From: an uncultured Pseudomonadota bacterium
Lineage (GTDB): Bacteria > Pseudomonadota > Alphaproteobacteria > JACZXZ01
Direction of reading: 5' to 3'
Length of the DNA: 64,000 nucleotides
NCBI GenBank assembly: GCA_963749075.1
Contig: CAVVLJ010000017.1
Location: 576,001-640,000 of the forward strand
Shown here: positions 1-64,000 of the stretch, one piece after another
How positions within the stretch are numbered: position 1 is the first letter of the stretch
Layout: each line of letters starts with the position of its first letter
Notes under the pieces: model-generated
Told to the model about the DNA's origin: nothing
What the model saw: the letters and a program-made list of their open reading frames with translations, nothing else
Databases searched by the model: none
Program-made: the position numbers and the translations under genes

Positions 1-1870
1 GACGTTGAGCACGTTCAGGCTCGGGTAGAAGGCCGCGAACATGGCCGGGATGATGGCGAAGTACTTGGCCACGTCGTTGGCGATGGAGAAGGTCGTGAGC
101 GCGCCGCGCGTGATCAGCATCTGCTTGCCGATCATGACGATCTCGATGAGCTTGGTGGGGTCGGAATCGAGATCGACCATATTGCCGGCCTCGCGCGCCG
201 CCTGGGTGCCGGTCTGCATGGCGACGCCCACGTCGGCTTGCGCCAACGCCGGCGCGTCGTTGGTGCCGTCGCCGCACATGGCGACCAGCTTGCCCTTGCC
301 CTGCTCCTCGCGGATGAGCTTGAGCTTCTCCTCGGGCGTCGCCTGGGCGAGGAAATCGTCGACCCCCGCCTCGGCGGCGATCGCGGCGGCGGTGAGCGGG
401 TTGTCGCCCGTGATCATCACCGTGCGCAAGCCCATGCGGCGGAGCTCGTCGAAGCGCTCGCGGATGCCGCCCTTGACGATGTCCTTGAGGTGGACGACGC
501 CGAGCAGCTTGCCGTCCCTGGCGACCGCGAGCGGCGTGCCGCCGGCGCGGCCGATGCGGTCGGTCGCCGCCTCGAGCTCCGCCGGCACCGGCATGTTGGG
601 ATTGTCGTTGACCTTGCGCACGTGGGCCACCACCGCCTCGACGGCGCCCTTGCGGATGGAGGAGCCCTCGAGGTCGATGCCGCTCATGCGCGTCTGCGCC
701 GAGAACTTGATGAACCGGGCATGCAGCGGCGCCATCTCGCGGCCGCGCAGGCCGTACTTCTCCTTGACCAGCACCACGATCGAGCGCCCCTCCGGCGTCT
801 CGTCGCTGAAGGAGGCGAGCTGGGCCGCGTCCGCGAGCTCGGCGTCGGAGACCCCGGGCAGCGCTATGAGCTCGGTCGCCTGGCGGTTGCCGAGCGTAAT
901 CGTGCCCGTCTTGTCGAGGAGGAGGGTGTCGACGTCGCCTGCCGCCTCGACGGCGCGGCCCGACATGGCGAGCACGTTGAACTTGACGAGGCGGTCCATG
1001 CCGGCGATGCCGATGGCCGAGAGCAGGCCGCCGATCGTCGTCGGAATGAGGCAGACGAAGAGGGCCGCCAGCACGACGACCGAGACGCTGCCGCCCGCGT
1101 AGGCCGCGAAGCTCGGGATGGTCGACGACGGCGAAGACGAAGATGATCGTCATGCCGGCAAGCAGGATGTTGAGCGCGATCTCGTTCGGCGTCTTCTGGC
1201 GCACCGCGCCCTCGACGAGCGCTATCATGCGGTCGAGGAAGGTCGAGCCGGGTGCCGCCGTGATGCGCACCACGACCCAGTCCGACAGCACGCGCGTGCC
1301 GCCGGTGACCGCCGAGCGGTCGCCGCCGCTCTCGCGGATGACGGGCGCCGATTCTCCGGTGATCGCCGATTCGTCGACCGAGGCGACGCCCTCGACCACG
1401 TCGCCGTCGCTCGGCACCACGTCGCCGGCTTCGACGAGGACGAGGTCGTCCTGCTTCAGCTTCAAGGCGGAGATCTCCTCGTAGGCGCGTCCGCCGGCGC
1501 TCTTGAGCCTCTTCGCCTTGGTCTCGGTGCGCGTGCGGCGCAAGGCGTCGGCCTGGGCCTTGCCGCGGCCCTCGGCCAAGGCTTCGGCAAAATTGGCGAA
1601 GAGCACGGTGAACCACAGCCAGCCGACGACCTGCGCGACGAAGCCGATGAGGACGCCGCCCGTCGCGAGGCCGCGAACGAGCAGCACCGTGGTCAAGGCC
1701 GCCACCACCTCGGTCACGAAGATGACCGGGTTCTTCGCGAGCGTGCGCGGATCGAGCTTGCGGAACGAGTCCACGATCGCGCGCGAGACGATGCCGCGAT
1801 GGAGACCCGCGGGTCCGCCGGGGCGATGCCGCTTGCTCCCGGGTGCCGCCATTTTCGCCATGACGTTCAT
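1..1870 (-). CDS. kdpB: K+-transporting P-type ATPase subunit B (3' end beyond window edge; +1 frameshift near 1123)
   Basis: Manual minus-strand translation gives [43 protein letters not shown], the phosphorylation motif DKTGT, and [12 protein letters not shown]. The frame changes at ~1123. Directly downstream of kdpA. Confidence 0.93.
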
Positions 1871-1880
1871 GATCTTCCGC

Positions 1881-3614
1881 TCACGTTGAGAACAGCTTGC
1901 CGGAGTGCATCAGCATGTGCTCGACGCCCGGGCCAAGCGAGAGTGCCGCGAAATAGGTGAGCCCCACGGTGATGAGGATCACGCCGGCGAGGAGCGCCAC
2001 GAAGAGGCCGTTGTCGGTGGGGAACGTGCCGGCCGACGGCGGCACGATCTTCTTGGCCGCAAGCGAGCCCGCCACGGCGAGCAGCGGGACGACCATCGCG
2101 AAACGGCCGATCAGCATCGCGAAGGCCAGCGTCACGTTGTAGAAGAGCGTATTGCCGTTGAGGCCCGCGAAGGCGCTGCCGTTGTTCCCCGTGCTCGAGC
2201 TGTAGGCATAGAGGATCTCGGAAAAGCCGTGCGGGCCTGCGTTGGCGATGCCGGCGAGCCCGGCGGGCAGCACGCTCGCGAGTGCCGTGAAGCCGAGGAT
2301 CGACATCGGCAGCACGAGGAAGGCGAGCATGGTCAGCTTGACCTCGTTCTGCTCGAGCTTCTTGCCGACGTATTCCGGCGTGCGCCCGACCATGAGCCCG
2401 GCGATGAAGAGCGTCACGATGGCGAACACCAGGATGCCGTAGAGCCCGGAGCCGACGCCGCCCCAGATGACCTCGCCGAGCTCGATGTCGAGCAGCGGGA
2501 TCATGCCGCCGAGCGGCGTGAAGCTGTCGTGCATGCCGTTGACGGCGCCGCACGAGGCGTCGGTGGTGAGCGTCGCGAAGAGCGCCGTGTCGGCGATGCC
2601 GAAGCGGACCTCCTTGCCCTCCATGTTGCCGCCGGCCTGGGCGGCGCCGGCACTCTGGTCGACGCCGAAGGGGGCGAAGTTGGGGTTGCCCGCGCTCTCG
2701 GCGCCGTAGAGGATGAGCACGCCCGCGATCGAGAGCACCGCCATGGTCCCGAAGAGCGCCCAGCCCTGCATCGGGTTGCCCACCATGCGGCCGAACAAGT
2801 TGGTGAGTGCGGCGCCGATCGAGATCATCAGGAGCATCTGCAGGAAGTTGGCGAGCGCCGTCGGGTTCTCGTAAGGGTGCGCCGCGTTGGCGTTGAAGAA
2901 GCCGCCGCCGTTGGTGCCCAGCATCTTGATCGCCATCTGCGAGGCGACCGGGCCTTGCGCGATCACCTGCTTGCCGCCCTCGAGCGTCGCCGCCTCGACG
3001 TAGCCGCCGAGGTTCTGCGGCACGCCTTGCCACACCAGGACGAGCGCCGCGACGATAGAGATCGGCAGCAGGATATAGAGCGTGCAGCGCACCAGGTCGG
3101 CCCAGAAATTGCCGATGCCCTTGGCCGAGCGGCGCGCGAAGCCGCGCGTCAGCGCCACCGCCATGACGATGCCGGTGGCGGCGGAGGCGTAGTTCTGCAC
3201 CGTGAGCCCCGCCATCTGCACGAGATAGCTGAGCGTGCTCTCGCCGCCGTAGTTCTGCCAGTTGGTGTTGGTGACGAAGCTGATGCCCGTGTTGAAGGCG
3301 AGGCCGGGCGCTACGTTGTCCATGCCCTGCGGGTTGAACGGCAGGTAGGCCTGCAGGCGCTGCAGCGCATAGAGCAGCACGAAGCCCGCGAAATTGAACA
3401 GCAGCATGGCGAAGGCATAGCTCGTCCAGTGCTGGTCGCTCTTCGCATCGACGCCGGCCAGGCGATAGAAGAGCGCCTCGAGCGGGCGCAGCACCGGCGA
3501 GAGGAAGGTGCGCTCGCCCGCGAAGACGCGCGTCATGTAGCCGCCGAGCGGCTTGGTGAGTGCGGCGATGATCGCGAAGTAGATCGCGATCTGGATCAGC
3601 CCATTGGCGGTCAT
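1881..3614 (-). CDS. kdpA: K+-transporting ATPase subunit A
   Basis: 577 aa hydrophobic protein with KdpA motifs [45 protein letters not shown]. Confidence 0.97.
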
Positions 3615-3624
3615 GGCGTGCCCC

Positions 3625-3714
3625 CTAGAAGAGCTCGGGACGGATCAGGGCTACGACCAGATAGGCGAGGATTGCCAGCGCAACCGCGCCGCCCAGGATG
3701 AAATCGAACAACAT
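3625..3714 (-). CDS. kdpF: KdpF small membrane subunit (29 aa)
   Basis: [29 protein letters not shown] carries the YL..AL.RPE.F signature. GAGG RBS; immediately upstream of kdpA. Confidence 0.9.
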
Positions 3715-3721
3715 GGCGACC

Positions 3722-3805
3722 TCAGAACCTGTCGCAGAGGACGACGTAACCGATGAGGAGGGCAAGCGAGCCCAGCCCCAACGCGACCATGACCGCGTCA
3801 AGCAT
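3722..3805 (-). CDS. 27-aa hydrophobic peptide upstream of kdpF
   Basis: MLDAVMVALGLGSLALLIGYVVLCDRF, preceded by a GAGGA RBS and ending 7 nt before the kdpF start. One predicted TM helix. Confidence 0.7.
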   Translation of the reverse strand: MLDAVMVALGLGSLALLIGYVVLCDRF

Positions 3806-3920
3806 CGGGAGTTCCTCGTTTCCAAGCGCGCTCCACCCTCCCCTCGAGCCGCAGGCCCGACCGGCCGGCGACCGCGAACGAGGACGATGGATCGAAAGAG
3901 CGCTGTTTTTAGGGCATAGG

Positions 3921-4130
3921 CGCATAAAAAATCGATACCGAACTCGGGCCGCCGGCATAAAAATTCCATAAAGACTCCGACTGTTCAGGCGAACCGCGAC
4001 GCCGACATCGACCCGTGATGCCGGAATTAACACCGAGGAAGCCGGCCCGCGGCCAGATTTGCATCAATCGGGCTCGCTCTTTGATGCTTTTTTTACGGCG
4101 AAGGATCGAAATCCAAATCGATTTTTTATG
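3921..4130. promoter_or_regulatory. Divergent kdp promoter region with T-rich KdpE-like boxes
   Basis: TCTTTATGGAATTTTTATGCC (minus, 3954-3974) and TCTTTGATGCTTTTTTTACGG (plus, 4078-4098) resemble the E. coli KdpE site. A perfect 14-bp inverted pair ATCGATTTTTTATG lies at 3923-3936 and 4117-4130. Confidence 0.6.
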
Positions 4131-4184
4131 GCGCCCCGCGCTATCCATTGCGCCCATAGCGAAATTCTTTGACGGGAGAGGGCC

Positions 4185-4574
4185 ATGCTCTCTTGGCAGT
4201 TTCTCATGTTCATGCGCTTTGCCGGCGGCATTGCGCTGATCGCGATTTTTGTGGCGTTCGTAGCGCTCGGGAAAATTCTCCGGGCGCTCAGAGAGCGCGC
4301 CCGGCGCCGTGCCACGGCGGAGCCCCAGAGCTCGCGCATTGCGCGCGGCGGCGCGGGCCGCGCCGCGGCGGCCATGCTGCTCGCCGCACTCGCCCTTCCG
4401 GCATTCGGCTCCCTCGCCGCCACGGCGACCTCTTGGCCGCCCAGGTCCACCGAAGCCTGCGTGGCCCCGGTGCCGCAGCCGCCGCTCGCCGGATCGCCGG
4501 AGGGCTGTGCCGGGCGAAGCGGCACGGCGCCGAAATCCCACGCGCTCGCCAGGCCCGAGGGCCGGGCCATCTGA
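4185..4574 (+). CDS. Hypothetical small membrane protein
   Basis: GGGAGAGG RBS before ATG and two hydrophobic stretches. No family recognised. Confidence 0.45.
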   Translation: MLSWQFLMFMRFAGGIALIAIFVAFVALGKILRALRERARRRATAEPQSSRIARGGAGRAAAAMLLAALALPAFGSLAATATSWPPRSTEACVAPVPQPPLAGSPEGCAGRSGTAPKSHALARPEGRAI

Positions 4575-4752
4575 GCGAGCCTCCACGCCAACGCCTGCAG
4601 GCCCTGGGGATTAGTGTCGCCCGCCGATGTTCCTGGACGTTGCGGTGCCGGCGCTCCTTTTGACGATCAATCTCGACGCGGGAAACGCGGTCCTCTCCGT
4701 GCGCGGCAACGGGCCGTCGGAGCGCTCGCGCCGCCAAGGGGAGATTTAGAGG

Positions 4753-6046
4753 ATGGACAAGATCACCGCCAATGCGGCCGTCGTCATGCTCGCCGCATCG
4801 CTGGCGGCAATTCACTCGCACGCCCGCGCCGGCGAGGTTCCCGCGCCCGAGCTCGCCCAGACGAGCACCGAGCAGAAGCCCGCCGAGACGCCGCCCTCGT
4901 GGTGGGATAGCTTCAAGAATCTCGGGCCACCTCGAGGCGGGCCTGACCGGCAATCCGGACGACCCCGGCGACCATCGCAACTTCGGACGCCTCTTCGACG
5001 ACCACGCCAATCAGCCCGTGCTCAACCAGCTCATGGTCACGCTCGAGCGCCCGCTCGATCCCAAGGCGGCCGGCTACGACGCGGGCTTCCGCTTCCAGGC
5101 GATGTACGGGTCGGACGAGCGCTTCACGCATTACTTCGCCCAATTCGACCATGCGGTCGACGCGACCGAAGAGATCGGCATCGTCGAGGCCAATGCGAGC
5201 GTCCATGTGCCGGGCATCGGTGCGGGCGGGCTGGACGTGAAGGTCGGCCAGTTCGCCTCGCCGATGAGCGCCGAATCGATCGACGCCAGCCAGAACTCGC
5301 TCTATTCGCACAGCTACATCTTCAATTTCGGCGTGCCCTTCGTGCATACCGGCCTCCTTGCGGCGGCCCACGTCACGCCGCTCCTCGATCTCTACCTCGG
5401 CCTCGATACCGGCGTGAACGCCTGGCTCGGCGGCGGCGGCCTCGCCAACGATACCGTGCCGCACGGCCAGGCCGGCTTCGGGCTCAATCTGCTCGACGGC
5501 AATCTCAGCGTGCTCGGCCTCGCGCACATCGGGCCCGAGAACCCGAAGAGCACCTTCGGCCCCGCGGCCGACGGAGCGCTTCGTTATCTCAACGACATCA
5601 CGGTCGTGTGGAAGGCAAGCGAGCGCCTGACCCTCACCACCGACCTCAACTACATCCACGACGACGGGCTCAAGGCCTCGGGCGGCGGCGCTGCCCAGTA
5701 CGCCGCCTATGCGATCGACGACATTTTCACCGTCATCGGCCGCGGCGAGGTCTGGCGCGACGGCAGCGGCGTCTTCGTCGCGAGCTACCGGCAGCCCTTC
5801 GACTACATCAATTCCGAGCGCGGCCTGCCGACGAGCCCGGGCGGCGTCGCGGGCGGCGGCAGCACGACCTACGGCGCCTTCACCCTCGGCGTCAACATCA
5901 AGCCGCCGGTGCCCAAGGCCATCGCGGGATTCGTGATCCGCCCCGAGCTCCGCTTCGACGACGCGCTCAACGGTACCAAGCCGTTCAATGGCGGCAAGAG
6001 CGGTCACCAGACGACGATCGCCGCCGACTTCATCTTGCCGTTCTGA
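4753..6046 (+). CDS. Outer-membrane beta-barrel porin (BBP2/DUF1597-like); +1 frameshift near 4918
   Basis: Signal-peptide ORF (MDKITANAAVVML...SWWDSFK) joins the next frame (ISGHLEAG...NFGRLFDDHANQPVLNQ...YSHSYIFNFGVPF..TG...RPELRFD). C-terminal Phe. Confidence 0.75.
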
Positions 6047-6095
6047 AACCGCCACGGGGCGGCATCTCCGATCACACGAGGACAGGGAGGCGGCA

Positions 6096-6368
6096 ATGCG
6101 CGAGGGGAAACTTCCCGAGATGGTCGAGCGGGTGCGGAATGCGCTGCTCGTCTCGCTGCGCTCCGCGGTCTCGCACGATCCCTCCGCGGAGGCGGCATGC
6201 GCGCAGGCCGCGCGCGCGGCCATCCTCGCACTCAAGACGCCGAGCGACGACATGCTGCAAGCCATGAACGACGCCGTCTATCGGCACCACGAGCCGCCGG
6301 AGGGCGCCTATAGCGCCGCGATTTCCGCGGCACTCGGCGAAGTGGCCGGGACCGTCAAAGCGGAGTGA
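6096..6368 (+). CDS. Hypothetical protein (90 aa)
   Basis: GGGAGG RBS before ATG 6096 and host-like codon usage. Confidence 0.55.
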   Translation: MREGKLPEMVERVRNALLVSLRSAVSHDPSAEAACAQAARAAILALKTPSDDMLQAMNDAVYRHHEPPEGAYSAAISAALGEVAGTVKAE

Positions 6369-6489
6369 GCGGCCCCGGCTCGCGGCACTCGCAGAAACTA
6401 TTGGCAATTGCCGTTCTTGCTTGCATAATGCGCGCCGCCAATCGCGTGCCCTGCGACCGCTCCGCGAGTCCCAACCAACGGAGAGATCC

Positions 6490-6981
6490 ATGTCCGCCCA
6501 CGATCGCGCACCGCCCCGCTTCAGCGCAAGCGGGATACTTCCCAAAACAATCATTGCCATGCTTGCAGGCTTGCTCTGCTGGGTGCCCGTCCGCGCCCAC
6601 GCGGCGTCGAAGACGGGCAAGAGCGCCCTCGCCGTCTGTTCGGCCCCGGCGCGGCACGCGCGCCGGCACCTCGATTGCGTCGTCGATACCGGCACGGCGA
6701 CATGGTACGGCAAGGGCTTTCACGGCCATACGACCGCGAACGGCGAGGTCTACAACATGAATGCGCTGACCGCGGCGCACGCCAGCTTGCCGATGAACAC
6801 GCTCGTGCGCGTGACCTACCTGCGCACCGGCCGCTCCGTGGTGGTGCGCATCAACGACCGCATCCCGGCCTTCGTCGACAGCGTGATCGACCTCTCCGCC
6901 AAGGCGGCCGCGCTCCTCGGCATGAAGCGGCGCGGCGCCGGCACGGTCGAGATCGTCTATCTCGCCAAAGGCGACATCTGA
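6490..6981 (+). CDS. rlpA: RlpA-family lytic transglycosylase (DPBB domain)
   Basis: GTATWYG..FHG..TANGE.YNMNALTAAHASLP...VVVRINDR...IDLS..AA..LG. Confidence 0.88.
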   Translation: MSAHDRAPPRFSASGILPKTIIAMLAGLLCWVPVRAHAASKTGKSALAVCSAPARHARRHLDCVVDTGTATWYGKGFHGHTTANGEVYNMNALTAAHASLPMNTLVRVTYLRTGRSVVVRINDRIPAFVDSVIDLSAKAAALLGMKRRGAGTVEIVYLAKGDI

Positions 6982-7003
6982 CGCGCGCGCGTCGCGCCGG
7001 CCC

Positions 7004-9772
7004 CTACTCCGCGGCTGCGGCCTCTTCCACCTTCTCGATGCGCGCGGCGCAGTATTTGAATTCGGGAATCTTCCCGAACGGGTCGAGCTGCGGATTGGTG
7101 AGGATGTTGGCGGCCGCCTCGGCGTAGCAGAAGGGGATGAACACCATGCCGTCGGGGACAGCGCCGTCGGCGCGCGCCTTGAGCTCGATGGCGCCGCGCC
7201 GGGTTGCGACGCGCACCCGCTCGCCGGCCTTAATGCCGTGCTTCCACAGCCAGGCCGGCGAGAGCGAGGCCACCGCCTCGGGCTCGAGCGCGTCGAGCAC
7301 CGAGGCGCGCCGCGTCATCGCACCCGTGTGCCAATGCTCGAGCTGGCGGCCCGTGGTGAGCACCAGGGGGTAAGCCTCGTCCGGCGTCTCGGCCGGCGGG
7401 ATGATCGCCGCCGGCACCAGCTTGGCGCGGCCATTCGCCGTCGGGTAGCCGTCGGCGAAGACGACGCTGTGGCCGGGATCGTCCGGCCCGTCCGAGGGAT
7501 AGGTGACCGCGTTCTGACGCGCGAGGCGGTCCCAAGAGATGTTCTTCCATGACGGCATCATCTGCGCCATCTCGGCGAAGACGTCGCGCGGGTGGCCGTA
7601 GCGCCAGTCGAGCCCGATGCGCCGCGCCAGCTCCTGGATGATCCACCAGTCCTGGCGCGCCTCGCCGGGAAGCGGCAGGGCGGCGCGGCCCATCTGCACT
7701 TGGCGGTTGGTGTTGGTGACGGTGCCGTCCTTCTCCGGCCAGGCCGAGGCGGGCAGCACCACGTCCGCGTGGAAGGCGGTCTCGGTGAGGAAGATATCCT
7801 GCACCACGAGATGCTCGAGCTTGGCGAGCGCCTCGCGCGCGTGCTGCGCGTCGGGGTCCGACATGGCCGGATTCTCGCCCATGATGTACATGCCGCGGAT
7901 GTCGCCGTCGAGGATGGCGTGGACGATCTCGACCACCGTGAGACCGCGCTTGGGGTCGAGCTCGGTGCCCCAGAACGCCTCATATTCCTTGCGCACGGTC
8001 TCGTCCTCGACGGAGCGGTAGTCGGGATAGACCATGGGGATGAGGCCGGCGTCGGAGGCGCCCTGCACGTTGTTCTGGCCGCGCAAGGGATGGAGGCCGC
8101 TCCCCGGCCGGCCGACCTGGCCCGTGACCATGGCGAGTGCGATGAGGCAGCGCGCGTTGTCGGTGCCGTGGATGTGCTGCGAGATGCCCATGCCCCAGAA
8201 GACGATGCCGGCCTCGGCGCGCGCGAAGGTGCGCGCCACGGTGCGCAAGGTGCCTGCATCGATGCCGCAGATCTCGGCCATCTTCTCGGGCGCGTAGTCC
8301 TTGAGGTGCTCCTTGAGCGCCTCGAAGTTCTCGGTATAGGTCGCGACGTACTGGCGGTCGTAGAGCCCCTCGTAGACGATGGTGTGGAGGATGCCGTTGA
8401 GCATCGCCACGTCCGAGCCCGGCTTGAACTGCAGCATGTGGGTGGCGTGGCGCTTCAAGGCCTGGCCGCGCGGATCCATGACGATGAGCTTGGCGCCGCG
8501 CTTGGCCGCCTGCTTGAAGAAAGTCGCCGCCACCGGATGGTTCTCGGTCGGGTTGGCGCCGATCACGATGATGACGTCGGAGTTCATGCACTCGTTGAAG
8601 GTGGCGGTCACGGCACCCGAGCCGATGCCCTCCATGAGGGCGGCGACCGAGGAGGCGTGGCAGAGCCGCGTGCAGTGATCGACGTTGTTGGAGCCGAAGC
8701 CGGTGCGCACGAGCTTCTGGAAGAGATAGGCCTCCTCGTTGGAGCCCTTGGCCGAGCCGAAGCCGGCGAGCGCGCGCTTGCCGTGGCTGTCGCGGATGCG
8801 CTTCAAGCCCGCCGCGGCGAGCCCGAGCGCCTCCTCCCAGGTCCCCTCGCGGAAATGCGTCCAGGGATTGGCCGGGTCCACCTGCTCGTCCGCGCGCTTG
8901 CCCACGCCGGGCTTGCGGATGAGCGGCTTCAGGAGCCGGTGCGGATGGTGGACGTAATCGAAGCCGAAGCGGCCCTTGACGCAGAGCCGCGCGTGGTTCG
9001 AGGGACCCGGCCTGCCCTCGGCATAGAGCAGCTTGTCGTCCTTGATCTTGAAGCTCAGCTGGCAGCCCACCCCGCAGTAGGGGCAGATGCTCGCGACCTC
9101 GCGGTCCGGCACCTTGGCGAGGCGCTCCTCCTCGTCGAGCAGTGCCGCCGGCATGAGGGCGCCCGTGGGGCAGGCCTGCACGCATTCGCCGCAGGCGACG
9201 CAAGTGCTGCGCCCCATGGCATCGTCGAAGTCGAAGACGATCTTGGCGCGATGGCCGCGGCCCGCCATGCCGATCACGTCGTTCACCTGCACCTCGCGGC
9301 AGGCGCGGACGCAGAGGTTGCAGTGGATGCAGGCGTCGAGGTTGACGCGCATGGCCGGATGGCTCGCGTCCTTTGCCGGCGCGTCCCGCCGGGGAAAGCG
9401 CGAGAGGGCGATGCCGAAGGAGTCCGCCCAGCGCCAGAACTCGGACTTGGGGTCGTGCGCGGTCTCGCGCTGCGGTTGATCGGCTAAGAGGAGCTCCATC
9501 ACCATCTTGCGCGCGGACTTGGCGCGCTCGGACGCGGTCGTGACCTCCATGCCGGCCGTGGGCTTGCGGACGCAGGAGGCGGCAAGCACGCGCTCGCCCT
9601 TGATCTCGACCATGCAGGCGCGGCAATTGCCGTCGGCGCGGTAATCGGGATAGGGCTGCCAGCAGAGATGCGGGATCTCGTGGCCGAGGCGGTCGGCAAC
9701 TTGCCAGATGGTCTCGCCGGCGGCGGCCTCGACCTCGCGGCCGTCGAGCATGAACTTCACCGTCTCGCTCAT
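7004..9772 (-). CDS. fdhF: Formate dehydrogenase alpha subunit (Mo/W-bis-MGD, Cys ligand)
   Basis: N-terminal 2Fe-2S/4Fe-4S motifs, CPYCGVGC, DHCTRLCHASSV, PLRGQNNVQG, LTTGR. True start MSETVKF (ATG 9772) is coupled to the upstream stop codon. Confidence 0.95.
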   Translation of the reverse strand: MSETVKFMLDGREVEAAAGETIWQVADRLGHEIPHLCWQPYPDYRADGNCRACMVEIKGERVLAASCVRKPTAGMEVTTASERAKSARKMVMELLLADQPQRETAHDPKSEFWRWADSFGIALSRFPRRDAPAKDASHPAMRVNLDACIHCNLCVRACREVQVNDVIGMAGRGHRAKIVFDFDDAMGRSTCVACGECVQACPTGALMPAALLDEEERLAKVPDREVASICPYCGVGCQLSFKIKDDKLLYAEGRPGPSNHARLCVKGRFGFDYVHHPHRLLKPLIRKPGVGKRADEQVDPANPWTHFREGTWEEALGLAAAGLKRIRDSHGKRALAGFGSAKGSNEEAYLFQKLVRTGFGSNNVDHCTRLCHASSVAALMEGIGSGAVTATFNECMNSDVIIVIGANPTENHPVAATFFKQAAKRGAKLIVMDPRGQALKRHATHMLQFKPGSDVAMLNGILHTIVYEGLYDRQYVATYTENFEALKEHLKDYAPEKMAEICGIDAGTLRTVARTFARAEAGIVFWGMGISQHIHGTDNARCLIALAMVTGQVGRPGSGLHPLRGQNNVQGASDAGLIPMVYPDYRSVEDETVRKEYEAFWGTELDPKRGLTVVEIVHAILDGDIRGMYIMGENPAMSDPDAQHAREALAKLEHLVVQDIFLTETAFHADVVLPASAWPEKDGTVTNTNRQVQMGRAALPLPGEARQDWWIIQELARRIGLDWRYGHPRDVFAEMAQMMPSWKNISWDRLARQNAVTYPSDGPDDPGHSVVFADGYPTANGRAKLVPAAIIPPAETPDEAYPLVLTTGRQLEHWHTGAMTRRASVLDALEPEAVASLSPAWLWKHGIKAGERVRVATRRGAIELKARADGAVPDGMVFIPFCYAEAAANILTNPQLDPFGKIPEFKYCAARIEKVEEAAAAE

Positions 9773-11487
9773 CAGAGGTCCTCGCGGAAATACTTGAAGA
9801 CGCTCGCCAGCGGATTGGGCGCTGCCTGGCCCAAGCCGCAGATCGAGGCGTCGCGCATGGCGGCCGAGAGCTCGTCGAGGAGCTTCAAGTCCCACACCGG
9901 GCGCTCCATCAGCTTGACCGCCTTCTCGGTGCCGACCCGGCACGGCGTGCATTGGCCGCAGCTCTCGTCCTCGAAGAAGCGCATGAGGTTGAGCGCCACC
10001 GCCTTCATGTCGTCCCGGTCGGAGAGCACGACGACTGCCGCCGAGCCGATGAAGCAGCCGTGCGCCTCGAGCGTGCCGAAGTCGAGCGGGGCGTCGGCGA
10101 GCGAGGCCGGCAGGATGCCGCCCGAGGCGCCGCCCGGGAGATAGCCCTTGAAGCGGTGGCCCTCCGCCATGCCGCCGCAATACTCCTCGATGAGCTCGCG
10201 CGCGGTGATGCCGGCGGGTGCGAGCTTCATGCCCGGGCTCCTGACGCGGCCCGAGACCGAGAAGCTGCGCAGGCCCTTCCGCCCGTGCCGCCCTTGGCCG
10301 GCGAACCAGGCCGGCCCCTTCTCCACGATGTCGCGGATCCAGTAGAGCGTCTCGACGTTGTGAATGAGGGTCGGGAGGCCGAAGAGGCCCACTTGCGCCG
10401 GGAAGGGCGGCTTGTGGCGCGGCAGGCCGCGCTTGCCCTCGAGGCTCTCGAGCATCGCCGACTCCTCGCCGCAGATATAGGCGCCGGCGCCGCGGCGAAG
10501 ATGGAGCGCCACACCGCCCGCGAGGCCCGCCGCCTCGAGGGCCGCGATCTCCTTCCCGAGGAGCTCGCGGATCGCCGGGTACTCGTCGCGCAGATAGATA
10601 TAGACCTCCGCCGCCTCGATGCCCCAGGCGGCGATGAGCGCCCCCTCGAGGACGCGATGGGGATCGCGCTCGAGATACCAGCGGTCCTTGATGGTGCCGG
10701 GCTCGCCCTCGTCGGCGTTGACGGCGAGGAGGCGCGGGCCCGGATTGGCGAGCACGAAGCCCCACTTGCGCCCGGCGGGAAAGCCGGCACCGCCGAGGCC
10801 GCGCAAGCCCGCCTCGTCGATCTGCTTGACGATCTCCTCGACGCTGTGGCGACCCTCGCGGCAGGCCGCGAGGAGCCGGTAGCCGCCCGCCGCCCGGTAG
10901 GCCGCGAGATCGGCATAGGCGGGGAGGCGCGGCGCGGTCCTGCCGCCCTCGACCGCGGCGGCGACCGCATCGAGGGTCGCGGAGTCCACTTGATAATGCC
11001 CGACCTCGGCCGCCGGTGCCGCCTCGCAGCGCCCCATGCAGGGCGCACGCACCACGCGCGCCGTGCTGCCGAGCCGCCCGGGCAATGCGGCGAGCAGGCG
11101 CTGGGCACCCGCGAGCTCGCAGGAGAGGCTGTCGCACACCCGCACGGTGAGCGGCGGCGGCGGCGTCTCGCCCTCGAGCACCACGTCGAAATGGGCGTAG
11201 AAAGTGGCGACCTCGTAGACCTCGGCCTGGGCGAGCCGCATCTCATGGGCGAGTGCCGCGAGGTGGGCGGCACTCAGGCAATGGTACTTGTCCTGGATGA
11301 GGTGGAGATGCTCGATGAGAAGATCGCGCTGGCGCGGCCGCTCGCCGAGCAGTGCCTGCACCGCCGCGAGCGCCTCGGGATCGACCTGGCGCCCCTTGGG
11401 GAACGGCTTTCCCGGCCGGCGCCCGTCGCCGGGATGAGCGAACTTGCGAACCTGCTGACTGCCCTCGGCCATCGACGCACTTGCCAT
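9772..11487 (-). CDS. Formate dehydrogenase beta subunit (NuoE-NuoF-like fusion binding NAD(H)/FMN)
   Basis: RDLLIEHLHLIQD, EVATFYAHF, GLRGLGGAGFPAG.KW, NADEGEPGT.KDR, GAGAYICGEE, ESCGQCTPCRVG. Start at 11487 or 11472. Confidence 0.92.
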   Translation of the reverse strand: MASASMAEGSQQVRKFAHPGDGRRPGKPFPKGRQVDPEALAAVQALLGERPRQRDLLIEHLHLIQDKYHCLSAAHLAALAHEMRLAQAEVYEVATFYAHFDVVLEGETPPPPLTVRVCDSLSCELAGAQRLLAALPGRLGSTARVVRAPCMGRCEAAPAAEVGHYQVDSATLDAVAAAVEGGRTAPRLPAYADLAAYRAAGGYRLLAACREGRHSVEEIVKQIDEAGLRGLGGAGFPAGRKWGFVLANPGPRLLAVNADEGEPGTIKDRWYLERDPHRVLEGALIAAWGIEAAEVYIYLRDEYPAIRELLGKEIAALEAAGLAGGVALHLRRGAGAYICGEESAMLESLEGKRGLPRHKPPFPAQVGLFGLPTLIHNVETLYWIRDIVEKGPAWFAGQGRHGRKGLRSFSVSGRVRSPGMKLAPAGITARELIEEYCGGMAEGHRFKGYLPGGASGGILPASLADAPLDFGTLEAHGCFIGSAAVVVLSDRDDMKAVALNLMRFFEDESCGQCTPCRVGTEKAVKLMERPVWDLKLLDELSAAMRDASICGLGQAAPNPLASVFKYFREDL

Positions 11488-11659
11488 TGCGATACTGCGA
11501 ATCATTCGGGCGCTGCCCTGGCGCGTGCCAGCAGCGGTGACGTCCGTTGGCATTATGTATGCCAAGGCCGCGGATGGCAATCTCCCTTGGCCTATTGGCG
11601 GTAGGACAGTCCGAACTTCCGCATGGGTGGGAAGCGGGCATCGGATCGCCGCAAAGCGC

Positions 11660-13072
11660 TTACGAAGGGTCCATGGTGCGGACGGCGCGCCGTGTACCCA
11701 TATGCCAGGCGCTTAGGCATGCCAGCCCTGCCACCGGCAGTGCGGCGAGGAACACCCAGATCCCGGCGGCCTGCGCCGCGGGCGCCGAGAAACCATTGGC
11801 GAATCCCGCGAGATTGGCGACCGCGGCGGCCAGGGCCGAACCCGCCGCGGCACCGGTCAATCGCGCTGTTGCAATCCCGGCCCCGCCAATGGCTCGCTCC
11901 TCGTCGGTGAGGGCACCGAGGATTCCCTGGGTGATGAACGCGTAGGACAGGCCGAACCCTACGCCGGTCAAACCGGCCGCGAGCACGACCAAGGCGAGAT
12001 CGCCGTCATCGAACACCGCCGCGCAGGATGCCAGCCCGACGAAGATCGCTACTGCGCCCAGACGGATCAGGCGGCTCGGCCATCGTCCGGTCAATCCCGC
12101 CACCGGCAGAGATACGGCGGTCCAGAACAGGGCCTCAGCGCTCACCACATAACCGGCGGCGAGCGCCGAAACACCCCGCAAGGTCTGCAGCACGGCTGGC
12201 CCATAAACCGTCAGCCCCATTGTCGCGACATAGTAAAGGAATAGCGTTGCGTACCCGGCGCCATGAATGGTCCGCGGGTCACCCGAGCCCAGGGGGAACA
12301 GGCGTACGGCTCCGCGCGCGTCCAGTCTCAGCGCGAACATGAACGCTCCGACGCCCAGACTGATCAAGGCGGCCACTTGGACGAAATCACCAGCCAAATC
12401 CGCGACGGCTATCAGCGTGATGCCAATCGCGATGAAGGTCAGTTGCCGCCAAGCCACCGCTTGCGCCGCGGCCGCTGCCTCGGCGGCTGGCAACATGATC
12501 CCGGCGGCGGCCGCCACGATCGCACCTTGAACGGCGAACACCCAGAAGACGGCGCGCCAGGAACCGGCATCGGCGAATAGACCGCCCAGCAGCGGGCCGA
12601 TCAGGACGGCGACACCCCAGACCGAGCTGATCGAGGCGTAGACCCGTGGCAGCAGCCGGTTTGCGAACAAGAGACCGATCGCGACCTGGGAGAGGCCCGC
12701 CAGCCACCCTCCGCCGATACCCTGCAAGAGACGCCCCGAGAGGAAGGTGAAGATCTCCGGGGCTGCGGCGCTCAGCACGCAGCCGCCCGCGTAGACCAGG
12801 GCCGCTGCCGCTGTGGCCGAGCGCAGGCCAAAGCGCACGGCGAGCACGCCGGAACTCGCGGCCGCCAGCACCGAACCCATCAGGTAGCCTGCCGTGGCCC
12901 AACCGAAATAAGCGTAGCCGCCGAGAGAGCGTCCGACACTGGGCATGATGGTGGCGGTGACCAGGCTGTCGGCGGCGCTCAACCAGACAGCCAGGCAAAT
13001 CAAGACGAAGCTCGGCAGACGTCCTCCGCCCACCACGTCCGCCCAGCTTGCCCTCGCCGCAGCCGCGCTCAT
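11660..13072 (-). CDS. MFS transporter (DHA2-like)
   Basis: About 14 hydrophobic segments, GRLLQGIGGG and GPLLGG motifs. Likely start MSAAAARAS. Confidence 0.85.
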   Translation of the reverse strand: MSAAAARASWADVVGGGRLPSFVLICLAVWLSAADSLVTATIMPSVGRSLGGYAYFGWATAGYLMGSVLAAASSGVLAVRFGLRSATAAAALVYAGGCVLSAAAPEIFTFLSGRLLQGIGGGWLAGLSQVAIGLLFANRLLPRVYASISSVWGVAVLIGPLLGGLFADAGSWRAVFWVFAVQGAIVAAAAGIMLPAAEAAAAAQAVAWRQLTFIAIGITLIAVADLAGDFVQVAALISLGVGAFMFALRLDARGAVRLFPLGSGDPRTIHGAGYATLFLYYVATMGLTVYGPAVLQTLRGVSALAAGYVVSAEALFWTAVSLPVAGLTGRWPSRLIRLGAVAIFVGLASCAAVFDDGDLALVVLAAGLTGVGFGLSYAFITQGILGALTDEERAIGGAGIATARLTGAAAGSALAAAVANLAGFANGFSAPAAQAAGIWVFLAALPVAGLACLSAWHMGTRRAVRTMDPS

Positions 13073-13143
13073 TTGACAACCTCTCAGTTGACAAATTAAT
13101 GGATAGACGGGCCGGGGTATTTTTGCAATCATTAGATTGTCAA
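13072..13143. promoter_or_regulatory. Two palindromic operators, CAAC-N6-GTTG and CAAT-N6-ATTG
   Basis: TTTGACAACCTCTCAGTTGACAAA (13072-13095) and TTTTGCAATCATTAGATTGTCAAA (13120-13143) lie between the divergent MFS and regulator genes. Confidence 0.65.
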
Positions 13144-13165
13144 ACGCGATGTTACGGGAGGGGTC

Positions 13166-13792
13166 TTGCGGTCGACAGCGGACCAGATTCTGTTTGAATT
13201 GAAGACCCGCGGCGCGGCCACGACCCGCGATCTGGCCGCGCGGACGGGGATCACGCGCCAGGCTGCCCGGGAGCATCTGACAAGGCTCGGGGCGGCACGG
13301 CTGGTGGAGCACGCGAGGGCGGCCGCTGGGGTTGGCCGACCGGGCCATACGTGGTCCCTCACGGGAAAAGGCCATGGCCGTTTTCCCGACACCCACGCTC
13401 AGATGACGGTCGAGCTGATCGAGGCGATTCGCGGCGAATTCGGCGAGGCTGGACTTGCTCGCATGCTTGCCCGCCGGGAGCAAGCGACGGCGGAAAAGTA
13501 CGAACAGGCATTGCGGGGAGCCGCAACCCTGGAAGAGCGCGTGGCGCGGCTGGTGCGGCTTCGCTCGACGGAAGGGTACATGGCGGAGGCCTCGCGCCGC
13601 GACGATGGAACTTACGTCATCGCGGAAAACCATTGTCCCATCTGCGCCGCCGCCGCCGCTTGTCAGGGCTTCTGCCGTTCCGAGCTCGCGCTCTTCGCGC
13701 GGCTACTGGCACCGGCTGAGGTGGAGCGTTCCGAGCACTTGCTCGCGGGTTGCCGGCGCTGCTGCTATCTGGTTGCGCCGGCCGGTCGCTGA
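13166..13792 (+). CDS. SufR-like HTH metalloregulator
   Basis: N-terminal HTH followed by GVGRP..W.LT..G...FPD. C-terminal ENHCPIC...CQGFCRSE...RRCCY Cys cluster. Confidence 0.85.
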   Translation: MRSTADQILFELKTRGAATTRDLAARTGITRQAAREHLTRLGAARLVEHARAAAGVGRPGHTWSLTGKGHGRFPDTHAQMTVELIEAIRGEFGEAGLARMLARREQATAEKYEQALRGAATLEERVARLVRLRSTEGYMAEASRRDDGTYVIAENHCPICAAAAACQGFCRSELALFARLLAPAEVERSEHLLAGCRRCCYLVAPAGR

Positions 13793-13908
13793 CGGGGCAT
13801 TCGGAGGTCGGAGCCCGAGTGGGCCGCGGACTGTTTGTCGCCGCACTCGCCCACCCGCAGCGGCCACGCCGCAGACGGCGAGCAACCGCCCGCTAAAGCA
13901 CGTCCCGG

Positions 13909-14307
13909 CTACCGCCCGACCTTCGCGTCGAGACGCGCCACGAACCGCGCCATATCGATGACCAGCCGCTCATGGCTGCCGGCGCCGATCTCTTGGCGCT
14001 CGTCGCGCGCCACGACGCGAAAGGTGACGCGGCGGCCTTGGACCGCGGTCACCTCCGCCTCGCCCACCACGCGCATGGCGACGGGCGTGGCAGCAAGGTG
14101 GCGCACGTCGACGCGGGTGCCGACCGCGCTCTCGCCGGGATCGAGGTAGCCCCGGATGGCGTTGAGTGCGGCATTCTCCAGCACCATGACCATGACCGGG
14201 GTGGAGAAGACCGGCGGCAGCATGGCGTCCTTGAACTGGTTCGCCAAATGCTCCGGCTTGACGACAAGGGAGAAGCTGCCGCGAGCGCCGAGCGGTATCT
14301 CTCTCAT
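13909..14307 (-). CDS. Hotdog-fold thioesterase (FlK-like)
   Basis: VFSTP.M...ENAA, AVGT.VDVRHLAATPV, IG.G.HER. GGAGGAG RBS. Confidence 0.88.
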   Translation of the reverse strand: MREIPLGARGSFSLVVKPEHLANQFKDAMLPPVFSTPVMVMVLENAALNAIRGYLDPGESAVGTRVDVRHLAATPVAMRVVGEAEVTAVQGRRVTFRVVARDERQEIGAGSHERLVIDMARFVARLDAKVGR

Positions 14308-14325
14308 GGACACTCCTCCATCGCG

Positions 14326-14447
14326 AGCAGCGCGGCCGTCAACGCCGTGAAGCAATACGCCCGGGCGGGGCTCACGAAGGAGGTGCCGCTCTACTCGGAC
14401 TCCGTGACCAACGCCACCACCCTGCGCGCTAGGGCGACGTGGCGCTC
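14326..14447 (+). pseudogene. Internal fragment of a branched-chain-type ABC substrate-binding protein gene
   Basis: Reads SSAAVNAVKQYARAGLTKEVPLYSDSVTNATTLRA(Q)GDVAL, resembling the FVKQY..AGL...PLY....DETTL.AQGDAA segment of these proteins. No start codon or remainder of the gene. Confidence 0.45.
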
Positions 14448-14796
14448 AGCGCGGTTTGTCCGAAGGGATGAAATCGTATTTTCCGACGCCCTGGACGAGG
14501 AGATAGCGGCTCGTCCCGGGAGCGCCGTTGGTCACGAGGTGCTCGGTCCGCGCCTTAACCGTGCAGCGCTCGCCCGGCCCGAGCCGCCACTTGCGCTCGG
14601 GCGAGCGGGTCTCGACGCCGACCTCTCCCTCCAGGCAGAAGAAGACATCGTCGATCTCGCTGTGGGAATGCCAGGGCACAAGCTCGCCCGGCGCCAAGGT
14701 GAAGACCTTGACCGAGAGCTCCGCCGCCTCGGCCACGACCTCGCGCTTGCTGACCCGGTAAGGGAGTGTCTTGGAGCGGCCTTCCCTCGTCGCCAT
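14446..14796 (-). CDS. Cupin domain protein
   Basis: LAPGE.VPWHSH...D.FFCLEG...LGPGE....A...H.V.N cupin motifs. GGAGGGAGG RBS. Confidence 0.85.
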   Translation of the reverse strand: MATREGRSKTLPYRVSKREVVAEAAELSVKVFTLAPGELVPWHSHSEIDDVFFCLEGEVGVETRSPERKWRLGPGERCTVKARTEHLVTNGAPGTSRYLLVQGVGKYDFIPSDKPR

Positions 14797-14817
14797 CCCT
14801 TGCCTCCCTCCTTCGAG

Positions 14818-14953
14818 CTGGAGCATGATCCGATCAGGTTGAAACACCCGGCGTCACCCCCGCGAAAGCCGGAGTCCGGGCGCTGCCGGATTCCCGCTTT
14901 CGCGGGAATGACGAAGTGTACACCCGATCCAATTTGACCGGATCACGCTCTAG
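14818..14953. repeat. Nested palindromic intergenic repeat (CTAG-ended element containing a REP-like hairpin)
   Basis: Outer arms CTGGAGCATGATCCGATCA and TGACCGGATCACGCTCTAG. Inner arms CGTCACCCCCGCGAAAGCCGGAGTCCGG (14852-14879) and CCGGATTCCCGCTTTCGCGGGAATGACG (14886-14913). Confidence 0.75.
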
Positions 14954-16101
14954 AAACCAATCAAGCTCTTGAGGTCGGACCACAGCTCGCCGAGGCTGCG
15001 CTTGTGGCCGGTATCGATCTCCGCGTCCACGCTCATGCCGGCGCGCAGGACCGGAGCCTCGTCATAGCCCTCTATGTGGAGCCGCACCGGGATGCGCTGC
15101 ACCACCTTGACCCAATTGCCCGAGGCGTTCTGCGGCGGCAGCAGGGCGAACTCGGCGCCGCTCGCGGGCGCGATGCTCTCGACGACCGCCCGCCAGCTGC
15201 GCCCGGGATAGGTGTCGACCGTAACCGTCGCAGGCTGGCCGGGCAGCACATGGGTGAGCTCGGTCTCCTTGTAGTTGGCCTCGACCCAGAGGCGGTCCGA
15301 GGGAACCAGGGCGAAGGTCGCATCGCCGACGTGGACGTAATCGCCGGCCCGCAACGTCACGTTGGTGACGGTGCCCGCGGTCGGCGCGTACACCGCGGTA
15401 TAGCTGATGTCGAGCTTGGCCTTGTCGAGGGCGGCCATGGCCTGGAGATAGGAGGCCTGCTGCTCGACCGGGAGGTCCGGATTGCCGCCGAGCGCCGCCA
15501 TCACGCGCGCGAGATCCTGCTTGTCGGCGGCAAGCGTCTGCTGGGCGACGCTCAGGCTGTGCTGCGAGTCCTCGAGGTTCTGCGCCGAGACGACGCCTTG
15601 GCCGTGGAGGCCGCGGTTGCGCTCCACGTTGCGCTGGTAATAGGCGACGGTGTCCTGCGCCTTGGCGATTTCCGCGAGCTTCACGCGATAGTCCGCCTTC
15701 TCTCCCTCGATCTCGTCGCGCGCCGAGAGGAGGCGGGCCTTGGCGCCCTCGATCGCTATGCGGTAGGGCGCGTCGTCGATCTTGAAGAGGATGTCGCCTG
15801 CCTTGACGCGCTGGTTCTCGATCACCGGCACCTCCGAGACCCGTCCGGCCACTTCGGCGCTTACCTGGATCTTGTCGGCCTTGACGTAGGCATCGTCGGT
15901 CGAGACGTACCGTCCGCCGGCGAGATAGGCGTAGAGCGCCAGCGCAACGAGGAGGGCGGGGCCGACGATCATGAGCACGACGCGCGTCAGCATGCGCCGC
16001 GAGTAGCGCGAGCGCCGGCGCTGCGGCACCGCGCGCGGCTCGGCGGCGCGCTCGGCGGGAGCGATCTTGGCGATGGGCGCTGCCTCGCGCGGCTTAGCCA
16101 T
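14950..16101 (-). CDS. emrA: HlyD/EmrA-family membrane fusion protein
   Basis: N-terminal TM, STDDAYV, V.ANYKETEL, FALLPPQNASGNWVKVVQRIPVR. Confidence 0.92.
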   Translation of the reverse strand: MAKPREAAPIAKIAPAERAAEPRAVPQRRRSRYSRRMLTRVVLMIVGPALLVALALYAYLAGGRYVSTDDAYVKADKIQVSAEVAGRVSEVPVIENQRVKAGDILFKIDDAPYRIAIEGAKARLLSARDEIEGEKADYRVKLAEIAKAQDTVAYYQRNVERNRGLHGQGVVSAQNLEDSQHSLSVAQQTLAADKQDLARVMAALGGNPDLPVEQQASYLQAMAALDKAKLDISYTAVYAPTAGTVTNVTLRAGDYVHVGDATFALVPSDRLWVEANYKETELTHVLPGQPATVTVDTYPGRSWRAVVESIAPASGAEFALLPPQNASGNWVKVVQRIPVRLHIEGYDEAPVLRAGMSVDAEIDTGHKRSLGELWSDLKSLIGF

Positions 16102-16573
16102 TGGGGCCTCCCGCGCGCCGCAGGCCATGGCGCTCGCGCTCGCCCGACTGCAGCGCCAGATTGCCCTTCATGCGCAAAAGCCCCGCGCTCAGCACGGCGA
16201 TCTCGGAACTTGCGAATCCCGCGAAGGCCTCGCCGAGCGTCTCGAGCGCCAGCGCCCTCATGCGCTCCAGCACCGGATGGGCCTTGGCGGTGAGAAAGAG
16301 GCGCCAGGTGCGCCGGTCGGCGGGATCGTGCCGGCGCTCGACGAAGCCGCCGGCCTCGAGGCGGTCGATGAGCCGGGCGAGCGAGATAGGCTCGATCTCG
16401 AGGAGCTCGGCCAGTGCCGCCTGGTGGATACCCTCCTGGCGCCCGATATGGGCGAGCGCCCGCCACTGGGCGCGGGTCAGCCCGAGCGCCTGGGCGCGCT
16501 GATCGAAGCGGTGCCGCAGCAGCCGCGCTACATCATTGAGAAGAAAGCCGAAACCGGGATCGAGATCGGGCAT
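16094..16573 (-). CDS. MarR-family regulator
   Basis: GLTRAQW..L, Q..LAELLEI, L.DRLE..G.VER..DP.DRR. Confidence 0.92.
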   Translation of the reverse strand: MPDLDPGFGFLLNDVARLLRHRFDQRAQALGLTRAQWRALAHIGRQEGIHQAALAELLEIEPISLARLIDRLEAGGFVERRHDPADRRTWRLFLTAKAHPVLERMRALALETLGEAFAGFASSEIAVLSAGLLRMKGNLALQSGERERHGLRRAGGPNG

Positions 16574-17025
16574 CGTGGAAACCGGGCAGCAGCGAGGCAG
16601 TGCGCGCGGGCGTTCATAAGCCCGCTTATGATAAGCGCATACTTACGACGCACCGGCGAGGAGTCAACGGGATTTTCCCCGCTCGGGCCCGAGCTCGCCC
16701 CGATTGCCCCAGGCTCCGGCGACTGTCTCCATTTCACGGTCGACAAGGGCCGTGCCGTGGCGTAAAGAGCGGCCGAACGCGCGGCCGCCGCAAGCGGAGG
16801 TAAGCCATGACGCTCGGACAACCTGGGGGTGCGCGCCGGCCGTGCGCCGGCTCGCTGCGGCGGGCGCCAGCCAGGAGGCGGCTGCTCCCGGCAGCCCTCG
16901 AGCCTCCCTCTCCCGGCAGCACCGTCTAAGCCGCCGAGGCCCGCGGCGGTGCGGGCGAGCGGCGCGCCTCGCCGCAGAAAGCGCTTGCCGCGGCGGGGAC
17001 CGAGCCCCGTGCCGGAGAGGGCGTC

Positions 17026-18759
17026 ATGCGCGAACATCCCTATCTCTCGACCGCAACGCAGCTCCGTACGCTCGTTCCCAACCAGTGGGACGTGCTGGCG
17101 ATTCCGCTCGTCTTCAGCGTCATCTTCGCGCTGGCCATCGGATTCCGCCAAATGGCGGCGCCGGTCGAGGTGCTGCAGACGACCGCCGTCACCCTCTCCC
17201 CCTGGAACCTCCCGGAGTACGCGCTGCGCACCGTGCTGCGCATGCTGACGGCGCTTGCCGGCTCGCTCGTCTTCACGCTGGTCTACGGCACGCTCGCCGC
17301 CAAGTCGCGCCGCCTCGCCGTCGTGCTCATTCCGCTCCTCGACGTGCTGCAATCGGTGCCGGTGCTCGGCTACCTCTCCTTCACGGTGACCTTCTTCCTC
17401 GCCCTCTTTCCGCGGAGCGTCGCCGGCGCCGAGTGCGCGGCGATCTTCGCCATCTTCACGAGCCAGGCCTGGAACATGACCTTCAGCTTCTACCAGTCGC
17501 TGCGCACCGTGCCGCACGATCTGGACGAAGCGGCGCGCGCCTTCCGCTTCACCGCCTGGCAGCGCTTTTGGCGCCTCGAGGTGCCCTTCGCCATGCCGGG
17601 ACTGGTGTGGAACATGATGATGTCCATGTCGGGCGGCTGGTTCTTCGTCGTGGCCTCGGAAGCCATCACCGTCGGCGACAACCACATCACGCTGCCCGGC
17701 ATCGGCGCCTATGTGGCGATCGCCATCGAGCAGAAGAGTCTCGCCGCGGTGGGCTGGGCCATCCTGGCCATGGTCGTCGTCATCGTGATCTACGACCAGC
17801 TGATGTTCCGGCCGCTCGTCGCCTGGGCCGACAAGTTCCGCCTGGACACCGTGGGCAGCCAATCGGCGCCCGAGTCGTGGCTCCTCAACCTCCTGCAGCG
17901 CACGCGCTTCTTCCGCTCCGTGACGGCGCCCATCGGCCGCGCGCTCGATCTCATCTTGCGGCTGCCGGCCCCGCGCCCGGCGATGGGCGGGCTGTCGCGA
18001 TGGAAGCCGCCGGAGCGCCTGATCGATACGGTCTGGTACGCGATCCTCCTGGCCGGCGCCGCCTATGCCGCGATCTCCGCCGTCCACTACGTGGCCGCGA
18101 CGCTGAGCTGGAGCGACCTCTGGACCGCCATCCGGCTCGGCTTCTACACCTTGATCCGCGTCGCCGTGCTGATCGTGCTCGCGAGCGCGGTGTGGGTACC
18201 GCTCGGCGTCGTCATCGGCCTGCGGCCGCGCCTCGCCGAGAAGGTGCAGCCGATCGCCCAGTTCCTCGCCGCCTTCCCGGCCAATCTGCTCTTCCCGGTC
18301 GCGGTCGTGCTCCTCGTGCACTTCGCGCTCAATCCCAACATCTGGCTGGCGCCGCTGATGATCCTCGGCACGCAATGGTACATACTCTTCAACGTGATCG
18401 CGGGCGCCAGCACCTTCCCCACCGACTTCATCGAGGCGGCGGCGAACTTCCGGGTGCGCGGCTTCCTGTGGTGGCGTAAAGTCATGCTGCCCGGCATCTT
18501 CCCCTTCTATGTGACGGGCGCCATCACCGCCTCGGGCGGGGCCTGGAACGCCAGCATCGTCTCGGAGGCGGTGAGTTGGGGCGACACCAAGCTCTCGGCC
18601 GCGGGGCTCGGCGCCTATATCGCACAGATGACCGATGCCGGCGACTATCCGCGCATCGTGCTGGGGATCGCCGTCATGTCCGTCTACGTCATCCTTTGCA
18701 ATCGGTTGATCTGGCGTCCGCTCTACGGCTACGCCGAGCGGCGCCTGCGCCTCGATTGA
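17026..18759 (+). CDS. ABC transporter permease (NitT/TauT type, two fused TM domains)
   Basis: LDVLQSVPVLG, FTSQAWNM.FSFYQSL, NMMMSMSGGWFF, AAFPANL, LGTQWYILFNV. Confidence 0.92.
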   Translation: MREHPYLSTATQLRTLVPNQWDVLAIPLVFSVIFALAIGFRQMAAPVEVLQTTAVTLSPWNLPEYALRTVLRMLTALAGSLVFTLVYGTLAAKSRRLAVVLIPLLDVLQSVPVLGYLSFTVTFFLALFPRSVAGAECAAIFAIFTSQAWNMTFSFYQSLRTVPHDLDEAARAFRFTAWQRFWRLEVPFAMPGLVWNMMMSMSGGWFFVVASEAITVGDNHITLPGIGAYVAIAIEQKSLAAVGWAILAMVVVIVIYDQLMFRPLVAWADKFRLDTVGSQSAPESWLLNLLQRTRFFRSVTAPIGRALDLILRLPAPRPAMGGLSRWKPPERLIDTVWYAILLAGAAYAAISAVHYVAATLSWSDLWTAIRLGFYTLIRVAVLIVLASAVWVPLGVVIGLRPRLAEKVQPIAQFLAAFPANLLFPVAVVLLVHFALNPNIWLAPLMILGTQWYILFNVIAGASTFPTDFIEAAANFRVRGFLWWRKVMLPGIFPFYVTGAITASGGAWNASIVSEAVSWGDTKLSAAGLGAYIAQMTDAGDYPRIVLGIAVMSVYVILCNRLIWRPLYGYAERRLRLD

Positions 18760-18772
18760 GGGAGTCCCTGCC

Positions 18773-20092
18773 ATGCCCGATACGCTTTCGCCCGTAGCGG
18801 CCGGCCTCCTCGACGTGCGCGGCGTGCGTCAGGCGTTCCCCAAGCCCGCGGGCGGCGAGGCCGTCGTGCTCGAGGACGTCAATCTCACGCTTCGCGAGGG
18901 CGAGATCGTCGGCCTGCTCGGCCGCTCGGGCTCGGGCAAGTCGACCTTGCTCCGCATCATTGCCGGGCTCATCCGGCCGCGCGCCGGCGAGGTGATCTAC
19001 GAGGGCAAGCTGCTCGACTGCCCCGCCCAGGGCATCGCGATGGTGTTCCAGACCTTTGCCCTCTTCCCCTGGCTCAGCGTGCTGGAGAACGCCGAGATCG
19101 GCCTCGAGGCGCGCGGCCTGCCCGAGCCCGAGACCCGCCGCCGCGCCCTCTCGGCGATCGACCTCATCGGGCTCGACGGCTACGAGTCCGCCTATCCGCG
19201 CGAGCTCTCGGGCGGCATGCGCCAGCGCGTCGGCTTCGCCCGCGCCCTCGTCGTCGAGCCGAAGGTGCTGCTCATGGACGAGCCCTTCTCGGCCCTCGAC
19301 GTGCTGACCGCCGAGACGCTGCGCACCGACTTCCTCGATCTCTGGATCGAGAAACGCATGCCGATCAAGGCCGTGCTGCTGGTCACCCACAACATCGAGG
19401 AGGCGGTCTTCATGTGCGACCGCATCCTCATCTTCTCCTCCAATCCGGGCCGCGTGATCGCCGAGATCAAGGTGCCCTTCGCGCACCCGCGCAACCGCCT
19501 CGACCCGGCCTTCCGCCAGATGGTCGACGACATCTACGCGCGCATGACGGCGCGCCCCGCCGCCGTCGCCGGGGTTCCCGGCAAGGCGCCGGCGCTCGGC
19601 CTCTTCGACAAGCTGCCGCGCGTCTCGGTCAACCTGCTCTCGGGCCTGATGGAGACCGTCGCAGCACCGCCCTATCAGGGCCGCGCCGACTTGCCGGCGA
19701 TCGCGGCCACGCTCCAGCTCGAGGTCGACGATCTCTTCCCGATCGCGGAAGCGCTGCAGATCATGGGCTTCGCCGAGCTCGCCCAGGGCGACATCCAGCT
19801 CACCGCCGCCGGCCGCCTCTTCGCCGAGTCGGACACCGAGACGCGCAAGCGCGTCTTCGCCGACCATCTCGTGCGCTCGGTGCCGCTTGCGGCGCACATG
19901 CGCCGGGTGCTCGACGAGCGGCCAGGGCATCGCGCGCCCCGCATCCGCTTCGAGGCCGAGATCGAGGACCATCTTCCCGAGGAGGACGCGCAGGAGACGC
20001 TGCGCGCGGTGATCAGCTGGGGGCGCTACGCCGAGCTCTTCTCCTACGACGACGAGGCCGAGATGTTCAGCCTCGAGAACCCCGCGGCGTGA
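18773..20092 (+). CDS. ABC ATP-binding protein (NitT/TauT type, with C-terminal extra domain)
   Basis: Walker A GRSGSGKS, LSGGM, LLMDEPFSALD, and a ~170 aa C-terminal extension ending WGRYAELFSYD. Confidence 0.93.
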   Translation: MPDTLSPVAAGLLDVRGVRQAFPKPAGGEAVVLEDVNLTLREGEIVGLLGRSGSGKSTLLRIIAGLIRPRAGEVIYEGKLLDCPAQGIAMVFQTFALFPWLSVLENAEIGLEARGLPEPETRRRALSAIDLIGLDGYESAYPRELSGGMRQRVGFARALVVEPKVLLMDEPFSALDVLTAETLRTDFLDLWIEKRMPIKAVLLVTHNIEEAVFMCDRILIFSSNPGRVIAEIKVPFAHPRNRLDPAFRQMVDDIYARMTARPAAVAGVPGKAPALGLFDKLPRVSVNLLSGLMETVAAPPYQGRADLPAIAATLQLEVDDLFPIAEALQIMGFAELAQGDIQLTAAGRLFAESDTETRKRVFADHLVRSVPLAAHMRRVLDERPGHRAPRIRFEAEIEDHLPEEDAQETLRAVISWGRYAELFSYDDEAEMFSLENPAA

Positions 20093-20129
20093 GCGGAGCG
20101 CCCTCGTCCGGCCAGGACGGGAGGGCCCA

Positions 20130-21209
20130 ATGGCGAGCCTGATTGCGGCAACGCGTGCCTACGAGCGCTGGATGCGGCAGCACATCGCCGTGGTCGGGCG
20201 CGACCTCGCCTTGAAGCACAAGCTCATGGCGGAGGACCCGTTTTCCTTCATGCGCGCGACCTTCTATCGCTGGACCGCGGTGTGGCAGTCCGCCTGCCCC
20301 GATCTCGCCGCGGCACGGCAGGTCCTCGCGGTGGGCGACCTCCACGTCGAGAACTTCGGCACCTGGCGCGACGCCGAGGGACGCCTGGTCTGGGGCATCA
20401 ACGACGTGGACGAGGCCGCCGCCATGCCCTACACGATCGACTTGGTGCGCCTCGCCACGAGCGCCCTCCTGGCGCGCCGCGAAGAGCATCTCGCGATCAC
20501 CCCCAAGGCGGCCTGCAAGGCGATCCTCGCCGGCTATACGAGCCAGCTTCAAGGTGGTGCCTCCGCCTTCGTGCTCGAGGAGAAGCACGGCACCTTGCGG
20601 GCGGCGGCTCTCTCCGCGGAGCGCGATCCGGAGCGCTTCTGGGCCAAGATGGACGGGCTCAAGCCGTGCAAGACGCCGGCCCGGGTCAAGAAACTGCTCG
20701 CCGCCCATTTGCCGGCGCCGCGCATGAAGTTCCACGTCGTCCACCGCATCTCGGGGCTGGGCAGCCTCGGCCGTCCCCGCTATGTGGCGCTCGCCGCCTG
20801 GGAGGGAGCGCAGATCGCCCGCGAGGCCAAGGCCATGCTGCCGTCGGCCTACAACTGGGCCATGGGGATGCCGGAGGAGGAGCTCCACTGCCACGCGATT
20901 CTCGCACGCGCGGTGCGCTGCCAGGATCCTTACTTCGCAGTCAGCAAGCGCTATCTCGTGCGCCGCCTCGGGCCGCACTGCTCGCGCATCGAGCTCACGA
21001 TGCTGCCGAAGACGCGGAACGAGAAGCGCCTCCTCGAGGCCATGGGGCGCGAGACGGCGAACCTCCACCTCGGCAGCGGCTCGGCTTGCGCCGCGGTGCG
21101 CGACGACCTGGCGGCGCGGCCCAAGGGCTGGTTGCTGGCGGCGGCGCGGACCATGCTCGACGCGACGCTCGCCGACTGGAAAACGTGGCAGTCGAGCCGT
21201 CAGCGATAG
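20130..21209 (+). CDS. DUF2252-family kinase-like protein
   Basis: PFSFMRATFY, GDLHVENFG, INDVDEA, GLGSLG.PRY. Confidence 0.8.
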   Translation: MASLIAATRAYERWMRQHIAVVGRDLALKHKLMAEDPFSFMRATFYRWTAVWQSACPDLAAARQVLAVGDLHVENFGTWRDAEGRLVWGINDVDEAAAMPYTIDLVRLATSALLARREEHLAITPKAACKAILAGYTSQLQGGASAFVLEEKHGTLRAAALSAERDPERFWAKMDGLKPCKTPARVKKLLAAHLPAPRMKFHVVHRISGLGSLGRPRYVALAAWEGAQIAREAKAMLPSAYNWAMGMPEEELHCHAILARAVRCQDPYFAVSKRYLVRRLGPHCSRIELTMLPKTRNEKRLLEAMGRETANLHLGSGSACAAVRDDLAARPKGWLLAAARTMLDATLADWKTWQSSRQR

Positions 21210-21222
21210 CGGCCGTCCGGCC

Positions 21223-21290
21223 AAAACAAAACCCGCGCGGCAAGCCGCGCGGGAAGGTTTAGGGAAATACGCGAACGGGTACTTCGCACG
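21223..21290 (-). ncRNA. Candidate ~70-nt sRNA (suhB/MmgR-like architecture)
   Basis: Downstream of a canonical sigma70 promoter. Has a 5' hairpin GCGAA...TTCGC, unpaired TTTCCCTAAACCTT, and terminator CCCGCGCGG-CTTG-CCGCGCGGG-TTTTGTTTT. No ORF. Confidence 0.6.
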
Positions 21291-21296
21291 GTTCGA

Positions 21297-21325
21297 AGCC
21301 TACCCGATGCAACTGATCGTGTCAA
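21297..21325 (-). promoter_or_regulatory. Sigma70 promoter
   Basis: TTGACA (21325-21320), 17-bp spacer, TAGGCT (21302-21297). Confidence 0.7.
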
Positions 21326-21394
21326 GGGAAAAGTAATAGGGTTCCACAATCTTTACCATGGGCGCCGCCGCCGCTCCCCCGCGGCGCGGCGCCC

Positions 21395-21586
21395 TCACTG
21401 CTGGTTGAGCTCGATGTTCGGGGTGCAATTGCGCTTGCCGTAGCCCACGCAGGCCTGGGTCTTGTTCCAATCGTAGAAGGTGGTGGCGAGCCAATAGAGC
21501 AGCACCACGCCGGCGACCACCGCGACGATGACGAGGTAGCTGCTGCTGCCGTGGGACTCGTCGTCGTCAGGCTCCTCGCCGCTCAT
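21395..21586 (-). CDS. Small single-TM protein with C-x3-GKRNC motif
   Basis: MSGEEPDDDESHGSSSYLVIVAVVAGVVLLYWLATTFYDWNKTQACVGYGKRNCTPNIELNQQ. GGGAG RBS. Confidence 0.7.
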   Translation of the reverse strand: MSGEEPDDDESHGSSSYLVIVAVVAGVVLLYWLATTFYDWNKTQACVGYGKRNCTPNIELNQQ

Positions 21587-21609
21587 CTCCCGAGGCTTTC
21601 GCGACGGCG

Positions 21610-21873
21610 TCAGTCGGCCAGCGCGTCGGCGGCATTGCCGCTGCCGCCGAAACGCGGGCGATATTGACGATTGAGCTCGATCGGCGGGGTGCAGTTGCGC
21701 TTGCCCATGGTGACGCAGGTCTGGATCTTGTCCCACTCGGCGAAGCGGACGGACAGCCAGTAGAAGAGTGCCACCCCCACCAGCACCGCCAGCAGCACGG
21801 CATATTCGCGCAAGATCGAGCCGCGCGGGCCTTGCTCGCCGGCACGGGCATCGTTGTCGTTCGCGGGCGGCAC
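21610..21873 (-). CDS. Small single-TM protein with C-x3-GKRNC motif (paralog; start uncertain)
   Basis: ...YAVLLAVLVGVALFYWLSVRFAEWDKIQTCVTMGKRNCTPPIELNRQ aligns with the neighbouring ORF. Confidence 0.65.
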   Translation of the reverse strand: MPPANDNDARAGEQGPRGSILREYAVLLAVLVGVALFYWLSVRFAEWDKIQTCVTMGKRNCTPPIELNRQYRPRFGGSGNAADALAD

Positions 21874-22055
21874 CAGGGCGCGCCGCCCGCCTCGCCGCAG
21901 CTCACGCCTCATGCGTCCACAGGCTCCTGCCCGAATTCCCGGCAATCATAGCAGGACTCGGGTCGGAGGGGACCATGAGATCCGCTGATCGGCTCGCGGA
22001 GCTACGCGGAGTGCGGCGGCCGGGCGCTCCGCCCGCCTTCCGGCCGGCGTTTCGC

Positions 22056-22391
22056 CTATGCCGCCCTGTTGTCGCGGCGCAGGTAGGCCTGCGCGCAATG
22101 CTTGGCGCAATAGGGCCGTCCGGGCTCGATCGGCGCGCCGCAGAACTTGAAGTCCTGGGTCGAAGGATCGCCGATGGGCCATTGGCAGGACGGACCCTTG
22201 TGCTTGGCGCGCCGGGCCGCAGGGTTCTCCGAACGGATCGGCGATGGCCGGCTCGCGAGGCCGAGCCGGTGCGCCTTGCCGATCACCGCGTTGCGCGTAA
22301 CCGTGCCCAGCCGCTGGGCAATCTGGCTGGCCGACAGGCCCTCGGCCCACAGAAGCTGCAAGGTCGAAACCTGTTCCTCTGTCCAATTCAT
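22056..22391 (-). CDS. gcrA: GcrA-family cell-cycle regulator (short, 111 aa)
   Basis: MNWTEE....L..LWAEGLSASQIA..LG.VTRNAVIGKAHRLGL; C.WPIGDP....F.FCG......PYC..H...AY. Confidence 0.9.
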   Translation of the reverse strand: MNWTEEQVSTLQLLWAEGLSASQIAQRLGTVTRNAVIGKAHRLGLASRPSPIRSENPAARRAKHKGPSCQWPIGDPSTQDFKFCGAPIEPGRPYCAKHCAQAYLRRDNRAA

Positions 22392-22570
22392 GCCGTACCT
22401 CAACACATCTAGTAGGCATCCACCTTGACATTCACAAGATAATGGGGGTAGCGACAAGAGTCACATATTTTTTACGGCGCCCGCGCCCATTTTGAGCAGC
22501 CCAGATCTTTGGCGGAAAAAGTGGGATATTCGTCATTGCTGCCAAAGCGGCAATACCGCAGAATTCGGCC

Positions 22571-23641
22571 ATGAGCACGGCTGATCCCGAGCGCGCGGCA
22601 GAGCCTGGCGGTCCTCCGAGCCGCACCATAGCGCTCGTCATCTTCCCCGGCTTCCAGCTCCTCGACCTGGCCGGCCCCCTCGCTGTCTTCGACTCGGCGT
22701 CGCACCTCCTTCCGCAGCGTCCCTCCGGCGGCGCGGGCGGCTATGCCGCGCGCGTGCTCGCCGTCTCGGCCGGGCCGGTCAAGAGCTCGGCCGGGCTCGA
22801 GGTCATGGCGCAGGGCAGCATCCACGACGCCATGGCGGGGATCGACACGCTCCTCATCGCGGGAGGCCAGGGCAGCCGTGCCGCAGCCGAGGACGCGGCG
22901 CTGCTCGCCTGGCTTCGCCGGATGGCGCCCGCGGTGCGGCGGCTCGGCTCCATCTGCACGGGTGCGTTCGTCCTCGCCGCAGCTGGGCTCCTCGAGGGCA
23001 GGCGCGCCACCACCCACTGGGCATCCTGCCGCACGCTCGCCCGCCGCTACCCCGCGATCGCGGTGGAGGCGGACGCGATCCATGTGCGCGACGGCAAGAT
23101 CTACACCTCCGCCGGGGTCACCGCCGGCATGGATCTGGCGCTCGCCCTCGTCGAGGAGGATTGCGGCCGCGAATTGGCGCTCGCCACCGCACGCTGGCTC
23201 GTCATGTTCGTGAAGCGCCCCGGCGGCCAGTCGCAGTTCAGCGCGGAGCTTGCGGCACAGCAGGCCGAGCGCGCGCCGATCCGCGCCCTTCAGGACTGGA
23301 TCTTGGCCCATCTCGCGGACGACCTCTCGGTCGGCGCGCTTGCCGCGCGCGCGGCGATGAGCCCGCGCAATTTCGCCCGCATCTTCCTCGGCGAGACCGG
23401 CACCACGCCCGGCGATTTCGTCGCCACGGCGCGCCTCGCGGCGGCGCGCCGGCAGCTCGAGGACTCAGGGCGCGCGATCGAGAGCGTGGCGCTCGGCACC
23501 GGCTTCGGCAGCGCCGAGCGCATGCGCCGCACCTTCCTCCGCCGCCTCGGCGTGAACCCGCACGACTACCGCCGCCGCTTCCGCTCGGCGCCGCCCGCCG
23601 CTGCGCCCGGTGCACAGGCAAGCGATGGAGCGCAGCCATGA
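22571..23641 (+). CDS. GlxA-family (DJ-1 + AraC) regulator
   Basis: SICTGAF.LA.AGLL.GRRATTHW, TSAGVTAGMDLAL, RPGGQSQFS, AraC HTH. Confidence 0.93.
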   Translation: MSTADPERAAEPGGPPSRTIALVIFPGFQLLDLAGPLAVFDSASHLLPQRPSGGAGGYAARVLAVSAGPVKSSAGLEVMAQGSIHDAMAGIDTLLIAGGQGSRAAAEDAALLAWLRRMAPAVRRLGSICTGAFVLAAAGLLEGRRATTHWASCRTLARRYPAIAVEADAIHVRDGKIYTSAGVTAGMDLALALVEEDCGRELALATARWLVMFVKRPGGQSQFSAELAAQQAERAPIRALQDWILAHLADDLSVGALAARAAMSPRNFARIFLGETGTTPGDFVATARLAAARRQLEDSGRAIESVALGTGFGSAERMRRTFLRRLGVNPHDYRRRFRSAPPAAAPGAQASDGAQP

Positions 23642-24231
23642 CGCTTACGACCGGCATTCTCCTCTTCGACGACGCCGAGGAGCTCGACGCGGTCGGGCCC
23701 TGGGAGGTCTTCACCATGGCCGCCAAGGGCAAGCCCGGCGACCGCGTCGTCACCATCGCACCCAGCGCCCAGCTGGTGCGCTGCGCCAAGGGCTTGCGCG
23801 TGTTCCCCGATCACGCTTTCGCCGACGCGCCGCCGCTCGACATCCTCGTGGTGCCCGGCGGCCAGGGCACGCGCCGCGAGGTCCACAACAAGGCGCTCCT
23901 CGCCTGGATCGAGGAGGCGAGCCGGCCGTGCCGCTGGATCACCAGCGTCTGCACCGGCTCGCTCCTCCTCGCCGAGGCGGGTCCCGCGCGCGGCAAGCGC
24001 GTCGCCACCCATTGGGCCTTCGCCGACACGCTGCAAGCGCGCGGCACGGCCGAGGTGGTGCGCGGCGTGCGCTTCGTGCGCGACGGCAAGGTGGTGAGCT
24101 CGGCCGGCGTCTCAGCCGGCATCGACATGGCGCTCTGGCTCGTGGGCCAGCTCTACGGTCCGGCCTATGCGCGCGAGGTCCAGCGCAACATGGAATACGA
24201 TCCCGCCCCTCCCTATACGGCCGAGGTGTAG
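23638..24231 (+). CDS. DJ-1/PfpI family protein (isonitrile hydratase-like)
   Basis: ELD.VGPWEVF, VVPGG.G, SVCTGS, SAGVSAGIDMAL, EYDPAPP. ATGA overlap with the upstream gene. Confidence 0.9.
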   Translation: MTLTTGILLFDDAEELDAVGPWEVFTMAAKGKPGDRVVTIAPSAQLVRCAKGLRVFPDHAFADAPPLDILVVPGGQGTRREVHNKALLAWIEEASRPCRWITSVCTGSLLLAEAGPARGKRVATHWAFADTLQARGTAEVVRGVRFVRDGKVVSSAGVSAGIDMALWLVGQLYGPAYAREVQRNMEYDPAPPYTAEV

Positions 24232-24242
24232 CGGAACGCCGC

Positions 24243-25232
24243 TCAGGCGTTCACGTCGACCACGGTGCGGCCGCGCAGCTCGCCCTTGAGGATGCGGGGT
24301 GCGAGCGCGGGGAGTGCCGCGAGCGGCACCGTCTCGCTCATTTGGGCGAGCTTCTCGAGCGGCAGGTCGCGCGCGAGGCGAGCCCAGGCCTTGAGCCGGA
24401 GCTCCATCGGACACATCACGGAATCGATGCCGAGGAGGTTGACGCCGCGGAGGATGAAGGGCAGCACGGTCGTCGGCAGATCGTTGCCCCCGGCCAGGCC
24501 GCAGGCGGCGACGGAGCCGCGGTATTTGATCTGGGCGAGGACGTTGGCGAGCGTGTTGCTGCCGACCGTATCGACCGCCCCCGCCCAGCGCTCAGGCTGC
24601 AGCGGCCGCGTCGGCTTCTCGGCGAGCTCCGCGCGCGCGACGATGGAGACCGCGCCGAGCGACTTGAGATAGGCGTGCTGCTCGGCGCGCCCGGTCGAGG
24701 CGGCGAGCTTGTAGCCGAGCCTGGCCAGCACGGCGAGGGCAACGCTGCCTACCCCGCCCGCGGCGCCCGTGACCAGCACCTCGCCCTGGTCCGCCGCAAC
24801 GCCATGGGCCTCGAGCGCCATCACAGAGAGCATGGCGGTGAAGCCCGCCGTGCCGATGGCCATGGCTTCGCGCGTCGAGAGTCCCTTCGGAAGCGGCACC
24901 AGCCACGCCGCCTTGACGCGCGCCTTCTGGGCGTAGCCGCCCCAGTGGAGCTCGCCCACCCGCCAGCCGGTGAGCACCACCTTGTCGCCGGGGGCAAAGG
25001 CGGGCGAGCTCGACGCCTCCACGGTGCCGGCGAAGTCGATGCCCGGGACGTGCGGGTATTGCCGCACCAGCCGGCCGAGACCGCCGAGGATGAGACCGTC
25101 CTTGTAGTTGAGCGTCGAATATTCGACGCGGACGGTGACGTCGCCCTCAGGGAGCTCGGCCTCCTCGAGGGTCGCGACCGCGGCGCTCACCTTGCCGCCC
25201 GCCTCCTCGAGCCGGATCGCCCTGAAGCTCAT
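24243..25232 (-). CDS. acuI: Acrylyl-CoA reductase AcuI/YhdH-family MDR oxidoreductase
   Basis: YSTLNYKD, PGIDFAG, IGTAGFTAML, VTGAAGGVGS, PFILRGV.LLGIDSV. Confidence 0.9.
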   Translation of the reverse strand: MSFRAIRLEEAGGKVSAAVATLEEAELPEGDVTVRVEYSTLNYKDGLILGGLGRLVRQYPHVPGIDFAGTVEASSSPAFAPGDKVVLTGWRVGELHWGGYAQKARVKAAWLVPLPKGLSTREAMAIGTAGFTAMLSVMALEAHGVAADQGEVLVTGAAGGVGSVALAVLARLGYKLAASTGRAEQHAYLKSLGAVSIVARAELAEKPTRPLQPERWAGAVDTVGSNTLANVLAQIKYRGSVAACGLAGGNDLPTTVLPFILRGVNLLGIDSVMCPMELRLKAWARLARDLPLEKLAQMSETVPLAALPALAPRILKGELRGRTVVDVNA

Positions 25233-25254
25233 GCCGCTCCCCCCGCGGCCGCGC

Positions 25255-26421
25255 TCAGCGCAGCGCCTCGAGGATGCTCGCGTAATTGGCGACCCCGGCG
25301 CCGCCCATGTTGAAGGCGCCGGCCAGCTTGGCGCCCGGCACCTGCATGGCGCCGGCCTCGCCGCGCACCTGGAGTGCCGCCATGATGTGCATGGAGACGC
25401 CGGTGGCGCCGATCGGGTGGCCCTTGGATTTGAGGCCGCCCGAGGGATTGACCGGCAGCCTGCCCTCCTTCTCGGTCCAGCCCTCCTCGATGGCGCGATA
25501 CCCTTCGCCGGGTGCGGTCAGGCCCATCGCCTCGTACTGCATGAGCTCGGCGATGGTGAAGCAGTCGTGCGTCTCGACGAGGTCGAGATCGGTGATGGCG
25601 ACGCCGGCATCCGCGAGGGCCAGGCGCCACGCCTCGCTGCAGCCCTCGAACTGCGTCATGTCGCGCCGGCTCATCGGCAGGAAGTCGTTGACGTGGGATG
25701 CTGCGCGGAAGAACACGGCCTTCTTCATCGTGAGCGCAGTCGAGACGCTGGCCAGCACGATGGCCGCGGCACCGTCGGAGACGAGCGAGCAGTCGGTGCG
25801 GCGCAATGGAGCGGCGACCATCGGGTTCTTGTCGCTCACCGTGCGGCAGAACTCGTAGCCCAGGTCCTTGCGGATCTGGGCATAGGGATTGGCGACGCCG
25901 TTCTTGTGGTTCTTGGCCGCGATGCGCGCGAGGGCGTCGGAGCGGTCGCCGTAGCGTTGGAAATAGAGCTGGGCGATGCGGCCGAAGACGGCGGCGAAGC
26001 TGCCGCATTCCTCGCGCTCCTCCTTGGCGTAGCTCGCCTTCATGAGGAGCCCGCCGAGCACCTCGCCCGTGACCTCCGTCATCTTCTCGACGCCGACCAC
26101 GAGGACGATACGCGCGTCGCGCGCCCTGATCGCGCTGAGCCCCGCGTGCACCGCGGCCGAGCCGGTGGCGCAGGCGTTCTCGACCCGCGTCGCCGGCTTG
26201 AAGCGCAAGCTCTCGTCCGCCTGCAGCACGAGCGAGGAGGGGAAGTCCTGATAGACGAAGCCGCCGTTGAAATTGCCGACGAAGATGCGGTCGACGTCCT
26301 TGGCCTCGATGCCGGCGTCGGCGATGGCGCCCTTCGCCGCCGCGACGATCATGCTCTCGAGGTCGTCCGTCTCGCGCTTGCCGAACGGCAAGTGGCTCCA
26401 ACCGACGATGCAGGGGGTCAT
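25255..26421 (-). CDS. Thiolase (SCP2-type acetyl-CoA acetyltransferase)
   Basis: ENACATGSAA, DCSLVSDGAAA, ETHDCF, NPSGGLKSKGHPIGATG. Start MTPCIVGW with GAGGGAG RBS. Confidence 0.92.
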   Translation of the reverse strand: MTPCIVGWSHLPFGKRETDDLESMIVAAAKGAIADAGIEAKDVDRIFVGNFNGGFVYQDFPSSLVLQADESLRFKPATRVENACATGSAAVHAGLSAIRARDARIVLVVGVEKMTEVTGEVLGGLLMKASYAKEEREECGSFAAVFGRIAQLYFQRYGDRSDALARIAAKNHKNGVANPYAQIRKDLGYEFCRTVSDKNPMVAAPLRRTDCSLVSDGAAAIVLASVSTALTMKKAVFFRAASHVNDFLPMSRRDMTQFEGCSEAWRLALADAGVAITDLDLVETHDCFTIAELMQYEAMGLTAPGEGYRAIEEGWTEKEGRLPVNPSGGLKSKGHPIGATGVSMHIMAALQVRGEAGAMQVPGAKLAGAFNMGGAGVANYASILEALR

Positions 26422-26480
26422 GGCTCCCTCCCTCAAATGATGCGCGGCACCATAGCAGACGCAAGCGTCATGGGAAACGC

Positions 26481-27752
26481 TCAGGCCTTCTCGAAGTCGA
26501 TGCGCTCGTCGATGGGCAGGCCCTGGAGATGGCGGCGCAGGCAGTCGAGGCCCATCTCGACCGCTCCCAGGCGCAGCCATTCGCGCCCGCCCACGATGCG
26601 CGCGCGCCGCGAGGCGGCGTGCCCGCCGGACGCGATGGCAAGGCAGATGGTGCCGCCGAAGTCGATGCGCTCGGCGCCCTCGTCGGGGTCGACGAGCACC
26701 GCGAGCGCGTGGCTCGAGCCGGCCTGGGCGAGCGCCGCCCGGGCCACCGCTTCCGCGCTGCCGCGGGTGAGCTCGCCCGCAGGCGGTACCGCGGCGAGGC
26801 CGACGGCGGCGGCGATCTCTCTCGCATCGCGCGCCACCGTGCCGCGGCGGAAGATCGTCTCGGCGCCGGGCAAATGGGCGAGGCGGGCGGCGATCTGCCC
26901 GCCCGTGAAGGTCTCGACCACGGCGAGCGAGCCCTCTGCGCGCGCGAGTGCGGCGAGGACGACGCCCTCGAGCGTCTGGTCGTCCTCCGCCAGGATGAAA
27001 TTGCCGAGGCGGCGGCGCACCTCCGCCTCGACCGGGGCGAGCTTGCGGCGCACCTCTTCCATGTCGCTGCCGCGCACCGTGAGCTTGGTCTCGAGCTGGG
27101 GGTAATGGGCGCGGAAGCCGAGCTTGACGCCGCCGCCGGGCACCAGCTCCGCGACGCCGGAGAGGAGCGCATCCACGTGGGACTCGCCGAGGCCGTAGGA
27201 GTGGAAGCGCTTGAGATGGATCGCCGCCGCCGTGCCGCTCCGTGCAAGGAGCCGCGGCAGGATCTGCTCCTCGAGCATGCGGCGGAGCTCGCGCGGCACG
27301 CCGGGCGTGAAGAAGAAGCGCGCCTTGCCGATGTCGAGCGCGAAGCCGCAGGCGGTGCCGACCGGGTTGTCGAGGATCTCGGCACCTTGCGGCAGCATGG
27401 CCTGCTTGCGGTTGTTGGACGGCATCACGCGGCTGCGCCGGCGGAAATACTCCTCCATGCGCGCGAGCCATTCGGCGCTGAGGGCGAGCTCGACGCCGGC
27501 CGCTTGGGCCGCGGTCTCCTGGGAGAGGTCGTCGACCGTCGGGCCCAGGCCGCCGTTGACGATGACCGCGTCGGCGCGCGCCCCGGCAAGGCGGAAGGCC
27601 TCGAGCAGGCTCTCCCGGTCATCGCCGACCGTCGTCCCCCAGCGCACCGCGAGCCCGAAATCCTCGAGCTTCTGGCTCATGTAGCTGAAGTTGCTGTTGA
27701 CGATCTTGCCGGAGAGCACCTCGTCTCCGGTGCAGATGATCTCGATCCACAT
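26481..27752 (-). CDS. cinA: CinA-family protein (MoCF-like domain + PncC-like domain)
   Basis: IICTGDEVLSG.IVNSN, VGDD, GGLGPTVDDL, PGVPRE. C-terminal VETFTGG. Confidence 0.88.
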   Translation of the reverse strand: MWIEIICTGDEVLSGKIVNSNFSYMSQKLEDFGLAVRWGTTVGDDRESLLEAFRLAGARADAVIVNGGLGPTVDDLSQETAAQAAGVELALSAEWLARMEEYFRRRSRVMPSNNRKQAMLPQGAEILDNPVGTACGFALDIGKARFFFTPGVPRELRRMLEEQILPRLLARSGTAAAIHLKRFHSYGLGESHVDALLSGVAELVPGGGVKLGFRAHYPQLETKLTVRGSDMEEVRRKLAPVEAEVRRRLGNFILAEDDQTLEGVVLAALARAEGSLAVVETFTGGQIAARLAHLPGAETIFRRGTVARDAREIAAAVGLAAVPPAGELTRGSAEAVARAALAQAGSSHALAVLVDPDEGAERIDFGGTICLAIASGGHAASRRARIVGGREWLRLGAVEMGLDCLRRHLQGLPIDERIDFEKA

Positions 27753-27765
27753 GCGGACGGCCGTC

Positions 27766-29071
27766 TCAGCCGGCGGCTGCGCGCTCGTGCACGAGCTCCT
27801 CGATGGCACTCGCCCAGGCCTTGCACGTATGCCGCACGTCGTCCGCCGTATGGGCGAGCGAGACGTAATATTTGCCCTCGCCCTTGAGCACGCCGCGCGC
27901 GCGCAGGAGCGCGTTGAAGCGGCGCTGCAGCTCCACGTCGCCCCGGAGGGTGTCCCGGTAGTCGCGCATCTGGCCCGAGGCGAAGATCACGTCGAAGAGC
28001 GGCGGCTCGCCCACGACCTGGGCCGCGAGCCCGGCGCGCTGCAGGAGCCGCTTGAGCTCCGCCATGAGCTCGCGGCCCGTGGCGAAGAGGCGCTCGTAGG
28101 CGCCGGGCTCTCTCAGGACCTCGAGCGTGGCGAGGCCGGCCACGGCGGCGACCGGGTTGCCGCTGAGCGTGCCCATCTGCACCATGTAGCCCGCCTCGCC
28201 CGCGGCGGCGCGGTCGAAGTGGGACATGATGTCGGCACGCCCGGCGATGGCCGCCAAGGGGAAGCCGCCGCCCACCACCTTGCCGACGGTGCAGATGTCT
28301 GGCACCACGCCGTAATATTCCTGGGCGCCGCCGTAGGCGAAGCGGAAGCCGGTGACGATCTCGTCGAAGATGAGGGGGATGCCGTTCTCGGCGGTGATCT
28401 TGCGCAGTGCTGCGAGGAAGCCGGGTGCCGGCGGGATGATGCGCTGGAAGGGCTCGACGATGACGCCGGCGAGCTCGTCGCGGTGCTCGCGCACGATGCT
28501 CGCGACCGTCTCGGCGTCGTTGAAGGGGGCGATGAGCATCTCGTCGGAGAGGCTCTGCGGGATGCCCGGCGAGTCTGGCACGGCTTGCGGGAAATTGCCC
28601 GAGCGCTTGGGGGCGAGGCTCATGAGCGAATAGTCGCTCATGCCGTGGAAGCCGCCCTCGAACTTGAGGATCTTGTCGCGCTTGCGGAAGGCGCGCGCGA
28701 GACGCATGGCATAGGCGTCCGCTTCCGTGCCGGTCGAGACGAAGCGCACCTTCTCGGCGCAGGGCACGGCCGCGACGATGGCCTCGGCGAGGCGGATGCC
28801 CTGGCGGTTGTTGGCGAAGAAGGTGGTGCCTTGGGCCACCTGGTCTTGCACCGCGGCAGTGACCGCAGGATGCGCGTGGCCGATCAGCATGGGGCCGGAG
28901 CCGAGGAGGAAGTCGACGTACTCGTTGCCGCTCTCGTCCCACACGCGCCCGCCGTGGCCCTCGCGGATCACCACCTCGGAGGCGAAGTTCCCGAAGCTGC
29001 CGCCGGGGAGCACGCGCTTCGCCGTCTCGACGAGCCCGCGCTCGAACGTCGCTCACGTTTTGCATGGCCAT
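27766..29071 (-). CDS. Class III aminotransferase (GSA aminomutase-like); +1 frameshift near 29046
   Basis: G.G.RVWDESGNEYVD, STGTEA, FEGGFHG, LIFDEIVTGFR, GKVVGGGFP, GTLSGNP. The N-terminus MAMQNVSD is in another frame. Confidence 0.88.
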
Positions 29072-29257
29072 GGCATCCCCGCCCGCTTTCTCCGGCGGGC
29101 GATAGTAGCGGAGCCGCGCCATGGTGTCGCTACGGCTGTTGGGCCGAGGCCTGCCTCTTAAGGCACGGTTGCTCCCGGCCGCCAGGACCGCTTGAATGTC
29201 CCGGCGCCGGCTCGGCGGGCGGCAGCCGGGTTGCGCCATGGCATGAGGGCAGGCGGC

Positions 29258-30481
29258 ATGAGCGGCGAGACTCCCCTCATCGAGCGCTCCGGCGGCCCGT
29301 GGCGCTGCCTCGCCGAGATCCTGCTCGTCTTCCTCCGCCTGGGGCTCACCTCGTTCGGCGGGCCGGTGGCGCACCTCGGCTATTTCCGCGAGGAGCTCGT
29401 GGCCCGGCGGCGCTGGCTCGACGAGCGCGCCTACGCCGATCTCGTCGCCCTCTGCCAGTTCCTCCCCGGACCGGCGAGCAGCCAGGTCGGCTTCGCCATC
29501 GGCCTCATGCGCGGCGGCCTCTCAGGCGGCCTTCTCGCCTGGGCCGGCTTCACGCTGCCTTCGGCGCTCGCCTTGACGCTCTTCGGTTACGGCGCTCGAG
29601 CCTATGGCGGGCTCGCCGGCACGGGGCTGCTCCACGGCCTCCAGTTGGCCGCCGTCGCCGTGGTCGCCCGGGCGCTCTGGGGCATGGCCCGCGTGCTGGC
29701 ACCCGACCGGCCGCGCGCGACGATCGCCATCGCCGCGGCGCTCGTGGTCCTCGCCTGGCCGGGCCCGCTCGGCCAGATCGCCGCGATCTTGGGCGGCGGC
29801 GTCATCGGCTGGCGGCACTTCAAGGCGGCCCCGGCAGGGGAGCGGCAGGCGCCGGCTGCGGCCATCGGCCGCGGCATGGCGCTCGTCTCGCTCGCCCTCT
29901 TCCTCCTCCTCTTGGGCCTGCTGCCGTTCCTGGCCGAGCTCGTGCCGAGCCACGCGCTGCAGCTCGTCGACCGCTTCTACCGCGCGGGCGCCCTTGTGTT
30001 CGGCGGCGGGCACGTCGTGCTGCCGCTCCTGCAGTCCGCGGTGGTGCCGCCGGGCTGGATCGCGAACGACGCGTTTCTCGCGGGCTATGGTGCTGCCCAG
30101 GCGGTGCCCGGGCCGCTCTTCACCTTCGCCGCCTATCTCGGCACGGTGATGGAGCCGGGCCCCAACGGCTGGCTCGGGGCAGCACTCTGCCTGGCCGCGA
30201 TCTACCTGCCGACCTTTCTTCTCGTCGTCGGCGCGGTGCCGTTCTGGGATTATGCGCGGGCGCATCCGGGCTTGCGCTCGGCCCTCGTCGGGGTGAATGC
30301 CGCGGTGGTCGGCCTTCTCCTGGCCGTGCTCTATCGCCCCGGCTGGACGAGTGCCGTGACCGGCACGGCCGACTTCATGCTGGTGCTGGCGGCGTTCCTG
30401 CTGCTCGCCTTTTGGCGCACCCCGCCGTGGCTCGTCGTTCTCCTCGCGGCCGTGGCGGGGTGGCTGCTGCGCCTATCCTGA
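29258..30481 (+). CDS. chrA: Chromate efflux transporter (long-chain CHR)
   Basis: LGLTSFGGPVAH, LCQFLPGPASSQ, VFGGGHVVLPLL, AQAVPGPLF. Confidence 0.93.
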   Translation: MSGETPLIERSGGPWRCLAEILLVFLRLGLTSFGGPVAHLGYFREELVARRRWLDERAYADLVALCQFLPGPASSQVGFAIGLMRGGLSGGLLAWAGFTLPSALALTLFGYGARAYGGLAGTGLLHGLQLAAVAVVARALWGMARVLAPDRPRATIAIAAALVVLAWPGPLGQIAAILGGGVIGWRHFKAAPAGERQAPAAAIGRGMALVSLALFLLLLGLLPFLAELVPSHALQLVDRFYRAGALVFGGGHVVLPLLQSAVVPPGWIANDAFLAGYGAAQAVPGPLFTFAAYLGTVMEPGPNGWLGAALCLAAIYLPTFLLVVGAVPFWDYARAHPGLRSALVGVNAAVVGLLLAVLYRPGWTSAVTGTADFMLVLAAFLLLAFWRTPPWLVVLLAAVAGWLLRLS

Positions 30482-30510
30482 GCACGGCCCCACGGGCGGC
30501 AGAGCGATGC

Positions 30511-30846
30511 TCAGCGCTGGAACGGACTGTTCGGGCCGAAGCCGTAGCCGAAGGGGGCCAGCTGAGGGGGTTGTGAGGGGTCGAGGTAGGTGCTCGAGCG
30601 GTCGGCGCCGTAGCCGCCGCCGGTGATGGAGAAGCTCAAGCCCGAGTTGCCGAAATTGTAGCTCTTGGCACCGTTGGGGTCGCTCGTCAGCTTCTGGATC
30701 GGCGCGTCCTCGCCGGGATTGGCGAGCTGCTGGCTGCCGCCGGACTGGGAGGGGCTGACCGGCTCGAGGGTGAAGGCGCACGCCGGCCCCGCACCCCAAA
30801 GGAGCGCAAGCACGATCGCCGAAATCCCCGCCGCCAGATACCGCAT
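30511..30846 (-). CDS. Hypothetical secreted protein
   Basis: GGAG RBS and Sec signal peptide ending ACA-FT. Confidence 0.6.
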   Translation of the reverse strand: MRYLAAGISAIVLALLWGAGPACAFTLEPVSPSQSGGSQQLANPGEDAPIQKLTSDPNGAKSYNFGNSGLSFSITGGGYGADRSSTYLDPSQPPQLAPFGYGFGPNSPFQR

Positions 30847-30932
30847 GGCCGCTCCGCCTCCGAGCGCTCCAATTTAGGCGCGCCGGCCGCGGAATGCAAG
30901 GCCGCGGCGAGGGGCGAGGAAGTGCCGTCCGC

Positions 30933-33167
30933 CTAGAAACGATAGCGCATGCCGACGAAGACCACGTTGACGAAGTAGGACGGGTTGGCGTCGCCCGGCA
31001 AAAGCCCGGTCGAGTAGGCCGTCGCCGAAGTAAGGGCGAAATCCTGGTAATCCAGGCGCTCCAAGGTATCGCCGATGAAGAGCATGACGTTGGACTGCAG
31101 ATTGTACTCGACGCGCAGGGTCAGGCTGTTGAGCAGCGATACCACGTCGGGGAGCGGCGCCGTCGCCAGGCTGGAGTTGGCCGGCGCCCCGAGTGCGAGC
31201 GTGCCGCCGTCCGAGATCACGAAACCGGTGTCGCCGTAGGAGAGATTGTAGCCGAGCTTGACCTTGAGGCGGTCGGGAATTGCCTTCCATTCGGCATCGA
31301 GGCCGACGCTGTGGACCTGATCGGTCGTCTTGCCGTTCCATTGGCCGTTGCACCCGGCCGTCGTGGTGAAGCCGTTGGCGTTGCAGGTCGTGCTCGTCCA
31401 ATAGACGGAGTTCTGATCGTAGTAGACCCTCTGATAGGTATAGTAGCCGTGGAACGTGAGGTCCTCCGTCGGCTGCCAGGTGATATCCGGCCCGAGCGAG
31501 ATGCTCTCGTTGTTCCTCAGCCCCAGCGTCGATTGCGAGTAATCGTCGTTGTCGTACTTGATCATGAACGTGCCGTTGAGGGTGTGGTTCGGCGAGAAGT
31601 CGAGCGTGCCCTTGACCTCGTCGCGGGTGCGCGACGCCTCGTAGAACTTGAAGAGGCCGCCGAAGTCCAGGTTGCCGGCGTTGTCCAGGAAGTCCCACGG
31701 CGCGTTCTGGTTGTAATTGTGGGCATCGCGCATGGCGTGGGAATATCCGAGGCTGCCGTTGACGTCGTCCAGGATATGGCTGCGTACCTTGCCGCCGAAG
31801 GTGTTCTCCGTCACGTCCTTGGTATCCGCAAAGGTGCGCAAGGTGCTGTCGTAGTCATAGTCCAGCGTGAGCTTCGTCTCATCCAGCACCCGGTAGCCGC
31901 CCTCGAGCGACGCCTTCTGGTGGATATAGCTCGACGGCGTGTTGGAGTATCCGGTGGGCCCCGTGTTGGCGAGGGCATCGCCGACGGCGGTGACGTAATG
32001 GCTGCGCGGGGTCATGTTGTCGCGGTCGTCGATCGTGTAGCTCGCCCGCACGTTCACTCGATCCAGCGGCTCCGAGGTGATTGCCGCATTGCCGAAGATC
32101 GTGTTGACCAGCCCGTCGAGGCTCGAGCGCGGTATCGAAATCCCGGTCGCGTTCACATTGCCGGTCGAGGGCGCGAAGGCGTCGTTCTGCATCTGCAGCC
32201 CGTAGGCGAAATTGACGTTGAGCCGCGTCCTCGGCGTGACATTGAGACCGACCTGGGCCTTGACCTGATGGGCCGAGTTGCTCGGCGGCGTGCTCCAATA
32301 GGCGCTCAAGCCGGCGACGCCGGGTCCGAAAGTCGCGGCCGACAAGGCAAAGGGATTCTGACCCTGGAAATAGGTCGTGTTGTCGTTGAAGGCGGAGAAC
32401 GTGTAGCCGAGCTGGGCCTGCAGGCGGGCGCCGTTATATTGCGCCATGGCCTCGTAGCGGCCGGTGTCGTAGTTGATCGGCTCGGGGAAATAGAGAACCG
32501 CACCGGTGGTCACGGCGCTGTAGGACGGCGAGACCGGGGTGCCGCCGAAGGTCAGGCCGGTCTCCTTGATGCCCTCCTTGTGCTCCTGGCGAATGTTCGT
32601 GCTGAAGACCCAATCGCCCACCTGATAGTGGGCATTGCCGCCGAAGATGTTGCGCTGGGTCTTCGCCTCGAGGACGTTCAGCTTGCCCGTGAGCGACGTG
32701 GCAGATCCCACGCTGCCCTTGGCTATGCCCGCCGCAAGCGAGCCGTTTGGATTGTAGACGCTGTGGAAGGTGTTGGAGCCATAATAGGGAATGCCGTCGT
32801 AGTAGAACTTCAGGCCCCATGTGCCCTGCTGGCCGTAGGCGGCGCTGACGGAGCGGGACGTGAGTCCCAGATTGGCGGCCTCGATGTCCCAATAGTGCGT
32901 CCCGCCGGAGTCCCAGGGGTCGTGGCCGCGATAGGTGAAGTCGCCGATCGCGAAACCCGGATCGACCAGCCCGGTGAAGCGGCCGAAGAGGAAGGACTTG
33001 CCGCTGACGTAGCCGGCGCCGACGGTGACCTCATTGGTGCCGCTGGGCTCCGCATTCGCATCGGGAGCGCTTGTCCCAGCGTTGGTGCTTTGAGCCTGCT
33101 GCGCGCGGACTGCAAGCGGCACGAGACAGCTTGCCGCCAATGCCGCGACGATCAATGTGCGCTTCAT
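30933..33167 (-). CDS. mtrB: MtrB/PioB-family outer-membrane beta-barrel
   Basis: 744 aa with signal peptide, FGRFTGL, PEPINYDT, FQGQNPF, PPSNSAHQ, beta-strand-rich sequence and C-terminal MRYRF. Immediately downstream of the decaheme gene. Confidence 0.9.
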   Translation of the reverse strand: MKRTLIVAALAASCLVPLAVRAQQAQSTNAGTSAPDANAEPSGTNEVTVGAGYVSGKSFLFGRFTGLVDPGFAIGDFTYRGHDPWDSGGTHYWDIEAANLGLTSRSVSAAYGQQGTWGLKFYYDGIPYYGSNTFHSVYNPNGSLAAGIAKGSVGSATSLTGKLNVLEAKTQRNIFGGNAHYQVGDWVFSTNIRQEHKEGIKETGLTFGGTPVSPSYSAVTTGAVLYFPEPINYDTGRYEAMAQYNGARLQAQLGYTFSAFNDNTTYFQGQNPFALSAATFGPGVAGLSAYWSTPPSNSAHQVKAQVGLNVTPRTRLNVNFAYGLQMQNDAFAPSTGNVNATGISIPRSSLDGLVNTIFGNAAITSEPLDRVNVRASYTIDDRDNMTPRSHYVTAVGDALANTGPTGYSNTPSSYIHQKASLEGGYRVLDETKLTLDYDYDSTLRTFADTKDVTENTFGGKVRSHILDDVNGSLGYSHAMRDAHNYNQNAPWDFLDNAGNLDFGGLFKFYEASRTRDEVKGTLDFSPNHTLNGTFMIKYDNDDYSQSTLGLRNNESISLGPDITWQPTEDLTFHGYYTYQRVYYDQNSVYWTSTTCNANGFTTTAGCNGQWNGKTTDQVHSVGLDAEWKAIPDRLKVKLGYNLSYGDTGFVISDGGTLALGAPANSSLATAPLPDVVSLLNSLTLRVEYNLQSNVMLFIGDTLERLDYQDFALTSATAYSTGLLPGDANPSYFVNVVFVGMRYRF

Positions 33168-33221
33168 GGTCGCCCCCCATACGCGACTCGCAGTTACGCC
33201 CCAAACTCCCCCGTCAAGCGC

Positions 33222-34193
33222 TCACCGTAAGAAAGCGGCTCCCGCCGGATTGTTCGAACCGTGGATCTGGGAGTGGCAATTGATGCAGCCGTGCGCCATC
33301 AGCTGGAACTTCCCGATGATGGCCCCAGCGAACGTGCCCCCAACCGTGTTCGCGCCGCTATAGGGCTCGCCCGGGTGGAACGTGGTGTCGTGGCAATTCT
33401 GGCAGAGATACGGCGGACGCTCCTTCAGCAGGCGGGCCTGGGTGGAGCCGTGCGGCGTGTGGCAATTGGTGCAGTCCTCCGCCACCGGCGGGTGCTCCCA
33501 GAGAAGCGGACCGCGCTTCTCCGCGTGGCAGGTGTAGCAAGTCTCGTTGATGGTGTACTCCTTGAGGGCCTTCGGACCCGGAGAGCCGTGCGGATTGTGG
33601 CAGTCCGAGCACACCACTTTGCCCTCGCGGATCGGGTGGTGCGAGTACTCGAAGCTCTGCGCACGCTGCTCGGCGTGGCAGGTGAAGCACACCTGCGGCT
33701 GCGTCGCCTTGACCAGCACGGGATCCTTCGCCGCATGCGCGGTGTGGCAGTTGACGCAGGCGACCCCGCTGCTCTCCATCAGGCTGCCCTTCCAGTTCAT
33801 GCGCAGGCCCGACTCGTGACAGCTCAGGCAGACGCCGTTGCGCGCCTCGACCGGCGATTTCTTGGCGCCTCGGAAGACGATCGCCGGCAACACCGTCGTC
33901 GGCGACGCCACATGCGCGGCGCTCGGTCCGTGACAGGTCTCGCAGCCCTGCTGGGCGAACGGCGTGCGCGAATCGCCCGTCACCGCCATCGGCGTCTGGA
34001 ATATGAGGTTAACGGGAGCCTGGTCGTGGCAGCCGAGGCACGTCTTCGTGCCCCCTTCGGCATAGGCTCCGGCCGCTGCTTGCGCCGCCTGCGCTTGCGC
34101 CACCTGCTGTGGCTCGGTCGCCTGCGCCGTCAGCGTCCACCACGCGGCGCCCAGTGCGCACAGAACTCCGACCGTCAGCCTCGCGTTCGCCAT
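33222..34193 (-). CDS. mtrA: Decaheme c-type cytochrome (MtrA/MtoA/PioA/DmsE family)
   Basis: Ten CxxCH motifs, CYTCHAEKRGP.LWEHPPV.EDC.NCH.PHGS, and C-terminal CHSQIHGSN.PAG. Confidence 0.95.
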   Translation of the reverse strand: MANARLTVGVLCALGAAWWTLTAQATEPQQVAQAQAAQAAAGAYAEGGTKTCLGCHDQAPVNLIFQTPMAVTGDSRTPFAQQGCETCHGPSAAHVASPTTVLPAIVFRGAKKSPVEARNGVCLSCHESGLRMNWKGSLMESSGVACVNCHTAHAAKDPVLVKATQPQVCFTCHAEQRAQSFEYSHHPIREGKVVCSDCHNPHGSPGPKALKEYTINETCYTCHAEKRGPLLWEHPPVAEDCTNCHTPHGSTQARLLKERPPYLCQNCHDTTFHPGEPYSGANTVGGTFAGAIIGKFQLMAHGCINCHSQIHGSNNPAGAAFLR

Positions 34194-34687
34194 GGAGCTC
34201 CCCCTCCGCTTCGTGGAGCGCTGATTTGTTGCAGCCGCGCTCCGCTAGCGTCGCGTCTAACTCATGTTGCCGCTCTTCGCATCTTTGCCGTTCTTAGAAG
34301 CCTCTCCTCGTTCCGCGAGCGTCTAACCATTGACCGCGACGACATCGGCGCCGCCCCAAGCGAGGGGCAGCGCGTTCGCGGGAGACAGGCGATGGAAGAG
34401 AACCGCCGTGCGGCCGGCATGCAGCGCCTGGCGCGATCGCCCTGCATCGCGTGCGGCGTGCGCCAGCTTGCGGCTAAGCTGCACTGACACGGCGCCCTTG
34501 GCGAAGCCCCCTAGGGGTTCACCCGGCGCAGCCGCCCCTCTGCACATCGACGCCCCCCATGAGCCGGCCACCCTCAGTCTTAACCCGTCCCCTCAACGCC
34601 AGCCTTCATTCATCTGGACCATTCCGCTCGTCCTTGTGAATGAACGCCTTTTTCAGCCACTGGTACTCTCCGAGGGTTCGCTTGCTT

Positions 34688-34725
34688 TTTGTAGTGCCAG
34701 GATCATATTTTCAATTAATACCAGA
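34688..34725 (-). promoter_or_regulatory. Candidate MocR-type operator, copy 1
   Basis: Plus strand TTTGTAGTGCCAGG-N16-ATACCAGA, with arms and spacing identical to 50530-50567. Confidence 0.6.
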
Positions 34726-34838
34726 CCTATCTTCGTTGTAGACGCTCTCCGCGGCCCCTCGGTTCTCGCCGCAGCGGATGCCGCTCTCGACCTCGACGCG
34801 GCGAGACCATTTCCTACGGTCGATCGACATCTCGGTCT

Positions 34839-34852
34839 CTGATCTGGATCAA
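34839..34852. promoter_or_regulatory. FNR/FnrL/FixK-type box
   Basis: CTGAT-CTGG-ATCAA, one mismatch to TTGAT-N4-ATCAA, in the region between mtrA and the heptaheme gene. Confidence 0.6.
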
Positions 34853-35127
34853 TGCCGCGAGCCGGAGCTGCGCGAGCGGCCATCCCCGCGCTCCCCGGAC
34901 GACCCTGGCGCTCGACGGCCAGATCGGCCGAGTCGCATAGAAAAATCAGAATGATAACGGCTTCGACGGGGCCTGCGACGGGAGCGACGGCCGCCGCACT
35001 CCGGCCGCGCGATGCGGCCGGTTGCCCTCGCAATTCAGCCCGGCGAGGTCCAATTCCGGTCTTGTCTGCAGCCGCGATGGGCGTACTCTCCCGACGATAA
35101 GGGCTGGGTTACTCGGCCATCTGGGGA

Positions 35128-36940
35128 ATGTCGGATCAAACGGGGAGATCCAGTCCGATGCGACGTGCGAGACTTGCCGTGTGGCTCACGGCAGCCGTCT
35201 TTGGCGGCATGATGTGTTGTCCCGCAACGCCGAGCGCCTGGTCGGCGGAGAGCGCCGCGGCCGGCTCTCATTCCGCCGACCCCGCGGCCGCATCTCCGGA
35301 CCTCAACGACAACGCGACCTGCCTGGCGTGCCATGGCAACCCGGACTTCATCGTGCCGCGGGCCGACGGAAGCGTGCGCTCGCTCTACATCGACAAGAAC
35401 CATTTTGCTGCCAGCGTGCACGGCAAGCTGCTGGTGTGCGTCAATTGCCACACCAAGATCACCGAAATCCCCCACAGGGACGTGTCGAAGACCCTGCTCG
35501 CGTGGCGCCAGAGCATTCCTCCCATATGCGGCACCTGCCACGCCGACCAGCTCAGCCAGTACATGACGTTGGTGCACGCCAAGGAGATCATGAAGGACGG
35601 CAATCCCAAGGCAGCCGTCTGCTCGGATTGCCACGGCGCGCACAACATCGCGAACCCCACACCCGAGCATGTCAGGTTCACCATCATAGAGAACTGCGGC
35701 AACTGCCACCAAGCGCAACTGAAGAGCTACCTCCAGACCTACCACGGCCAGGTCACCATCCTGGGCTACGGGTACACGGCCAAGTGTTTCGACTGCCACG
35801 GCAATCATGCCATCGTGCCGGTCGGCAGCCCGGCATCCCCGGTCTATCCGGCGAACCGGCTCAAGACCTGCCGGAAATGCCACACGCATGCGACGGCCGG
35901 CTTCGAGACGTTCGAGCCCCACGCCACGACCAACAACCTCTCGCGCTATCCCTATACCTGGCTCGCATCGAAATTCATGTTCGCGCTCCTCGGCGGCACG
36001 TTCGCGTTTTTCTGGACGCATTCGGCGCTGTGGTACTACCGCGAGGTGCGGGACCACCTGGCGATGAAGCATCGGCCGCACGTCAAGACGGCCGAGCTGC
36101 TGCAGGACAAGCCCGTCTACTACCAGCGCTGGAGCGCCATGTGGCGCATCGCCCACCTTTCCTTCGCGATCTGCATGATCGCGCTGATCCTCACCGGCAT
36201 GACCCTGTTCTATGCCGACAGCTTCTGGGCGCCGGCGGTCCAGAGGGCGTTCGGCGGCCCGCGCATCACCGGCACGGTCCACCGCATCTTCGCGGTCGTG
36301 TTCGTGTCGATCTTCGTCGCCCACCTCGGCTACGTGGTGGTGCGCGTCGGCAGGCAGTTGCGCACGTTCGACTGGTTCGGGCCGTACTCGATGGTCCCCA
36401 GCCTGAAGGACCTCGAGGACGCCATCGGGATGTTCAGGTGGTTCTTCGGCCTCGGCCCGCAGCCCCTGTTCGACAAGTGGACCTACTGGCAGAAGTTCGA
36501 CTACTGGGCGCCGTTCTGGGGCGTCACCATCATCGGCGTGAGCGGCGCCATGATGTGGTTCAACACCTTGACGGCATCCTACCTGCCCGGGTGGGTGTTC
36601 AACGTCGCCATGATCTTCCACGGCGAGGAGGCCTTCCTGGCCGCCGCGTTCCTCTTCACGGTGCATTTCTTCAACAACCACTGGAGGCCGGAGAACTTCC
36701 CGCTCGACACCATGATGTTCACCGGCGTCATGCCGCTGGAGAAATTCAAGCGGGAGCATATCATCGAGTACAACCAACTCGTCGCATCGGGCCGGCTCGC
36801 GGACTACATCGTCCACGCGCCGTCGCGGCCCATGACGGTCGGCTCCAAGATTTCTGGGCTTCACCCTGATGGCGGCAGGCCTGATCCTCCTGGTCCTGAT
36901 CATGAACGGCTTCGCGCACAACCTGATCACAGGCGAATGA
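35128..36940 (+). CDS. Heptaheme cytochrome c fused to a membrane cytochrome b domain (CbcL-like); +1 frameshift near 36852
   Basis: Seven CxxCH, then TM helices with His residues (WRIAH, GTVHR, IFHGEEAFLA, FTVHFF) and KWTYWQKFDYWA. The last TM helix (ILGFTLMAAGLILLVLIM...TGA 36938) is in the shifted frame. Confidence 0.88.
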
Positions 36941-37140
36941 TCATGGGCCGCAGGCTTCCGGCGGCCAGGAGAAGAGACTCGCTTGGCCCCGTTGCGGAGC
37001 AACCGATCGCGCGCCGCTGACATCGCCGCCGCAGTGCAGCTCCATTATCGCCTGCGCCGCATTGATCCAAGGCGAAGTTCAGGGCTAAGCTCCCGGCGCG
37101 CGCAGGGTCTCGGGCGGAGCGGTGGCAGCCGGAGAACGGC

Positions 37141-38772
37141 ATGAATCGGCAAAGCCTCAAGTTCAAGGTCGGTCTCTATCTCACCGCGGCACTTTCCCTG
37201 GCGGTGGTTCTGTTCACCGTGGTGGTCGCCTGGAATCAGCGGAACGAGCTGCTCGACACGGTGGCCGGCTACGTCATCCAGCTTTCCGAGGTCATTACCA
37301 GAAGCACGCGTTTCGCAATGCTTCAGAATCAGCCCGCCTACGTGGATACCATCATCCGCGACGTAGCCCAGCAGGAAGGCATCGACAGGATCAGGATCTT
37401 CAGCGCGGACGGCAGGATCACGCATTCGACCTACCCTCCCGAGATCGGCCAGATCGTGGACCGCAAGGCCGAAGGCTGCTCGCTGTGCCACCAGACCGAG
37501 AAGCCGCTCGAGGAAGTTCCCATGGGCAAGCGGACATGGACCTTCACGGCCCCCGGAGGAGAGCGTCTTTTGGGCAGCATGCAGGTGATCCGCAATGCGC
37601 CCTCCTGCTACAACGCCGCCTGTCATCAGCACGCCAAGGACACCCCCGTGCTCGGCGTCCTCGATATCCGCTATTCGCTGAACGACATGGATCGGAGGAT
37701 CCGCGGGAACGTGCTTACGATCATCGCATTTTCCCTGGGATTCGTGCTCGTCGCCTCGCTCACGGTCGGCCTTTTCGCCCACCCTCTGGTCTATGTGCCG
37801 CTGCGCGATTTGGAAGCCGGGGCGAGGCGCATCGCCGCCGGCAATCTGGAGGAGCCCATTCCGGTGCGGAGCGGCGACGAGTTCGGCGAGCTTGCGCGCT
37901 CCTTCAATGCCATGACGGCAGCGCTGCGGAATTCCCGCTCGGAGCTGCGCGAGTGGGCGGCGACGCTCGAGCAGAAAGTCGAGAGAAGAACCGAGCAGCT
38001 CCGCATTGCCCAGGCCGAAGCCACGCGGGGAGAAAAGCTGGCTTCGGTCGGACTGCTCGCCTCCGGCATCGCCCACGAGCTGAACAATCCGTTGACCGGC
38101 GTCCTCACCTTCTCGCAGCTGCTGCGGGAAAAGATGGCGGACGGGAGCCAGGACGCGGAGGACATGGACCTCGTGATCCGGGAAACCAGGAGGTGCGCCA
38201 GCATCATCCGAAGGCTGCTCGATTTCGCGCGAGAGAAGCCGCCGGAGAAGAAATTCGCCGACCTCAACCAGATCATCGAAGACACCGCCCGTCTCGTCGA
38301 ACGGCCCGCCCATTTGCGCGATATCGCCGTCACCCTGGACCTCGACCGAACCCTGCCGCAGGCCTGGATCGACCCGGACCAGATCAAGCAGGTCGTCATG
38401 AACCTGCTCGTCAACGCCCAGCATGCGATCGACGGAGAGGGCGGCATCGTTGTGCGCACGCGGCAAGTGCCGCACCCGAGAGCCTCGCAACCTGGCGCCA
38501 CCGCCGCGCCGATGGTGGAATTTTCGGTCAGCGATACCGGATGCGGAATACCCAATGAAAACTTCGGGCGGATTTTCGATCCCTTCTTCACCACCAAGAT
38601 CGGAATGGGCACGGGACTGGGATTGTCCGTCAGCCATGGCATCGTCGAGGCTCATGGCGGTACGATCGAAGTCGAAAGCGAAGTGGGGGAGGGCTCCACA
38701 TTCCGGGTCCGCCTCCCTCTCGTCCGGTCGCCCGAACTCGTGGACAGCGGCAGTCGAGGGAACATTTCGTGA
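37141..38772 (+). CDS. Sensor histidine kinase with periplasmic heme-c motif and HAMP domain
   Basis: Two TM helices flank CSLCH and CYNAACH. HAMP (DEFGELARSFN.M), IAHELNNPL, NLLVNA, DTGCGI, FFTTK, GTGLGL. Confidence 0.93.
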   Translation: MNRQSLKFKVGLYLTAALSLAVVLFTVVVAWNQRNELLDTVAGYVIQLSEVITRSTRFAMLQNQPAYVDTIIRDVAQQEGIDRIRIFSADGRITHSTYPPEIGQIVDRKAEGCSLCHQTEKPLEEVPMGKRTWTFTAPGGERLLGSMQVIRNAPSCYNAACHQHAKDTPVLGVLDIRYSLNDMDRRIRGNVLTIIAFSLGFVLVASLTVGLFAHPLVYVPLRDLEAGARRIAAGNLEEPIPVRSGDEFGELARSFNAMTAALRNSRSELREWAATLEQKVERRTEQLRIAQAEATRGEKLASVGLLASGIAHELNNPLTGVLTFSQLLREKMADGSQDAEDMDLVIRETRRCASIIRRLLDFAREKPPEKKFADLNQIIEDTARLVERPAHLRDIAVTLDLDRTLPQAWIDPDQIKQVVMNLLVNAQHAIDGEGGIVVRTRQVPHPRASQPGATAAPMVEFSVSDTGCGIPNENFGRIFDPFFTTKIGMGTGLGLSVSHGIVEAHGGTIEVESEVGEGSTFRVRLPLVRSPELVDSGSRGNIS

Positions 38773-40193
38773 GCGTGAAAATATTGGTCGTCGACGACGA
38801 GCGCATCATTATCGACAGTTGCCTTCGCATCTTGAGGAACGACGACTATCAGCTCGATGCCGTCCAGGACGGTTTGGAGGCGCTGCGCAAGATCGACGAG
38901 AACCATTACGACATCGTCATCCTGGACATCATGATGCCGAAGATCGACGGCCTCGAGGTGCTGCGCCGCGTCAGGGAGGGGCACCCCGACATCGATGTCA
39001 TCATGATCACCGGACTGTCGCAGATCGAGACGGCCGTGAAATCGATGAAGCTCGGGGCCTTCGACTACCTGCCCAAGCCGTTCGATCCGGACGAGCTCAG
39101 GCTCGTGGTGCATCGCGCGCTGGAGCGGCGGCGATTGCTCCAGGAGAACCTGAATCTCAAGACCGAGGTCGGCGCCAAGTACCGCTTCGAGAACATCATT
39201 GGGGCGAGCCCCCAGATGCAGAGCGTCTTCCGCCTTGTCGCCAAGTGCGCTCCGACCAACTCGACGGTGATGCTCACCGGCGAGTCGGGAACGGGCAAGG
39301 AGCTGATCGCTCGCGCCATTCACTACAACAGTCTGCGCAAGGACAAGCCGTTCGTCCCGGTGGACTGCAACGCGCTCAGCGAGAACCTGCTGGAGAGCGA
39401 GTTGTTCGGGCACGTCAAGGGCGCCTTCACCGGCGCTGTGGCGAACAAGAAGGGCATGCTGGAAACCGCCGGCGGCGGAACGCTTTTTCTCGACGAGATC
39501 GGCAATATCTCCCTCTCGACCCAAGCCAAGCTGCTGCGGGTCATTCAGGAGCGGGAGTTCAGGGCGGTCGGGGATACCAAGACGCAGGCCGCCAACTTCA
39601 GATTGATCACCGCGACCAACAAGGACCTCAAGGCCATGGTCGCGGACGGCAGGTTCCGCGAGGATCTCTTCTATCGGATCAACATCTTCCCCATCCGCAA
39701 TCCGCCGCTGCGAGAGCGCCGCGACGACATACCTGCCTTGGCCTTCCACTTCCTCGGCGTCTTCAGCGGGGAGATGGCGAAAAAGGTGACGGAGTTCTCC
39801 GACGAGGCCATGCGCGTGCTCATGAACTACGATTGGCCGGGCAATGTGCGGGAGCTCGAAAGCACGGTGCAGCGCGCGGTCATTCTGGCGACCGACGCCG
39901 TCATTCGCCGGGCGCATCTGTTCAGCATCGACGAGTTGCCGCCGGGGCTTGCTCTCGACATCCCGAAAACGGGCGAGGAGCTCAAGCAGATCAAGAAACT
40001 TGCGCGCGAGAAGTCGGTCGAGAACATCGAGAAGCTGTTCGTTCTCGATGCGCTCAAGAGAAACGCCTGGAACGCGACCAAGAGTGCCGAGGAGACCGGC
40101 ATGCAGCGCGCCAATTTCCAGGCTCTGATGAGAAAATACAACATCCGGATCCAGGAAGCCGAGCGCGATCCCGGCGAGCCCGATGCCTCGTAG
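38769..40193 (+). CDS. Sigma54-dependent response regulator (NtrC family)
   Basis: REC domain (VVDDE, LDIMMP, KPF), GESGTGKE, ESELFGHVKGAFTGA, WPGNVREL, C-terminal HTH. Confidence 0.95.
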   Translation: MSVKILVVDDERIIIDSCLRILRNDDYQLDAVQDGLEALRKIDENHYDIVILDIMMPKIDGLEVLRRVREGHPDIDVIMITGLSQIETAVKSMKLGAFDYLPKPFDPDELRLVVHRALERRRLLQENLNLKTEVGAKYRFENIIGASPQMQSVFRLVAKCAPTNSTVMLTGESGTGKELIARAIHYNSLRKDKPFVPVDCNALSENLLESELFGHVKGAFTGAVANKKGMLETAGGGTLFLDEIGNISLSTQAKLLRVIQEREFRAVGDTKTQAANFRLITATNKDLKAMVADGRFREDLFYRINIFPIRNPPLRERRDDIPALAFHFLGVFSGEMAKKVTEFSDEAMRVLMNYDWPGNVRELESTVQRAVILATDAVIRRAHLFSIDELPPGLALDIPKTGEELKQIKKLAREKSVENIEKLFVLDALKRNAWNATKSAEETGMQRANFQALMRKYNIRIQEAERDPGEPDAS

Positions 40194-40257
40194 GAGGCAG
40201 GCCGGCCTCCCTCGCGCCAGTCCCCGGCGCGGCGTCGCGCGCACGGTGCCGCAGCCC

Positions 40258-40830
40258 TCAGGCCGGCCGGAAATCCCCGTTCTCGCCCCGGCTCCCGGCT
40301 GAGCCATGCAGATCGGCAATCCGCGAAGCGATCTGATCCACTGCCTGCCATGAGGTGAATTCGACGCAGCTCCGCGGGTCGGTCGGTCCTCCCGTCATCT
40401 TCATGATGAAGCGGATGATCTGGCGATCGAGCCAGCGGTAATGCGGGTAGTCGAGCCGCCCGGCGACGGCGGCCGCCAAAACCGGCTTCAGCCCATGTCG
40501 GGCCAGCAATTTCCGAAGATATTGATGGCCCGCGGCGGCGTCCTTCCCCGCCTTCCTGGCGGCCAGATTCACCGAGACGAAGACAAGCGGAGCCCGCGCG
40601 AGCAGCTCTCCGTACGTCGCAAAGAAGCGCTCCGCTTCCGGCAGATGCCGGCCATATCGCACGGCCGCAACCACGACGACCAAGGGGGCCGCGGCGAGAT
40701 CCGCCGCCGCCGGAAACGCGCCCGCCAGGTCATGCGGCGGTGCGCAGATCCCGTGGTCGGCAAGCCGGTCCGCTATATGCGATGCGATCCGCCGCGATTG
40801 ACCGTCACGCGTGGCGTAGAACAAAAGCAT
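40258..40830 (-). CDS. hemG: Quinone-dependent protoporphyrinogen IX dehydrogenase (flavodoxin fold)
   Basis: YATRDGQS..IA, AVRYG, FVSVNLAARK, AGRLDYP.Y.W.DR..IRFIMKMTGGPTD...VEFT.W. Start may be upstream at 40893. Confidence 0.88.
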   Translation of the reverse strand: MLLFYATRDGQSRRIASHIADRLADHGICAPPHDLAGAFPAAADLAAAPLVVVVAAVRYGRHLPEAERFFATYGELLARAPLVFVSVNLAARKAGKDAAAGHQYLRKLLARHGLKPVLAAAVAGRLDYPHYRWLDRQIIRFIMKMTGGPTDPRSCVEFTSWQAVDQIASRIADLHGSAGSRGENGDFRPA

Positions 40831-40946
40831 CTTCTGACCCGGGTTCGCAGCGCAGCGCTGCACGGGCCTCTTCGACGATTGCCGCCGCGACATGCCCGCG
40901 CGGCGAGGAGATCGACGCGGTCATTCCGCTCGCCGCGGCCGCGCCC

Positions 40947-41591
40947 TCACTCCGCCCCATCGGCGCTCTCGCTGTCCTCGACCTCCTCGTAGCCGTCGAA
41001 CATCGCCTTGTACTTCTCGAGCGGCGTGCGGCCCAGCGTTCCGAGATAGGCATGGAACGAGATATAGAACGCGAAAAAGATGAAGATCAGCACGTGCACC
41101 GTATCGACGACGCGCACCCCGCCGAAAAAGGTCACCGCACCCGAAAAGCGCGTGAGATCCCAGAGCAGGATTCCCGTGACGCACTGAATGGGAAGCACGA
41201 TGAGCATGACGATCTGGTACGCCACGCTTTGCAGCGGATTGAACTTGCTGTAGACGCTCACCTGATGCGGATCGGGCGCTCCCTTGAAGATGCCATAGCC
41301 GTAATAGAGGAGCTGGCGCAGGTTGCCGCGGTAATATTCGATCGGATTTAGCTCGGGGTGGTAGACCCTGATCTTGTCGGAGAAAAGATAGAAGAAAAAC
41401 CACACGAAGAAGTTGGCGATGAGGACGAAGCCGATCCAGTTGTGGACGGCGACGGCAATCCTGAAAGGGACCACGTCGATAAGGCCAACGTAGCGGATCT
41501 GCACGCCGGTGAGAACCATCATCACGCAGGCGACCGCGTTGATCCAATGCCAAATCCTCACGGGGAGGGGGTGAACGTAAATCCGATGCAT
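40947..41591 (-). CDS. Membrane di-heme cytochrome b (HyaC/FdnI-like)
   Basis: HPLPVRIWHW.NA, VHNWIG, KFNPLQ..AY, DTVHV, FHAYL; four TM helices. Confidence 0.88.
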   Translation of the reverse strand: MHRIYVHPLPVRIWHWINAVACVMMVLTGVQIRYVGLIDVVPFRIAVAVHNWIGFVLIANFFVWFFFYLFSDKIRVYHPELNPIEYYRGNLRQLLYYGYGIFKGAPDPHQVSVYSKFNPLQSVAYQIVMLIVLPIQCVTGILLWDLTRFSGAVTFFGGVRVVDTVHVLIFIFFAFYISFHAYLGTLGRTPLEKYKAMFDGYEEVEDSESADGAE

Positions 41592-41596
41592 CTTGC

Positions 41597-42908
41597 CTAC
41601 CCTTTCCGTTGCTCGCGGGCCTTTCGGTTCAGGTATCGCTTGAAGGCCCATCTCGCGGTCAGATGGGCGACGGGCAGCGCGATGCCGCCGAGCAGAGCGA
41701 GGACAAAAAGAACGTCGAGAAACGTGATCCTGGTGCCGCCGATGGCGTAGAAGCCGCCGATCGAATCGATGGAGAAGACGGAGCTCAAGACCTGTTTGCT
41801 GGCGCCATAGCGCACCGGTATGCCGGTTGGGCCGGCGACGGACACCGTGACGCTCTCGAACGCGTCGGCTCCCGCCCGGTGGCAGGTATTGCAATCGCTG
41901 ATCGCCGCGGTCTTGCCCGCGAGCTCGTGCGCCTCGACCCCCGTGCGCACCTCCAAGCGGCCCTTGAGGCTCGTCTTGTCCCCGACGCCCGGGCGATTGA
42001 GCGTCTTGAGCAGCGTCCAGAGCGTCGTCGCATCCAGGCCAGGCTTCCCTGCAGTCGGGGAAGCGGTGCGACTTTCGAACTCGGGAATGCCCACCGGCCC
42101 GGAAACCTCCCTTTGCGCCGTGCTGTCATAGAGGATGAGGTCGACCATCCGCTGCGCCTTCGGCACATGGCAGGCGGCGCAGGACACCACGTCGAAATGC
42201 AGCGCGGCATTCGGGAGCCAATTGCTGTGCGCAGCGAGTGCGCCGGTATGGCAGCCGAGACAGAACGTCCTTCAATCCGTTGACCGCCGAGGGAACGTTC
42301 ACGTCATGGGCGCCGTGGCAACCGAAGCACAGGGGAGCCTGGGTCACGCCTTTGCGGCGTGCCACGCCATGCACGCTCGCGGCATAGGCGGTGAAGATGG
42401 CGCCGTGGCAGGTCTTGCAGGGAACCGTATCCATCGCCTCGGCCGCGCCCTTCATCACCGCGTGAGGCGAATGGCAGCCCGTACAAAGCGGGGCGTCCGG
42501 GTTCCCTGAGCGGACGAGAGCCGCGTGGACGCTTTTATCCCATTCCCCGAACTGATCGCTGTGACAGGTGCCGCAGACTTTGACCATCGCGATGGAAAAG
42601 TCGTGCTTGCTGCTGATGGTGTGCTCCGCCGGAGGATGACTGGCCGGGTCTATGTCGGTATGGCAGCCGGTGCAGCCGAGCGCGCTGTGGACCGATTGCG
42701 CGAAGGCATCGCCGGGTATGTGCAGCGAGAGCGATTCGCCGCTTGCGAGCTGCTTCTCCATCCCCGGAGCCCCATGGCACGCCAGGCATTGCTGGTCGCC
42801 CTCGGAGAGTGCAGCCGCAGATGCCGACGCCGTCATCCCGGCAAGAGCCAGCACGACGGCTGCGACAGCCGCGCCGATCGCGGCCGTAGCGAATGGTCCA
42901 TGTCCCAT
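41597..42908 (-). CDS. Nonaheme c-type cytochrome with C-terminal membrane anchor; +1 frameshift near 42265
   Basis: CLACH, CTGCH, CGTCH, CTGCH, CKTCH, CFGCH, then after the frame change CLGCH, CAACH, CNTCH. Signal peptide and C-terminal TM with a His (PVAHL). Confidence 0.85.
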
Positions 42909-43041
42909 CCCGCCGCCTGAGCCGGGCTTCCTCACGTGCGTCTCCGCATTTTCGTCTCGGTCCCCTTGGCCGCCGCCGGGGCACGCCACGCCCACCTTCC
43001 GATCCTTGCGCCTCTTCTGCACGCGAGCGCTTCGCCGGTCC

Positions 43042-43055
43042 TTGATGCAGATCAA
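43042..43055. promoter_or_regulatory. FNR/FnrL/FixK-type box
   Basis: Perfect TTGAT-GCAG-ATCAA upstream of the nonaheme-cytochrome b-hemG genes. Confidence 0.8.
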
Positions 43056-43219
43056 ACGCCGGAAGCGTCGTAAGGGAAAGGGGCGGGCGAAACGTCACGG
43101 CTTTGCTGCCCCTCGCCTTGCCCCGCGAGCCTGCTCTCCGCAAGCATAAACGGGGTTAGGGGGCAGCCGCCCCCCTGTTCCCGGAGAAAGCCTCTTCGAC
43201 TCGGCATCGTCTGCCGCGA

Positions 43220-44026
43220 TCAGCCCTGGGCTCCCTTATTGCGCCAGGCCTTACCGCCGATCCACACCAGCATCGCCAACCCGATCAGCGGGAAGAGCAG
43301 GATGTAGGCAAGTGCCACGAACGGCGCGGCGAGGAACATGACCATATTGTAGAGGGACCGGCCGATGGTCCTGCCCGCCTTCTCCTGGCCCGCCGCCCCG
43401 GGTGCCGCTAACGAAGCCCTCCGCTTGCGCCAACCCTGCACGGCCGTCCGGGCCAGCAAGCCCAACCCGATGAACGGGAAGAGCGCGATGTAGGCGAGCG
43501 CCACGAACGGCGCGGCAAGGAACATGGCGACGTTGTAGAGGGACCGGCCGATGGTCCTGCCGGCGCTCTCCTTGCCGACCGCTGCGGGCTGCGCCGCTCC
43601 GCCGGGCTCCGGCGCCGCAACGGCAAGCTGCGGCAGCGTTTCCGCGGGAGGCGGCAGCGCTGGCGCAACAGCGGCATCCAGGCTCGTCTCGATCATTTCC
43701 GGGGTAAGCGGCTTGCGCAGGAACGCGCGCACGCCGGCGGCCTCCGCGCGCGCCTGATTCTCGGCCGTGCCATAACCGGTGATGATCACGACCGGAGTCC
43801 ACGGGCGCTTCGCACGCAGCTGCTCCGCCACCTCGAGCCCGTCCATTCCCGGCATCTTGATGTCGGTGAACACGGCCTCGTAGTCCTCTTGCGAAACCTT
43901 GTTGAGCGCCACCTCGCCGTTCTCGGCGCTGACAACCACATAGCCTTTCCGAGTGAGTACCCGGTCAAAGCTCTTGCCGATGACTGGATCGTCGTCCACC
44001 ACCAACACTTTTCTGATTGCGTTCAT
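43220..44026 (-). CDS. Receiver-domain protein with duplicated C-terminal hydrophobic segment
   Basis: REC (VVDDD, DIKMPGMDG, ITGYG, KP), an Ala/Pro linker, and two copies of RTIGRSLYN..MFLAAPFVALAYI.LFP.IGL..L. Confidence 0.85.
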   Translation of the reverse strand: MNAIRKVLVVDDDPVIGKSFDRVLTRKGYVVVSAENGEVALNKVSQEDYEAVFTDIKMPGMDGLEVAEQLRAKRPWTPVVIITGYGTAENQARAEAAGVRAFLRKPLTPEMIETSLDAAVAPALPPPAETLPQLAVAAPEPGGAAQPAAVGKESAGRTIGRSLYNVAMFLAAPFVALAYIALFPFIGLGLLARTAVQGWRKRRASLAAPGAAGQEKAGRTIGRSLYNMVMFLAAPFVALAYILLFPLIGLAMLVWIGGKAWRNKGAQG

Positions 44027-44051
44027 GGCTTTCTCCTCTTCTTGCAGCGGG

Positions 44052-44501
44052 TCAGGAGGCGAGACTGCTCGTCTCTCCGTAGGGTTCCATTGTCGCGCCG
44101 GGGCTCCAGAGGTCCTTGCGCAGCGACCATTTCTTCTGGGTTACCGCGCCGCTGGCGGCGGTGATGACCTCGGACGGACCGACCGGCTTGGCGAGATAGT
44201 CGTAAGCGCCCAGCCGCACCGCCTCTTTGGCACTCTCGACGGTGGGATAGCCCGTGATCACGACCACCTCGCTTTGCGGGCACGTTTGCTTGATCGACTT
44301 CAGGACCGTGAGGCCATCCATGCCGGGCATGCGAAGGTCGACCAGCACGACATCGAAGCGCTTGTGCTCCAATGCCTGCAGCGCATCCTCGCCGCTCGCG
44401 GCGGCTTCCACGTTGTAATGGGCGGCCTGCAAGGACCTCTGAAAGCTGAGACGCACCACTTCGTCGTCATCAACGACCAGAACTTTGATTTGCTCGCTCA
44501 T
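44052..44501 (-). CDS. Single-domain response regulator
   Basis: VLVVDDD, DLRMPGMDG, ITGYP, DYLAKP. No output domain. Confidence 0.88.
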   Translation of the reverse strand: MSEQIKVLVVDDDEVVRLSFQRSLQAAHYNVEAAASGEDALQALEHKRFDVVLVDLRMPGMDGLTVLKSIKQTCPQSEVVVITGYPTVESAKEAVRLGAYDYLAKPVGPSEVITAASGAVTQKKWSLRKDLWSPGATMEPYGETSSLAS

Positions 44502-44546
44502 GTCGGTCCCCTTTGGCACCGGTTCGCTACTCTCGCCTTCATGTAT

Positions 44547-44562
44547 CGCAAGGCGCGTGCCA
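44547..44562 (-). promoter_or_regulatory. Sigma54 (-24/-12) promoter
   Basis: Minus strand TGGCACG-CGCC-TTGCG, 46 nt before the start at 44501, with an AT-rich stretch upstream. Confidence 0.8.
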
Positions 44563-45193
44563 GACCGAGCAGCCAGAGGAGATCGTCATATTATTCAACA
44601 TACTAGACGCAAGAAGCGGAGCCCGAGCCGGCAGGCGACCCCGGCGAGAGCGGCCGATAAGTATAAATTCCTTGTACACTCGCCGGCCTCGACCGATGTT
44701 GGTTCTTGTATTTCAACGGCTTACGACGATCGCGGGGCGATCGAATTCTTATACAGTCAGCCCCCGCAATGGCTCGCTCTCGCGGGCGAACCGGCAGAAT
44801 CCTCCAGCGGGTCGAGGACCCAACGTCAACCGTCCATCCAGCCAGCCGTCCAATGATTTGCGAATGATGCCGTGCCGGCGCCGCCGCCGGGTCGACGAGT
44901 TTCCAAGCGCACGGCACTGCCGGCGACTTCGAACGCTGTCGCCATCTCCGGCTCGCCGCAACCGGGCAGCTCGAAAGATATCGGGTGGCCGCGCCGCAGC
45001 GATCCTTCGCCCTGCGCTCGAGAATATTGGGCTTTACCCTGATCGCGATTGGCTCGATGCTGGTGCTCGCGATTGTCGGGTTCTGCGACGGCCTGTCACG
45101 AGCGTAATCGCGCCGAATGAGAGCGATCGCGTGGAACCGCCCAAGTGGGAAGCGGCGATCTCGGGCCGCCCCACCAACCGTCGAGGCTCTGCC

Positions 45194-46306
45194 ATGGAAC
45201 GTCTTATGCTCGCCGTCCTGCTGTCGGTGGCGCTGCTGCTCGCTTGGGACGACCATGCGTCGTCGGCAGCGGATATTGCCGCGGGCAAGATGGTGGCCAA
45301 GCAGCAATGCGCAGCGTGCCACGGCCTGGATGGCAAGGGCATTGCCCCGGGGATCCCCAACCTGGCGGGACAGCGCGACAGTTATCTGCTTGCCGCGCTG
45401 AACGAGTACAAGCAAGGCCTGCGAATTCACGCCGCCCTGACGACGATGGCCGAGCGCCTGAGCAAGGCGGACGAAGAGAACGTGGTTGCCTATTACGCCA
45501 GCCTGCCGCCGGTCGCGGCCGCGGCAGAAAAGCAGCCGGAAGCCGTTTCTCCCTATGAGCACGGAAAGGCGCTGGCGCAGGCCTGCGTTCGGTGTCATGG
45601 CGAAAACGGCAACAGCACGACTCCCGGCACGCCCAGCTTGAGCGGCCAGCAGCCGGGCTATCTAAGCACCGCGATCCAGGAGTATCTCACCGGAGCGCGC
45701 GAGCCCGCCCCGATGCACGCGCTGATACGGGGCCTGAAGGGACTGGATGTGGAGAGCCTGGCGCTCTATTTCGCCTCCCAGACCCCGGTGCCGCGTCCCG
45801 CGCCGGCCATCGGCAATGCTGCGGCAGGCGAGCCGCTCACCGGCCTGTGCGGCGGATGCCACGGCTTTCACGGCGTGAGCACCGATTCGGCGACGCCGAG
45901 CCTGGCGGGCCAGGATCCCCAGTATCTCGTGAACGCCGTCAAGGCCTACCGCTCCACCCGCAAGTATGCGCCGATGCAACGTGCCGTCGCCGGCGTCAGC
46001 GACAAGGACGCCGAGGACATCGCAGCATTCTACGCCGTCCAGAAATTAACCCCGGCCGAGCACGGGCAGGCGCTGGTTCAGGATCTTGTCGACAAATGCA
46101 ATCGCTGTCACAGCCCTGAGGTGAACAATCCGACGCTGCCGATCCCGCATATCAGAGGGCAGGACGAGGCGTATCTCGCCATGGCGATGAGGACGTACCG
46201 CGAGGGCAAGCGGCAAAGCTCCGTGATGCACAACATGATCTTACCCTACGGCAACGCCATCATGGAAGGCTTGGCTTCCTATTATGCCAATCAGCCGCCG
46301 GACTAA
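45194..46306 (+). CDS. Tetraheme cytochrome c (four c4/c553-like domains)
   Basis: Signal peptide. CAACH, CVRCH, CGGCH and CNRCH are each followed by a P.L.GQ-like motif and a distal Met. Confidence 0.9.
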   Translation: MERLMLAVLLSVALLLAWDDHASSAADIAAGKMVAKQQCAACHGLDGKGIAPGIPNLAGQRDSYLLAALNEYKQGLRIHAALTTMAERLSKADEENVVAYYASLPPVAAAAEKQPEAVSPYEHGKALAQACVRCHGENGNSTTPGTPSLSGQQPGYLSTAIQEYLTGAREPAPMHALIRGLKGLDVESLALYFASQTPVPRPAPAIGNAAAGEPLTGLCGGCHGFHGVSTDSATPSLAGQDPQYLVNAVKAYRSTRKYAPMQRAVAGVSDKDAEDIAAFYAVQKLTPAEHGQALVQDLVDKCNRCHSPEVNNPTLPIPHIRGQDEAYLAMAMRTYREGKRQSSVMHNMILPYGNAIMEGLASYYANQPPD

Positions 46307-46611
46307 ACGTCGTCCGACAAGCCTCGATGCGCCCGCGATCGACGTAAGCCGTTGACACGAGAATCGCATCCGAGATATGAGGGAGAGCAACTCGATGCGG
46401 CACATTGTGCGATTGGGGCGAGCGAAACGTGGTTCCCCCCGCCGGGCGACGCAGGCACCAGAAGCGCCGGCGCCGCGCGCAATTGGCCGCTCTCATCGGC
46501 CGCTTTGCCTCAGCGCAATTGGTGACACAGGGTACTTGAGTCCGATGAGGTACCCGTGAACCCTTCCGTTTCCCGGCCGGCGGGACAGATGCTTCAGCGC
46601 CAAGCGAAATC

Positions 46612-47922
46612 ATGAAGGACTTGAACGATCCGGCTCCCCGCAAGGGGCTCGTCGCGCGCGCTCTGGCCGTCATGCCGCTGTGCCGTACGCCTCTCACCCT
46701 CGCGACATCCGTCATTGCGGCAAGCATCCTCGGGATGCCGTTCCTGGTCGGCTATTCGCCGAGTGCTGCAGCTCAACCCGTCACGATCCAGCCCGGCAGC
46801 GCCGAGGAGCTCCGAGCCGTGTTCGCCAACGCCGAGGACGTGGCGGACGGCAAGCACCTCGCGGACACCTCCTGCGCCAGCTGTCACGGCGCGATCGGTA
46901 TCAGCGCCAAGCCGGGCGTGCCCAATCTCGCCGGCCAGCGGCCAGCCTACCTTTACCTCGAGCTGAAGGCCTACCAGTCGGGTGCGCGCGGCGACAGCGC
47001 GATGAACGACGCCGTCAAATTCCTGAGCGACGCCGCGCTGTTCAAGGTGGCCGCCTACTACGCCAGCCTCGATCCCGCAGAGCCCGGTGCGGCGAGCGGC
47101 GCGAAGCCCCCCGCTGCCGAGGCCGATCCGGTCCAGGCCGGCAAGGCCGCAGCGGCCGGCTGCGCCGGCTGCCACGGCGAGGCCGGCGTCAGCAAGACGG
47201 CGGGCATGCCGAGCCTCGCCGGCCTCGACCCGAAATACCTCGAAGCAAGCATGCAGGCCTACAAGGGAGGGCAACGCAAGAGCGAGCTCATGAAGCCGAT
47301 GGTCGCGGCGCTCGGCGATGCGGATATGAATAACATTGCGCTCTACTATGCGCTGCAAAAGCCCGCCCGGGCCGAGACCCCAGCGGCCGGAGACCCGGCC
47401 GCGGGCAAGGCCGCGGCTGCAAGCTGTGCCGCGTGCCATGGCGACCACGGCGTCAGCGCGAACCCAGCATTCCCGAGCCTCGCCGGTCAGGATGCGGAGT
47501 ACTTCGCGAGCGCGCTCCACGCCTATAAGGACGGCGGCCGCGAAGACGAAACAATGAAAGGCCAGGCGGCGTCGCTTGGCGACGGCGCCATCAAGGACCT
47601 GGCGGCCTATTACGCGAGCCAGCAGCCGCAGGAGCCGAAGGTGCAGAAGCCCCTGAGCGCCGCCGAATGGGCGCAGAGGTGCGACCGCTGTCACGGCGTC
47701 AACGGCAACAGCACCGATCCGAGCTTGCCGGCCTTGGCCGCACAGCGCGCGGACTATCTGGAAAAAGTGTTGCATGCCTACCGGACGGGCGCGCGCAAGA
47801 GCCCGCAGATGGCCGCCATGTCCGGCGCGCTGGCCGACGAGGATATCGAGAACCTGGCGGCCTACTACGCGCGCCAGAAGGCGCGCGCCGTCGTGTACGT
47901 GATGGTGCCGCTCAAGAAGTGA
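46612..47922 (+). CDS. Tetraheme cytochrome c (four c4/c553-like domains)
   Basis: CASCH, CAGCH, CAACH, CDRCH with PNLAGQ/PSLAG motifs and distal Met. Start uncertain. Confidence 0.9.
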   Translation: MKDLNDPAPRKGLVARALAVMPLCRTPLTLATSVIAASILGMPFLVGYSPSAAAQPVTIQPGSAEELRAVFANAEDVADGKHLADTSCASCHGAIGISAKPGVPNLAGQRPAYLYLELKAYQSGARGDSAMNDAVKFLSDAALFKVAAYYASLDPAEPGAASGAKPPAAEADPVQAGKAAAAGCAGCHGEAGVSKTAGMPSLAGLDPKYLEASMQAYKGGQRKSELMKPMVAALGDADMNNIALYYALQKPARAETPAAGDPAAGKAAAASCAACHGDHGVSANPAFPSLAGQDAEYFASALHAYKDGGREDETMKGQAASLGDGAIKDLAAYYASQQPQEPKVQKPLSAAEWAQRCDRCHGVNGNSTDPSLPALAAQRADYLEKVLHAYRTGARKSPQMAAMSGALADEDIENLAAYYARQKARAVVYVMVPLKK

Positions 47923-48063
47923 GCGGGCCGCGGGGATCGTAATCCGGGGCCGGTGCCGCGTCCGGCGCATTGGCCGTAGCGAGCAACACCGAGGCCGCAG
48001 CGCCTAAGCCGCCGCATGAGCCCTGCCCGTGCGCTCCGGCTCGCAAGAGCGAAGGAACCGACC

Positions 48064-48852
48064 ATGAGTGATGTGCGACTGCACCGGCTTTATCATCATT
48101 TTTCGGAGCTGCCATATAGCCAGCGCGTCGTGTACACGGCGACGCTCCTCATATTCGGGCTGGGCTACCTCTTCGCCTTGACCTACGTCTATCACACCTA
48201 CGCCGGGCGGGCCGGAGGGAACCCCAAGATACTGTCGTACGAGGACCTCGTCGTCGCCTACAGCGGCAGCGGAAAGGGCTCGCGACTCGAGACGGCCCTG
48301 CGCGGACCGATGTCGACCATGCTGCCGCGCGACGAGCTCGACTCCATCATCGCCTGGGTGCGCCAAGGTGCCACGAGGGCAAAATACGAGACAGACATCA
48401 AGCCGGTGCTCGACAAGCGGTGCATGGCCTGCCACGACGGCAGCAATCCGCACCTTCCGAACCTGAACGGATACGAGAACCTGACGAAAATGACCGAGCA
48501 GGACACCGGCGCCAACGTCTTCACGCTGGTGCGCGTGTCGCATATCCACCTGTTCGGCGTCACCTTCATCTTCTACATCATGGGCATGATCTACAGCCAC
48601 GCCTACGTGCGGCCCGTGTGGTTCAAGTGCGCCGTCGCCGCAATGCCGTTCCTCTGCGTCTCGATGGATGTCAGCTCTTGGTATTTCACCAAGCTCTATC
48701 ATCCGTTCGCCCTGCTCGTGATGCTCGCCGGTGCCCTGATGGGCGCCTCCTTCGCGCTCATGTGGGTCACGTCGATGTATCAGCTGTGGTTCTCCAAGAC
48801 GCCTTCGCCGGTCGCCCTGAGGGAGAGCGGCGATATTCCCAACGTTGACTGA
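48064..48852 (+). CDS. Uncharacterised integral membrane monoheme c protein
   Basis: N-terminal TM, soluble loop with RCMACHDG, then VRVSHIHLFG and three further TM helices. Confidence 0.8.
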   Translation: MSDVRLHRLYHHFSELPYSQRVVYTATLLIFGLGYLFALTYVYHTYAGRAGGNPKILSYEDLVVAYSGSGKGSRLETALRGPMSTMLPRDELDSIIAWVRQGATRAKYETDIKPVLDKRCMACHDGSNPHLPNLNGYENLTKMTEQDTGANVFTLVRVSHIHLFGVTFIFYIMGMIYSHAYVRPVWFKCAVAAMPFLCVSMDVSSWYFTKLYHPFALLVMLAGALMGASFALMWVTSMYQLWFSKTPSPVALRESGDIPNVD

Positions 48853-49021
48853 GTGCAACCGGGGAAATCCTCGGATCGCTACGTCCGAGGAAGCGTCGCC
48901 CTAGCGATAGGGCGTTCCGGCGCGCCGCACTCCGGCCGCAAATCCGATACGGCCCCCGCGCCGCTTACCCGGAGCGATGCCGGGCTTGCCCGCTTGAGCA
49001 GCCGCACCCGCGCCGGGGCCG

Positions 49022-49405
49022 CTACTTCGCCTTCTCCTTGAGAAAGGCGATGACGTCCTGGATGTCTTGATCGCTCTTGAGAGCGCCGGCCAACATCTTG
49101 GTGCCGGGAACGTCGGCCTTCGGGTCCTTGAGGAACTTCGCCAGGCTCGCCTCGTCCCAGGTGATGCCGGACTTCATCATGGCATCCGAGTATTTGAAGC
49201 CTCCGCCCGTGCCCGCCTTGCGTCCCATGACGCCGTTGAGGCTCGGGCCCATCCCGTTCTTGCCTTGATCAAGGCTGTGGCAAGCCTTGCATTGGCCGGT
49301 GAAGACCTTCTCGCCGTTCGCCACATCGCCGGCCGCAAGCGCCTCGCCGGCCGCTACGGAAAACGCCAGCGCGGTCGTGAGCGCAACGAGGTTAAGCTTG
49401 AGCAT
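49022..49405 (-). CDS. Cytochrome c2-like monoheme protein (copy 2)
   Basis: Signal peptide, GDVANGEKVF..QCKACH, GPSLNGV.GRKAG, YSDAM, VPGTKM. Confidence 0.92.
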   Translation of the reverse strand: MLKLNLVALTTALAFSVAAGEALAAGDVANGEKVFTGQCKACHSLDQGKNGMGPSLNGVMGRKAGTGGGFKYSDAMMKSGITWDEASLAKFLKDPKADVPGTKMLAGALKSDQDIQDVIAFLKEKAK

Positions 49406-49488
49406 TTCTCTCACCCTTTCAAGATCGCGGCGCTCCCGGTCGCCATCGGTCGCGCGGCAATTGAGCACCCGCAGCTGCGTTGGGGAAG

Positions 49489-49873
49489 CTACTTCGCTTT
49501 TTCCTTGAGGAAGGCGATGACGTTCCTGAATGTCCTGATCGCTCGAGAGCGAGCCGGCCAGCATCTTGTTGCCGGGAACTGCGGCCTTCGGGTCCTTGAG
49601 GAACTTCGCCAAGTTCGCCTCGTCCCAGCTGATGCCGGATTTCATCATCGCATCCGAGTACTTGAAGCCCGCGACCGAGCCCGCCTTGCTTCCGACGATG
49701 CCGTTAAGGCTCGAGCCCATCCCGTTCTTACCCTGATCGAGGCTGTGGCAAGCCTTGCAATGGCCGGCGTAGACCTTCTCGCCGTTCGCCACATCGCCGG
49801 CGGCGAACGCTTGGCCGATGGCGAGGGAAAGCGCAAGCGCGGCCGTGAGTGCTACGAGGTTCGACTTCAGCAT
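49489..49873 (-). CDS. Cytochrome c2-like monoheme protein (copy 1); +1 frameshift near 49523
   Basis: Near-identical to copy 2 (HCKACH, VPGNKM). It is 385 nt versus 384 nt, with GACGTTC where copy 2 has GACGTC. Confidence 0.88.
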
Positions 49874-49971
49874 TGTTCGTCCCCCTTTGAGATCGAGTTG
49901 CCTTCGGTTTCCATCGGCCGGGCGACAGTCCCGGCCGATGTTGCGGCGGCGATCAAGGCGCCAGGCAGGCA

Positions 49972-50386
49972 TCAATTGTCCTTGGCGCCCTGAAATATCC
50001 AAGTCCAGATGGCATTGCGATCGCAGCTCGACAGCTGCTTCTTGCCGTGCGGCATGCGGAGTTCGGGCGAGGCGCGCCAGTTGAGCAGCCACATCAGATT
50101 GCTGGCATCCGGATCGTGGGGCACGACCATTGGCCCGAACTTGGTGCCCTTCAACAGTCCCGCGTAAGTCGTCAAGTCCAGCCCGCTCTTGTCGTATCCC
50201 TCGCCGCCCGGTTGGTGGCAGGAGATGCAGCGTCCCTTGAAGATCGGGAAGATATCCTCGGAGAAGCTGACCGTATCTTGCGCCGCGCACGCCTCGCGTG
50301 ACCGCATCGTCAGATTCTGCGGCCGCCGCGGCTAGAGCGAGAGCGGCGGCGAAGATCGCGGCGTGGTATTTTCTCATGACCGTCAT
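49972..50386 (-). CDS. Small monoheme cytochrome c (planctomycete cytochrome C-like domain); +1 frameshift near 50315
   Basis: Signal peptide in one frame. VSFSEDIFPIF..RCISCH...GLDL.TY.GL.KG...VVP.DP..S.L...RMP...WI.QGA in the next. Confidence 0.8.
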
Positions 50387-50529
50387 CTTTCATCAGCCCC
50401 GGCGCCTCAACGATCCATCGCCGCCGAATGCTCCCCGTGCGGCTCGCGGCGCATTCCCCGAATGGCGACTACGCCTTTGTAATTGAAGCGCTTATCGGCA
50501 ATCGGCAGTTTCCATGGGTCGGCGCGGTC

Positions 50530-50567
50530 TTTGTAGTGCCAGGGCCGTAGAATCGGGTCATACCAGA
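50530..50567 (-). promoter_or_regulatory. Candidate MocR-type operator, copy 2
   Basis: TTTGTAGTGCCAGG-N16-ATACCAGA upstream of the three-cytochrome operon. Confidence 0.6.
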
Positions 50568-50603
50568 AGACTTTCTCGTTGCCGCGCCGCGAGCGGCGCG
50601 ATC

Positions 50604-52094
50604 CTATGCCGCTCTCAGCGGCTTCCTGTTGCCCGTCCCCTCCGTCCGTGGTGCTATGGCCTCCGCCAGATCGGCGACTCCTTTGCGGATGTCCGCCTCC
50701 GACAACGCCCCATATCCCAAGAACAACGTGTGATTGGCATTTTCGCACCACGCGCGCTCCTCCGCGACGAGATCCGGCAAGGTGCAGACGCCGACCTCGC
50801 TCGCGCGCGCCAATCGCCGCACCTCGGGTGCCGGCGGGAAGCCGGGCGGCAGGAACCACGCCACGTGCGCCCCGGCCTCGGTACCGGCGAGCCGGACCTC
50901 GCCGAAATGTTGGCGCAGCGCAGCCCATAGGCCATCGCGCCGAGCCAGATGGATCTTGCGGACGCGGCGCAGGTGGCGGGCAAAGCCGCCGCTCTCGATG
51001 AATTTGGCCAGGCTGACTTGCTCGAGCCACGCCGGGCCATTCCCGACGAGCGCCTTGAGCGAAAGCATCGGCGCCACCAGCTCGGGCGGCACGACCATGT
51101 AGGCCAGGCGAAGCCCGGGGCCGAGCGTGCTCGTAAAATCGCCGACGAAGACTACCGTCCCAGCGACATCGAGGGCTTGCAGCGGGGCCGGCGGCACGCC
51201 GCGGTACCAAACGCCGCTGCCGCATTCGTCCTCCAGGATATGAGAACCGGCCTGCCGGGCCCATGCGATGAGGCGCTTGCGCCGTGCCGGCGGCAACGTG
51301 CCCCCCACCGGATATTGGTGCATGGGCGCGACATAGGTGAGCGTCACCGGACCGTGCGGCAGGCGATCCACGTCCAAGCCATGCTCGTCCACCGGCACCG
51401 GCACCAGCTCGGCGCCCTGGCTCGCCAGCGCTCTCGCCACCTCGTCCGGGCAGGTACATTCGACGACGACGCGGCTGCCGCGCGGGGCGAGATGGCGGGC
51501 CAGGATGTAATAGGCTTGATGGCGATTCGAGACGATCACGATTTGCTCCGGCGGCACGGCTATGCCGTGGCTCACGATCAGCCAGTCGGCGATGGCCCGG
51601 CGCAGGCATTCGAGGCCGGGCGGCGGATCGAATGCGACCCGCGCGCGGTAGTGCTCGATGGAGGGCAAAATGAGCTTCCGCCAGACCTTGAGCGGAAAGA
51701 GCTGGCCATCGAAGTGACGCGGGTCGAAGTCGATGGCGGGCGGAGCCGGTACCACCATTTGCGCTGCGCCGCCGCCTCGCTCGCTCCGCGATGCCGTCTC
51801 GCGTCTTGCCTTGTCCGCGCCGGCGCCCGGGCGCCTCGCGATCGCGTCGGCCGGCGGCTCGCTGCTGACGAAGGTGCCGACGCCAGGCCGCGTCTGCAGA
51901 TAGCCTTCGGCGATCAGCTGCTCGTGAGCCAGGAGTGCGGTCGTCCGCGACACGCCGAGCTGCTCGGCCAATTGGCGCGTCGCCATCATCGGCGCCCCGG
52001 GCTTCAGGCGGCGCTCGGCGATGAGCGCCCGCAGCTGCTCGTAAATCTGCACCTGCAGGGGCCTGGTCGAGCTGCGATCGATCTTGAGCACCAT
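50604..52094 (-). CDS. MocR/GabR-family regulator (GntR wHTH + aminotransferase-like domain)
   Basis: PL..QIY..LR..I....L.PG....TR.LA..LGVSR, L.AEGYL...G.GTFV, HQYP.G, PGLRLAY. Confidence 0.92.
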   Translation of the reverse strand: MVLKIDRSSTRPLQVQIYEQLRALIAERRLKPGAPMMATRQLAEQLGVSRTTALLAHEQLIAEGYLQTRPGVGTFVSSEPPADAIARRPGAGADKARRETASRSERGGGAAQMVVPAPPAIDFDPRHFDGQLFPLKVWRKLILPSIEHYRARVAFDPPPGLECLRRAIADWLIVSHGIAVPPEQIVIVSNRHQAYYILARHLAPRGSRVVVECTCPDEVARALASQGAELVPVPVDEHGLDVDRLPHGPVTLTYVAPMHQYPVGGTLPPARRKRLIAWARQAGSHILEDECGSGVWYRGVPPAPLQALDVAGTVVFVGDFTSTLGPGLRLAYMVVPPELVAPMLSLKALVGNGPAWLEQVSLAKFIESGGFARHLRRVRKIHLARRDGLWAALRQHFGEVRLAGTEAGAHVAWFLPPGFPPAPEVRRLARASEVGVCTLPDLVAEERAWCENANHTLFLGYGALSEADIRKGVADLAEAIAPRTEGTGNRKPLRAA

Positions 52095-52170
52095 GGACGG
52101 GGCTCCTGACGACGGTCACTTGGTCTCCGAATGTCGGGATCGTCTTTAGACCCGTCGAGGCAATCGAGCA

Positions 52171-52184
52171 TTGATGTGCATCAA
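52171..52184. promoter_or_regulatory. FNR/FnrL/FixK-type box
   Basis: Perfect TTGAT-GTGC-ATCAA upstream of the MocR-family gene. Confidence 0.8.
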
Positions 52185-52239
52185 CACCGCACAGCAAGCG
52201 GCGCTCGCGCTTCGCATCAAGCAAAGAGCAGAGCGTCAG

Positions 52240-52983
52240 TCAGCGGGTCACGACCAGCCGCTGGTAGAGTCCGCCGAAGAAGGACGTGTTGCGCAAAGCT
52301 TGGCCGGCCCAGGGATGCGGCAGGCAAGCCGCGAGGTCGCCGCGCCACAAGTCGGGCGCGAAGGGCTCGAGCACCGCCAGCACGGGAAGCCAGAGATAGC
52401 GCAACGGGTGCCAACGGCTCGGCCGGGCATAATCGACGACGAGGATGGTGCCGCCGGGCCTGACCACGCGGAACACCTCGCTGAGCGTGCGCCGGCGCAC
52501 CTCGGCGGGCTGCTCGTGCAGCAGAAAGAAGACCATGGCGCGGTCGTAACTGGCGTCGGGCAGACCGAGCTCGGCCGAATCCCTCGCCAGCAAGCGCACC
52601 GGAGCGTCCGCCGGCAGCTTCCGCCTGAGGTTCTCGAGCTGGATCGGCAGAATATCGACGATATCGAGCGCCCCGCCGCCGGCGGCGACCCGTTGGCTGA
52701 GCCGGCTCGTGAGATCGCCATAGACGCAGGCCACCTGCAACGTGCGGCCGGATAGCGAATCGCCCAATTCGGAGAGCGCCGCGTCGCGCAGGCGGCGATA
52801 ATTCCCCCACAGGATCAAATTGACCAGCCATTGGCGCTCGAAGAGGCGAACCGCCTTGGGATGGATATAGGCCCACCAATAATGGGCCTTGAGATAGTGC
52901 GGCACTCCGTCGCCGGCGCCCGTCGCCGGGAGCGTCGCCGAATCAGCAGGAGGAGCGATGCCGGAATGTGGGGTCATGCCCAA
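52240..52983 (-). CDS. rquA: Rhodoquinone biosynthesis protein RquA
   Basis: VP.YL...YWWAYIHP.AV..FERQWLVNLILWGNY..L, the altered SAM motif LQVACVYG, FFLLHEQP, LEPFA. Confidence 0.9.
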   Translation of the reverse strand: MGMTPHSGIAPPADSATLPATGAGDGVPHYLKAHYWWAYIHPKAVRLFERQWLVNLILWGNYRRLRDAALSELGDSLSGRTLQVACVYGDLTSRLSQRVAAGGGALDIVDILPIQLENLRRKLPADAPVRLLARDSAELGLPDASYDRAMVFFLLHEQPAEVRRRTLSEVFRVVRPGGTILVVDYARPSRWHPLRYLWLPVLAVLEPFAPDLWRGDLAACLPHPWAGQALRNTSFFGGLYQRLVVTR

Positions 52984-53175
52984 TTCATCTCCCTCTCAAA
53001 GCGGCCGCTCTGGCAGCGGCGGAAACTGCGATCGGCCGTCATTCCACCCGCCTCGCGCTGCATCTTCTGGACGACCGGGACATCGCCCGGTGCGTTCCTC
53101 GCTCCCTCGGAGGCCCGCTGAGCGGCGGACGAACCCGCCAAACATTAGCTTACGAATTTCAGCGGGCGTTCTGCT

Positions 53176-53288
53176 TTGATTTAGATCAGCCGCAGCTTAC
53201 CGAAGAAGCGCCTCGGACGCCGGGCTGTTTTGAGGCGCGGTTCCTGCTTGGCGGGTCCGTCGGCATCCAATAGAGTGATCTAGATCAA
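53176..53288. promoter_or_regulatory. Two FNR-type boxes in the rquA/hemA divergent region
   Basis: TTGAT-TTAG-ATCAG (53176-53189) and GTGAT-CTAG-ATCAA (53275-53288), one mismatch each. Confidence 0.7.
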
Positions 53289-53421
53289 GCGGCACGGCGT
53301 CCGCGAAGGCTAGCATATCTCTCGTGGTGCGGCGATATGTTGCGTTTTCATGTGCAGCGGGCGGCCCCAAGCGCCGAAGATGCGCGGGTCCGGCTCCTGT
53401 TCCAGGATCGGGCGGGTGAAT

Positions 53422-54636
53422 ATGGACTATGAGCGCAGATTCCGCGACGTCCTCGGCTCGCTGCAGTCCGAAGGGCGTTACCGCGTCTTCGCCGATCTCG
53501 AGCGCCGGGCCGGCGACTTTCCGCACGCCCTGTGCCACGGAGCCGACGGCCGGACCCGCGAAATCGTGGTCTGGTGCAGCAACGACTATCTCGGCATGGG
53601 CCAGCACCCGCTCGTGATCGCCGCCATGAAGGAGGCCCTCGAGACCTGCGGTGCCGGCGCCGGGGGCACGCGCAACATCTCCGGCACCAACCATTACCAC
53701 GTGCTGCTCGAGCGCGAGCTCGCCGAGCTGCACGGCAAGGAGGCGGCCCTTCTCTTCACCTCGGGCTATATCTCCAACGAGGCGACGCTCTCGAGCCTGA
53801 GCCGGCTGCTCCCGGGCTGCATCGTCTTCTCGGACGAGCGCAACCACGCTTCGATGATCGAGGGTATCCGCCACGGCGGCTCCGAGAAGCGCATCTTCCG
53901 GCACAACGATCCCGCCGACCTGGAGCGCCTGCTTGCCGAGGCCGATGCGGCGGCGCCGAAGCTCGTCGCCTTCGAAAGCGTCTATTCGATGGACGGCGAC
54001 ATCGCCCCCATCGCCGAGCTCTGCGCTGCCGCCGAGCGCCACGGCGCCCTCGTCTATCTCGACGAGGTGCATGCGGTCGGGCTCTACGGCGAGCGCGGCG
54101 GCGGCATCTCGGAGCGCCAGCGCGTGGCGCAGCGGATTCCGGTGATCGAGGGCACGCTGGCCAAGGCCTTCGGCGTGATGGGCGGCTACATCGCCGGCTC
54201 GGCAGCACTCGTCGACGCGGTGCGCAGTCACGCCGCGGGCTTCATCTTTACGACCGCCCTGCCGCCGCACGTGGCTGCCGGGGCGCTCGCGAGCGTGCGC
54301 CACCTCAAGGGAAGCGGGCGCGAGCGCGCGCAGCACCAGGAGCGCGCCGCCGCGCTGAAGCGCCGGCTCGCCGAGGCCCGCCTCCCGCTCATGCCGACGG
54401 AGAGCCACATCGTGCCGCTGCTCGTGGGCGACGCGCGGCTCTGCAAATCGGCTTGCGACGAGCTCCTCGAGCGCCACGGCATCTACGTGCAGCCGATCAA
54501 TTACCCGACCGTGCCGCGGGGCACCGAGCGGCTGCGCCTGACGCCAAACCCGCTGCACACGGATGCGCACATGGACGCGCTCGTTGCGGCACTGGCCGAG
54601 GTGTGGAGGCGCTTCGGCTTGCAGCGCGCGGCCTAG
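53422..54636 (+). CDS. hemA: 5-aminolevulinate synthase
   Basis: [53 protein letters not shown]. Confidence 0.96.
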
Positions 54637-54640
54637 CTCC

Positions 54641-55070
54641 GTGCTGAGCCAGAGGGTCGAACGCGCGCTGCCACGCTGCGAGCCCGAGCAGCTCTTCGAT
54701 CTCGCCGCCGACGTTCGAGCGCTATCCCGAGTTCCTGCGCTGGTGGATCGCGGCGCGCATCCGCAAGCGCGAGGCCGATGTCTACTACACCGACCAGATC
54801 CTCGGCCTCGGCCCCATCCGCCTAAGGTTCGGCTCCAAGACGGTCCTGCGCCGGCCGCAGCGCATCGAGGTGAGCTCGGACGAGGGACCGTTCCGGCGCT
54901 TCGGCCTCATCTGGACCTTCGAGCCGCAGCCGCGCGCCGGCTGCCGGGTGAGCCTCGCCGCCGAGCTCGAGCTGCGCTCCGCTCTCCTGCAACGCGTCGT
55001 CGACCGCGTCCTGCCGGTTGCCGTAGCCGATATCATCGCTGCCTTCGAAGCGCGCGCCCGCGGACTCTGA
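54641..55070 (+). CDS. Coq10/RatA (START-fold) quinone-binding protein; +1 frameshift near 54714
   Basis: EQLFDLAADV then, in the shifted frame, ERYPEFL.WW...GPFR.F...W.F...AFEARA..L. GTG start 4 nt after the hemA stop. Confidence 0.8.
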
Positions 55071-55128
55071 GTGCGCGCGGAAGCTTGCTCGCCTTGACAT
55101 GTGGATCACATGCATTCATGTTTTTCAC

Positions 55129-55359
55129 ATGTCCGTGATGATCCAAATTAGAAACGTGCCGGATGCCCTGCACCGCCAGCTCAAATCGCGTGCGGCGCTG
55201 GCGGGCATGTCGCTTTCCGATTACCTGCTCGGCGAGATTCGCCGGGTGGCCGAGCGGCCGACGCTCGACGAGCTGCGAGCGCGTTTGGAGCGCCGCTCGG
55301 GGATGACCCCTTCCGTGGCGCCGGCTAAGGCGGTCCGCGCCGAACGCGACCGCCGATGA
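55129..55359 (+). CDS. FitA-like ribbon-helix-helix antitoxin
   Basis: IQIRNVPD.LH..LK.RAA..GMSLSDYL. TTGACA and an ACATGTG...CACATG palindrome upstream; ATGA overlap with the toxin. Confidence 0.85.
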   Translation: MSVMIQIRNVPDALHRQLKSRAALAGMSLSDYLLGEIRRVAERPTLDELRARLERRSGMTPSVAPAKAVRAERDRR

Positions 55360-55748
55360 TCGTCGTCGACGCTTCGGCCCTGCTCGAAGTGCTCCTTCGC
55401 ACGCCAACGGCAAAAGCGGTGGAAAGGCGGCTGTTCGAGGCTCGCCGGACGCTGCACGTGCCACATTTGCTCGACGTGGAGGTGGCACAGGTGATCCGCC
55501 GGTACGCGGCAAACGGCGAGATCGACAGCGAACGCGGCCGCGGGGCTCTCGCCGACCTGGCGGACCTTCCCTTGCACCGGTATCCGCACGACTTCCTTTT
55601 GCCGCGCGTTTGGGAATTGCGGAACATTCTCACGGCCTATGACGCCGTCTACGTCGCCCTTGCCGAAGTGCTCGACGCTCCGCTCCTCACGCGCGACCGA
55701 GCCCTCGCCGCCGCGGCCGGCCATCATGCGCGGGTCGAGCTGGTGTGA
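55356..55748 (+). CDS. vapC: VapC PIN-domain toxin
   Basis: MIVVDASA, P.LLD.EV, TAYDAVYVALAE.L..PLLTRD. Confidence 0.92.
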   Translation: MIVVDASALLEVLLRTPTAKAVERRLFEARRTLHVPHLLDVEVAQVIRRYAANGEIDSERGRGALADLADLPLHRYPHDFLLPRVWELRNILTAYDAVYVALAEVLDAPLLTRDRALAAAAGHHARVELV

Positions 55749-55842
55749 AAGCCTCCCGATCCGCGGAGCGCCGCACTCGGAAGCAGCGCTTCTTCGAACG
55801 GCCGACAGCGCTGGAATGGCCCGGCGGGCCGTGGCGTAGGTT

Positions 55843-55887
55843 TGGCCTGCCACCCGAAGCCCCGGAGGGGCGAAGGGTGGCGGGCCA
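55843..55887. repeat. REP-like hairpin
   Basis: TGGCCTGCCACCC-GAA-GCCCC-GGA-GGGGC-GAA-GGGTGGCGGGCCA. Confidence 0.55.
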
Positions 55888-55985
55888 CGACCGACGATGT
55901 GAGCGCTACGTCTACGCCATCTGAGAGTTTCCGGTTGTGCCTCGTACTAAGGAGTGGTACATAGGTTCATTTGCCGAGCAGCCGA

Positions 55986-56282
55986 ATGATCGTTAGCTTT
56001 CGGGACGAGTGGCTCCGCGCCTTATTCGTAGAGGACACGCGGTCGCGGCACATCCCGTCCGACCTCGAAAGCCGGCTCTTCCGCAAGCTCCAGATGATTG
56101 ACGACGCGACGACCGATCAGGACTTGCGGGTGCCGCCCGGCAATCACTTCGAGAAGCTGCGCGGCAATCTGTCGGGCTTCCACTCGATCCGCGTCAGCAG
56201 CCAATGGCGGCTGGTCTTCCGCTGGGACGGCAGCCAGGGCGAAGCAGAAGACGTCTATCTCGACGATCACAGCTACAGATGA
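55986..56282 (+). CDS. higB: HigB (RelE-like) toxin
   Basis: MI.SFRD, DLRVPPGN.FEKL.G...G.HSIRV..QWRL.F.W. Toxin-first gene order. Confidence 0.9.
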   Translation: MIVSFRDEWLRALFVEDTRSRHIPSDLESRLFRKLQMIDDATTDQDLRVPPGNHFEKLRGNLSGFHSIRVSSQWRLVFRWDGSQGEAEDVYLDDHSYR

Positions 56283-56290
56283 GGCGACCC

Positions 56291-56599
56291 ATGCTGACGA
56301 CGAAGCGCAAGCCGGCCACGGTCGGCGAGATTCTGATCGAGGAGTTCATGCAGCCGATGGGACTGACGCAGGCTGCTCTGGCCGAGGCGATGGGCGTTCA
56401 GCGCAAGCACGTCAACGAGCTGTGCAATAACCGCCGGAACGTGACGGCGGCGACGGCGCTTATCCTCGCCCGCGTCTTCGGCAACAGCCCGGATTTCTGG
56501 CTCAATGTGCAGCGCCGGAGCGATCTGTGGGACGCGATGAACAGTCCGCGCGCGCGCGCGCGGATCGAACGCGCGAAGCCATTGGGTGCGGCAGCGTGA
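56291..56599 (+). CDS. higA: HigA antitoxin (Xre HTH)
   Basis: GEIL.EEF..P.GLTQ..LA..MGV, TAL.LARVFG.SPDFWLN.Q...DLW. Confidence 0.92.
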   Translation: MLTTKRKPATVGEILIEEFMQPMGLTQAALAEAMGVQRKHVNELCNNRRNVTAATALILARVFGNSPDFWLNVQRRSDLWDAMNSPRARARIERAKPLGAAA

Positions 56600-56630
56600 T
56601 CCCAACGGCCGGTACGGACATGCTCAGAAC

Positions 56631-56723
56631 TGGCGGAGCGAGAGGGATTCGAACCCTCGATACGGGTTAACCCCGTATGACGGTTTAGCAAACCGTTGGT
56701 TTCAGCCACTCACCCATCGCTCC
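56631..56723 (-). tRNA. tRNA-Ser(GCT)
   Basis: GGAGCGA...TCGCTCC-GCCA acceptor stem, anticodon arm ACGGT-TTGCTAA-ACCGT, long variable arm, GGTTCGAATCC T-loop. Confidence 0.96.
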
Positions 56724-56783
56724 TGGCCGCCGGGAAACTATTGAATTACGGCGGCCTGCGCAAGCGCCCTCGGCCAGGGCCGA

Positions 56784-57443
56784 TCACGCCTCGGCCGGCT
56801 TGCGGTAGCGGAGGATGCAGGCGTAGTCGCGGACGACCGGGGTGATGGCGAGCAGGCCGTGCTCGCGCGCGGCGACGGTCTCGAGGTAGTGGGCGAGCCC
56901 GGCGCGCGGGGTCACCTCGAAGAGGGCGAGCCAGCGGCGCAAGAGCGCCCGGAACCAGCGCGGCAGGCCGCGCTGCTCGGAGAAATCGACCACCGCCAGG
57001 GTGCCGTCCGGGGCGAGGGCGGCGAGCGCGCGCTCGAGCGCGCGCTCCCAGCCCGGCATCATCGAGAGCGCGTAGGAGAAGAGCACCGCGTCGAAGGGGC
57101 CCTCGAGGCCGAAGGTCGCCGCTGGGTCGAGCTCCTCGGCAAGCGCCCGGCGGATGCGGATGCGCCCCTCGAGGCCGTGGCGGCGGATCTTGGCCTCCGC
57201 ACTCTTGAGCATCTCCGCCGAGGCATCGATGCCGTAGACGGCGGCGCTGGGATAGCGGCGCGCGAGCACCACGAGATTGCGCCCGGTGCCGCAGCCGACC
57301 TCGCAGACGCGCGCCCCGTCGGCGAGCGGGAGCCCCGCAATCAGCCGGTCGCGGCCGAGAAGGTAGAATTTGCGCGAGAGGTCGTAGATGTGCCGCTGGC
57401 GGCGGTACATGCGGTCCATGCGCTCAGCAGCCCCGCCGCTCAA
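56784..57443 (-). CDS. btaB: SAM methyltransferase for betaine lipid synthesis
   Basis: MDRMYR.QRHIYD..RK.YLLGRDRLI, EVGCGTGRNL, FSYALSM. Downstream of btaA; start uncertain. Confidence 0.85.
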   Translation of the reverse strand: MSGGAAERMDRMYRRQRHIYDLSRKFYLLGRDRLIAGLPLADGARVCEVGCGTGRNLVVLARRYPSAAVYGIDASAEMLKSAEAKIRRHGLEGRIRIRRALAEELDPAATFGLEGPFDAVLFSYALSMMPGWERALERALAALAPDGTLAVVDFSEQRGLPRWFRALLRRWLALFEVTPRAGLAHYLETVAAREHGLLAITPVVRDYACILRYRKPAEA

Positions 57444-57447
57444 GGGC

Positions 57448-58662
57448 TCAGCCCTCCCGCGCATAGATGTGGAAGCCGCCGTAGATCGCCGAGCGGTCGC
57501 GGCGGAAGAGGGCTGCGGCATGCTCGCGCGCGGCATGCCAGGTGGCGAGGAACTCGGCCGGCAAGGCTGCCTCGAGCGGCGAGGCGCTGCCCGCGGTGCG
57601 GAAGATGGCGAGCGCCCGGGGGCGCGCGGTGCGCTCGATCTCGCGCCAGAGGAGACGCAGCTGCTCCGGCCCCATCCAGTCCTGGGCATCGAGCAGCACG
57701 TAGCGGTCGACGCTGCCGGCGGGCTCGCGCGCGAGGAGGTCGGTGAGCGACGCGAGCTCGGTGCGCACGCGGCCGGCGCGCTCGGCGATGACCGGGAAGG
57801 AGGCGGGCCTCAGGTAGTCCGGCACGGGACCGCGCGCGGCGATGCCGTAGCGGCGGCCGAACGCCTGCCAGGCGAAATAATTCTCCTCGATGGGGAACTC
57901 GCAGGCGAGGCGCCGCAGCCGCTCGCAATAGAGCTGGGCCAGGTCGCCCATGGCATCCTCGCGCAGTGCCGCGAACTGGCGCGGCGGGATGCCCAGGCTG
58001 TAGAGCACGGTGGGGATGCGGCAGAGTGCGCGGATGGCTGCCGAGTCGAAGACGGGCGCCACCCATTCGTCGAAGAGGCGCACCTGCTCCTCGAGGCTGG
58101 TGGCCCCGAGCATGCGCGAGGGATCGCCGCCCGAGAGCCGTGCCAAGCCGTGGAGGAAGCCGATGAAGTGCGCCTGCACGCCGTGCCGGTAGAGACCGCT
58201 CGCGAAATAGCCGAGCCGGCGGCGGCCGAAGGGCGAGCGCCCTTCCCAGAAGGCGCGCGTCTCGTCGTCGAGATGGGGCTGGAGGTGGCGCCGGTAGATG
58301 TCCCACGCCGCCGGGTCGGTGCCCTCGCCGAAGAGGCGGTAGAACGTGCCGTGGTCGGGCAGGTGCCGCGCCGCCGCGAGCTTGAGCCGCGTGAGGGCAA
58401 GATGGGCGGGATTGAGATCGACCGCAATGATCTCGCGCGGATCGGCGAGGAGATAGTTGAGCACGTTGCAGCCGCCCGACGCGATGGTGACGACGCGGCA
58501 GGAGGCATCGAGGCTGAGTGCCGCGAGATCGACCGCCGGGTCTTCCCAGATCTGGTTGTAGACGAGCCGGCCGAACCAGAAGGCGAAGAGGCGCTCGAGC
58601 AGGCCCTTGCTGGTGTCGGAGCGGCCCTCGAAGACCGCCTCCTTGAGGAGTGCCGTGGTCAT
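57448..58662 (-). CDS. btaA: SAM:diacylglycerol 3-amino-3-carboxypropyl transferase (DUF3419)
   Basis: LVYNQIWEDP.VD, IASGGCN, VDLNPAH, NYFAWQAFGR.Y, LLDAQDWM, DRSAIYGGFH.Y. Confidence 0.9.
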   Translation of the reverse strand: MTTALLKEAVFEGRSDTSKGLLERLFAFWFGRLVYNQIWEDPAVDLAALSLDASCRVVTIASGGCNVLNYLLADPREIIAVDLNPAHLALTRLKLAAARHLPDHGTFYRLFGEGTDPAAWDIYRRHLQPHLDDETRAFWEGRSPFGRRRLGYFASGLYRHGVQAHFIGFLHGLARLSGGDPSRMLGATSLEEQVRLFDEWVAPVFDSAAIRALCRIPTVLYSLGIPPRQFAALREDAMGDLAQLYCERLRRLACEFPIEENYFAWQAFGRRYGIAARGPVPDYLRPASFPVIAERAGRVRTELASLTDLLAREPAGSVDRYVLLDAQDWMGPEQLRLLWREIERTARPRALAIFRTAGSASPLEAALPAEFLATWHAAREHAAALFRRDRSAIYGGFHIYAREG

Positions 58663-59732
58663 GGGCGGCGCGATCCTTCCGCAGCATTGAGTGGCTCGGC
58701 GCCGCCACCCTCTGCCGCAGCGCACGGCCGCGAGAGTGCCGCGGCGCCGATGTTGCCGAGGAACTGCTCGGTGGCGGCAGCCCAGGAGAAGGAGAGCGCG
58801 TGGGCGCGGCACGCCTCGGGGGCAATGCCGCGCGCCGCCTCGACCGCCGCCCCCAGGTCCTCGGAAAGCGCACCCGTGCCGCTCGTCCCGATCACGTCGA
58901 GGGGGCCGGTGACCGGAAAGGCGGCGACGGGAAGGCCGCTCGCCAGCGCCTCGAGGAGGACGAGGCCGAAGGTGTCCGAGCGGCTCGGGAAGACGAACAC
59001 GTCGGCCGCGGCATAGCAGGCGGCGAGCGTCGCGTCGTCGACGAAGCCGGTGTAGCGCGCGTTCGCGTACTTCGCCTTGAGCCTGGCGAGCTGCGGGCCG
59101 GCGCCGACCACGTATTTCGTGCCCGGGAGGTCGAGGCGGAGGAAAGCCTCGATGTTCTTCTCGACGGCGATGCGACCGGCATAGAGGTGGATGGGACGGG
59201 GCCCTGCCAGGAAATCCCTGGCATGCGGGCGGAAGAGCGTGCCGTCGACGCCGCGCGACCAGAGGGCGAGGTTGACGAAACCGCGCTCGGCCAGGCGCCG
59301 CGTCAGCGTCTCGGTCGGCACCATCACGGCGCGCGCGGGTGCGTGGAAGCGGCGCATGAAGGCGTAGCCGGGCCCGCGCGTGAAGGGAAAGCGCGCCTCG
59401 AGGTACTCGGGGAAGGCGGTGTGATAGGCGGTGGTGAAGGGGATCGAGCACCTGAGGCAATGGCGGCGCGCCGCCATGCCGAGCGGCCCCTCGGTCACGA
59501 TATGCACGGCATCGGGCGAAGCGGCATCGATGCGGCGCGCGACCCGGCGGGCGGGCAGCACCGCCAGGCGGATCTCCGGGTAGCTCGGGCAGGGAACGGT
59601 GCGAAAGCCGTCGGGCGAGATGACCTCGGTCTGGTGGCCGAAGAGCTCAAGGTGGCGAATGGTCTCCTTGAGCGTGCGCACCACCCCGTTCACTTGCGGC
59701 GGCCAGGCGTCGCTGATGAGCAGGATCCTCAC
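58659..59732 (-). CDS. GT4 glycosyltransferase (Agt-like glycolipid synthase)
   Basis: DAW.PQVNGVVRTL, TEGPLG, YHT.FPEY, GRIAVEKNI, FPSRSDTFGLV.LEALASG.PVAA. Confidence 0.88.
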   Translation of the reverse strand: MRILLISDAWPPQVNGVVRTLKETIRHLELFGHQTEVISPDGFRTVPCPSYPEIRLAVLPARRVARRIDAASPDAVHIVTEGPLGMAARRHCLRCSIPFTTAYHTAFPEYLEARFPFTRGPGYAFMRRFHAPARAVMVPTETLTRRLAERGFVNLALWSRGVDGTLFRPHARDFLAGPRPIHLYAGRIAVEKNIEAFLRLDLPGTKYVVGAGPQLARLKAKYANARYTGFVDDATLAACYAAADVFVFPSRSDTFGLVLLEALASGLPVAAFPVTGPLDVIGTSGTGALSEDLGAAVEAARGIAPEACRAHALSFSWAAATEQFLGNIGAAALSRPCAAAEGGGAEPLNAAEGSRRP

Positions 59733-59827
59733 CCTCGCCACCGCTCGAGGAGATCTGGGAAACGCGACAAGTCGAACACTGCCATCCACAAGATGTTGTG
59801 GTGCTAGCGATTCGATACATCAAAATG

Positions 59828-59845
59828 GTGAAGGATTGATGACGG
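59828..59845 (-). promoter_or_regulatory. Pho box
   Basis: Minus strand CCGTCAT-CAAT-CCTTCAC resembles CTGTCAT-N4-CTGTCAC and lies upstream of GT4-btaA-btaB. Confidence 0.6.
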
Positions 59846-60053
59846 TGGGGAGGCGATGTTCTCGCTACACGGTCGATCGCTTCAGAAGCTCCTCGCGCCG
59901 CTGCCCTTCCGGCATGAGGCGGCGCAGCAGTCGAAGAAGCCGCGGCGAGCAATTCGGGTGCAACGACGCAGCAGAGCTCGGCCGAGTTCCGGAGAACCGC
60001 GTCGGCTCTGGAAGGGGGTAATGCTGCAAAAAGGGGGCAATCAATGGACTCTA

Positions 60054-61142
60054 TTACCCCTTTTTTCCCGCCGTTCCCTCATTTCGGGATGTCGCGACCT
60101 TCCGCCAGCGGACGCCGCGGCCACTGCCCACGGTCTGGAGGCGGCCGGCGTCCCGTTCGCTCCGCAGCACATGACGAAGCATGTCGACACCGACGCTGGG
60201 GCAGCGCCGATGCAGTTCGGAGGCCGAGAACGCGCCGATCATCTGCCCGATGGCCTGGAGCACGAGCCTGGTTTTCATCCCGCGCCCGTCGCGCAACTCG
60301 CCCAGGTCGCGCGCGAACTCGTCATAGGCCGCGCGCAGCACCCCGAGGAAATAGCCGACCCAGGGCATGGGATCGTGCGCGCTTTCGTGCCAGCCTTGGG
60401 AGGCCCGATAGAGCGTGTCGTAATAGCCTTCCCTGCTCGCTTCGATCAGCCGCTCGAGCGAGATGTAGCGAGCGACCTCGTAATCCTCGCGATAAAGAAG
60501 CAGCACGGTGATGAGGCGCGCCATGCGTCCGTTGCCGTCCGAAAAAGGATGGATGCAAAGGAAATCGAGCACATAAAGCGCCGTGAGGATCAAAGGGTCT
60601 ATGCCGCTGGCGCCCGCCGCCGCAAACGCGCGATGCAGCGCGTCCATGGCCTCGGGAGTCCGCCACGCCGGCGTCGGCGCGAAGCGCACGAAGGTGGAGC
60701 CATCGGGGCGCTTCTCTGTGATGAGGTTGTCCGTGGCCTTCCACTGTCCAGGGGCGCCGGCGCCCGAAAACTTGAAGAGATCGCGATGGAGCTGCAGCAC
60801 GAGGTTGGGCGTGATCTCCATATACTCGTGCCGCTCGTGAATAAGCTGCAGCACATTGCGATAGCCCGCGATTTCGCCCTCGGGGCGGTTTCCGGCCCGC
60901 GGTTCCGCATTCCGGCGCACGAGAAGCTCGATGGCGGTGCGCGGCAGCGTTACGCCTTCGAGGCGATTCGAGGATTCCGTACTCTCGACGATGGCGACTT
61001 GGCGGAGGTACTCCAAGACCTCCGGAGCGCGCTCCTTGAACAAATCCTGCTTTCCCTTGCCCTCGCCGATGGCGCGCATCGCCGTCGCGAGGGCGTGCGT
61101 CAAACGGAGATTATCAATGATGGCAGGAACGAAGGAGCTCAC
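60054..61142 (-). CDS. Fic family protein
   Basis: HPFSDGNGRMAR catalytic motif and N-terminal SNRLEG autoinhibitory-type motif. Confidence 0.92.
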   Translation of the reverse strand: MSSFVPAIIDNLRLTHALATAMRAIGEGKGKQDLFKERAPEVLEYLRQVAIVESTESSNRLEGVTLPRTAIELLVRRNAEPRAGNRPEGEIAGYRNVLQLIHERHEYMEITPNLVLQLHRDLFKFSGAGAPGQWKATDNLITEKRPDGSTFVRFAPTPAWRTPEAMDALHRAFAAAGASGIDPLILTALYVLDFLCIHPFSDGNGRMARLITVLLLYREDYEVARYISLERLIEASREGYYDTLYRASQGWHESAHDPMPWVGYFLGVLRAAYDEFARDLGELRDGRGMKTRLVLQAIGQMIGAFSASELHRRCPSVGVDMLRHVLRSERDAGRLQTVGSGRGVRWRKVATSRNEGTAGKKG

Positions 61143-61170
61143 ATACGCCCCCAAGCCGCCCGGTTTAGCC

Positions 61171-61788
61171 CTATGGCACCGCCATGCCGCGCTGGACGGC
61201 CGGGCGCGCGCCGATCGCGTCGTACCAGCGCTTGACGTTGGGGAACTCGGCGAGGTCGACGGTCTGCCACTCGTGGCGCGCGGCCCAGGGGTAGGTGGCG
61301 ATGTCGGCGATGGTGTAGCTCTTGCCGGCGAGATAGGGGCTCTCAGCTAAGCGCCTGTCCATCACGCCGTAGAGCCGCCGCGTCTCGTTGGTGTAGCGCT
61401 CGATGGCGTAGGGGATCTTCTCCGGCGCCGCGCGGCGGAAATGGTGGCATTGCCCGAACATGGGGCCGACGCCGCCCATCTGGAACATGAGCCACTCGAG
61501 CGTGACGTAGCGCCCGCGCACATCCTGCGGCAGGAGCTTGCCGCACTTCCCGGCGAGATAGACGAGGATGGCGCCGGACTCGAAGAGGGTGAAGGGCTTG
61601 CCGTCCGGCCCGTCCGCATCCGTGATGGTCGGGATTTTGCCGTTGGGGTTGAGCGCCACGTAAGAAGGGGCGAACTGCTCGCCCTTCGAGATGTCGATCT
61701 TGTGCACGCGATAGGGGAGGCCGAGCTCCTCCAGCATGATCGAGACCTTGCGGCCGTTGGGCGTGCTCCAGGTGTAGAGATCGATCAC
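61171..61788 (-). CDS. Glutathione S-transferase (YfcG-like)
   Basis: MIDLY...TPNG.K, NPNGKIP, FESGAIL.YLA, WLMFQM, YTIADIA. Confidence 0.93.
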
Positions 61789-61813
61789 TTGCAGCCTCCC
61801 CTTCCGTGGTCCG

Positions 61814-62956
61814 TCACGCCAGCGCCTGCTCGAGGTCGCCGATAAGGTCGTCCGCGTCCTCGATGCCGACCGAGAGGCGGAGGAGGTCGGGCGGCACTGG
61901 CGTGCCGGGACCTTCGATGCTGGCGCGGTGCTCGATCAGGCTCTCGACGCCGCCGAGCGAGGTCGCGCGCTTGAAGACCTTGACGCGGGCGGCCGTGGCG
62001 ACCGCCGCCGCCTCGCCGCCGCTGAGGCGGAGCGAGAGCATGCCGCCGAAGCCGCCCTCCATCTGCTTCGCGCTGACCGCGTGGCCGGGATCGCTCTGCA
62101 GGCCCGGATAATGCACCGCGAGGCTCTTGTCATGGTGCTGGAAGTGCCTGGCGAGCGCCAAGGCGCTCCGCGAGCAGCGCTCGACGCGGACGAAGAGCGT
62201 GCGCATGCCGCGCAGCAAAAGCCACGCCTCGAACGGCCCCATGATGGCGCCGCTGTTGCGGCGCATGCGGCGGATGCGCTGCCAGAAATCGTCGTCGCGC
62301 GCGGCGACGAGGGCACCTCCCATCACGTCGCTGTGGCCGTTCAGGTACTTGGTCGCCGAGTGCATGACGATGTCGGCGCCGAATGCGATGGGCCGCGTGA
62401 GCACCGGGGTCGCGACCGTGCTGTCGACCGCGAGGAGGGCGCCCGCGGCGTGCGCGAGTGCCGCCCACTCCGCGATGTCGACGACTTCCCAGGTCGGGTT
62501 GGACGGCGTCTCGATCCACACGATGCGCGTGCGTCCCGGCTGCAAGGCCGCCTTGAGCGCCGCCGCGTCGCCGGTCGGCACGAGGTCGAGCTTGAGCCCC
62601 CAATCGCCGGCGAACTCGACGAGCCACTTGCGCAGGCCCCAGTACATGACGCTCTGGGCGATCACATGGTCGCCCGGCTTGAGCGCCTGGAAGACCGCCG
62701 TCGCTGCGGCCATGCCCGAGGGGAAGACGAGGCAGCCCGCACCGCCCTCGAGCGCCTTCAAGAGCGCCTCGGCCTGATCGTAGCTCGGATTGTCGTCTCG
62801 GCTGTAGCTGCGGCCGTTGCGGTACTGGTTGTCGGAATCGCGGATGTAGGTGGTGGAGGGGTGGATGGCCGGGATGATGGCGTGGCTCGGCTCGTCGATC
62901 CAGCCGAGCGCCTGGGCGGCGAGCGTCGCGGGCTTCAAGGGCTTGCTCTCGGTCAT
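61814..62956 (-). CDS. Cystathionine gamma-synthase/lyase family PLP enzyme
   Basis: [36 protein letters not shown]. Confidence 0.92.
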
Positions 62957-63048
62957 GAATTCTTTGCGGAGGTCCAGTTGCCGGGCGGCGCGATATTGGC
63001 ATAATTCGCCCGCATGCGCACCAGGAAGCAAGGCCAAGGGAGGACGGT

Positions 63049-63342
63049 ATGGCGGCTTACGTGATCGGCGATATCGGCGAGATCAGGAACCAGGAGGCCT
63101 ATGCGCAATATCGCGCACAGGTGCTTGCCACCATGGAGAAATACGGCGGCCGCTTCCTCGTGCGCGGCGGCGCGCATGAGACGCTCGAGGGCGAATGGCG
63201 GCCCGGCCGGGTCGTCATCCTCGAGTTCCCCGACATGGCCGCGGCCAAGGCCTGGCACGGCTCCAAGGAGTATGGCCCGCTCCTCAAGCTGCGCCAGTCC
63301 GCCTCCGAGGGCAGCCTCGTCGCCGTCGAGGGGGTGGGCTAG
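63049..63342 (+). CDS. DUF1330 family protein
   Basis: YGGRFLVRGG..E.LEG.W...R.VILEFP...AA.AW..S.EY. GGAGG RBS. Confidence 0.88.
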   Translation: MAAYVIGDIGEIRNQEAYAQYRAQVLATMEKYGGRFLVRGGAHETLEGEWRPGRVVILEFPDMAAAKAWHGSKEYGPLLKLRQSASEGSLVAVEGVG

Positions 63343-64000
63343 CGCCGCGCGTATTGCGTGGCGCCGAAGAGGATCTCCCGCGCCTTGTCGTCGGGCGGGC
63401 CATCGCGGCGCAGGTCGGCGAGCACCTTGACGCCGCGCTGCACGGCCGGCCGCGCCTCGATCGCCAGGTACCAGCGCTTGACGTTGGGGAAGCTCTCGAG
63501 GTCGTGGCCCTGGTTTTTGATCGAGCGCGTCCACGGCCAGGTGGCGATGTCGGCGATGGTGTAATCGTCGCCCGCGAGGTACCTGGCCTCGCCCAGGCGG
63601 CGGTCCATGACGCCGTAAAGCCGGCCCGCCTCGTTGGTGTAGCGGTTGATCGCATAAGTCAGCTTCTCGGGCGCGTAATTGCGGAAGTGGTGGGCCTGGC
63701 CGAACATCGGCCCGATGCTCGCCATCTGGAACATGAGCCACTCGAGCGTCACGTAGCGGCCGCGGATGTCATGGGGCAGGAACTTGCCGGTCTTGCCGGC
63801 GAGATAGATGAGGATGGCGCCCGACTCGAAGAGCGAGAACGGCTTCCCGCCCGGGCCGTCCTGGTCGACGATCGCCGGGATGCGGTTGTTCGGGCTGATC
63901 TTGAGGAAGGCCGGGTCGAACTGCTCGCCCCTGCCGATGTTGACCGGGTGCGCGTGATAGGCGAGGCCGCACTCCTCGAGCATGATATGGACCTTGTGGC
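63339..64000 (-). CDS. Glutathione S-transferase (YfcG-like; 5' end beyond window edge)
   Basis: [38 protein letters not shown]. Confidence 0.92.
   Translation of the reverse strand, partial: HKVHIMLEECGLAYHAHPVNIGRGEQFDPAFLKISPNNRIPAIVDQDGPGGKPFSLFESGAILIYLAGKTGKFLPHDIRGRYVTLEWLMFQMASIGPMFGQAHHFRNYAPEKLTYAINRYTNEAGRLYGVMDRRLGEARYLAGDDYTIADIATWPWTRSIKNQGHDLESFPNVKRWYLAIEARPAVQRGVKVLADLRRDGPPDDKAREILFGATQYARR

Follow-up and report, generated by a model that had tools for sequence, protein, structure and literature searches.

In a stretch of 64,000 nucleotides from a soil alphaproteobacterium (the window), the region at 30,933–55,070 is a composite of two neighbouring parts: an island at 30.9–50.3 kb, which very probably encodes an extracellular electron transfer (EET) module, and species-specific DNA at 50.4–55.1 kb, which carries the rhodoquinone biosynthesis gene rquA. 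The best overall explanation, to which we give an even chance, is an EET island beside a species-specific rquA segment, with rhodoquinone feeding the conduit.

The original prediction had described the whole region as a self-contained module. Pfam and NCBIfam searches found all of the listed genes at their coordinates (Table 1) and bore out its parts list of a porin, a decaheme, five periplasmic cytochromes, two inner-membrane modules, a monoheme protein, hemA, hemG, rquA and a Coq10-like gene. Its count of 39 canonical CxxCH motifs was reproduced on recounting, a total that takes in one motif in the periplasmic part of a histidine kinase and another hidden by a frameshift in a multiheme gene. 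The region also holds genes beyond that list, which encode a sensor kinase with a haem motif, a sigma-54 response regulator, two further response regulators and a MocR/PdxR-like regulator.

Table 1. Features of the region, in window coordinates
Feature	Position	Strand	Evidence
MtrB/PioB-family outer-membrane beta-barrel porin, 744 aa	30933..33167	-	PF11854 410.8 bits; TIGR03509 407.4 bits (cut-off 240)
Periplasmic decaheme c-type cytochrome, MtrA/MtoA/DmsE family, 323 aa, 10 CxxCH	33222..34193	-	TIGR03508 303.1 bits (cut-off 192)
Divergent intergenic region, 934 bp, with FNR/FixK-like box 34839-34852	34194..35127		no coding-like ORF
CbcL/MtoC/MtrH-type inner-membrane protein	35128..37020	+	Pfam, NCBIfam; haem motifs and TM segments
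Sensor histidine kinase (HAMP, HisKA, HATPase)	37141..38772	+	Pfam
Sigma-54-dependent response regulator, NtrC type	38769..40193	+	Sigma54_activat 234.8 bits; Response_reg 111 bits
HemG, quinone-dependent protoporphyrinogen IX dehydrogenase	40258..40893	-	NF008316 153.8 bits (cut-off 142)
Cytochrome b membrane subunit, PhsC/Ni-hydrogenase cytochrome b-like, start approximate	40947..41609	-	PF01292 80.7 bits; NF011582 129.9 bits (below cut-off)
Nonaheme c-type cytochrome with C-terminal TM anchor	41597..43055	-	9-CxxCH G003 orthologue; hidden CLGCH motif
Perfect FNR/FixK-type box, 5′ of nonaheme gene	43042..43055		perfect box at equivalent G003 place, 73049
Response-regulator receiver fused to duplicated membrane segment	43220..44026	-	Response_reg 97.9 bits; TM segments; internal direct repeat D4
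Single-domain CheY-like response regulator	44052..44519	-	Response_reg 109.8 bits
Sigma-54 promoter-like site, 1 mismatch, 28 nt 5′ of cheY-like start	44547..44562	-	motif scan
24-nt element, inverted copy at 46332-46355	44713..44736	+	2 matches vs 0 expected
Periplasmic tetrahaem class-I cytochrome (c4/PdsA-like repeats), 4 CxxCH	45191..46306	+	Pfam; PdsA model 129 bits (below cut-off)
Second periplasmic tetrahaem class-I cytochrome	46612..47922	+	Pfam, NCBIfam
Membrane monoheme protein, 4 TM, haem motif in first periplasmic loop	48016..48852	+	TM and motif analysis
Tandem cytochrome c2/CycA-like monoheme genes (49022-49420 and ~49490-49876)	49022..49876	-	NCBIfam; direct repeat D2
PSCyt1-type monoheme cytochrome	49972..50386	-	PF07635 40.8 bits
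MocR/PdxR-like GntR-aminotransferase regulator	50604..52094	-	NF052282 348.5 bits (cut-off 320)
FNR-type box, 77 nt 5′ of MocR-like gene	52171..52184		motif scan
rquA, rhodoquinone biosynthesis enzyme	52240..52983	-	NF038261 equivalog 286.8 bits (cut-off 175)
Two FNR/FixK-type boxes (53176-53189, 53275-53288), rquA-hemA divergent intergenic region	53176..53288		motif scan
hemA, 5-aminolevulinate synthase (ALAS)	53350..54636	+	TIGR01821 648.6 bits
Coq10/RatA-like SRPBCC (Polyketide_cyc) protein, second paralogue, start approximate	54641..55070	+	PF03364 65.1 bits, residues from 54690

The conduit and its cytochromes

The porin gene is the only mtrB/pioB copy in the genome, and a search of the genome for an MtrC/OmcA homologue found none. 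The first inner-membrane protein, of a family described in the available part of PMC6295460, fuses a periplasmic domain with seven CxxCH motifs to a cytochrome b (Ni_hydr_CYTB/FdnI-like) membrane domain. The second inner-membrane module (40947-43055, minus strand) consists of a multiheme gene and a separate PhsC-like cytochrome b. The assembly has single-base insertion errors that mimic frameshifts, and in it the multiheme gene appears as a 6-heme and a 2-heme ORF, broken by one extra base at ~42257-42269 that hides the CLGCH motif. The orthologue in the congener G003 is a single ORF with nine CxxCH motifs, and the alignment gives the window one base more; the real start of the gene is likely near 42908.

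The periplasmic cytochromes comprise two tetrahaem c4/PdsA-like, two c2/CycA-like and one PSCyt1-type protein. An assembly insertion at 49523, a base missing from short-read contigs, interrupts the second c2/CycA-like gene close to the 3′ end, and dropping an extra base at 50315 restores the signal peptide of the PSCyt1-type gene. Both copies of the 24-nt element flank the first tetrahaem gene. Homologues of the second tetrahaem cytochrome (65-67% identity) and of the membrane monoheme protein (61-71%) adjoin rquA in two other loci, L022 and L078; the monoheme protein also has ESM Atlas neighbours with PF27139 (Aq_1264_TM, score 0.99).

Origin of the two parts

The island is genus-conserved and syntenic in G003, where the counterparts of the histidine kinase and the sigma-54 response regulator are 88% and 94% identical. 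This synteny stops at ~50,260, and neither the MocR-like regulator nor rquA has a DNA match in any of five congeners. RquA itself is absent from these five and from all ten family members searched. Three of the congeners (G002, G003 and G004) carry MtrB and lack RquA, MenD and MqnA, as do two further MtrB-positive genomes (G176 and G304). The island thus does not need a low-potential quinone, and it is not self-contained with rquA. The nearest relative of the RquA (L015, 85% identity) belongs to an frdA-frdB-rquA cluster with a Coq10-like gene, whose product is 79% identical to the Coq10-like protein of the window. Furthermore, hemA is one of three paralogues (the others are at C20:668.5k, 77%, and C17:371k, 69%), and synteny is kept by the one on C20, making the gene beside rquA an extra paralogue. 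The original reading of a rhodoquinone-coupled module keeps its conduit with quinone-interacting modules, its genuine rquA and its shared regulatory sites, but loses the claim that these form a self-contained unit.

The rquA gene, a single copy 19 kb from mtrB, encodes a protein that retains all 52 of 52 near-invariant family positions. The start of hemA is likely at 53419, and the Coq10-like gene has an apparent frameshift near 54716. The original prediction had proposed looking for men, mqn, ubi and frd genes in the rest of the genome; the search found UbiA (365 bits, over cut-off), no MenD over cut-off, no MqnA and no dedicated FrdB, with one SdhB-like match (34%). Rhodoquinone would thus be the only low-potential quinone of this genome, and RquA probably makes it in the host.

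Regulatory sites

The window contains five FNR/FixK-type boxes (TTGAT-N4-ATCAA) versus 0.41 expected, a number reached in 0 of 100 shuffles. All five fall within the region, 5′ of cbcL/mtrA, the nonaheme operon, the MocR-like gene, rquA and hemA, which confirms for this type of box the suggestion that the genes share regulatory sites. The cbcL/mtrA box has one mismatch, and the equivalent G003 region has a box at 64110. Across 78 rquA loci, 33 have such a box at most 450 bp upstream, versus about 4 expected given the 156 boxes counted over 1.26 Mb of background. The boxes at the island and at the rquA and hemA promoters tie both parts to low oxygen. The island also has its own two-component system, whose kinase carries a CxxCH motif at residue 113 between two TM helices (~6 and 186), a sigma-54 activator, and hemG, the sole copy in the genome by tblastn. 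Sigma-54 promoter-like sites in the window show no excess over chance (6 versus 10 expected).

Linkage and co-occurrence in other genomes

Linkage of rquA to mtrAB, on which the original prediction depended, recurs elsewhere. We surveyed the 79 genomes in which the 80 closest RquA loci occur, and 48 of them have an MtrB/PioB match (E <= 1e-10; 31 over cut-off). In 11 of these 48 the two genes lie within 20 kb, at 2.7-16.6 kb, versus a chance of ~0.8% per genome; in 34 they fall on different contigs and hence give no distance, and in the remaining 3 the gap is 51 kb to 2.7 Mb. Among the 11, G107 has only a partial MtrB, at a contig end and below cut-off. The linked loci fall into at least six distinct, well-supported clades of RquA from Alpha- and Betaproteobacteria, and they differ in gene order: mtrBA, cbcL (67% identity), a RatA/Coq10-like gene, then rquA in G084; mtrBA, cbcL, rquA in G464; and rquA, frdBA, a 9-heme cbcL, mtrBA in G483. 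In two (G479 and G482) the MtrCAB set is complete and of the metal-reducing type, with OmcA/MtrC decahemes (TIGR03507, 321-511 bits).

Co-occurrence is enriched as well. In an even sample of the class, RquA (E <= 1e-40) is present in 5 of 9 MtrB-positive and 27 of 392 MtrB-negative genomes, and in an even sample of the family of G086, MtrB is present in 6 of 12 RquA-positive and 13 of 189 RquA-negative genomes (Fisher p = 0.0017 and 0.0011, index genomes left out; the Fisher and binomial tests count related genomes as independent, which overstates significance). The association in the class sample loses significance when RquA is counted only above its curated cut-off (2/8 versus 24/392, p = 0.089). 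Our literature search found no paper linking rhodoquinone to Mtr, Mto or Pio conduits; the available part of Stairs et al. 2018 (PMC5953543) reports a range of respiratory, cytochrome and haem genes at most 15 genes away from rquA.

Alternative explanations

An artefact of assembly or binning, in which the two parts come from different organisms and were wrongly joined, is very improbable. The bin has an estimated contamination of 5.15%, identity to G003 is 97.6-98.7% on contigs C10 and C11 but ~80% elsewhere, and the junction is not bridged by any one short-read contig. However, the window is flanked on either side by sequence that matches congeners, in a contig that continues past 1 Mb, like linkage occurs in 11 other assemblies, and short-read contigs of run X1, which may be the source sample and so not independent, tile 29 of 30 bins over 48800-54700 at >=99%, and no joint was reported where the two parts meet. 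A more serious alternative, though still rather unlikely, is that genome flux made chance neighbours of the two parts. The rquA gene and its Coq10-like partner would have been acquired horizontally in a flexible, tRNA-Ser-associated stretch abutting the island; rhodoquinone would serve fumarate reduction by a reversed succinate dehydrogenase, or other anaerobic reductases, and the conduit would use ubiquinone as in the congeners. Reportedly, succinate dehydrogenase has been proposed to run in reverse with rhodoquinone in Rhodospirillum rubrum. The distribution of RquA and MtrB among relatives and the end of the synteny block before rquA fit this explanation, as do the toxin-antitoxin genes and tRNA-Ser that border the rquA segment, the lower G+C at 30-54 kb (0.62-0.67 versus 0.69-0.72 in the flanks) and the varied neighbours of rquA noted above. 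Rhodoquinone may indeed serve mainly for fumarate reduction: frdB accompanies rquA at 22 of the 80 loci, among them 6 of the 11 with island-like genes, and in the cluster of the nearest RquA. On the other hand, this genome lacks a dedicated frd and has only the one SdhB-like match. Linkage elsewhere could reflect anaerobic-respiration genes of one FNR regulon gathering in the same islands, but it is far above expectation in separate clades with varied gene orders, and the two even samples both show enriched co-occurrence.

The conduit could also run inward, in the manner of MtoAB/PioAB, with Fe(II), reduced humics or minerals as electron donors and the CbcL/MtoC-type modules as quinone reductases; the resulting rhodoquinol would be better suited than ubiquinol to drive NAD+ reduction through complex I. 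A conduit of MtrAB without MtrC/OmcA is commonly interpreted as serving iron oxidation or electron uptake, and ubiquinone is the only quinone of the congeners. The MtrAB-type pair, the MtoC-type protein and the small periplasmic cytochromes match mto clusters in PMC6295460, which, in its available part, finds no feature telling quinol-oxidizing from quinone-reducing members. We nevertheless consider inward flow improbable. The genome has no PufM and one partial RuBisCO-like match (51 bits), thus no sign of photo- or lithoautotrophy; Fe(II) should reduce rhodoquinone, at -63 mV (PMC11707229), less readily than ubiquinone; two linked loci are of the metal-reducing type; and goethite reduction is tied, in the available part of PMC6933298, to a Telmatospirillum MAG that has MtrAB without MtrC.

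Proposed function and known systems

That rhodoquinone is functionally coupled to the conduit is plausible and is our prediction, held at slightly below an even chance. At low oxygen, an FNR/FixK regulator would turn on the island and the rquA segment, the two-component system of the island may sense haem, and RquA would turn part of the ubiquinone pool into rhodoquinone. The two CbcL/MtoC-type modules, each a multiheme c with a dihaem b, would exchange electrons with the quinone pool and connect it to the periplasmic cytochromes; by directly oxidizing rhodoquinol, they would pass electrons to the c4-, c2- and PSCyt1-type proteins that feed MtrA/MtrB, from which the electrons would exit to external acceptors. 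The pairing of rquA with a conduit, recurrent in other bacteria, hints at a new job for rhodoquinone. In architecture the island is of the MtoAB/PioAB kind, with a decaheme MtrA threaded through an MtrB porin and no MtrC, and in the proposed scheme rhodoquinone would take the role that menaquinone has in Shewanella and Geobacter.

Gene content of the region

Open reading frames were chosen by third-position G+C and scanned against Pfam and NCBIfam (table). The genes in the flanks of the window are unrelated housekeeping genes, and G+C is 0.62-0.67 at 30-54 kb versus 0.69-0.72 in the flanks. The original prediction of a rhodoquinone-coupled electron-transfer island had its gene inventory right, and its 39 CxxCH motifs were reproduced (10 + 7 + 9 + 4 + 4 + 1 + 2 + 1, plus one in the histidine kinase). 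We refer to the porin-cytochrome genes at 30.9-50.3 kb as the island, and to the MocR-like, rquA, hemA and Coq10-like genes (~50.4-55.1 kb) as the rquA segment.

Features of the window (positions in nucleotides; scores in bits)
Feature	Position	Strand	Details
MtrB/PioB porin	30933-33167	-	TIGR03509, 407.4 vs 240.05, model positions 1-662; PF11854 family
MtrA/DmsE-family decaheme, 323 aa	33222-34193	-	10 CxxCH; TIGR03508, 303.1 vs 192.2
Divergent intergenic region, ~934-935 bp	34194-35127		between decaheme and cbcL-type genes; without coding-like ORF
FNR-type box	34839		between mtrA and cbcL-type gene
7-haem domain fused to cytochrome b (CbcL/MtoC/MtrH-type)	35128-37020	+	7 CxxCH; FdnI / Ni_hydr_CYTB type
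Histidine kinase	37141-38772	+	CxxCH between two TM helices
Sigma-54 response regulator	38769-40193	+	
hemG	40258-40893	-	NF008316, 153.8 (cut-off 142)
PhsC-like cytochrome b	40947 to ~41609	-	
Multiheme (nonaheme) gene	41597-43055	-	
FNR-type box, perfect	43042		upstream of nonaheme gene
Two response regulators	43220-44026, 44052-44519	-	
Two tetrahaem class-I cytochromes	45191-46306, 46612-47922	+	
4-TM monoheme protein	48016-48852	+	PF27139 on ESM Atlas neighbours
Two tandem c2/CycA-like cytochromes	49022-49876	-	
PSCyt1 cytochrome	49972-50386	-	
MocR/PdxR-like regulator	50604-52094	-	348.5 (cut-off 320)
FNR-type box, perfect	52171		upstream of MocR-like gene
rquA	52240-52983	-	NF038261 equivalog, 286.8 vs 175, model positions 1-218
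Two FNR-type boxes	53176, 53275		between rquA and hemA
ALAS hemA	53350-54636	+	TIGR01821, 648.6 vs 338.55
Coq10/RatA-like SRPBCC gene	~54641-55070	+	PF03364, 65.1, model positions 15-126
VapBC-like and HigBA-like toxin-antitoxin pairs, tRNA-Ser(GCU)	55099-56723 (tRNA-Ser 56631-56723)		border of species-specific segment

The porin and decaheme genes are on the same strand, 55 nt apart. RquA keeps all 52 of the positions that are invariant or near-invariant among 81 sequences, as counted within this set and not by the residues D118 and D143 of the Rhodospirillum rubrum protein (PMC9814641). By tblastn, the host genome (G000; 5.49 Mb in 23 contigs, estimated to be 96% complete and 5.15% contaminated) has no hemG-like gene besides that of the island, which may therefore carry a general step of haem synthesis, unless HemY or HemJ is encoded elsewhere in the genome. 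At the C-terminal end of the 268-aa response regulator a membrane segment occurs twice in tandem (43239-43588; direct repeat of 164 nt with 80% identity), and it is unusual for a receiver domain to have fused TM helices as its output. A 96-nt 'tRNA-His(atg)' called by ARAGORN at 55603-55698 lies inside a PIN-domain gene and is probably false.

Apparent frameshifts

The multiheme gene is split in the window into two ORFs, with 6 and 2 haem motifs. Its orthologue in the congener G003 is a single ORF with 9 CxxCH motifs and a C-terminal anchor, and alignment of the two reveals one surplus base in the window, behind which a CLGCH motif is hidden. The Coq10-like gene likewise shifts frame near 54716, with its first ~25 codons in a different frame; the break falls at a GACGTTC motif, which also marks the site of a proven assembly error elsewhere in the window. 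Across 48800-54700, short-read contigs of soil-metagenome runs that belong to a single study cover 29 of 30 bins near-identically (the bin at 54119-54315 has no short-read cover in one run, X1). These contigs omit one base at 49523 (two runs) and one at 50315 (one run), and without these surplus bases the second c2 gene regains its C-terminus and PSCyt1 its signal peptide, respectively. GACGTTC/GAACGTC, which occurs 10 times in the window, is common to three of the four indel sites (42257-42269, 49523 and 54716; the fourth is 50315). Given the short-read omissions and this shared motif, we infer that the frameshifts are systematic assembly insertions and not pseudogenes, a reading that is extended from the read-compared interval of 48800-54700 to ~42265 and 54716. 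The pattern resembles what systematic basecalling errors would leave, perhaps at GACGTC sites that are methylated, and such insertions may fake frameshifts across the whole genome.

Two small contigs of this genome (C10:1-6293 and C11:1-6709) are 97.6% and 98.7% identical to G003 contigs C124 and C42, compared with ~75-90% for the rest of the genome, which suggests that C10 and C11 are pieces of a second, G003-like strain in the bin, given its estimated contamination.

The region consists of two parts

Comparison with related genomes divides the region into two parts. RquA and MtrB are each encoded once in the host genome. MtrB is present in three of five other species of the genus, and RquA in none of these five and in none of the 10 family members searched. 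In G003, a locus (C42:60519-82132) is syntenic with window 30924-50260 at 81-90% DNA identity, and no DNA is shared there before 30,924 or beyond 50,260. Within the G003 island the cbcL-type gene is inverted and duplicated: the two 7-haem/cytochrome b copies (C42:64896-66446 and 75547-77304) are 55% and 49% identical to that of the window, one being inverted relative to the host's and the other lying between the cheY-like and first tetrahaem genes.

When the 7.5 kb at 50300-57800 were compared with the five congeners, matches were found for hemA, a 95-nt piece of the Coq10-like gene, the tRNA and a methyltransferase gene beyond the tRNA, and the HigBA genes were matched in one congener only (G002); the MocR-like regulator and rquA had no match in any of the five. 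The hemA gene is one of three paralogues in the host, of which the copy on contig C20 is the syntenic one, and the Coq10-like gene is one of two. Among the matches listed, the closest RquA (85% identity) is encoded on a MAG contig, L015, in the order frdA-frdB-rquA with an adjoining Coq10-like gene that is 79% identical. From these comparisons, it is most likely that rquA and its Coq10-like partner were acquired by the host's species at the edge of an older island.

The left neighbour of tRNA-Ser differs in G003. We rejected a simple insertion of the whole 30.9-56.6 kb at tRNA-Ser, since the flanks of the G003 island map to several host contigs, which points to a history of rearrangement rather than one clean insertion. 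The DNA directly left of the G003 mtrB gene (L008 8893-10292, G003:C42:58892-60291) matches the CcmE region of the host (C21:391605-393005); thus the G003 island abuts cytochrome c maturation genes, and the host's island does not.

Regulation

The original prediction had also noted shared regulatory sites, and these were borne out. We searched for FNR/FixK-type boxes (TTGAT-N4-ATCAA, at most one mismatch) and found five in the window versus 0.41 expected, all of them inside the region; none of 100 shuffles reached five. Boxes are present at two equivalent positions of the G003 island. Such a box also lies within 450 bp upstream of rquA in 33 of 78 loci (those with enough upstream DNA among the best 80 of more than 571 relatives), where ~4 are predicted from a background of 156 boxes in 1.26 Mb. 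With boxes both in the island and at rquA and hemA, the two parts look like members of an FNR/FixK low-oxygen regulon. A sigma-54 regulon is not claimed: a consensus scan gave 6 sites in the window versus 10 expected, and only one of the six (44547-44562) has a fitting position. The first tetrahaem gene lies between two copies of a 24-nt element in inverted orientation.

Recurrent linkage of rquA and mtrB

A scan of 185,579 species genomes yielded more than 571 RquA relatives, and the best 80 loci, from 79 genomes, were examined. MtrB/PioB (E <= 1e-10) is encoded in 48 of these 79 genomes (29 of 50 and 19 of 29; 31 are above the cut-off). The neighbourhood search that the original prediction had proposed as a check gave a positive answer, with rquA and mtrB at most 20 kb apart in 11 of the 48 genomes with both: G089 (2.7 kb), G470 (3.3 kb), G105 (5.0 kb), G464 (5.5 kb), G483 (7.9 kb), G082 (9.0 kb), G086 (11.0 kb), G482 (11.6 kb), G084 (12.0 kb), G107 (13.6 kb, a partial MtrB at a contig end) and G479 (16.6 kb). 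The chance of such proximity is ~0.8% per genome. Three further genomes have both on one contig, at distances of 51 kb, 815 kb and 2.7 Mb, and in 34 they are on different contigs. In the RquA tree, linked rows fall into at least six separately supported clades, both alpha- and betaproteobacterial. Only this spread is used, because a count of changes on the tree (12 changes for 12 linked rows) had an 'unlinked' class that included genomes of unmeasured distance, and it was set aside.

Island-type proteins are encoded within the 10-kb flanks of 11 of the best 80 loci, and frdB is present in 22 of the 80, including six of these 11. Gene order varies between linked loci. G084 has mtrBA, a cbcL-type gene (67% identical), a RatA/Coq10-like gene and then rquA; G464 has mtrBA, a cbcL-type gene and rquA; G483 has rquA, frdBA, a 9-haem cbcL-type gene and mtrBA; and G479 and G482 have complete MtrCAB sets, whose OmcA/MtrC decahemes score 321-511 bits with TIGR03507 (cut-off 209). 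In locus L078 a tetrahaem gene, a 4-TM monoheme gene and rquA are consecutive on one strand.

Several other properties of the rquA loci were observed. Homologues (61-71%) of the PF27139-like 4-TM monoheme protein and the second tetrahaem cytochrome are encoded directly beside rquA in L022 and L078, a Bradyrhizobium-labelled MAG and a betaproteobacterial MAG, and this pair is as conserved as RquA itself. Tandem rquA pairs ~240 nt apart occur in several genomes (G092, G097, G100, G103, G079, G095, G070, G468 and G458), including Rhodoplanes isolates. G458 is Rhodovulum sp. PH10, a cultured carrier of both genes whose MtrB scores 440 bits. Dechloromonas sp. ARDL1 (G462), likewise cultured and with MtrB, has three rquA copies, one chromosomal and two on a plasmid. 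Close RquA homologues in L056, L083 and L087 are on contigs labelled Candidatus Binatus, Patescibacteria group and Enterobacteriaceae, unexpected hosts that may reflect binning or labelling errors. Many clusters of rquA neighbours were opposite-strand shadow ORFs; FrdB, CBS-BON, Hsp20 and Lon looked real, and FrdB alone was used.

Quinones and co-occurrence

The wider genome check suggested with the original prediction found UbiA (365.4 bits vs 275.45), from which the ubiquinone pathway was judged, and CcmE. Profile searches of the host genome gave no MenD above the cut-off and no MqnA. A dedicated fumarate reductase is missing both beside rquA and from the rest of the genome, where a single SdhB/FrdB-like gene was found. 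Going by these genes, rhodoquinone would be the sole low-potential quinone of the host. The genome has no match to PF01136 (U32 peptidase, UbiU/V), unlike most RquA genomes in a published survey, whose available text reports an oxygen-independent ubiquinone pathway in 73 of 84 (PMC11707229). PufM (TIGR01115) and OmcA/MtrC (TIGR03507) also have no match in this 96% complete genome, and a single partial match of 51 bits is RuBisCO-like.

Co-occurrence was analysed in two samples that were not selected by RquA: an even draw of 401 genomes across the class, and 201 genomes of the family of G086, one of the linked genomes. In the class sample, RquA (E <= 1e-40) is present in 5 of 9 genomes with MtrB versus 27 of 392 without, two of the five double carriers (G194 and G345) being below the curated RquA cut-off. 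In the family, MtrB is present in 6 of 12 genomes with RquA versus 13 of 189 without. Fisher tests without the index genomes gave p = 0.0017 (class) and p = 0.0011 (family), values that ignore kinship and overstate significance; counting RquA only above the cut-off, the class test, likewise ignoring kinship, gave p = 0.089. MenD was found in none and MqnA in one of 20 MtrB-bearing genomes tested.

Five genomes (G002, G003, G004, G176 and G304) have MtrB without RquA. Judged by gene content, conduits of the MtrB type clearly seem to exist on ubiquinone alone, and the sister species show that the island presumably works without rquA. The tie to rquA would thus be facultative, not obligatory. The classical role of rhodoquinone with fumarate still holds, and the low-potential pool may simply have the conduit as its second outlet.

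Direction of electron flow and significance

We favour an outward flow, in which rhodoquinol would pass electrons to the CbcL/MtoC-type module, and this to periplasmic cytochromes and MtrAB. This direction is preferred because rhodoquinone (-63 mV, in the available text of PMC11707229) matches menaquinone in potential, because the host has no sign of photo- or lithoautotrophy, because two linked loci elsewhere (those of G479 and G482) are of the MtrCAB type, and because a Telmatospirillum MAG with MtrAB only is tied to goethite reduction in the part of its description that we could consult (PMC6933298). Two alternatives are nevertheless live: that the conduit serves inward electron uptake, and that rquA and the conduit are merely co-located. 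Both are kept alive by the absence of MtrC and by the congeners with ubiquinone only; the grounds just listed weigh toward export over uptake, and mere co-location has to be set beside a tie that recurs in other genomes.

More broadly, we tentatively propose, at somewhat short of even chances, that rhodoquinone has a second role as a low-potential quinol that feeds MtrAB or MtrCAB conduits via CbcL/MtoC-type dehydrogenases in ubiquinone-only Alpha- and Betaproteobacteria, replacing menaquinone in extracellular electron transfer (EET). If so, rquA was recruited repeatedly into EET islands, sometimes with a dedicated Coq10-like quinone-binding protein. Models of EET rest on Shewanella and Geobacter, which use menaquinone, and ubiquinone-only Proteobacteria are common in soils, bogs and groundwater. 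To our knowledge, nearly everything known of rhodoquinone concerns its partnership with fumarate reductase. The recurrent tie of rquA to Mtr genes offers a concrete, testable answer to how ubiquinone-only Proteobacteria could reach low-potential external acceptors. It makes rquA and mtrB a candidate marker pair by which the capacity to reduce iron or humics could be predicted from metagenomes, and suggests an engineering route in which one gene converts ubiquinone to a low-potential quinone for electroactive chassis strains. According to PMC9814641 and PMC11707229, E. coli given RquA produces rhodoquinone.

The novelty lies in this recurrent tie and not in the type of island. The accessible text of Stairs et al. 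2018 (PMC5953543) states, in general terms, that genes for respiratory complexes and for the biosynthesis of cytochromes, ubiquinone and haem lie no more than 15 genes from rquA. In the accessible parts of two quinone surveys, PMC11707229 mentions no multiheme cytochromes, Mtr or 'extracellular', and PMC13386864 no multiheme cytochromes or Mtr, with 'extracellular' used once, for growth factors; PMC10715153 does not link rhodoquinone to Mtr-type conduits. We found no published tie of rhodoquinone or rquA to Mtr, Mto, Pio or CbcL in literature represented mostly by titles and the openings of abstracts; the supplements of PMC5953543 (file 1, rquA neighbours), PMC8805035 and PMC6295460 could hold cases.

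Comparison with known systems

The island is a member of the known Mto/Pio/Mtr plus CbcL/MtoC kind, as far as this is described in the available text of PMC6295460. Like the MtoAB-MtoC-MtoD systems of Sideroxydans, Gallionella and Dechloromonas, which oxidize Fe(II), it has an MtrA-type decaheme and an MtrB-type porin without MtrC, and according to the same text Mto clusters also include a CbcL/MtoC/MtrH-type inner-membrane protein and small periplasmic cytochromes (PMC6295460). Unlike them, the island has two inner-membrane modules, one of which is split into a nonaheme protein and a separate cytochrome b, together with a haem-sensor kinase, a sigma-54 regulator, an internal hemG, FNR-type boxes and tetrahaem c4-like shuttles; its host is an alphaproteobacterium without sign of autotrophy, and rquA lies alongside. 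A hemG gene adjoining mtrCAB is noted for Albidoferax in the consulted part of PMC8805035.

PioABC of Rhodopseudomonas palustris TIE-1, which serves phototrophic uptake, likewise comprises alphaproteobacterial MtrAB homologues without MtrC, and the island porin fits the MtrB/PioB model. Unlike this system, the host has no PufM, and there is no HiPIP-like gene among the island ORFs scanned. PioA has a long N-terminal extension, which the 323-aa island decaheme lacks.

With MtrCAB-CymA of Shewanella the island shares the MtrAB core and the logic of a low-potential quinol oxidized at the inner membrane, with electrons passed outward. It differs in having no OmcA/MtrC, a CbcL-type in place of a CymA-type quinol dehydrogenase, and no menaquinone pathway in its host, where rhodoquinone would substitute for the menaquinone of Shewanella. 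CbcL of Geobacter sulfurreducens, which serves low-potential acceptors, has the same architecture of a periplasmic multiheme c domain and a HydC/FdnI-like dihaem b domain. Its nine haem motifs are fused, unlike in the island, where the fused copy has seven and the 9-haem copy is separate, with its own cytochrome b gene. In the text available to us, CbcL and ImcH take part in EET to acceptors that differ in redox potential, and CbcL is 35-36% identical to proteobacterial MtrH and MtoC (PMC6295460); the island protein is likened to them by architecture.

The Telmatospirillum MAG from a goethite-reducing enrichment is also alphaproteobacterial, has MtrA/MtrB pairs with no MtrC/OmcA, and is proposed to reduce iron oxides; the available text of that paper has no discussion of quinones and reports no CbcL-type modules or rquA (PMC6933298). 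Finally, the RquA/fumarate system of the Rhodospirillum rubrum type shares with the host an RquA equivalog, the ubiquinone pathway and FNR-type boxes upstream. Unlike that system, the host has no dedicated fumarate reductase, and its rquA lies beside a cytochrome island and additional copies of hemA and of a Coq10-like gene.
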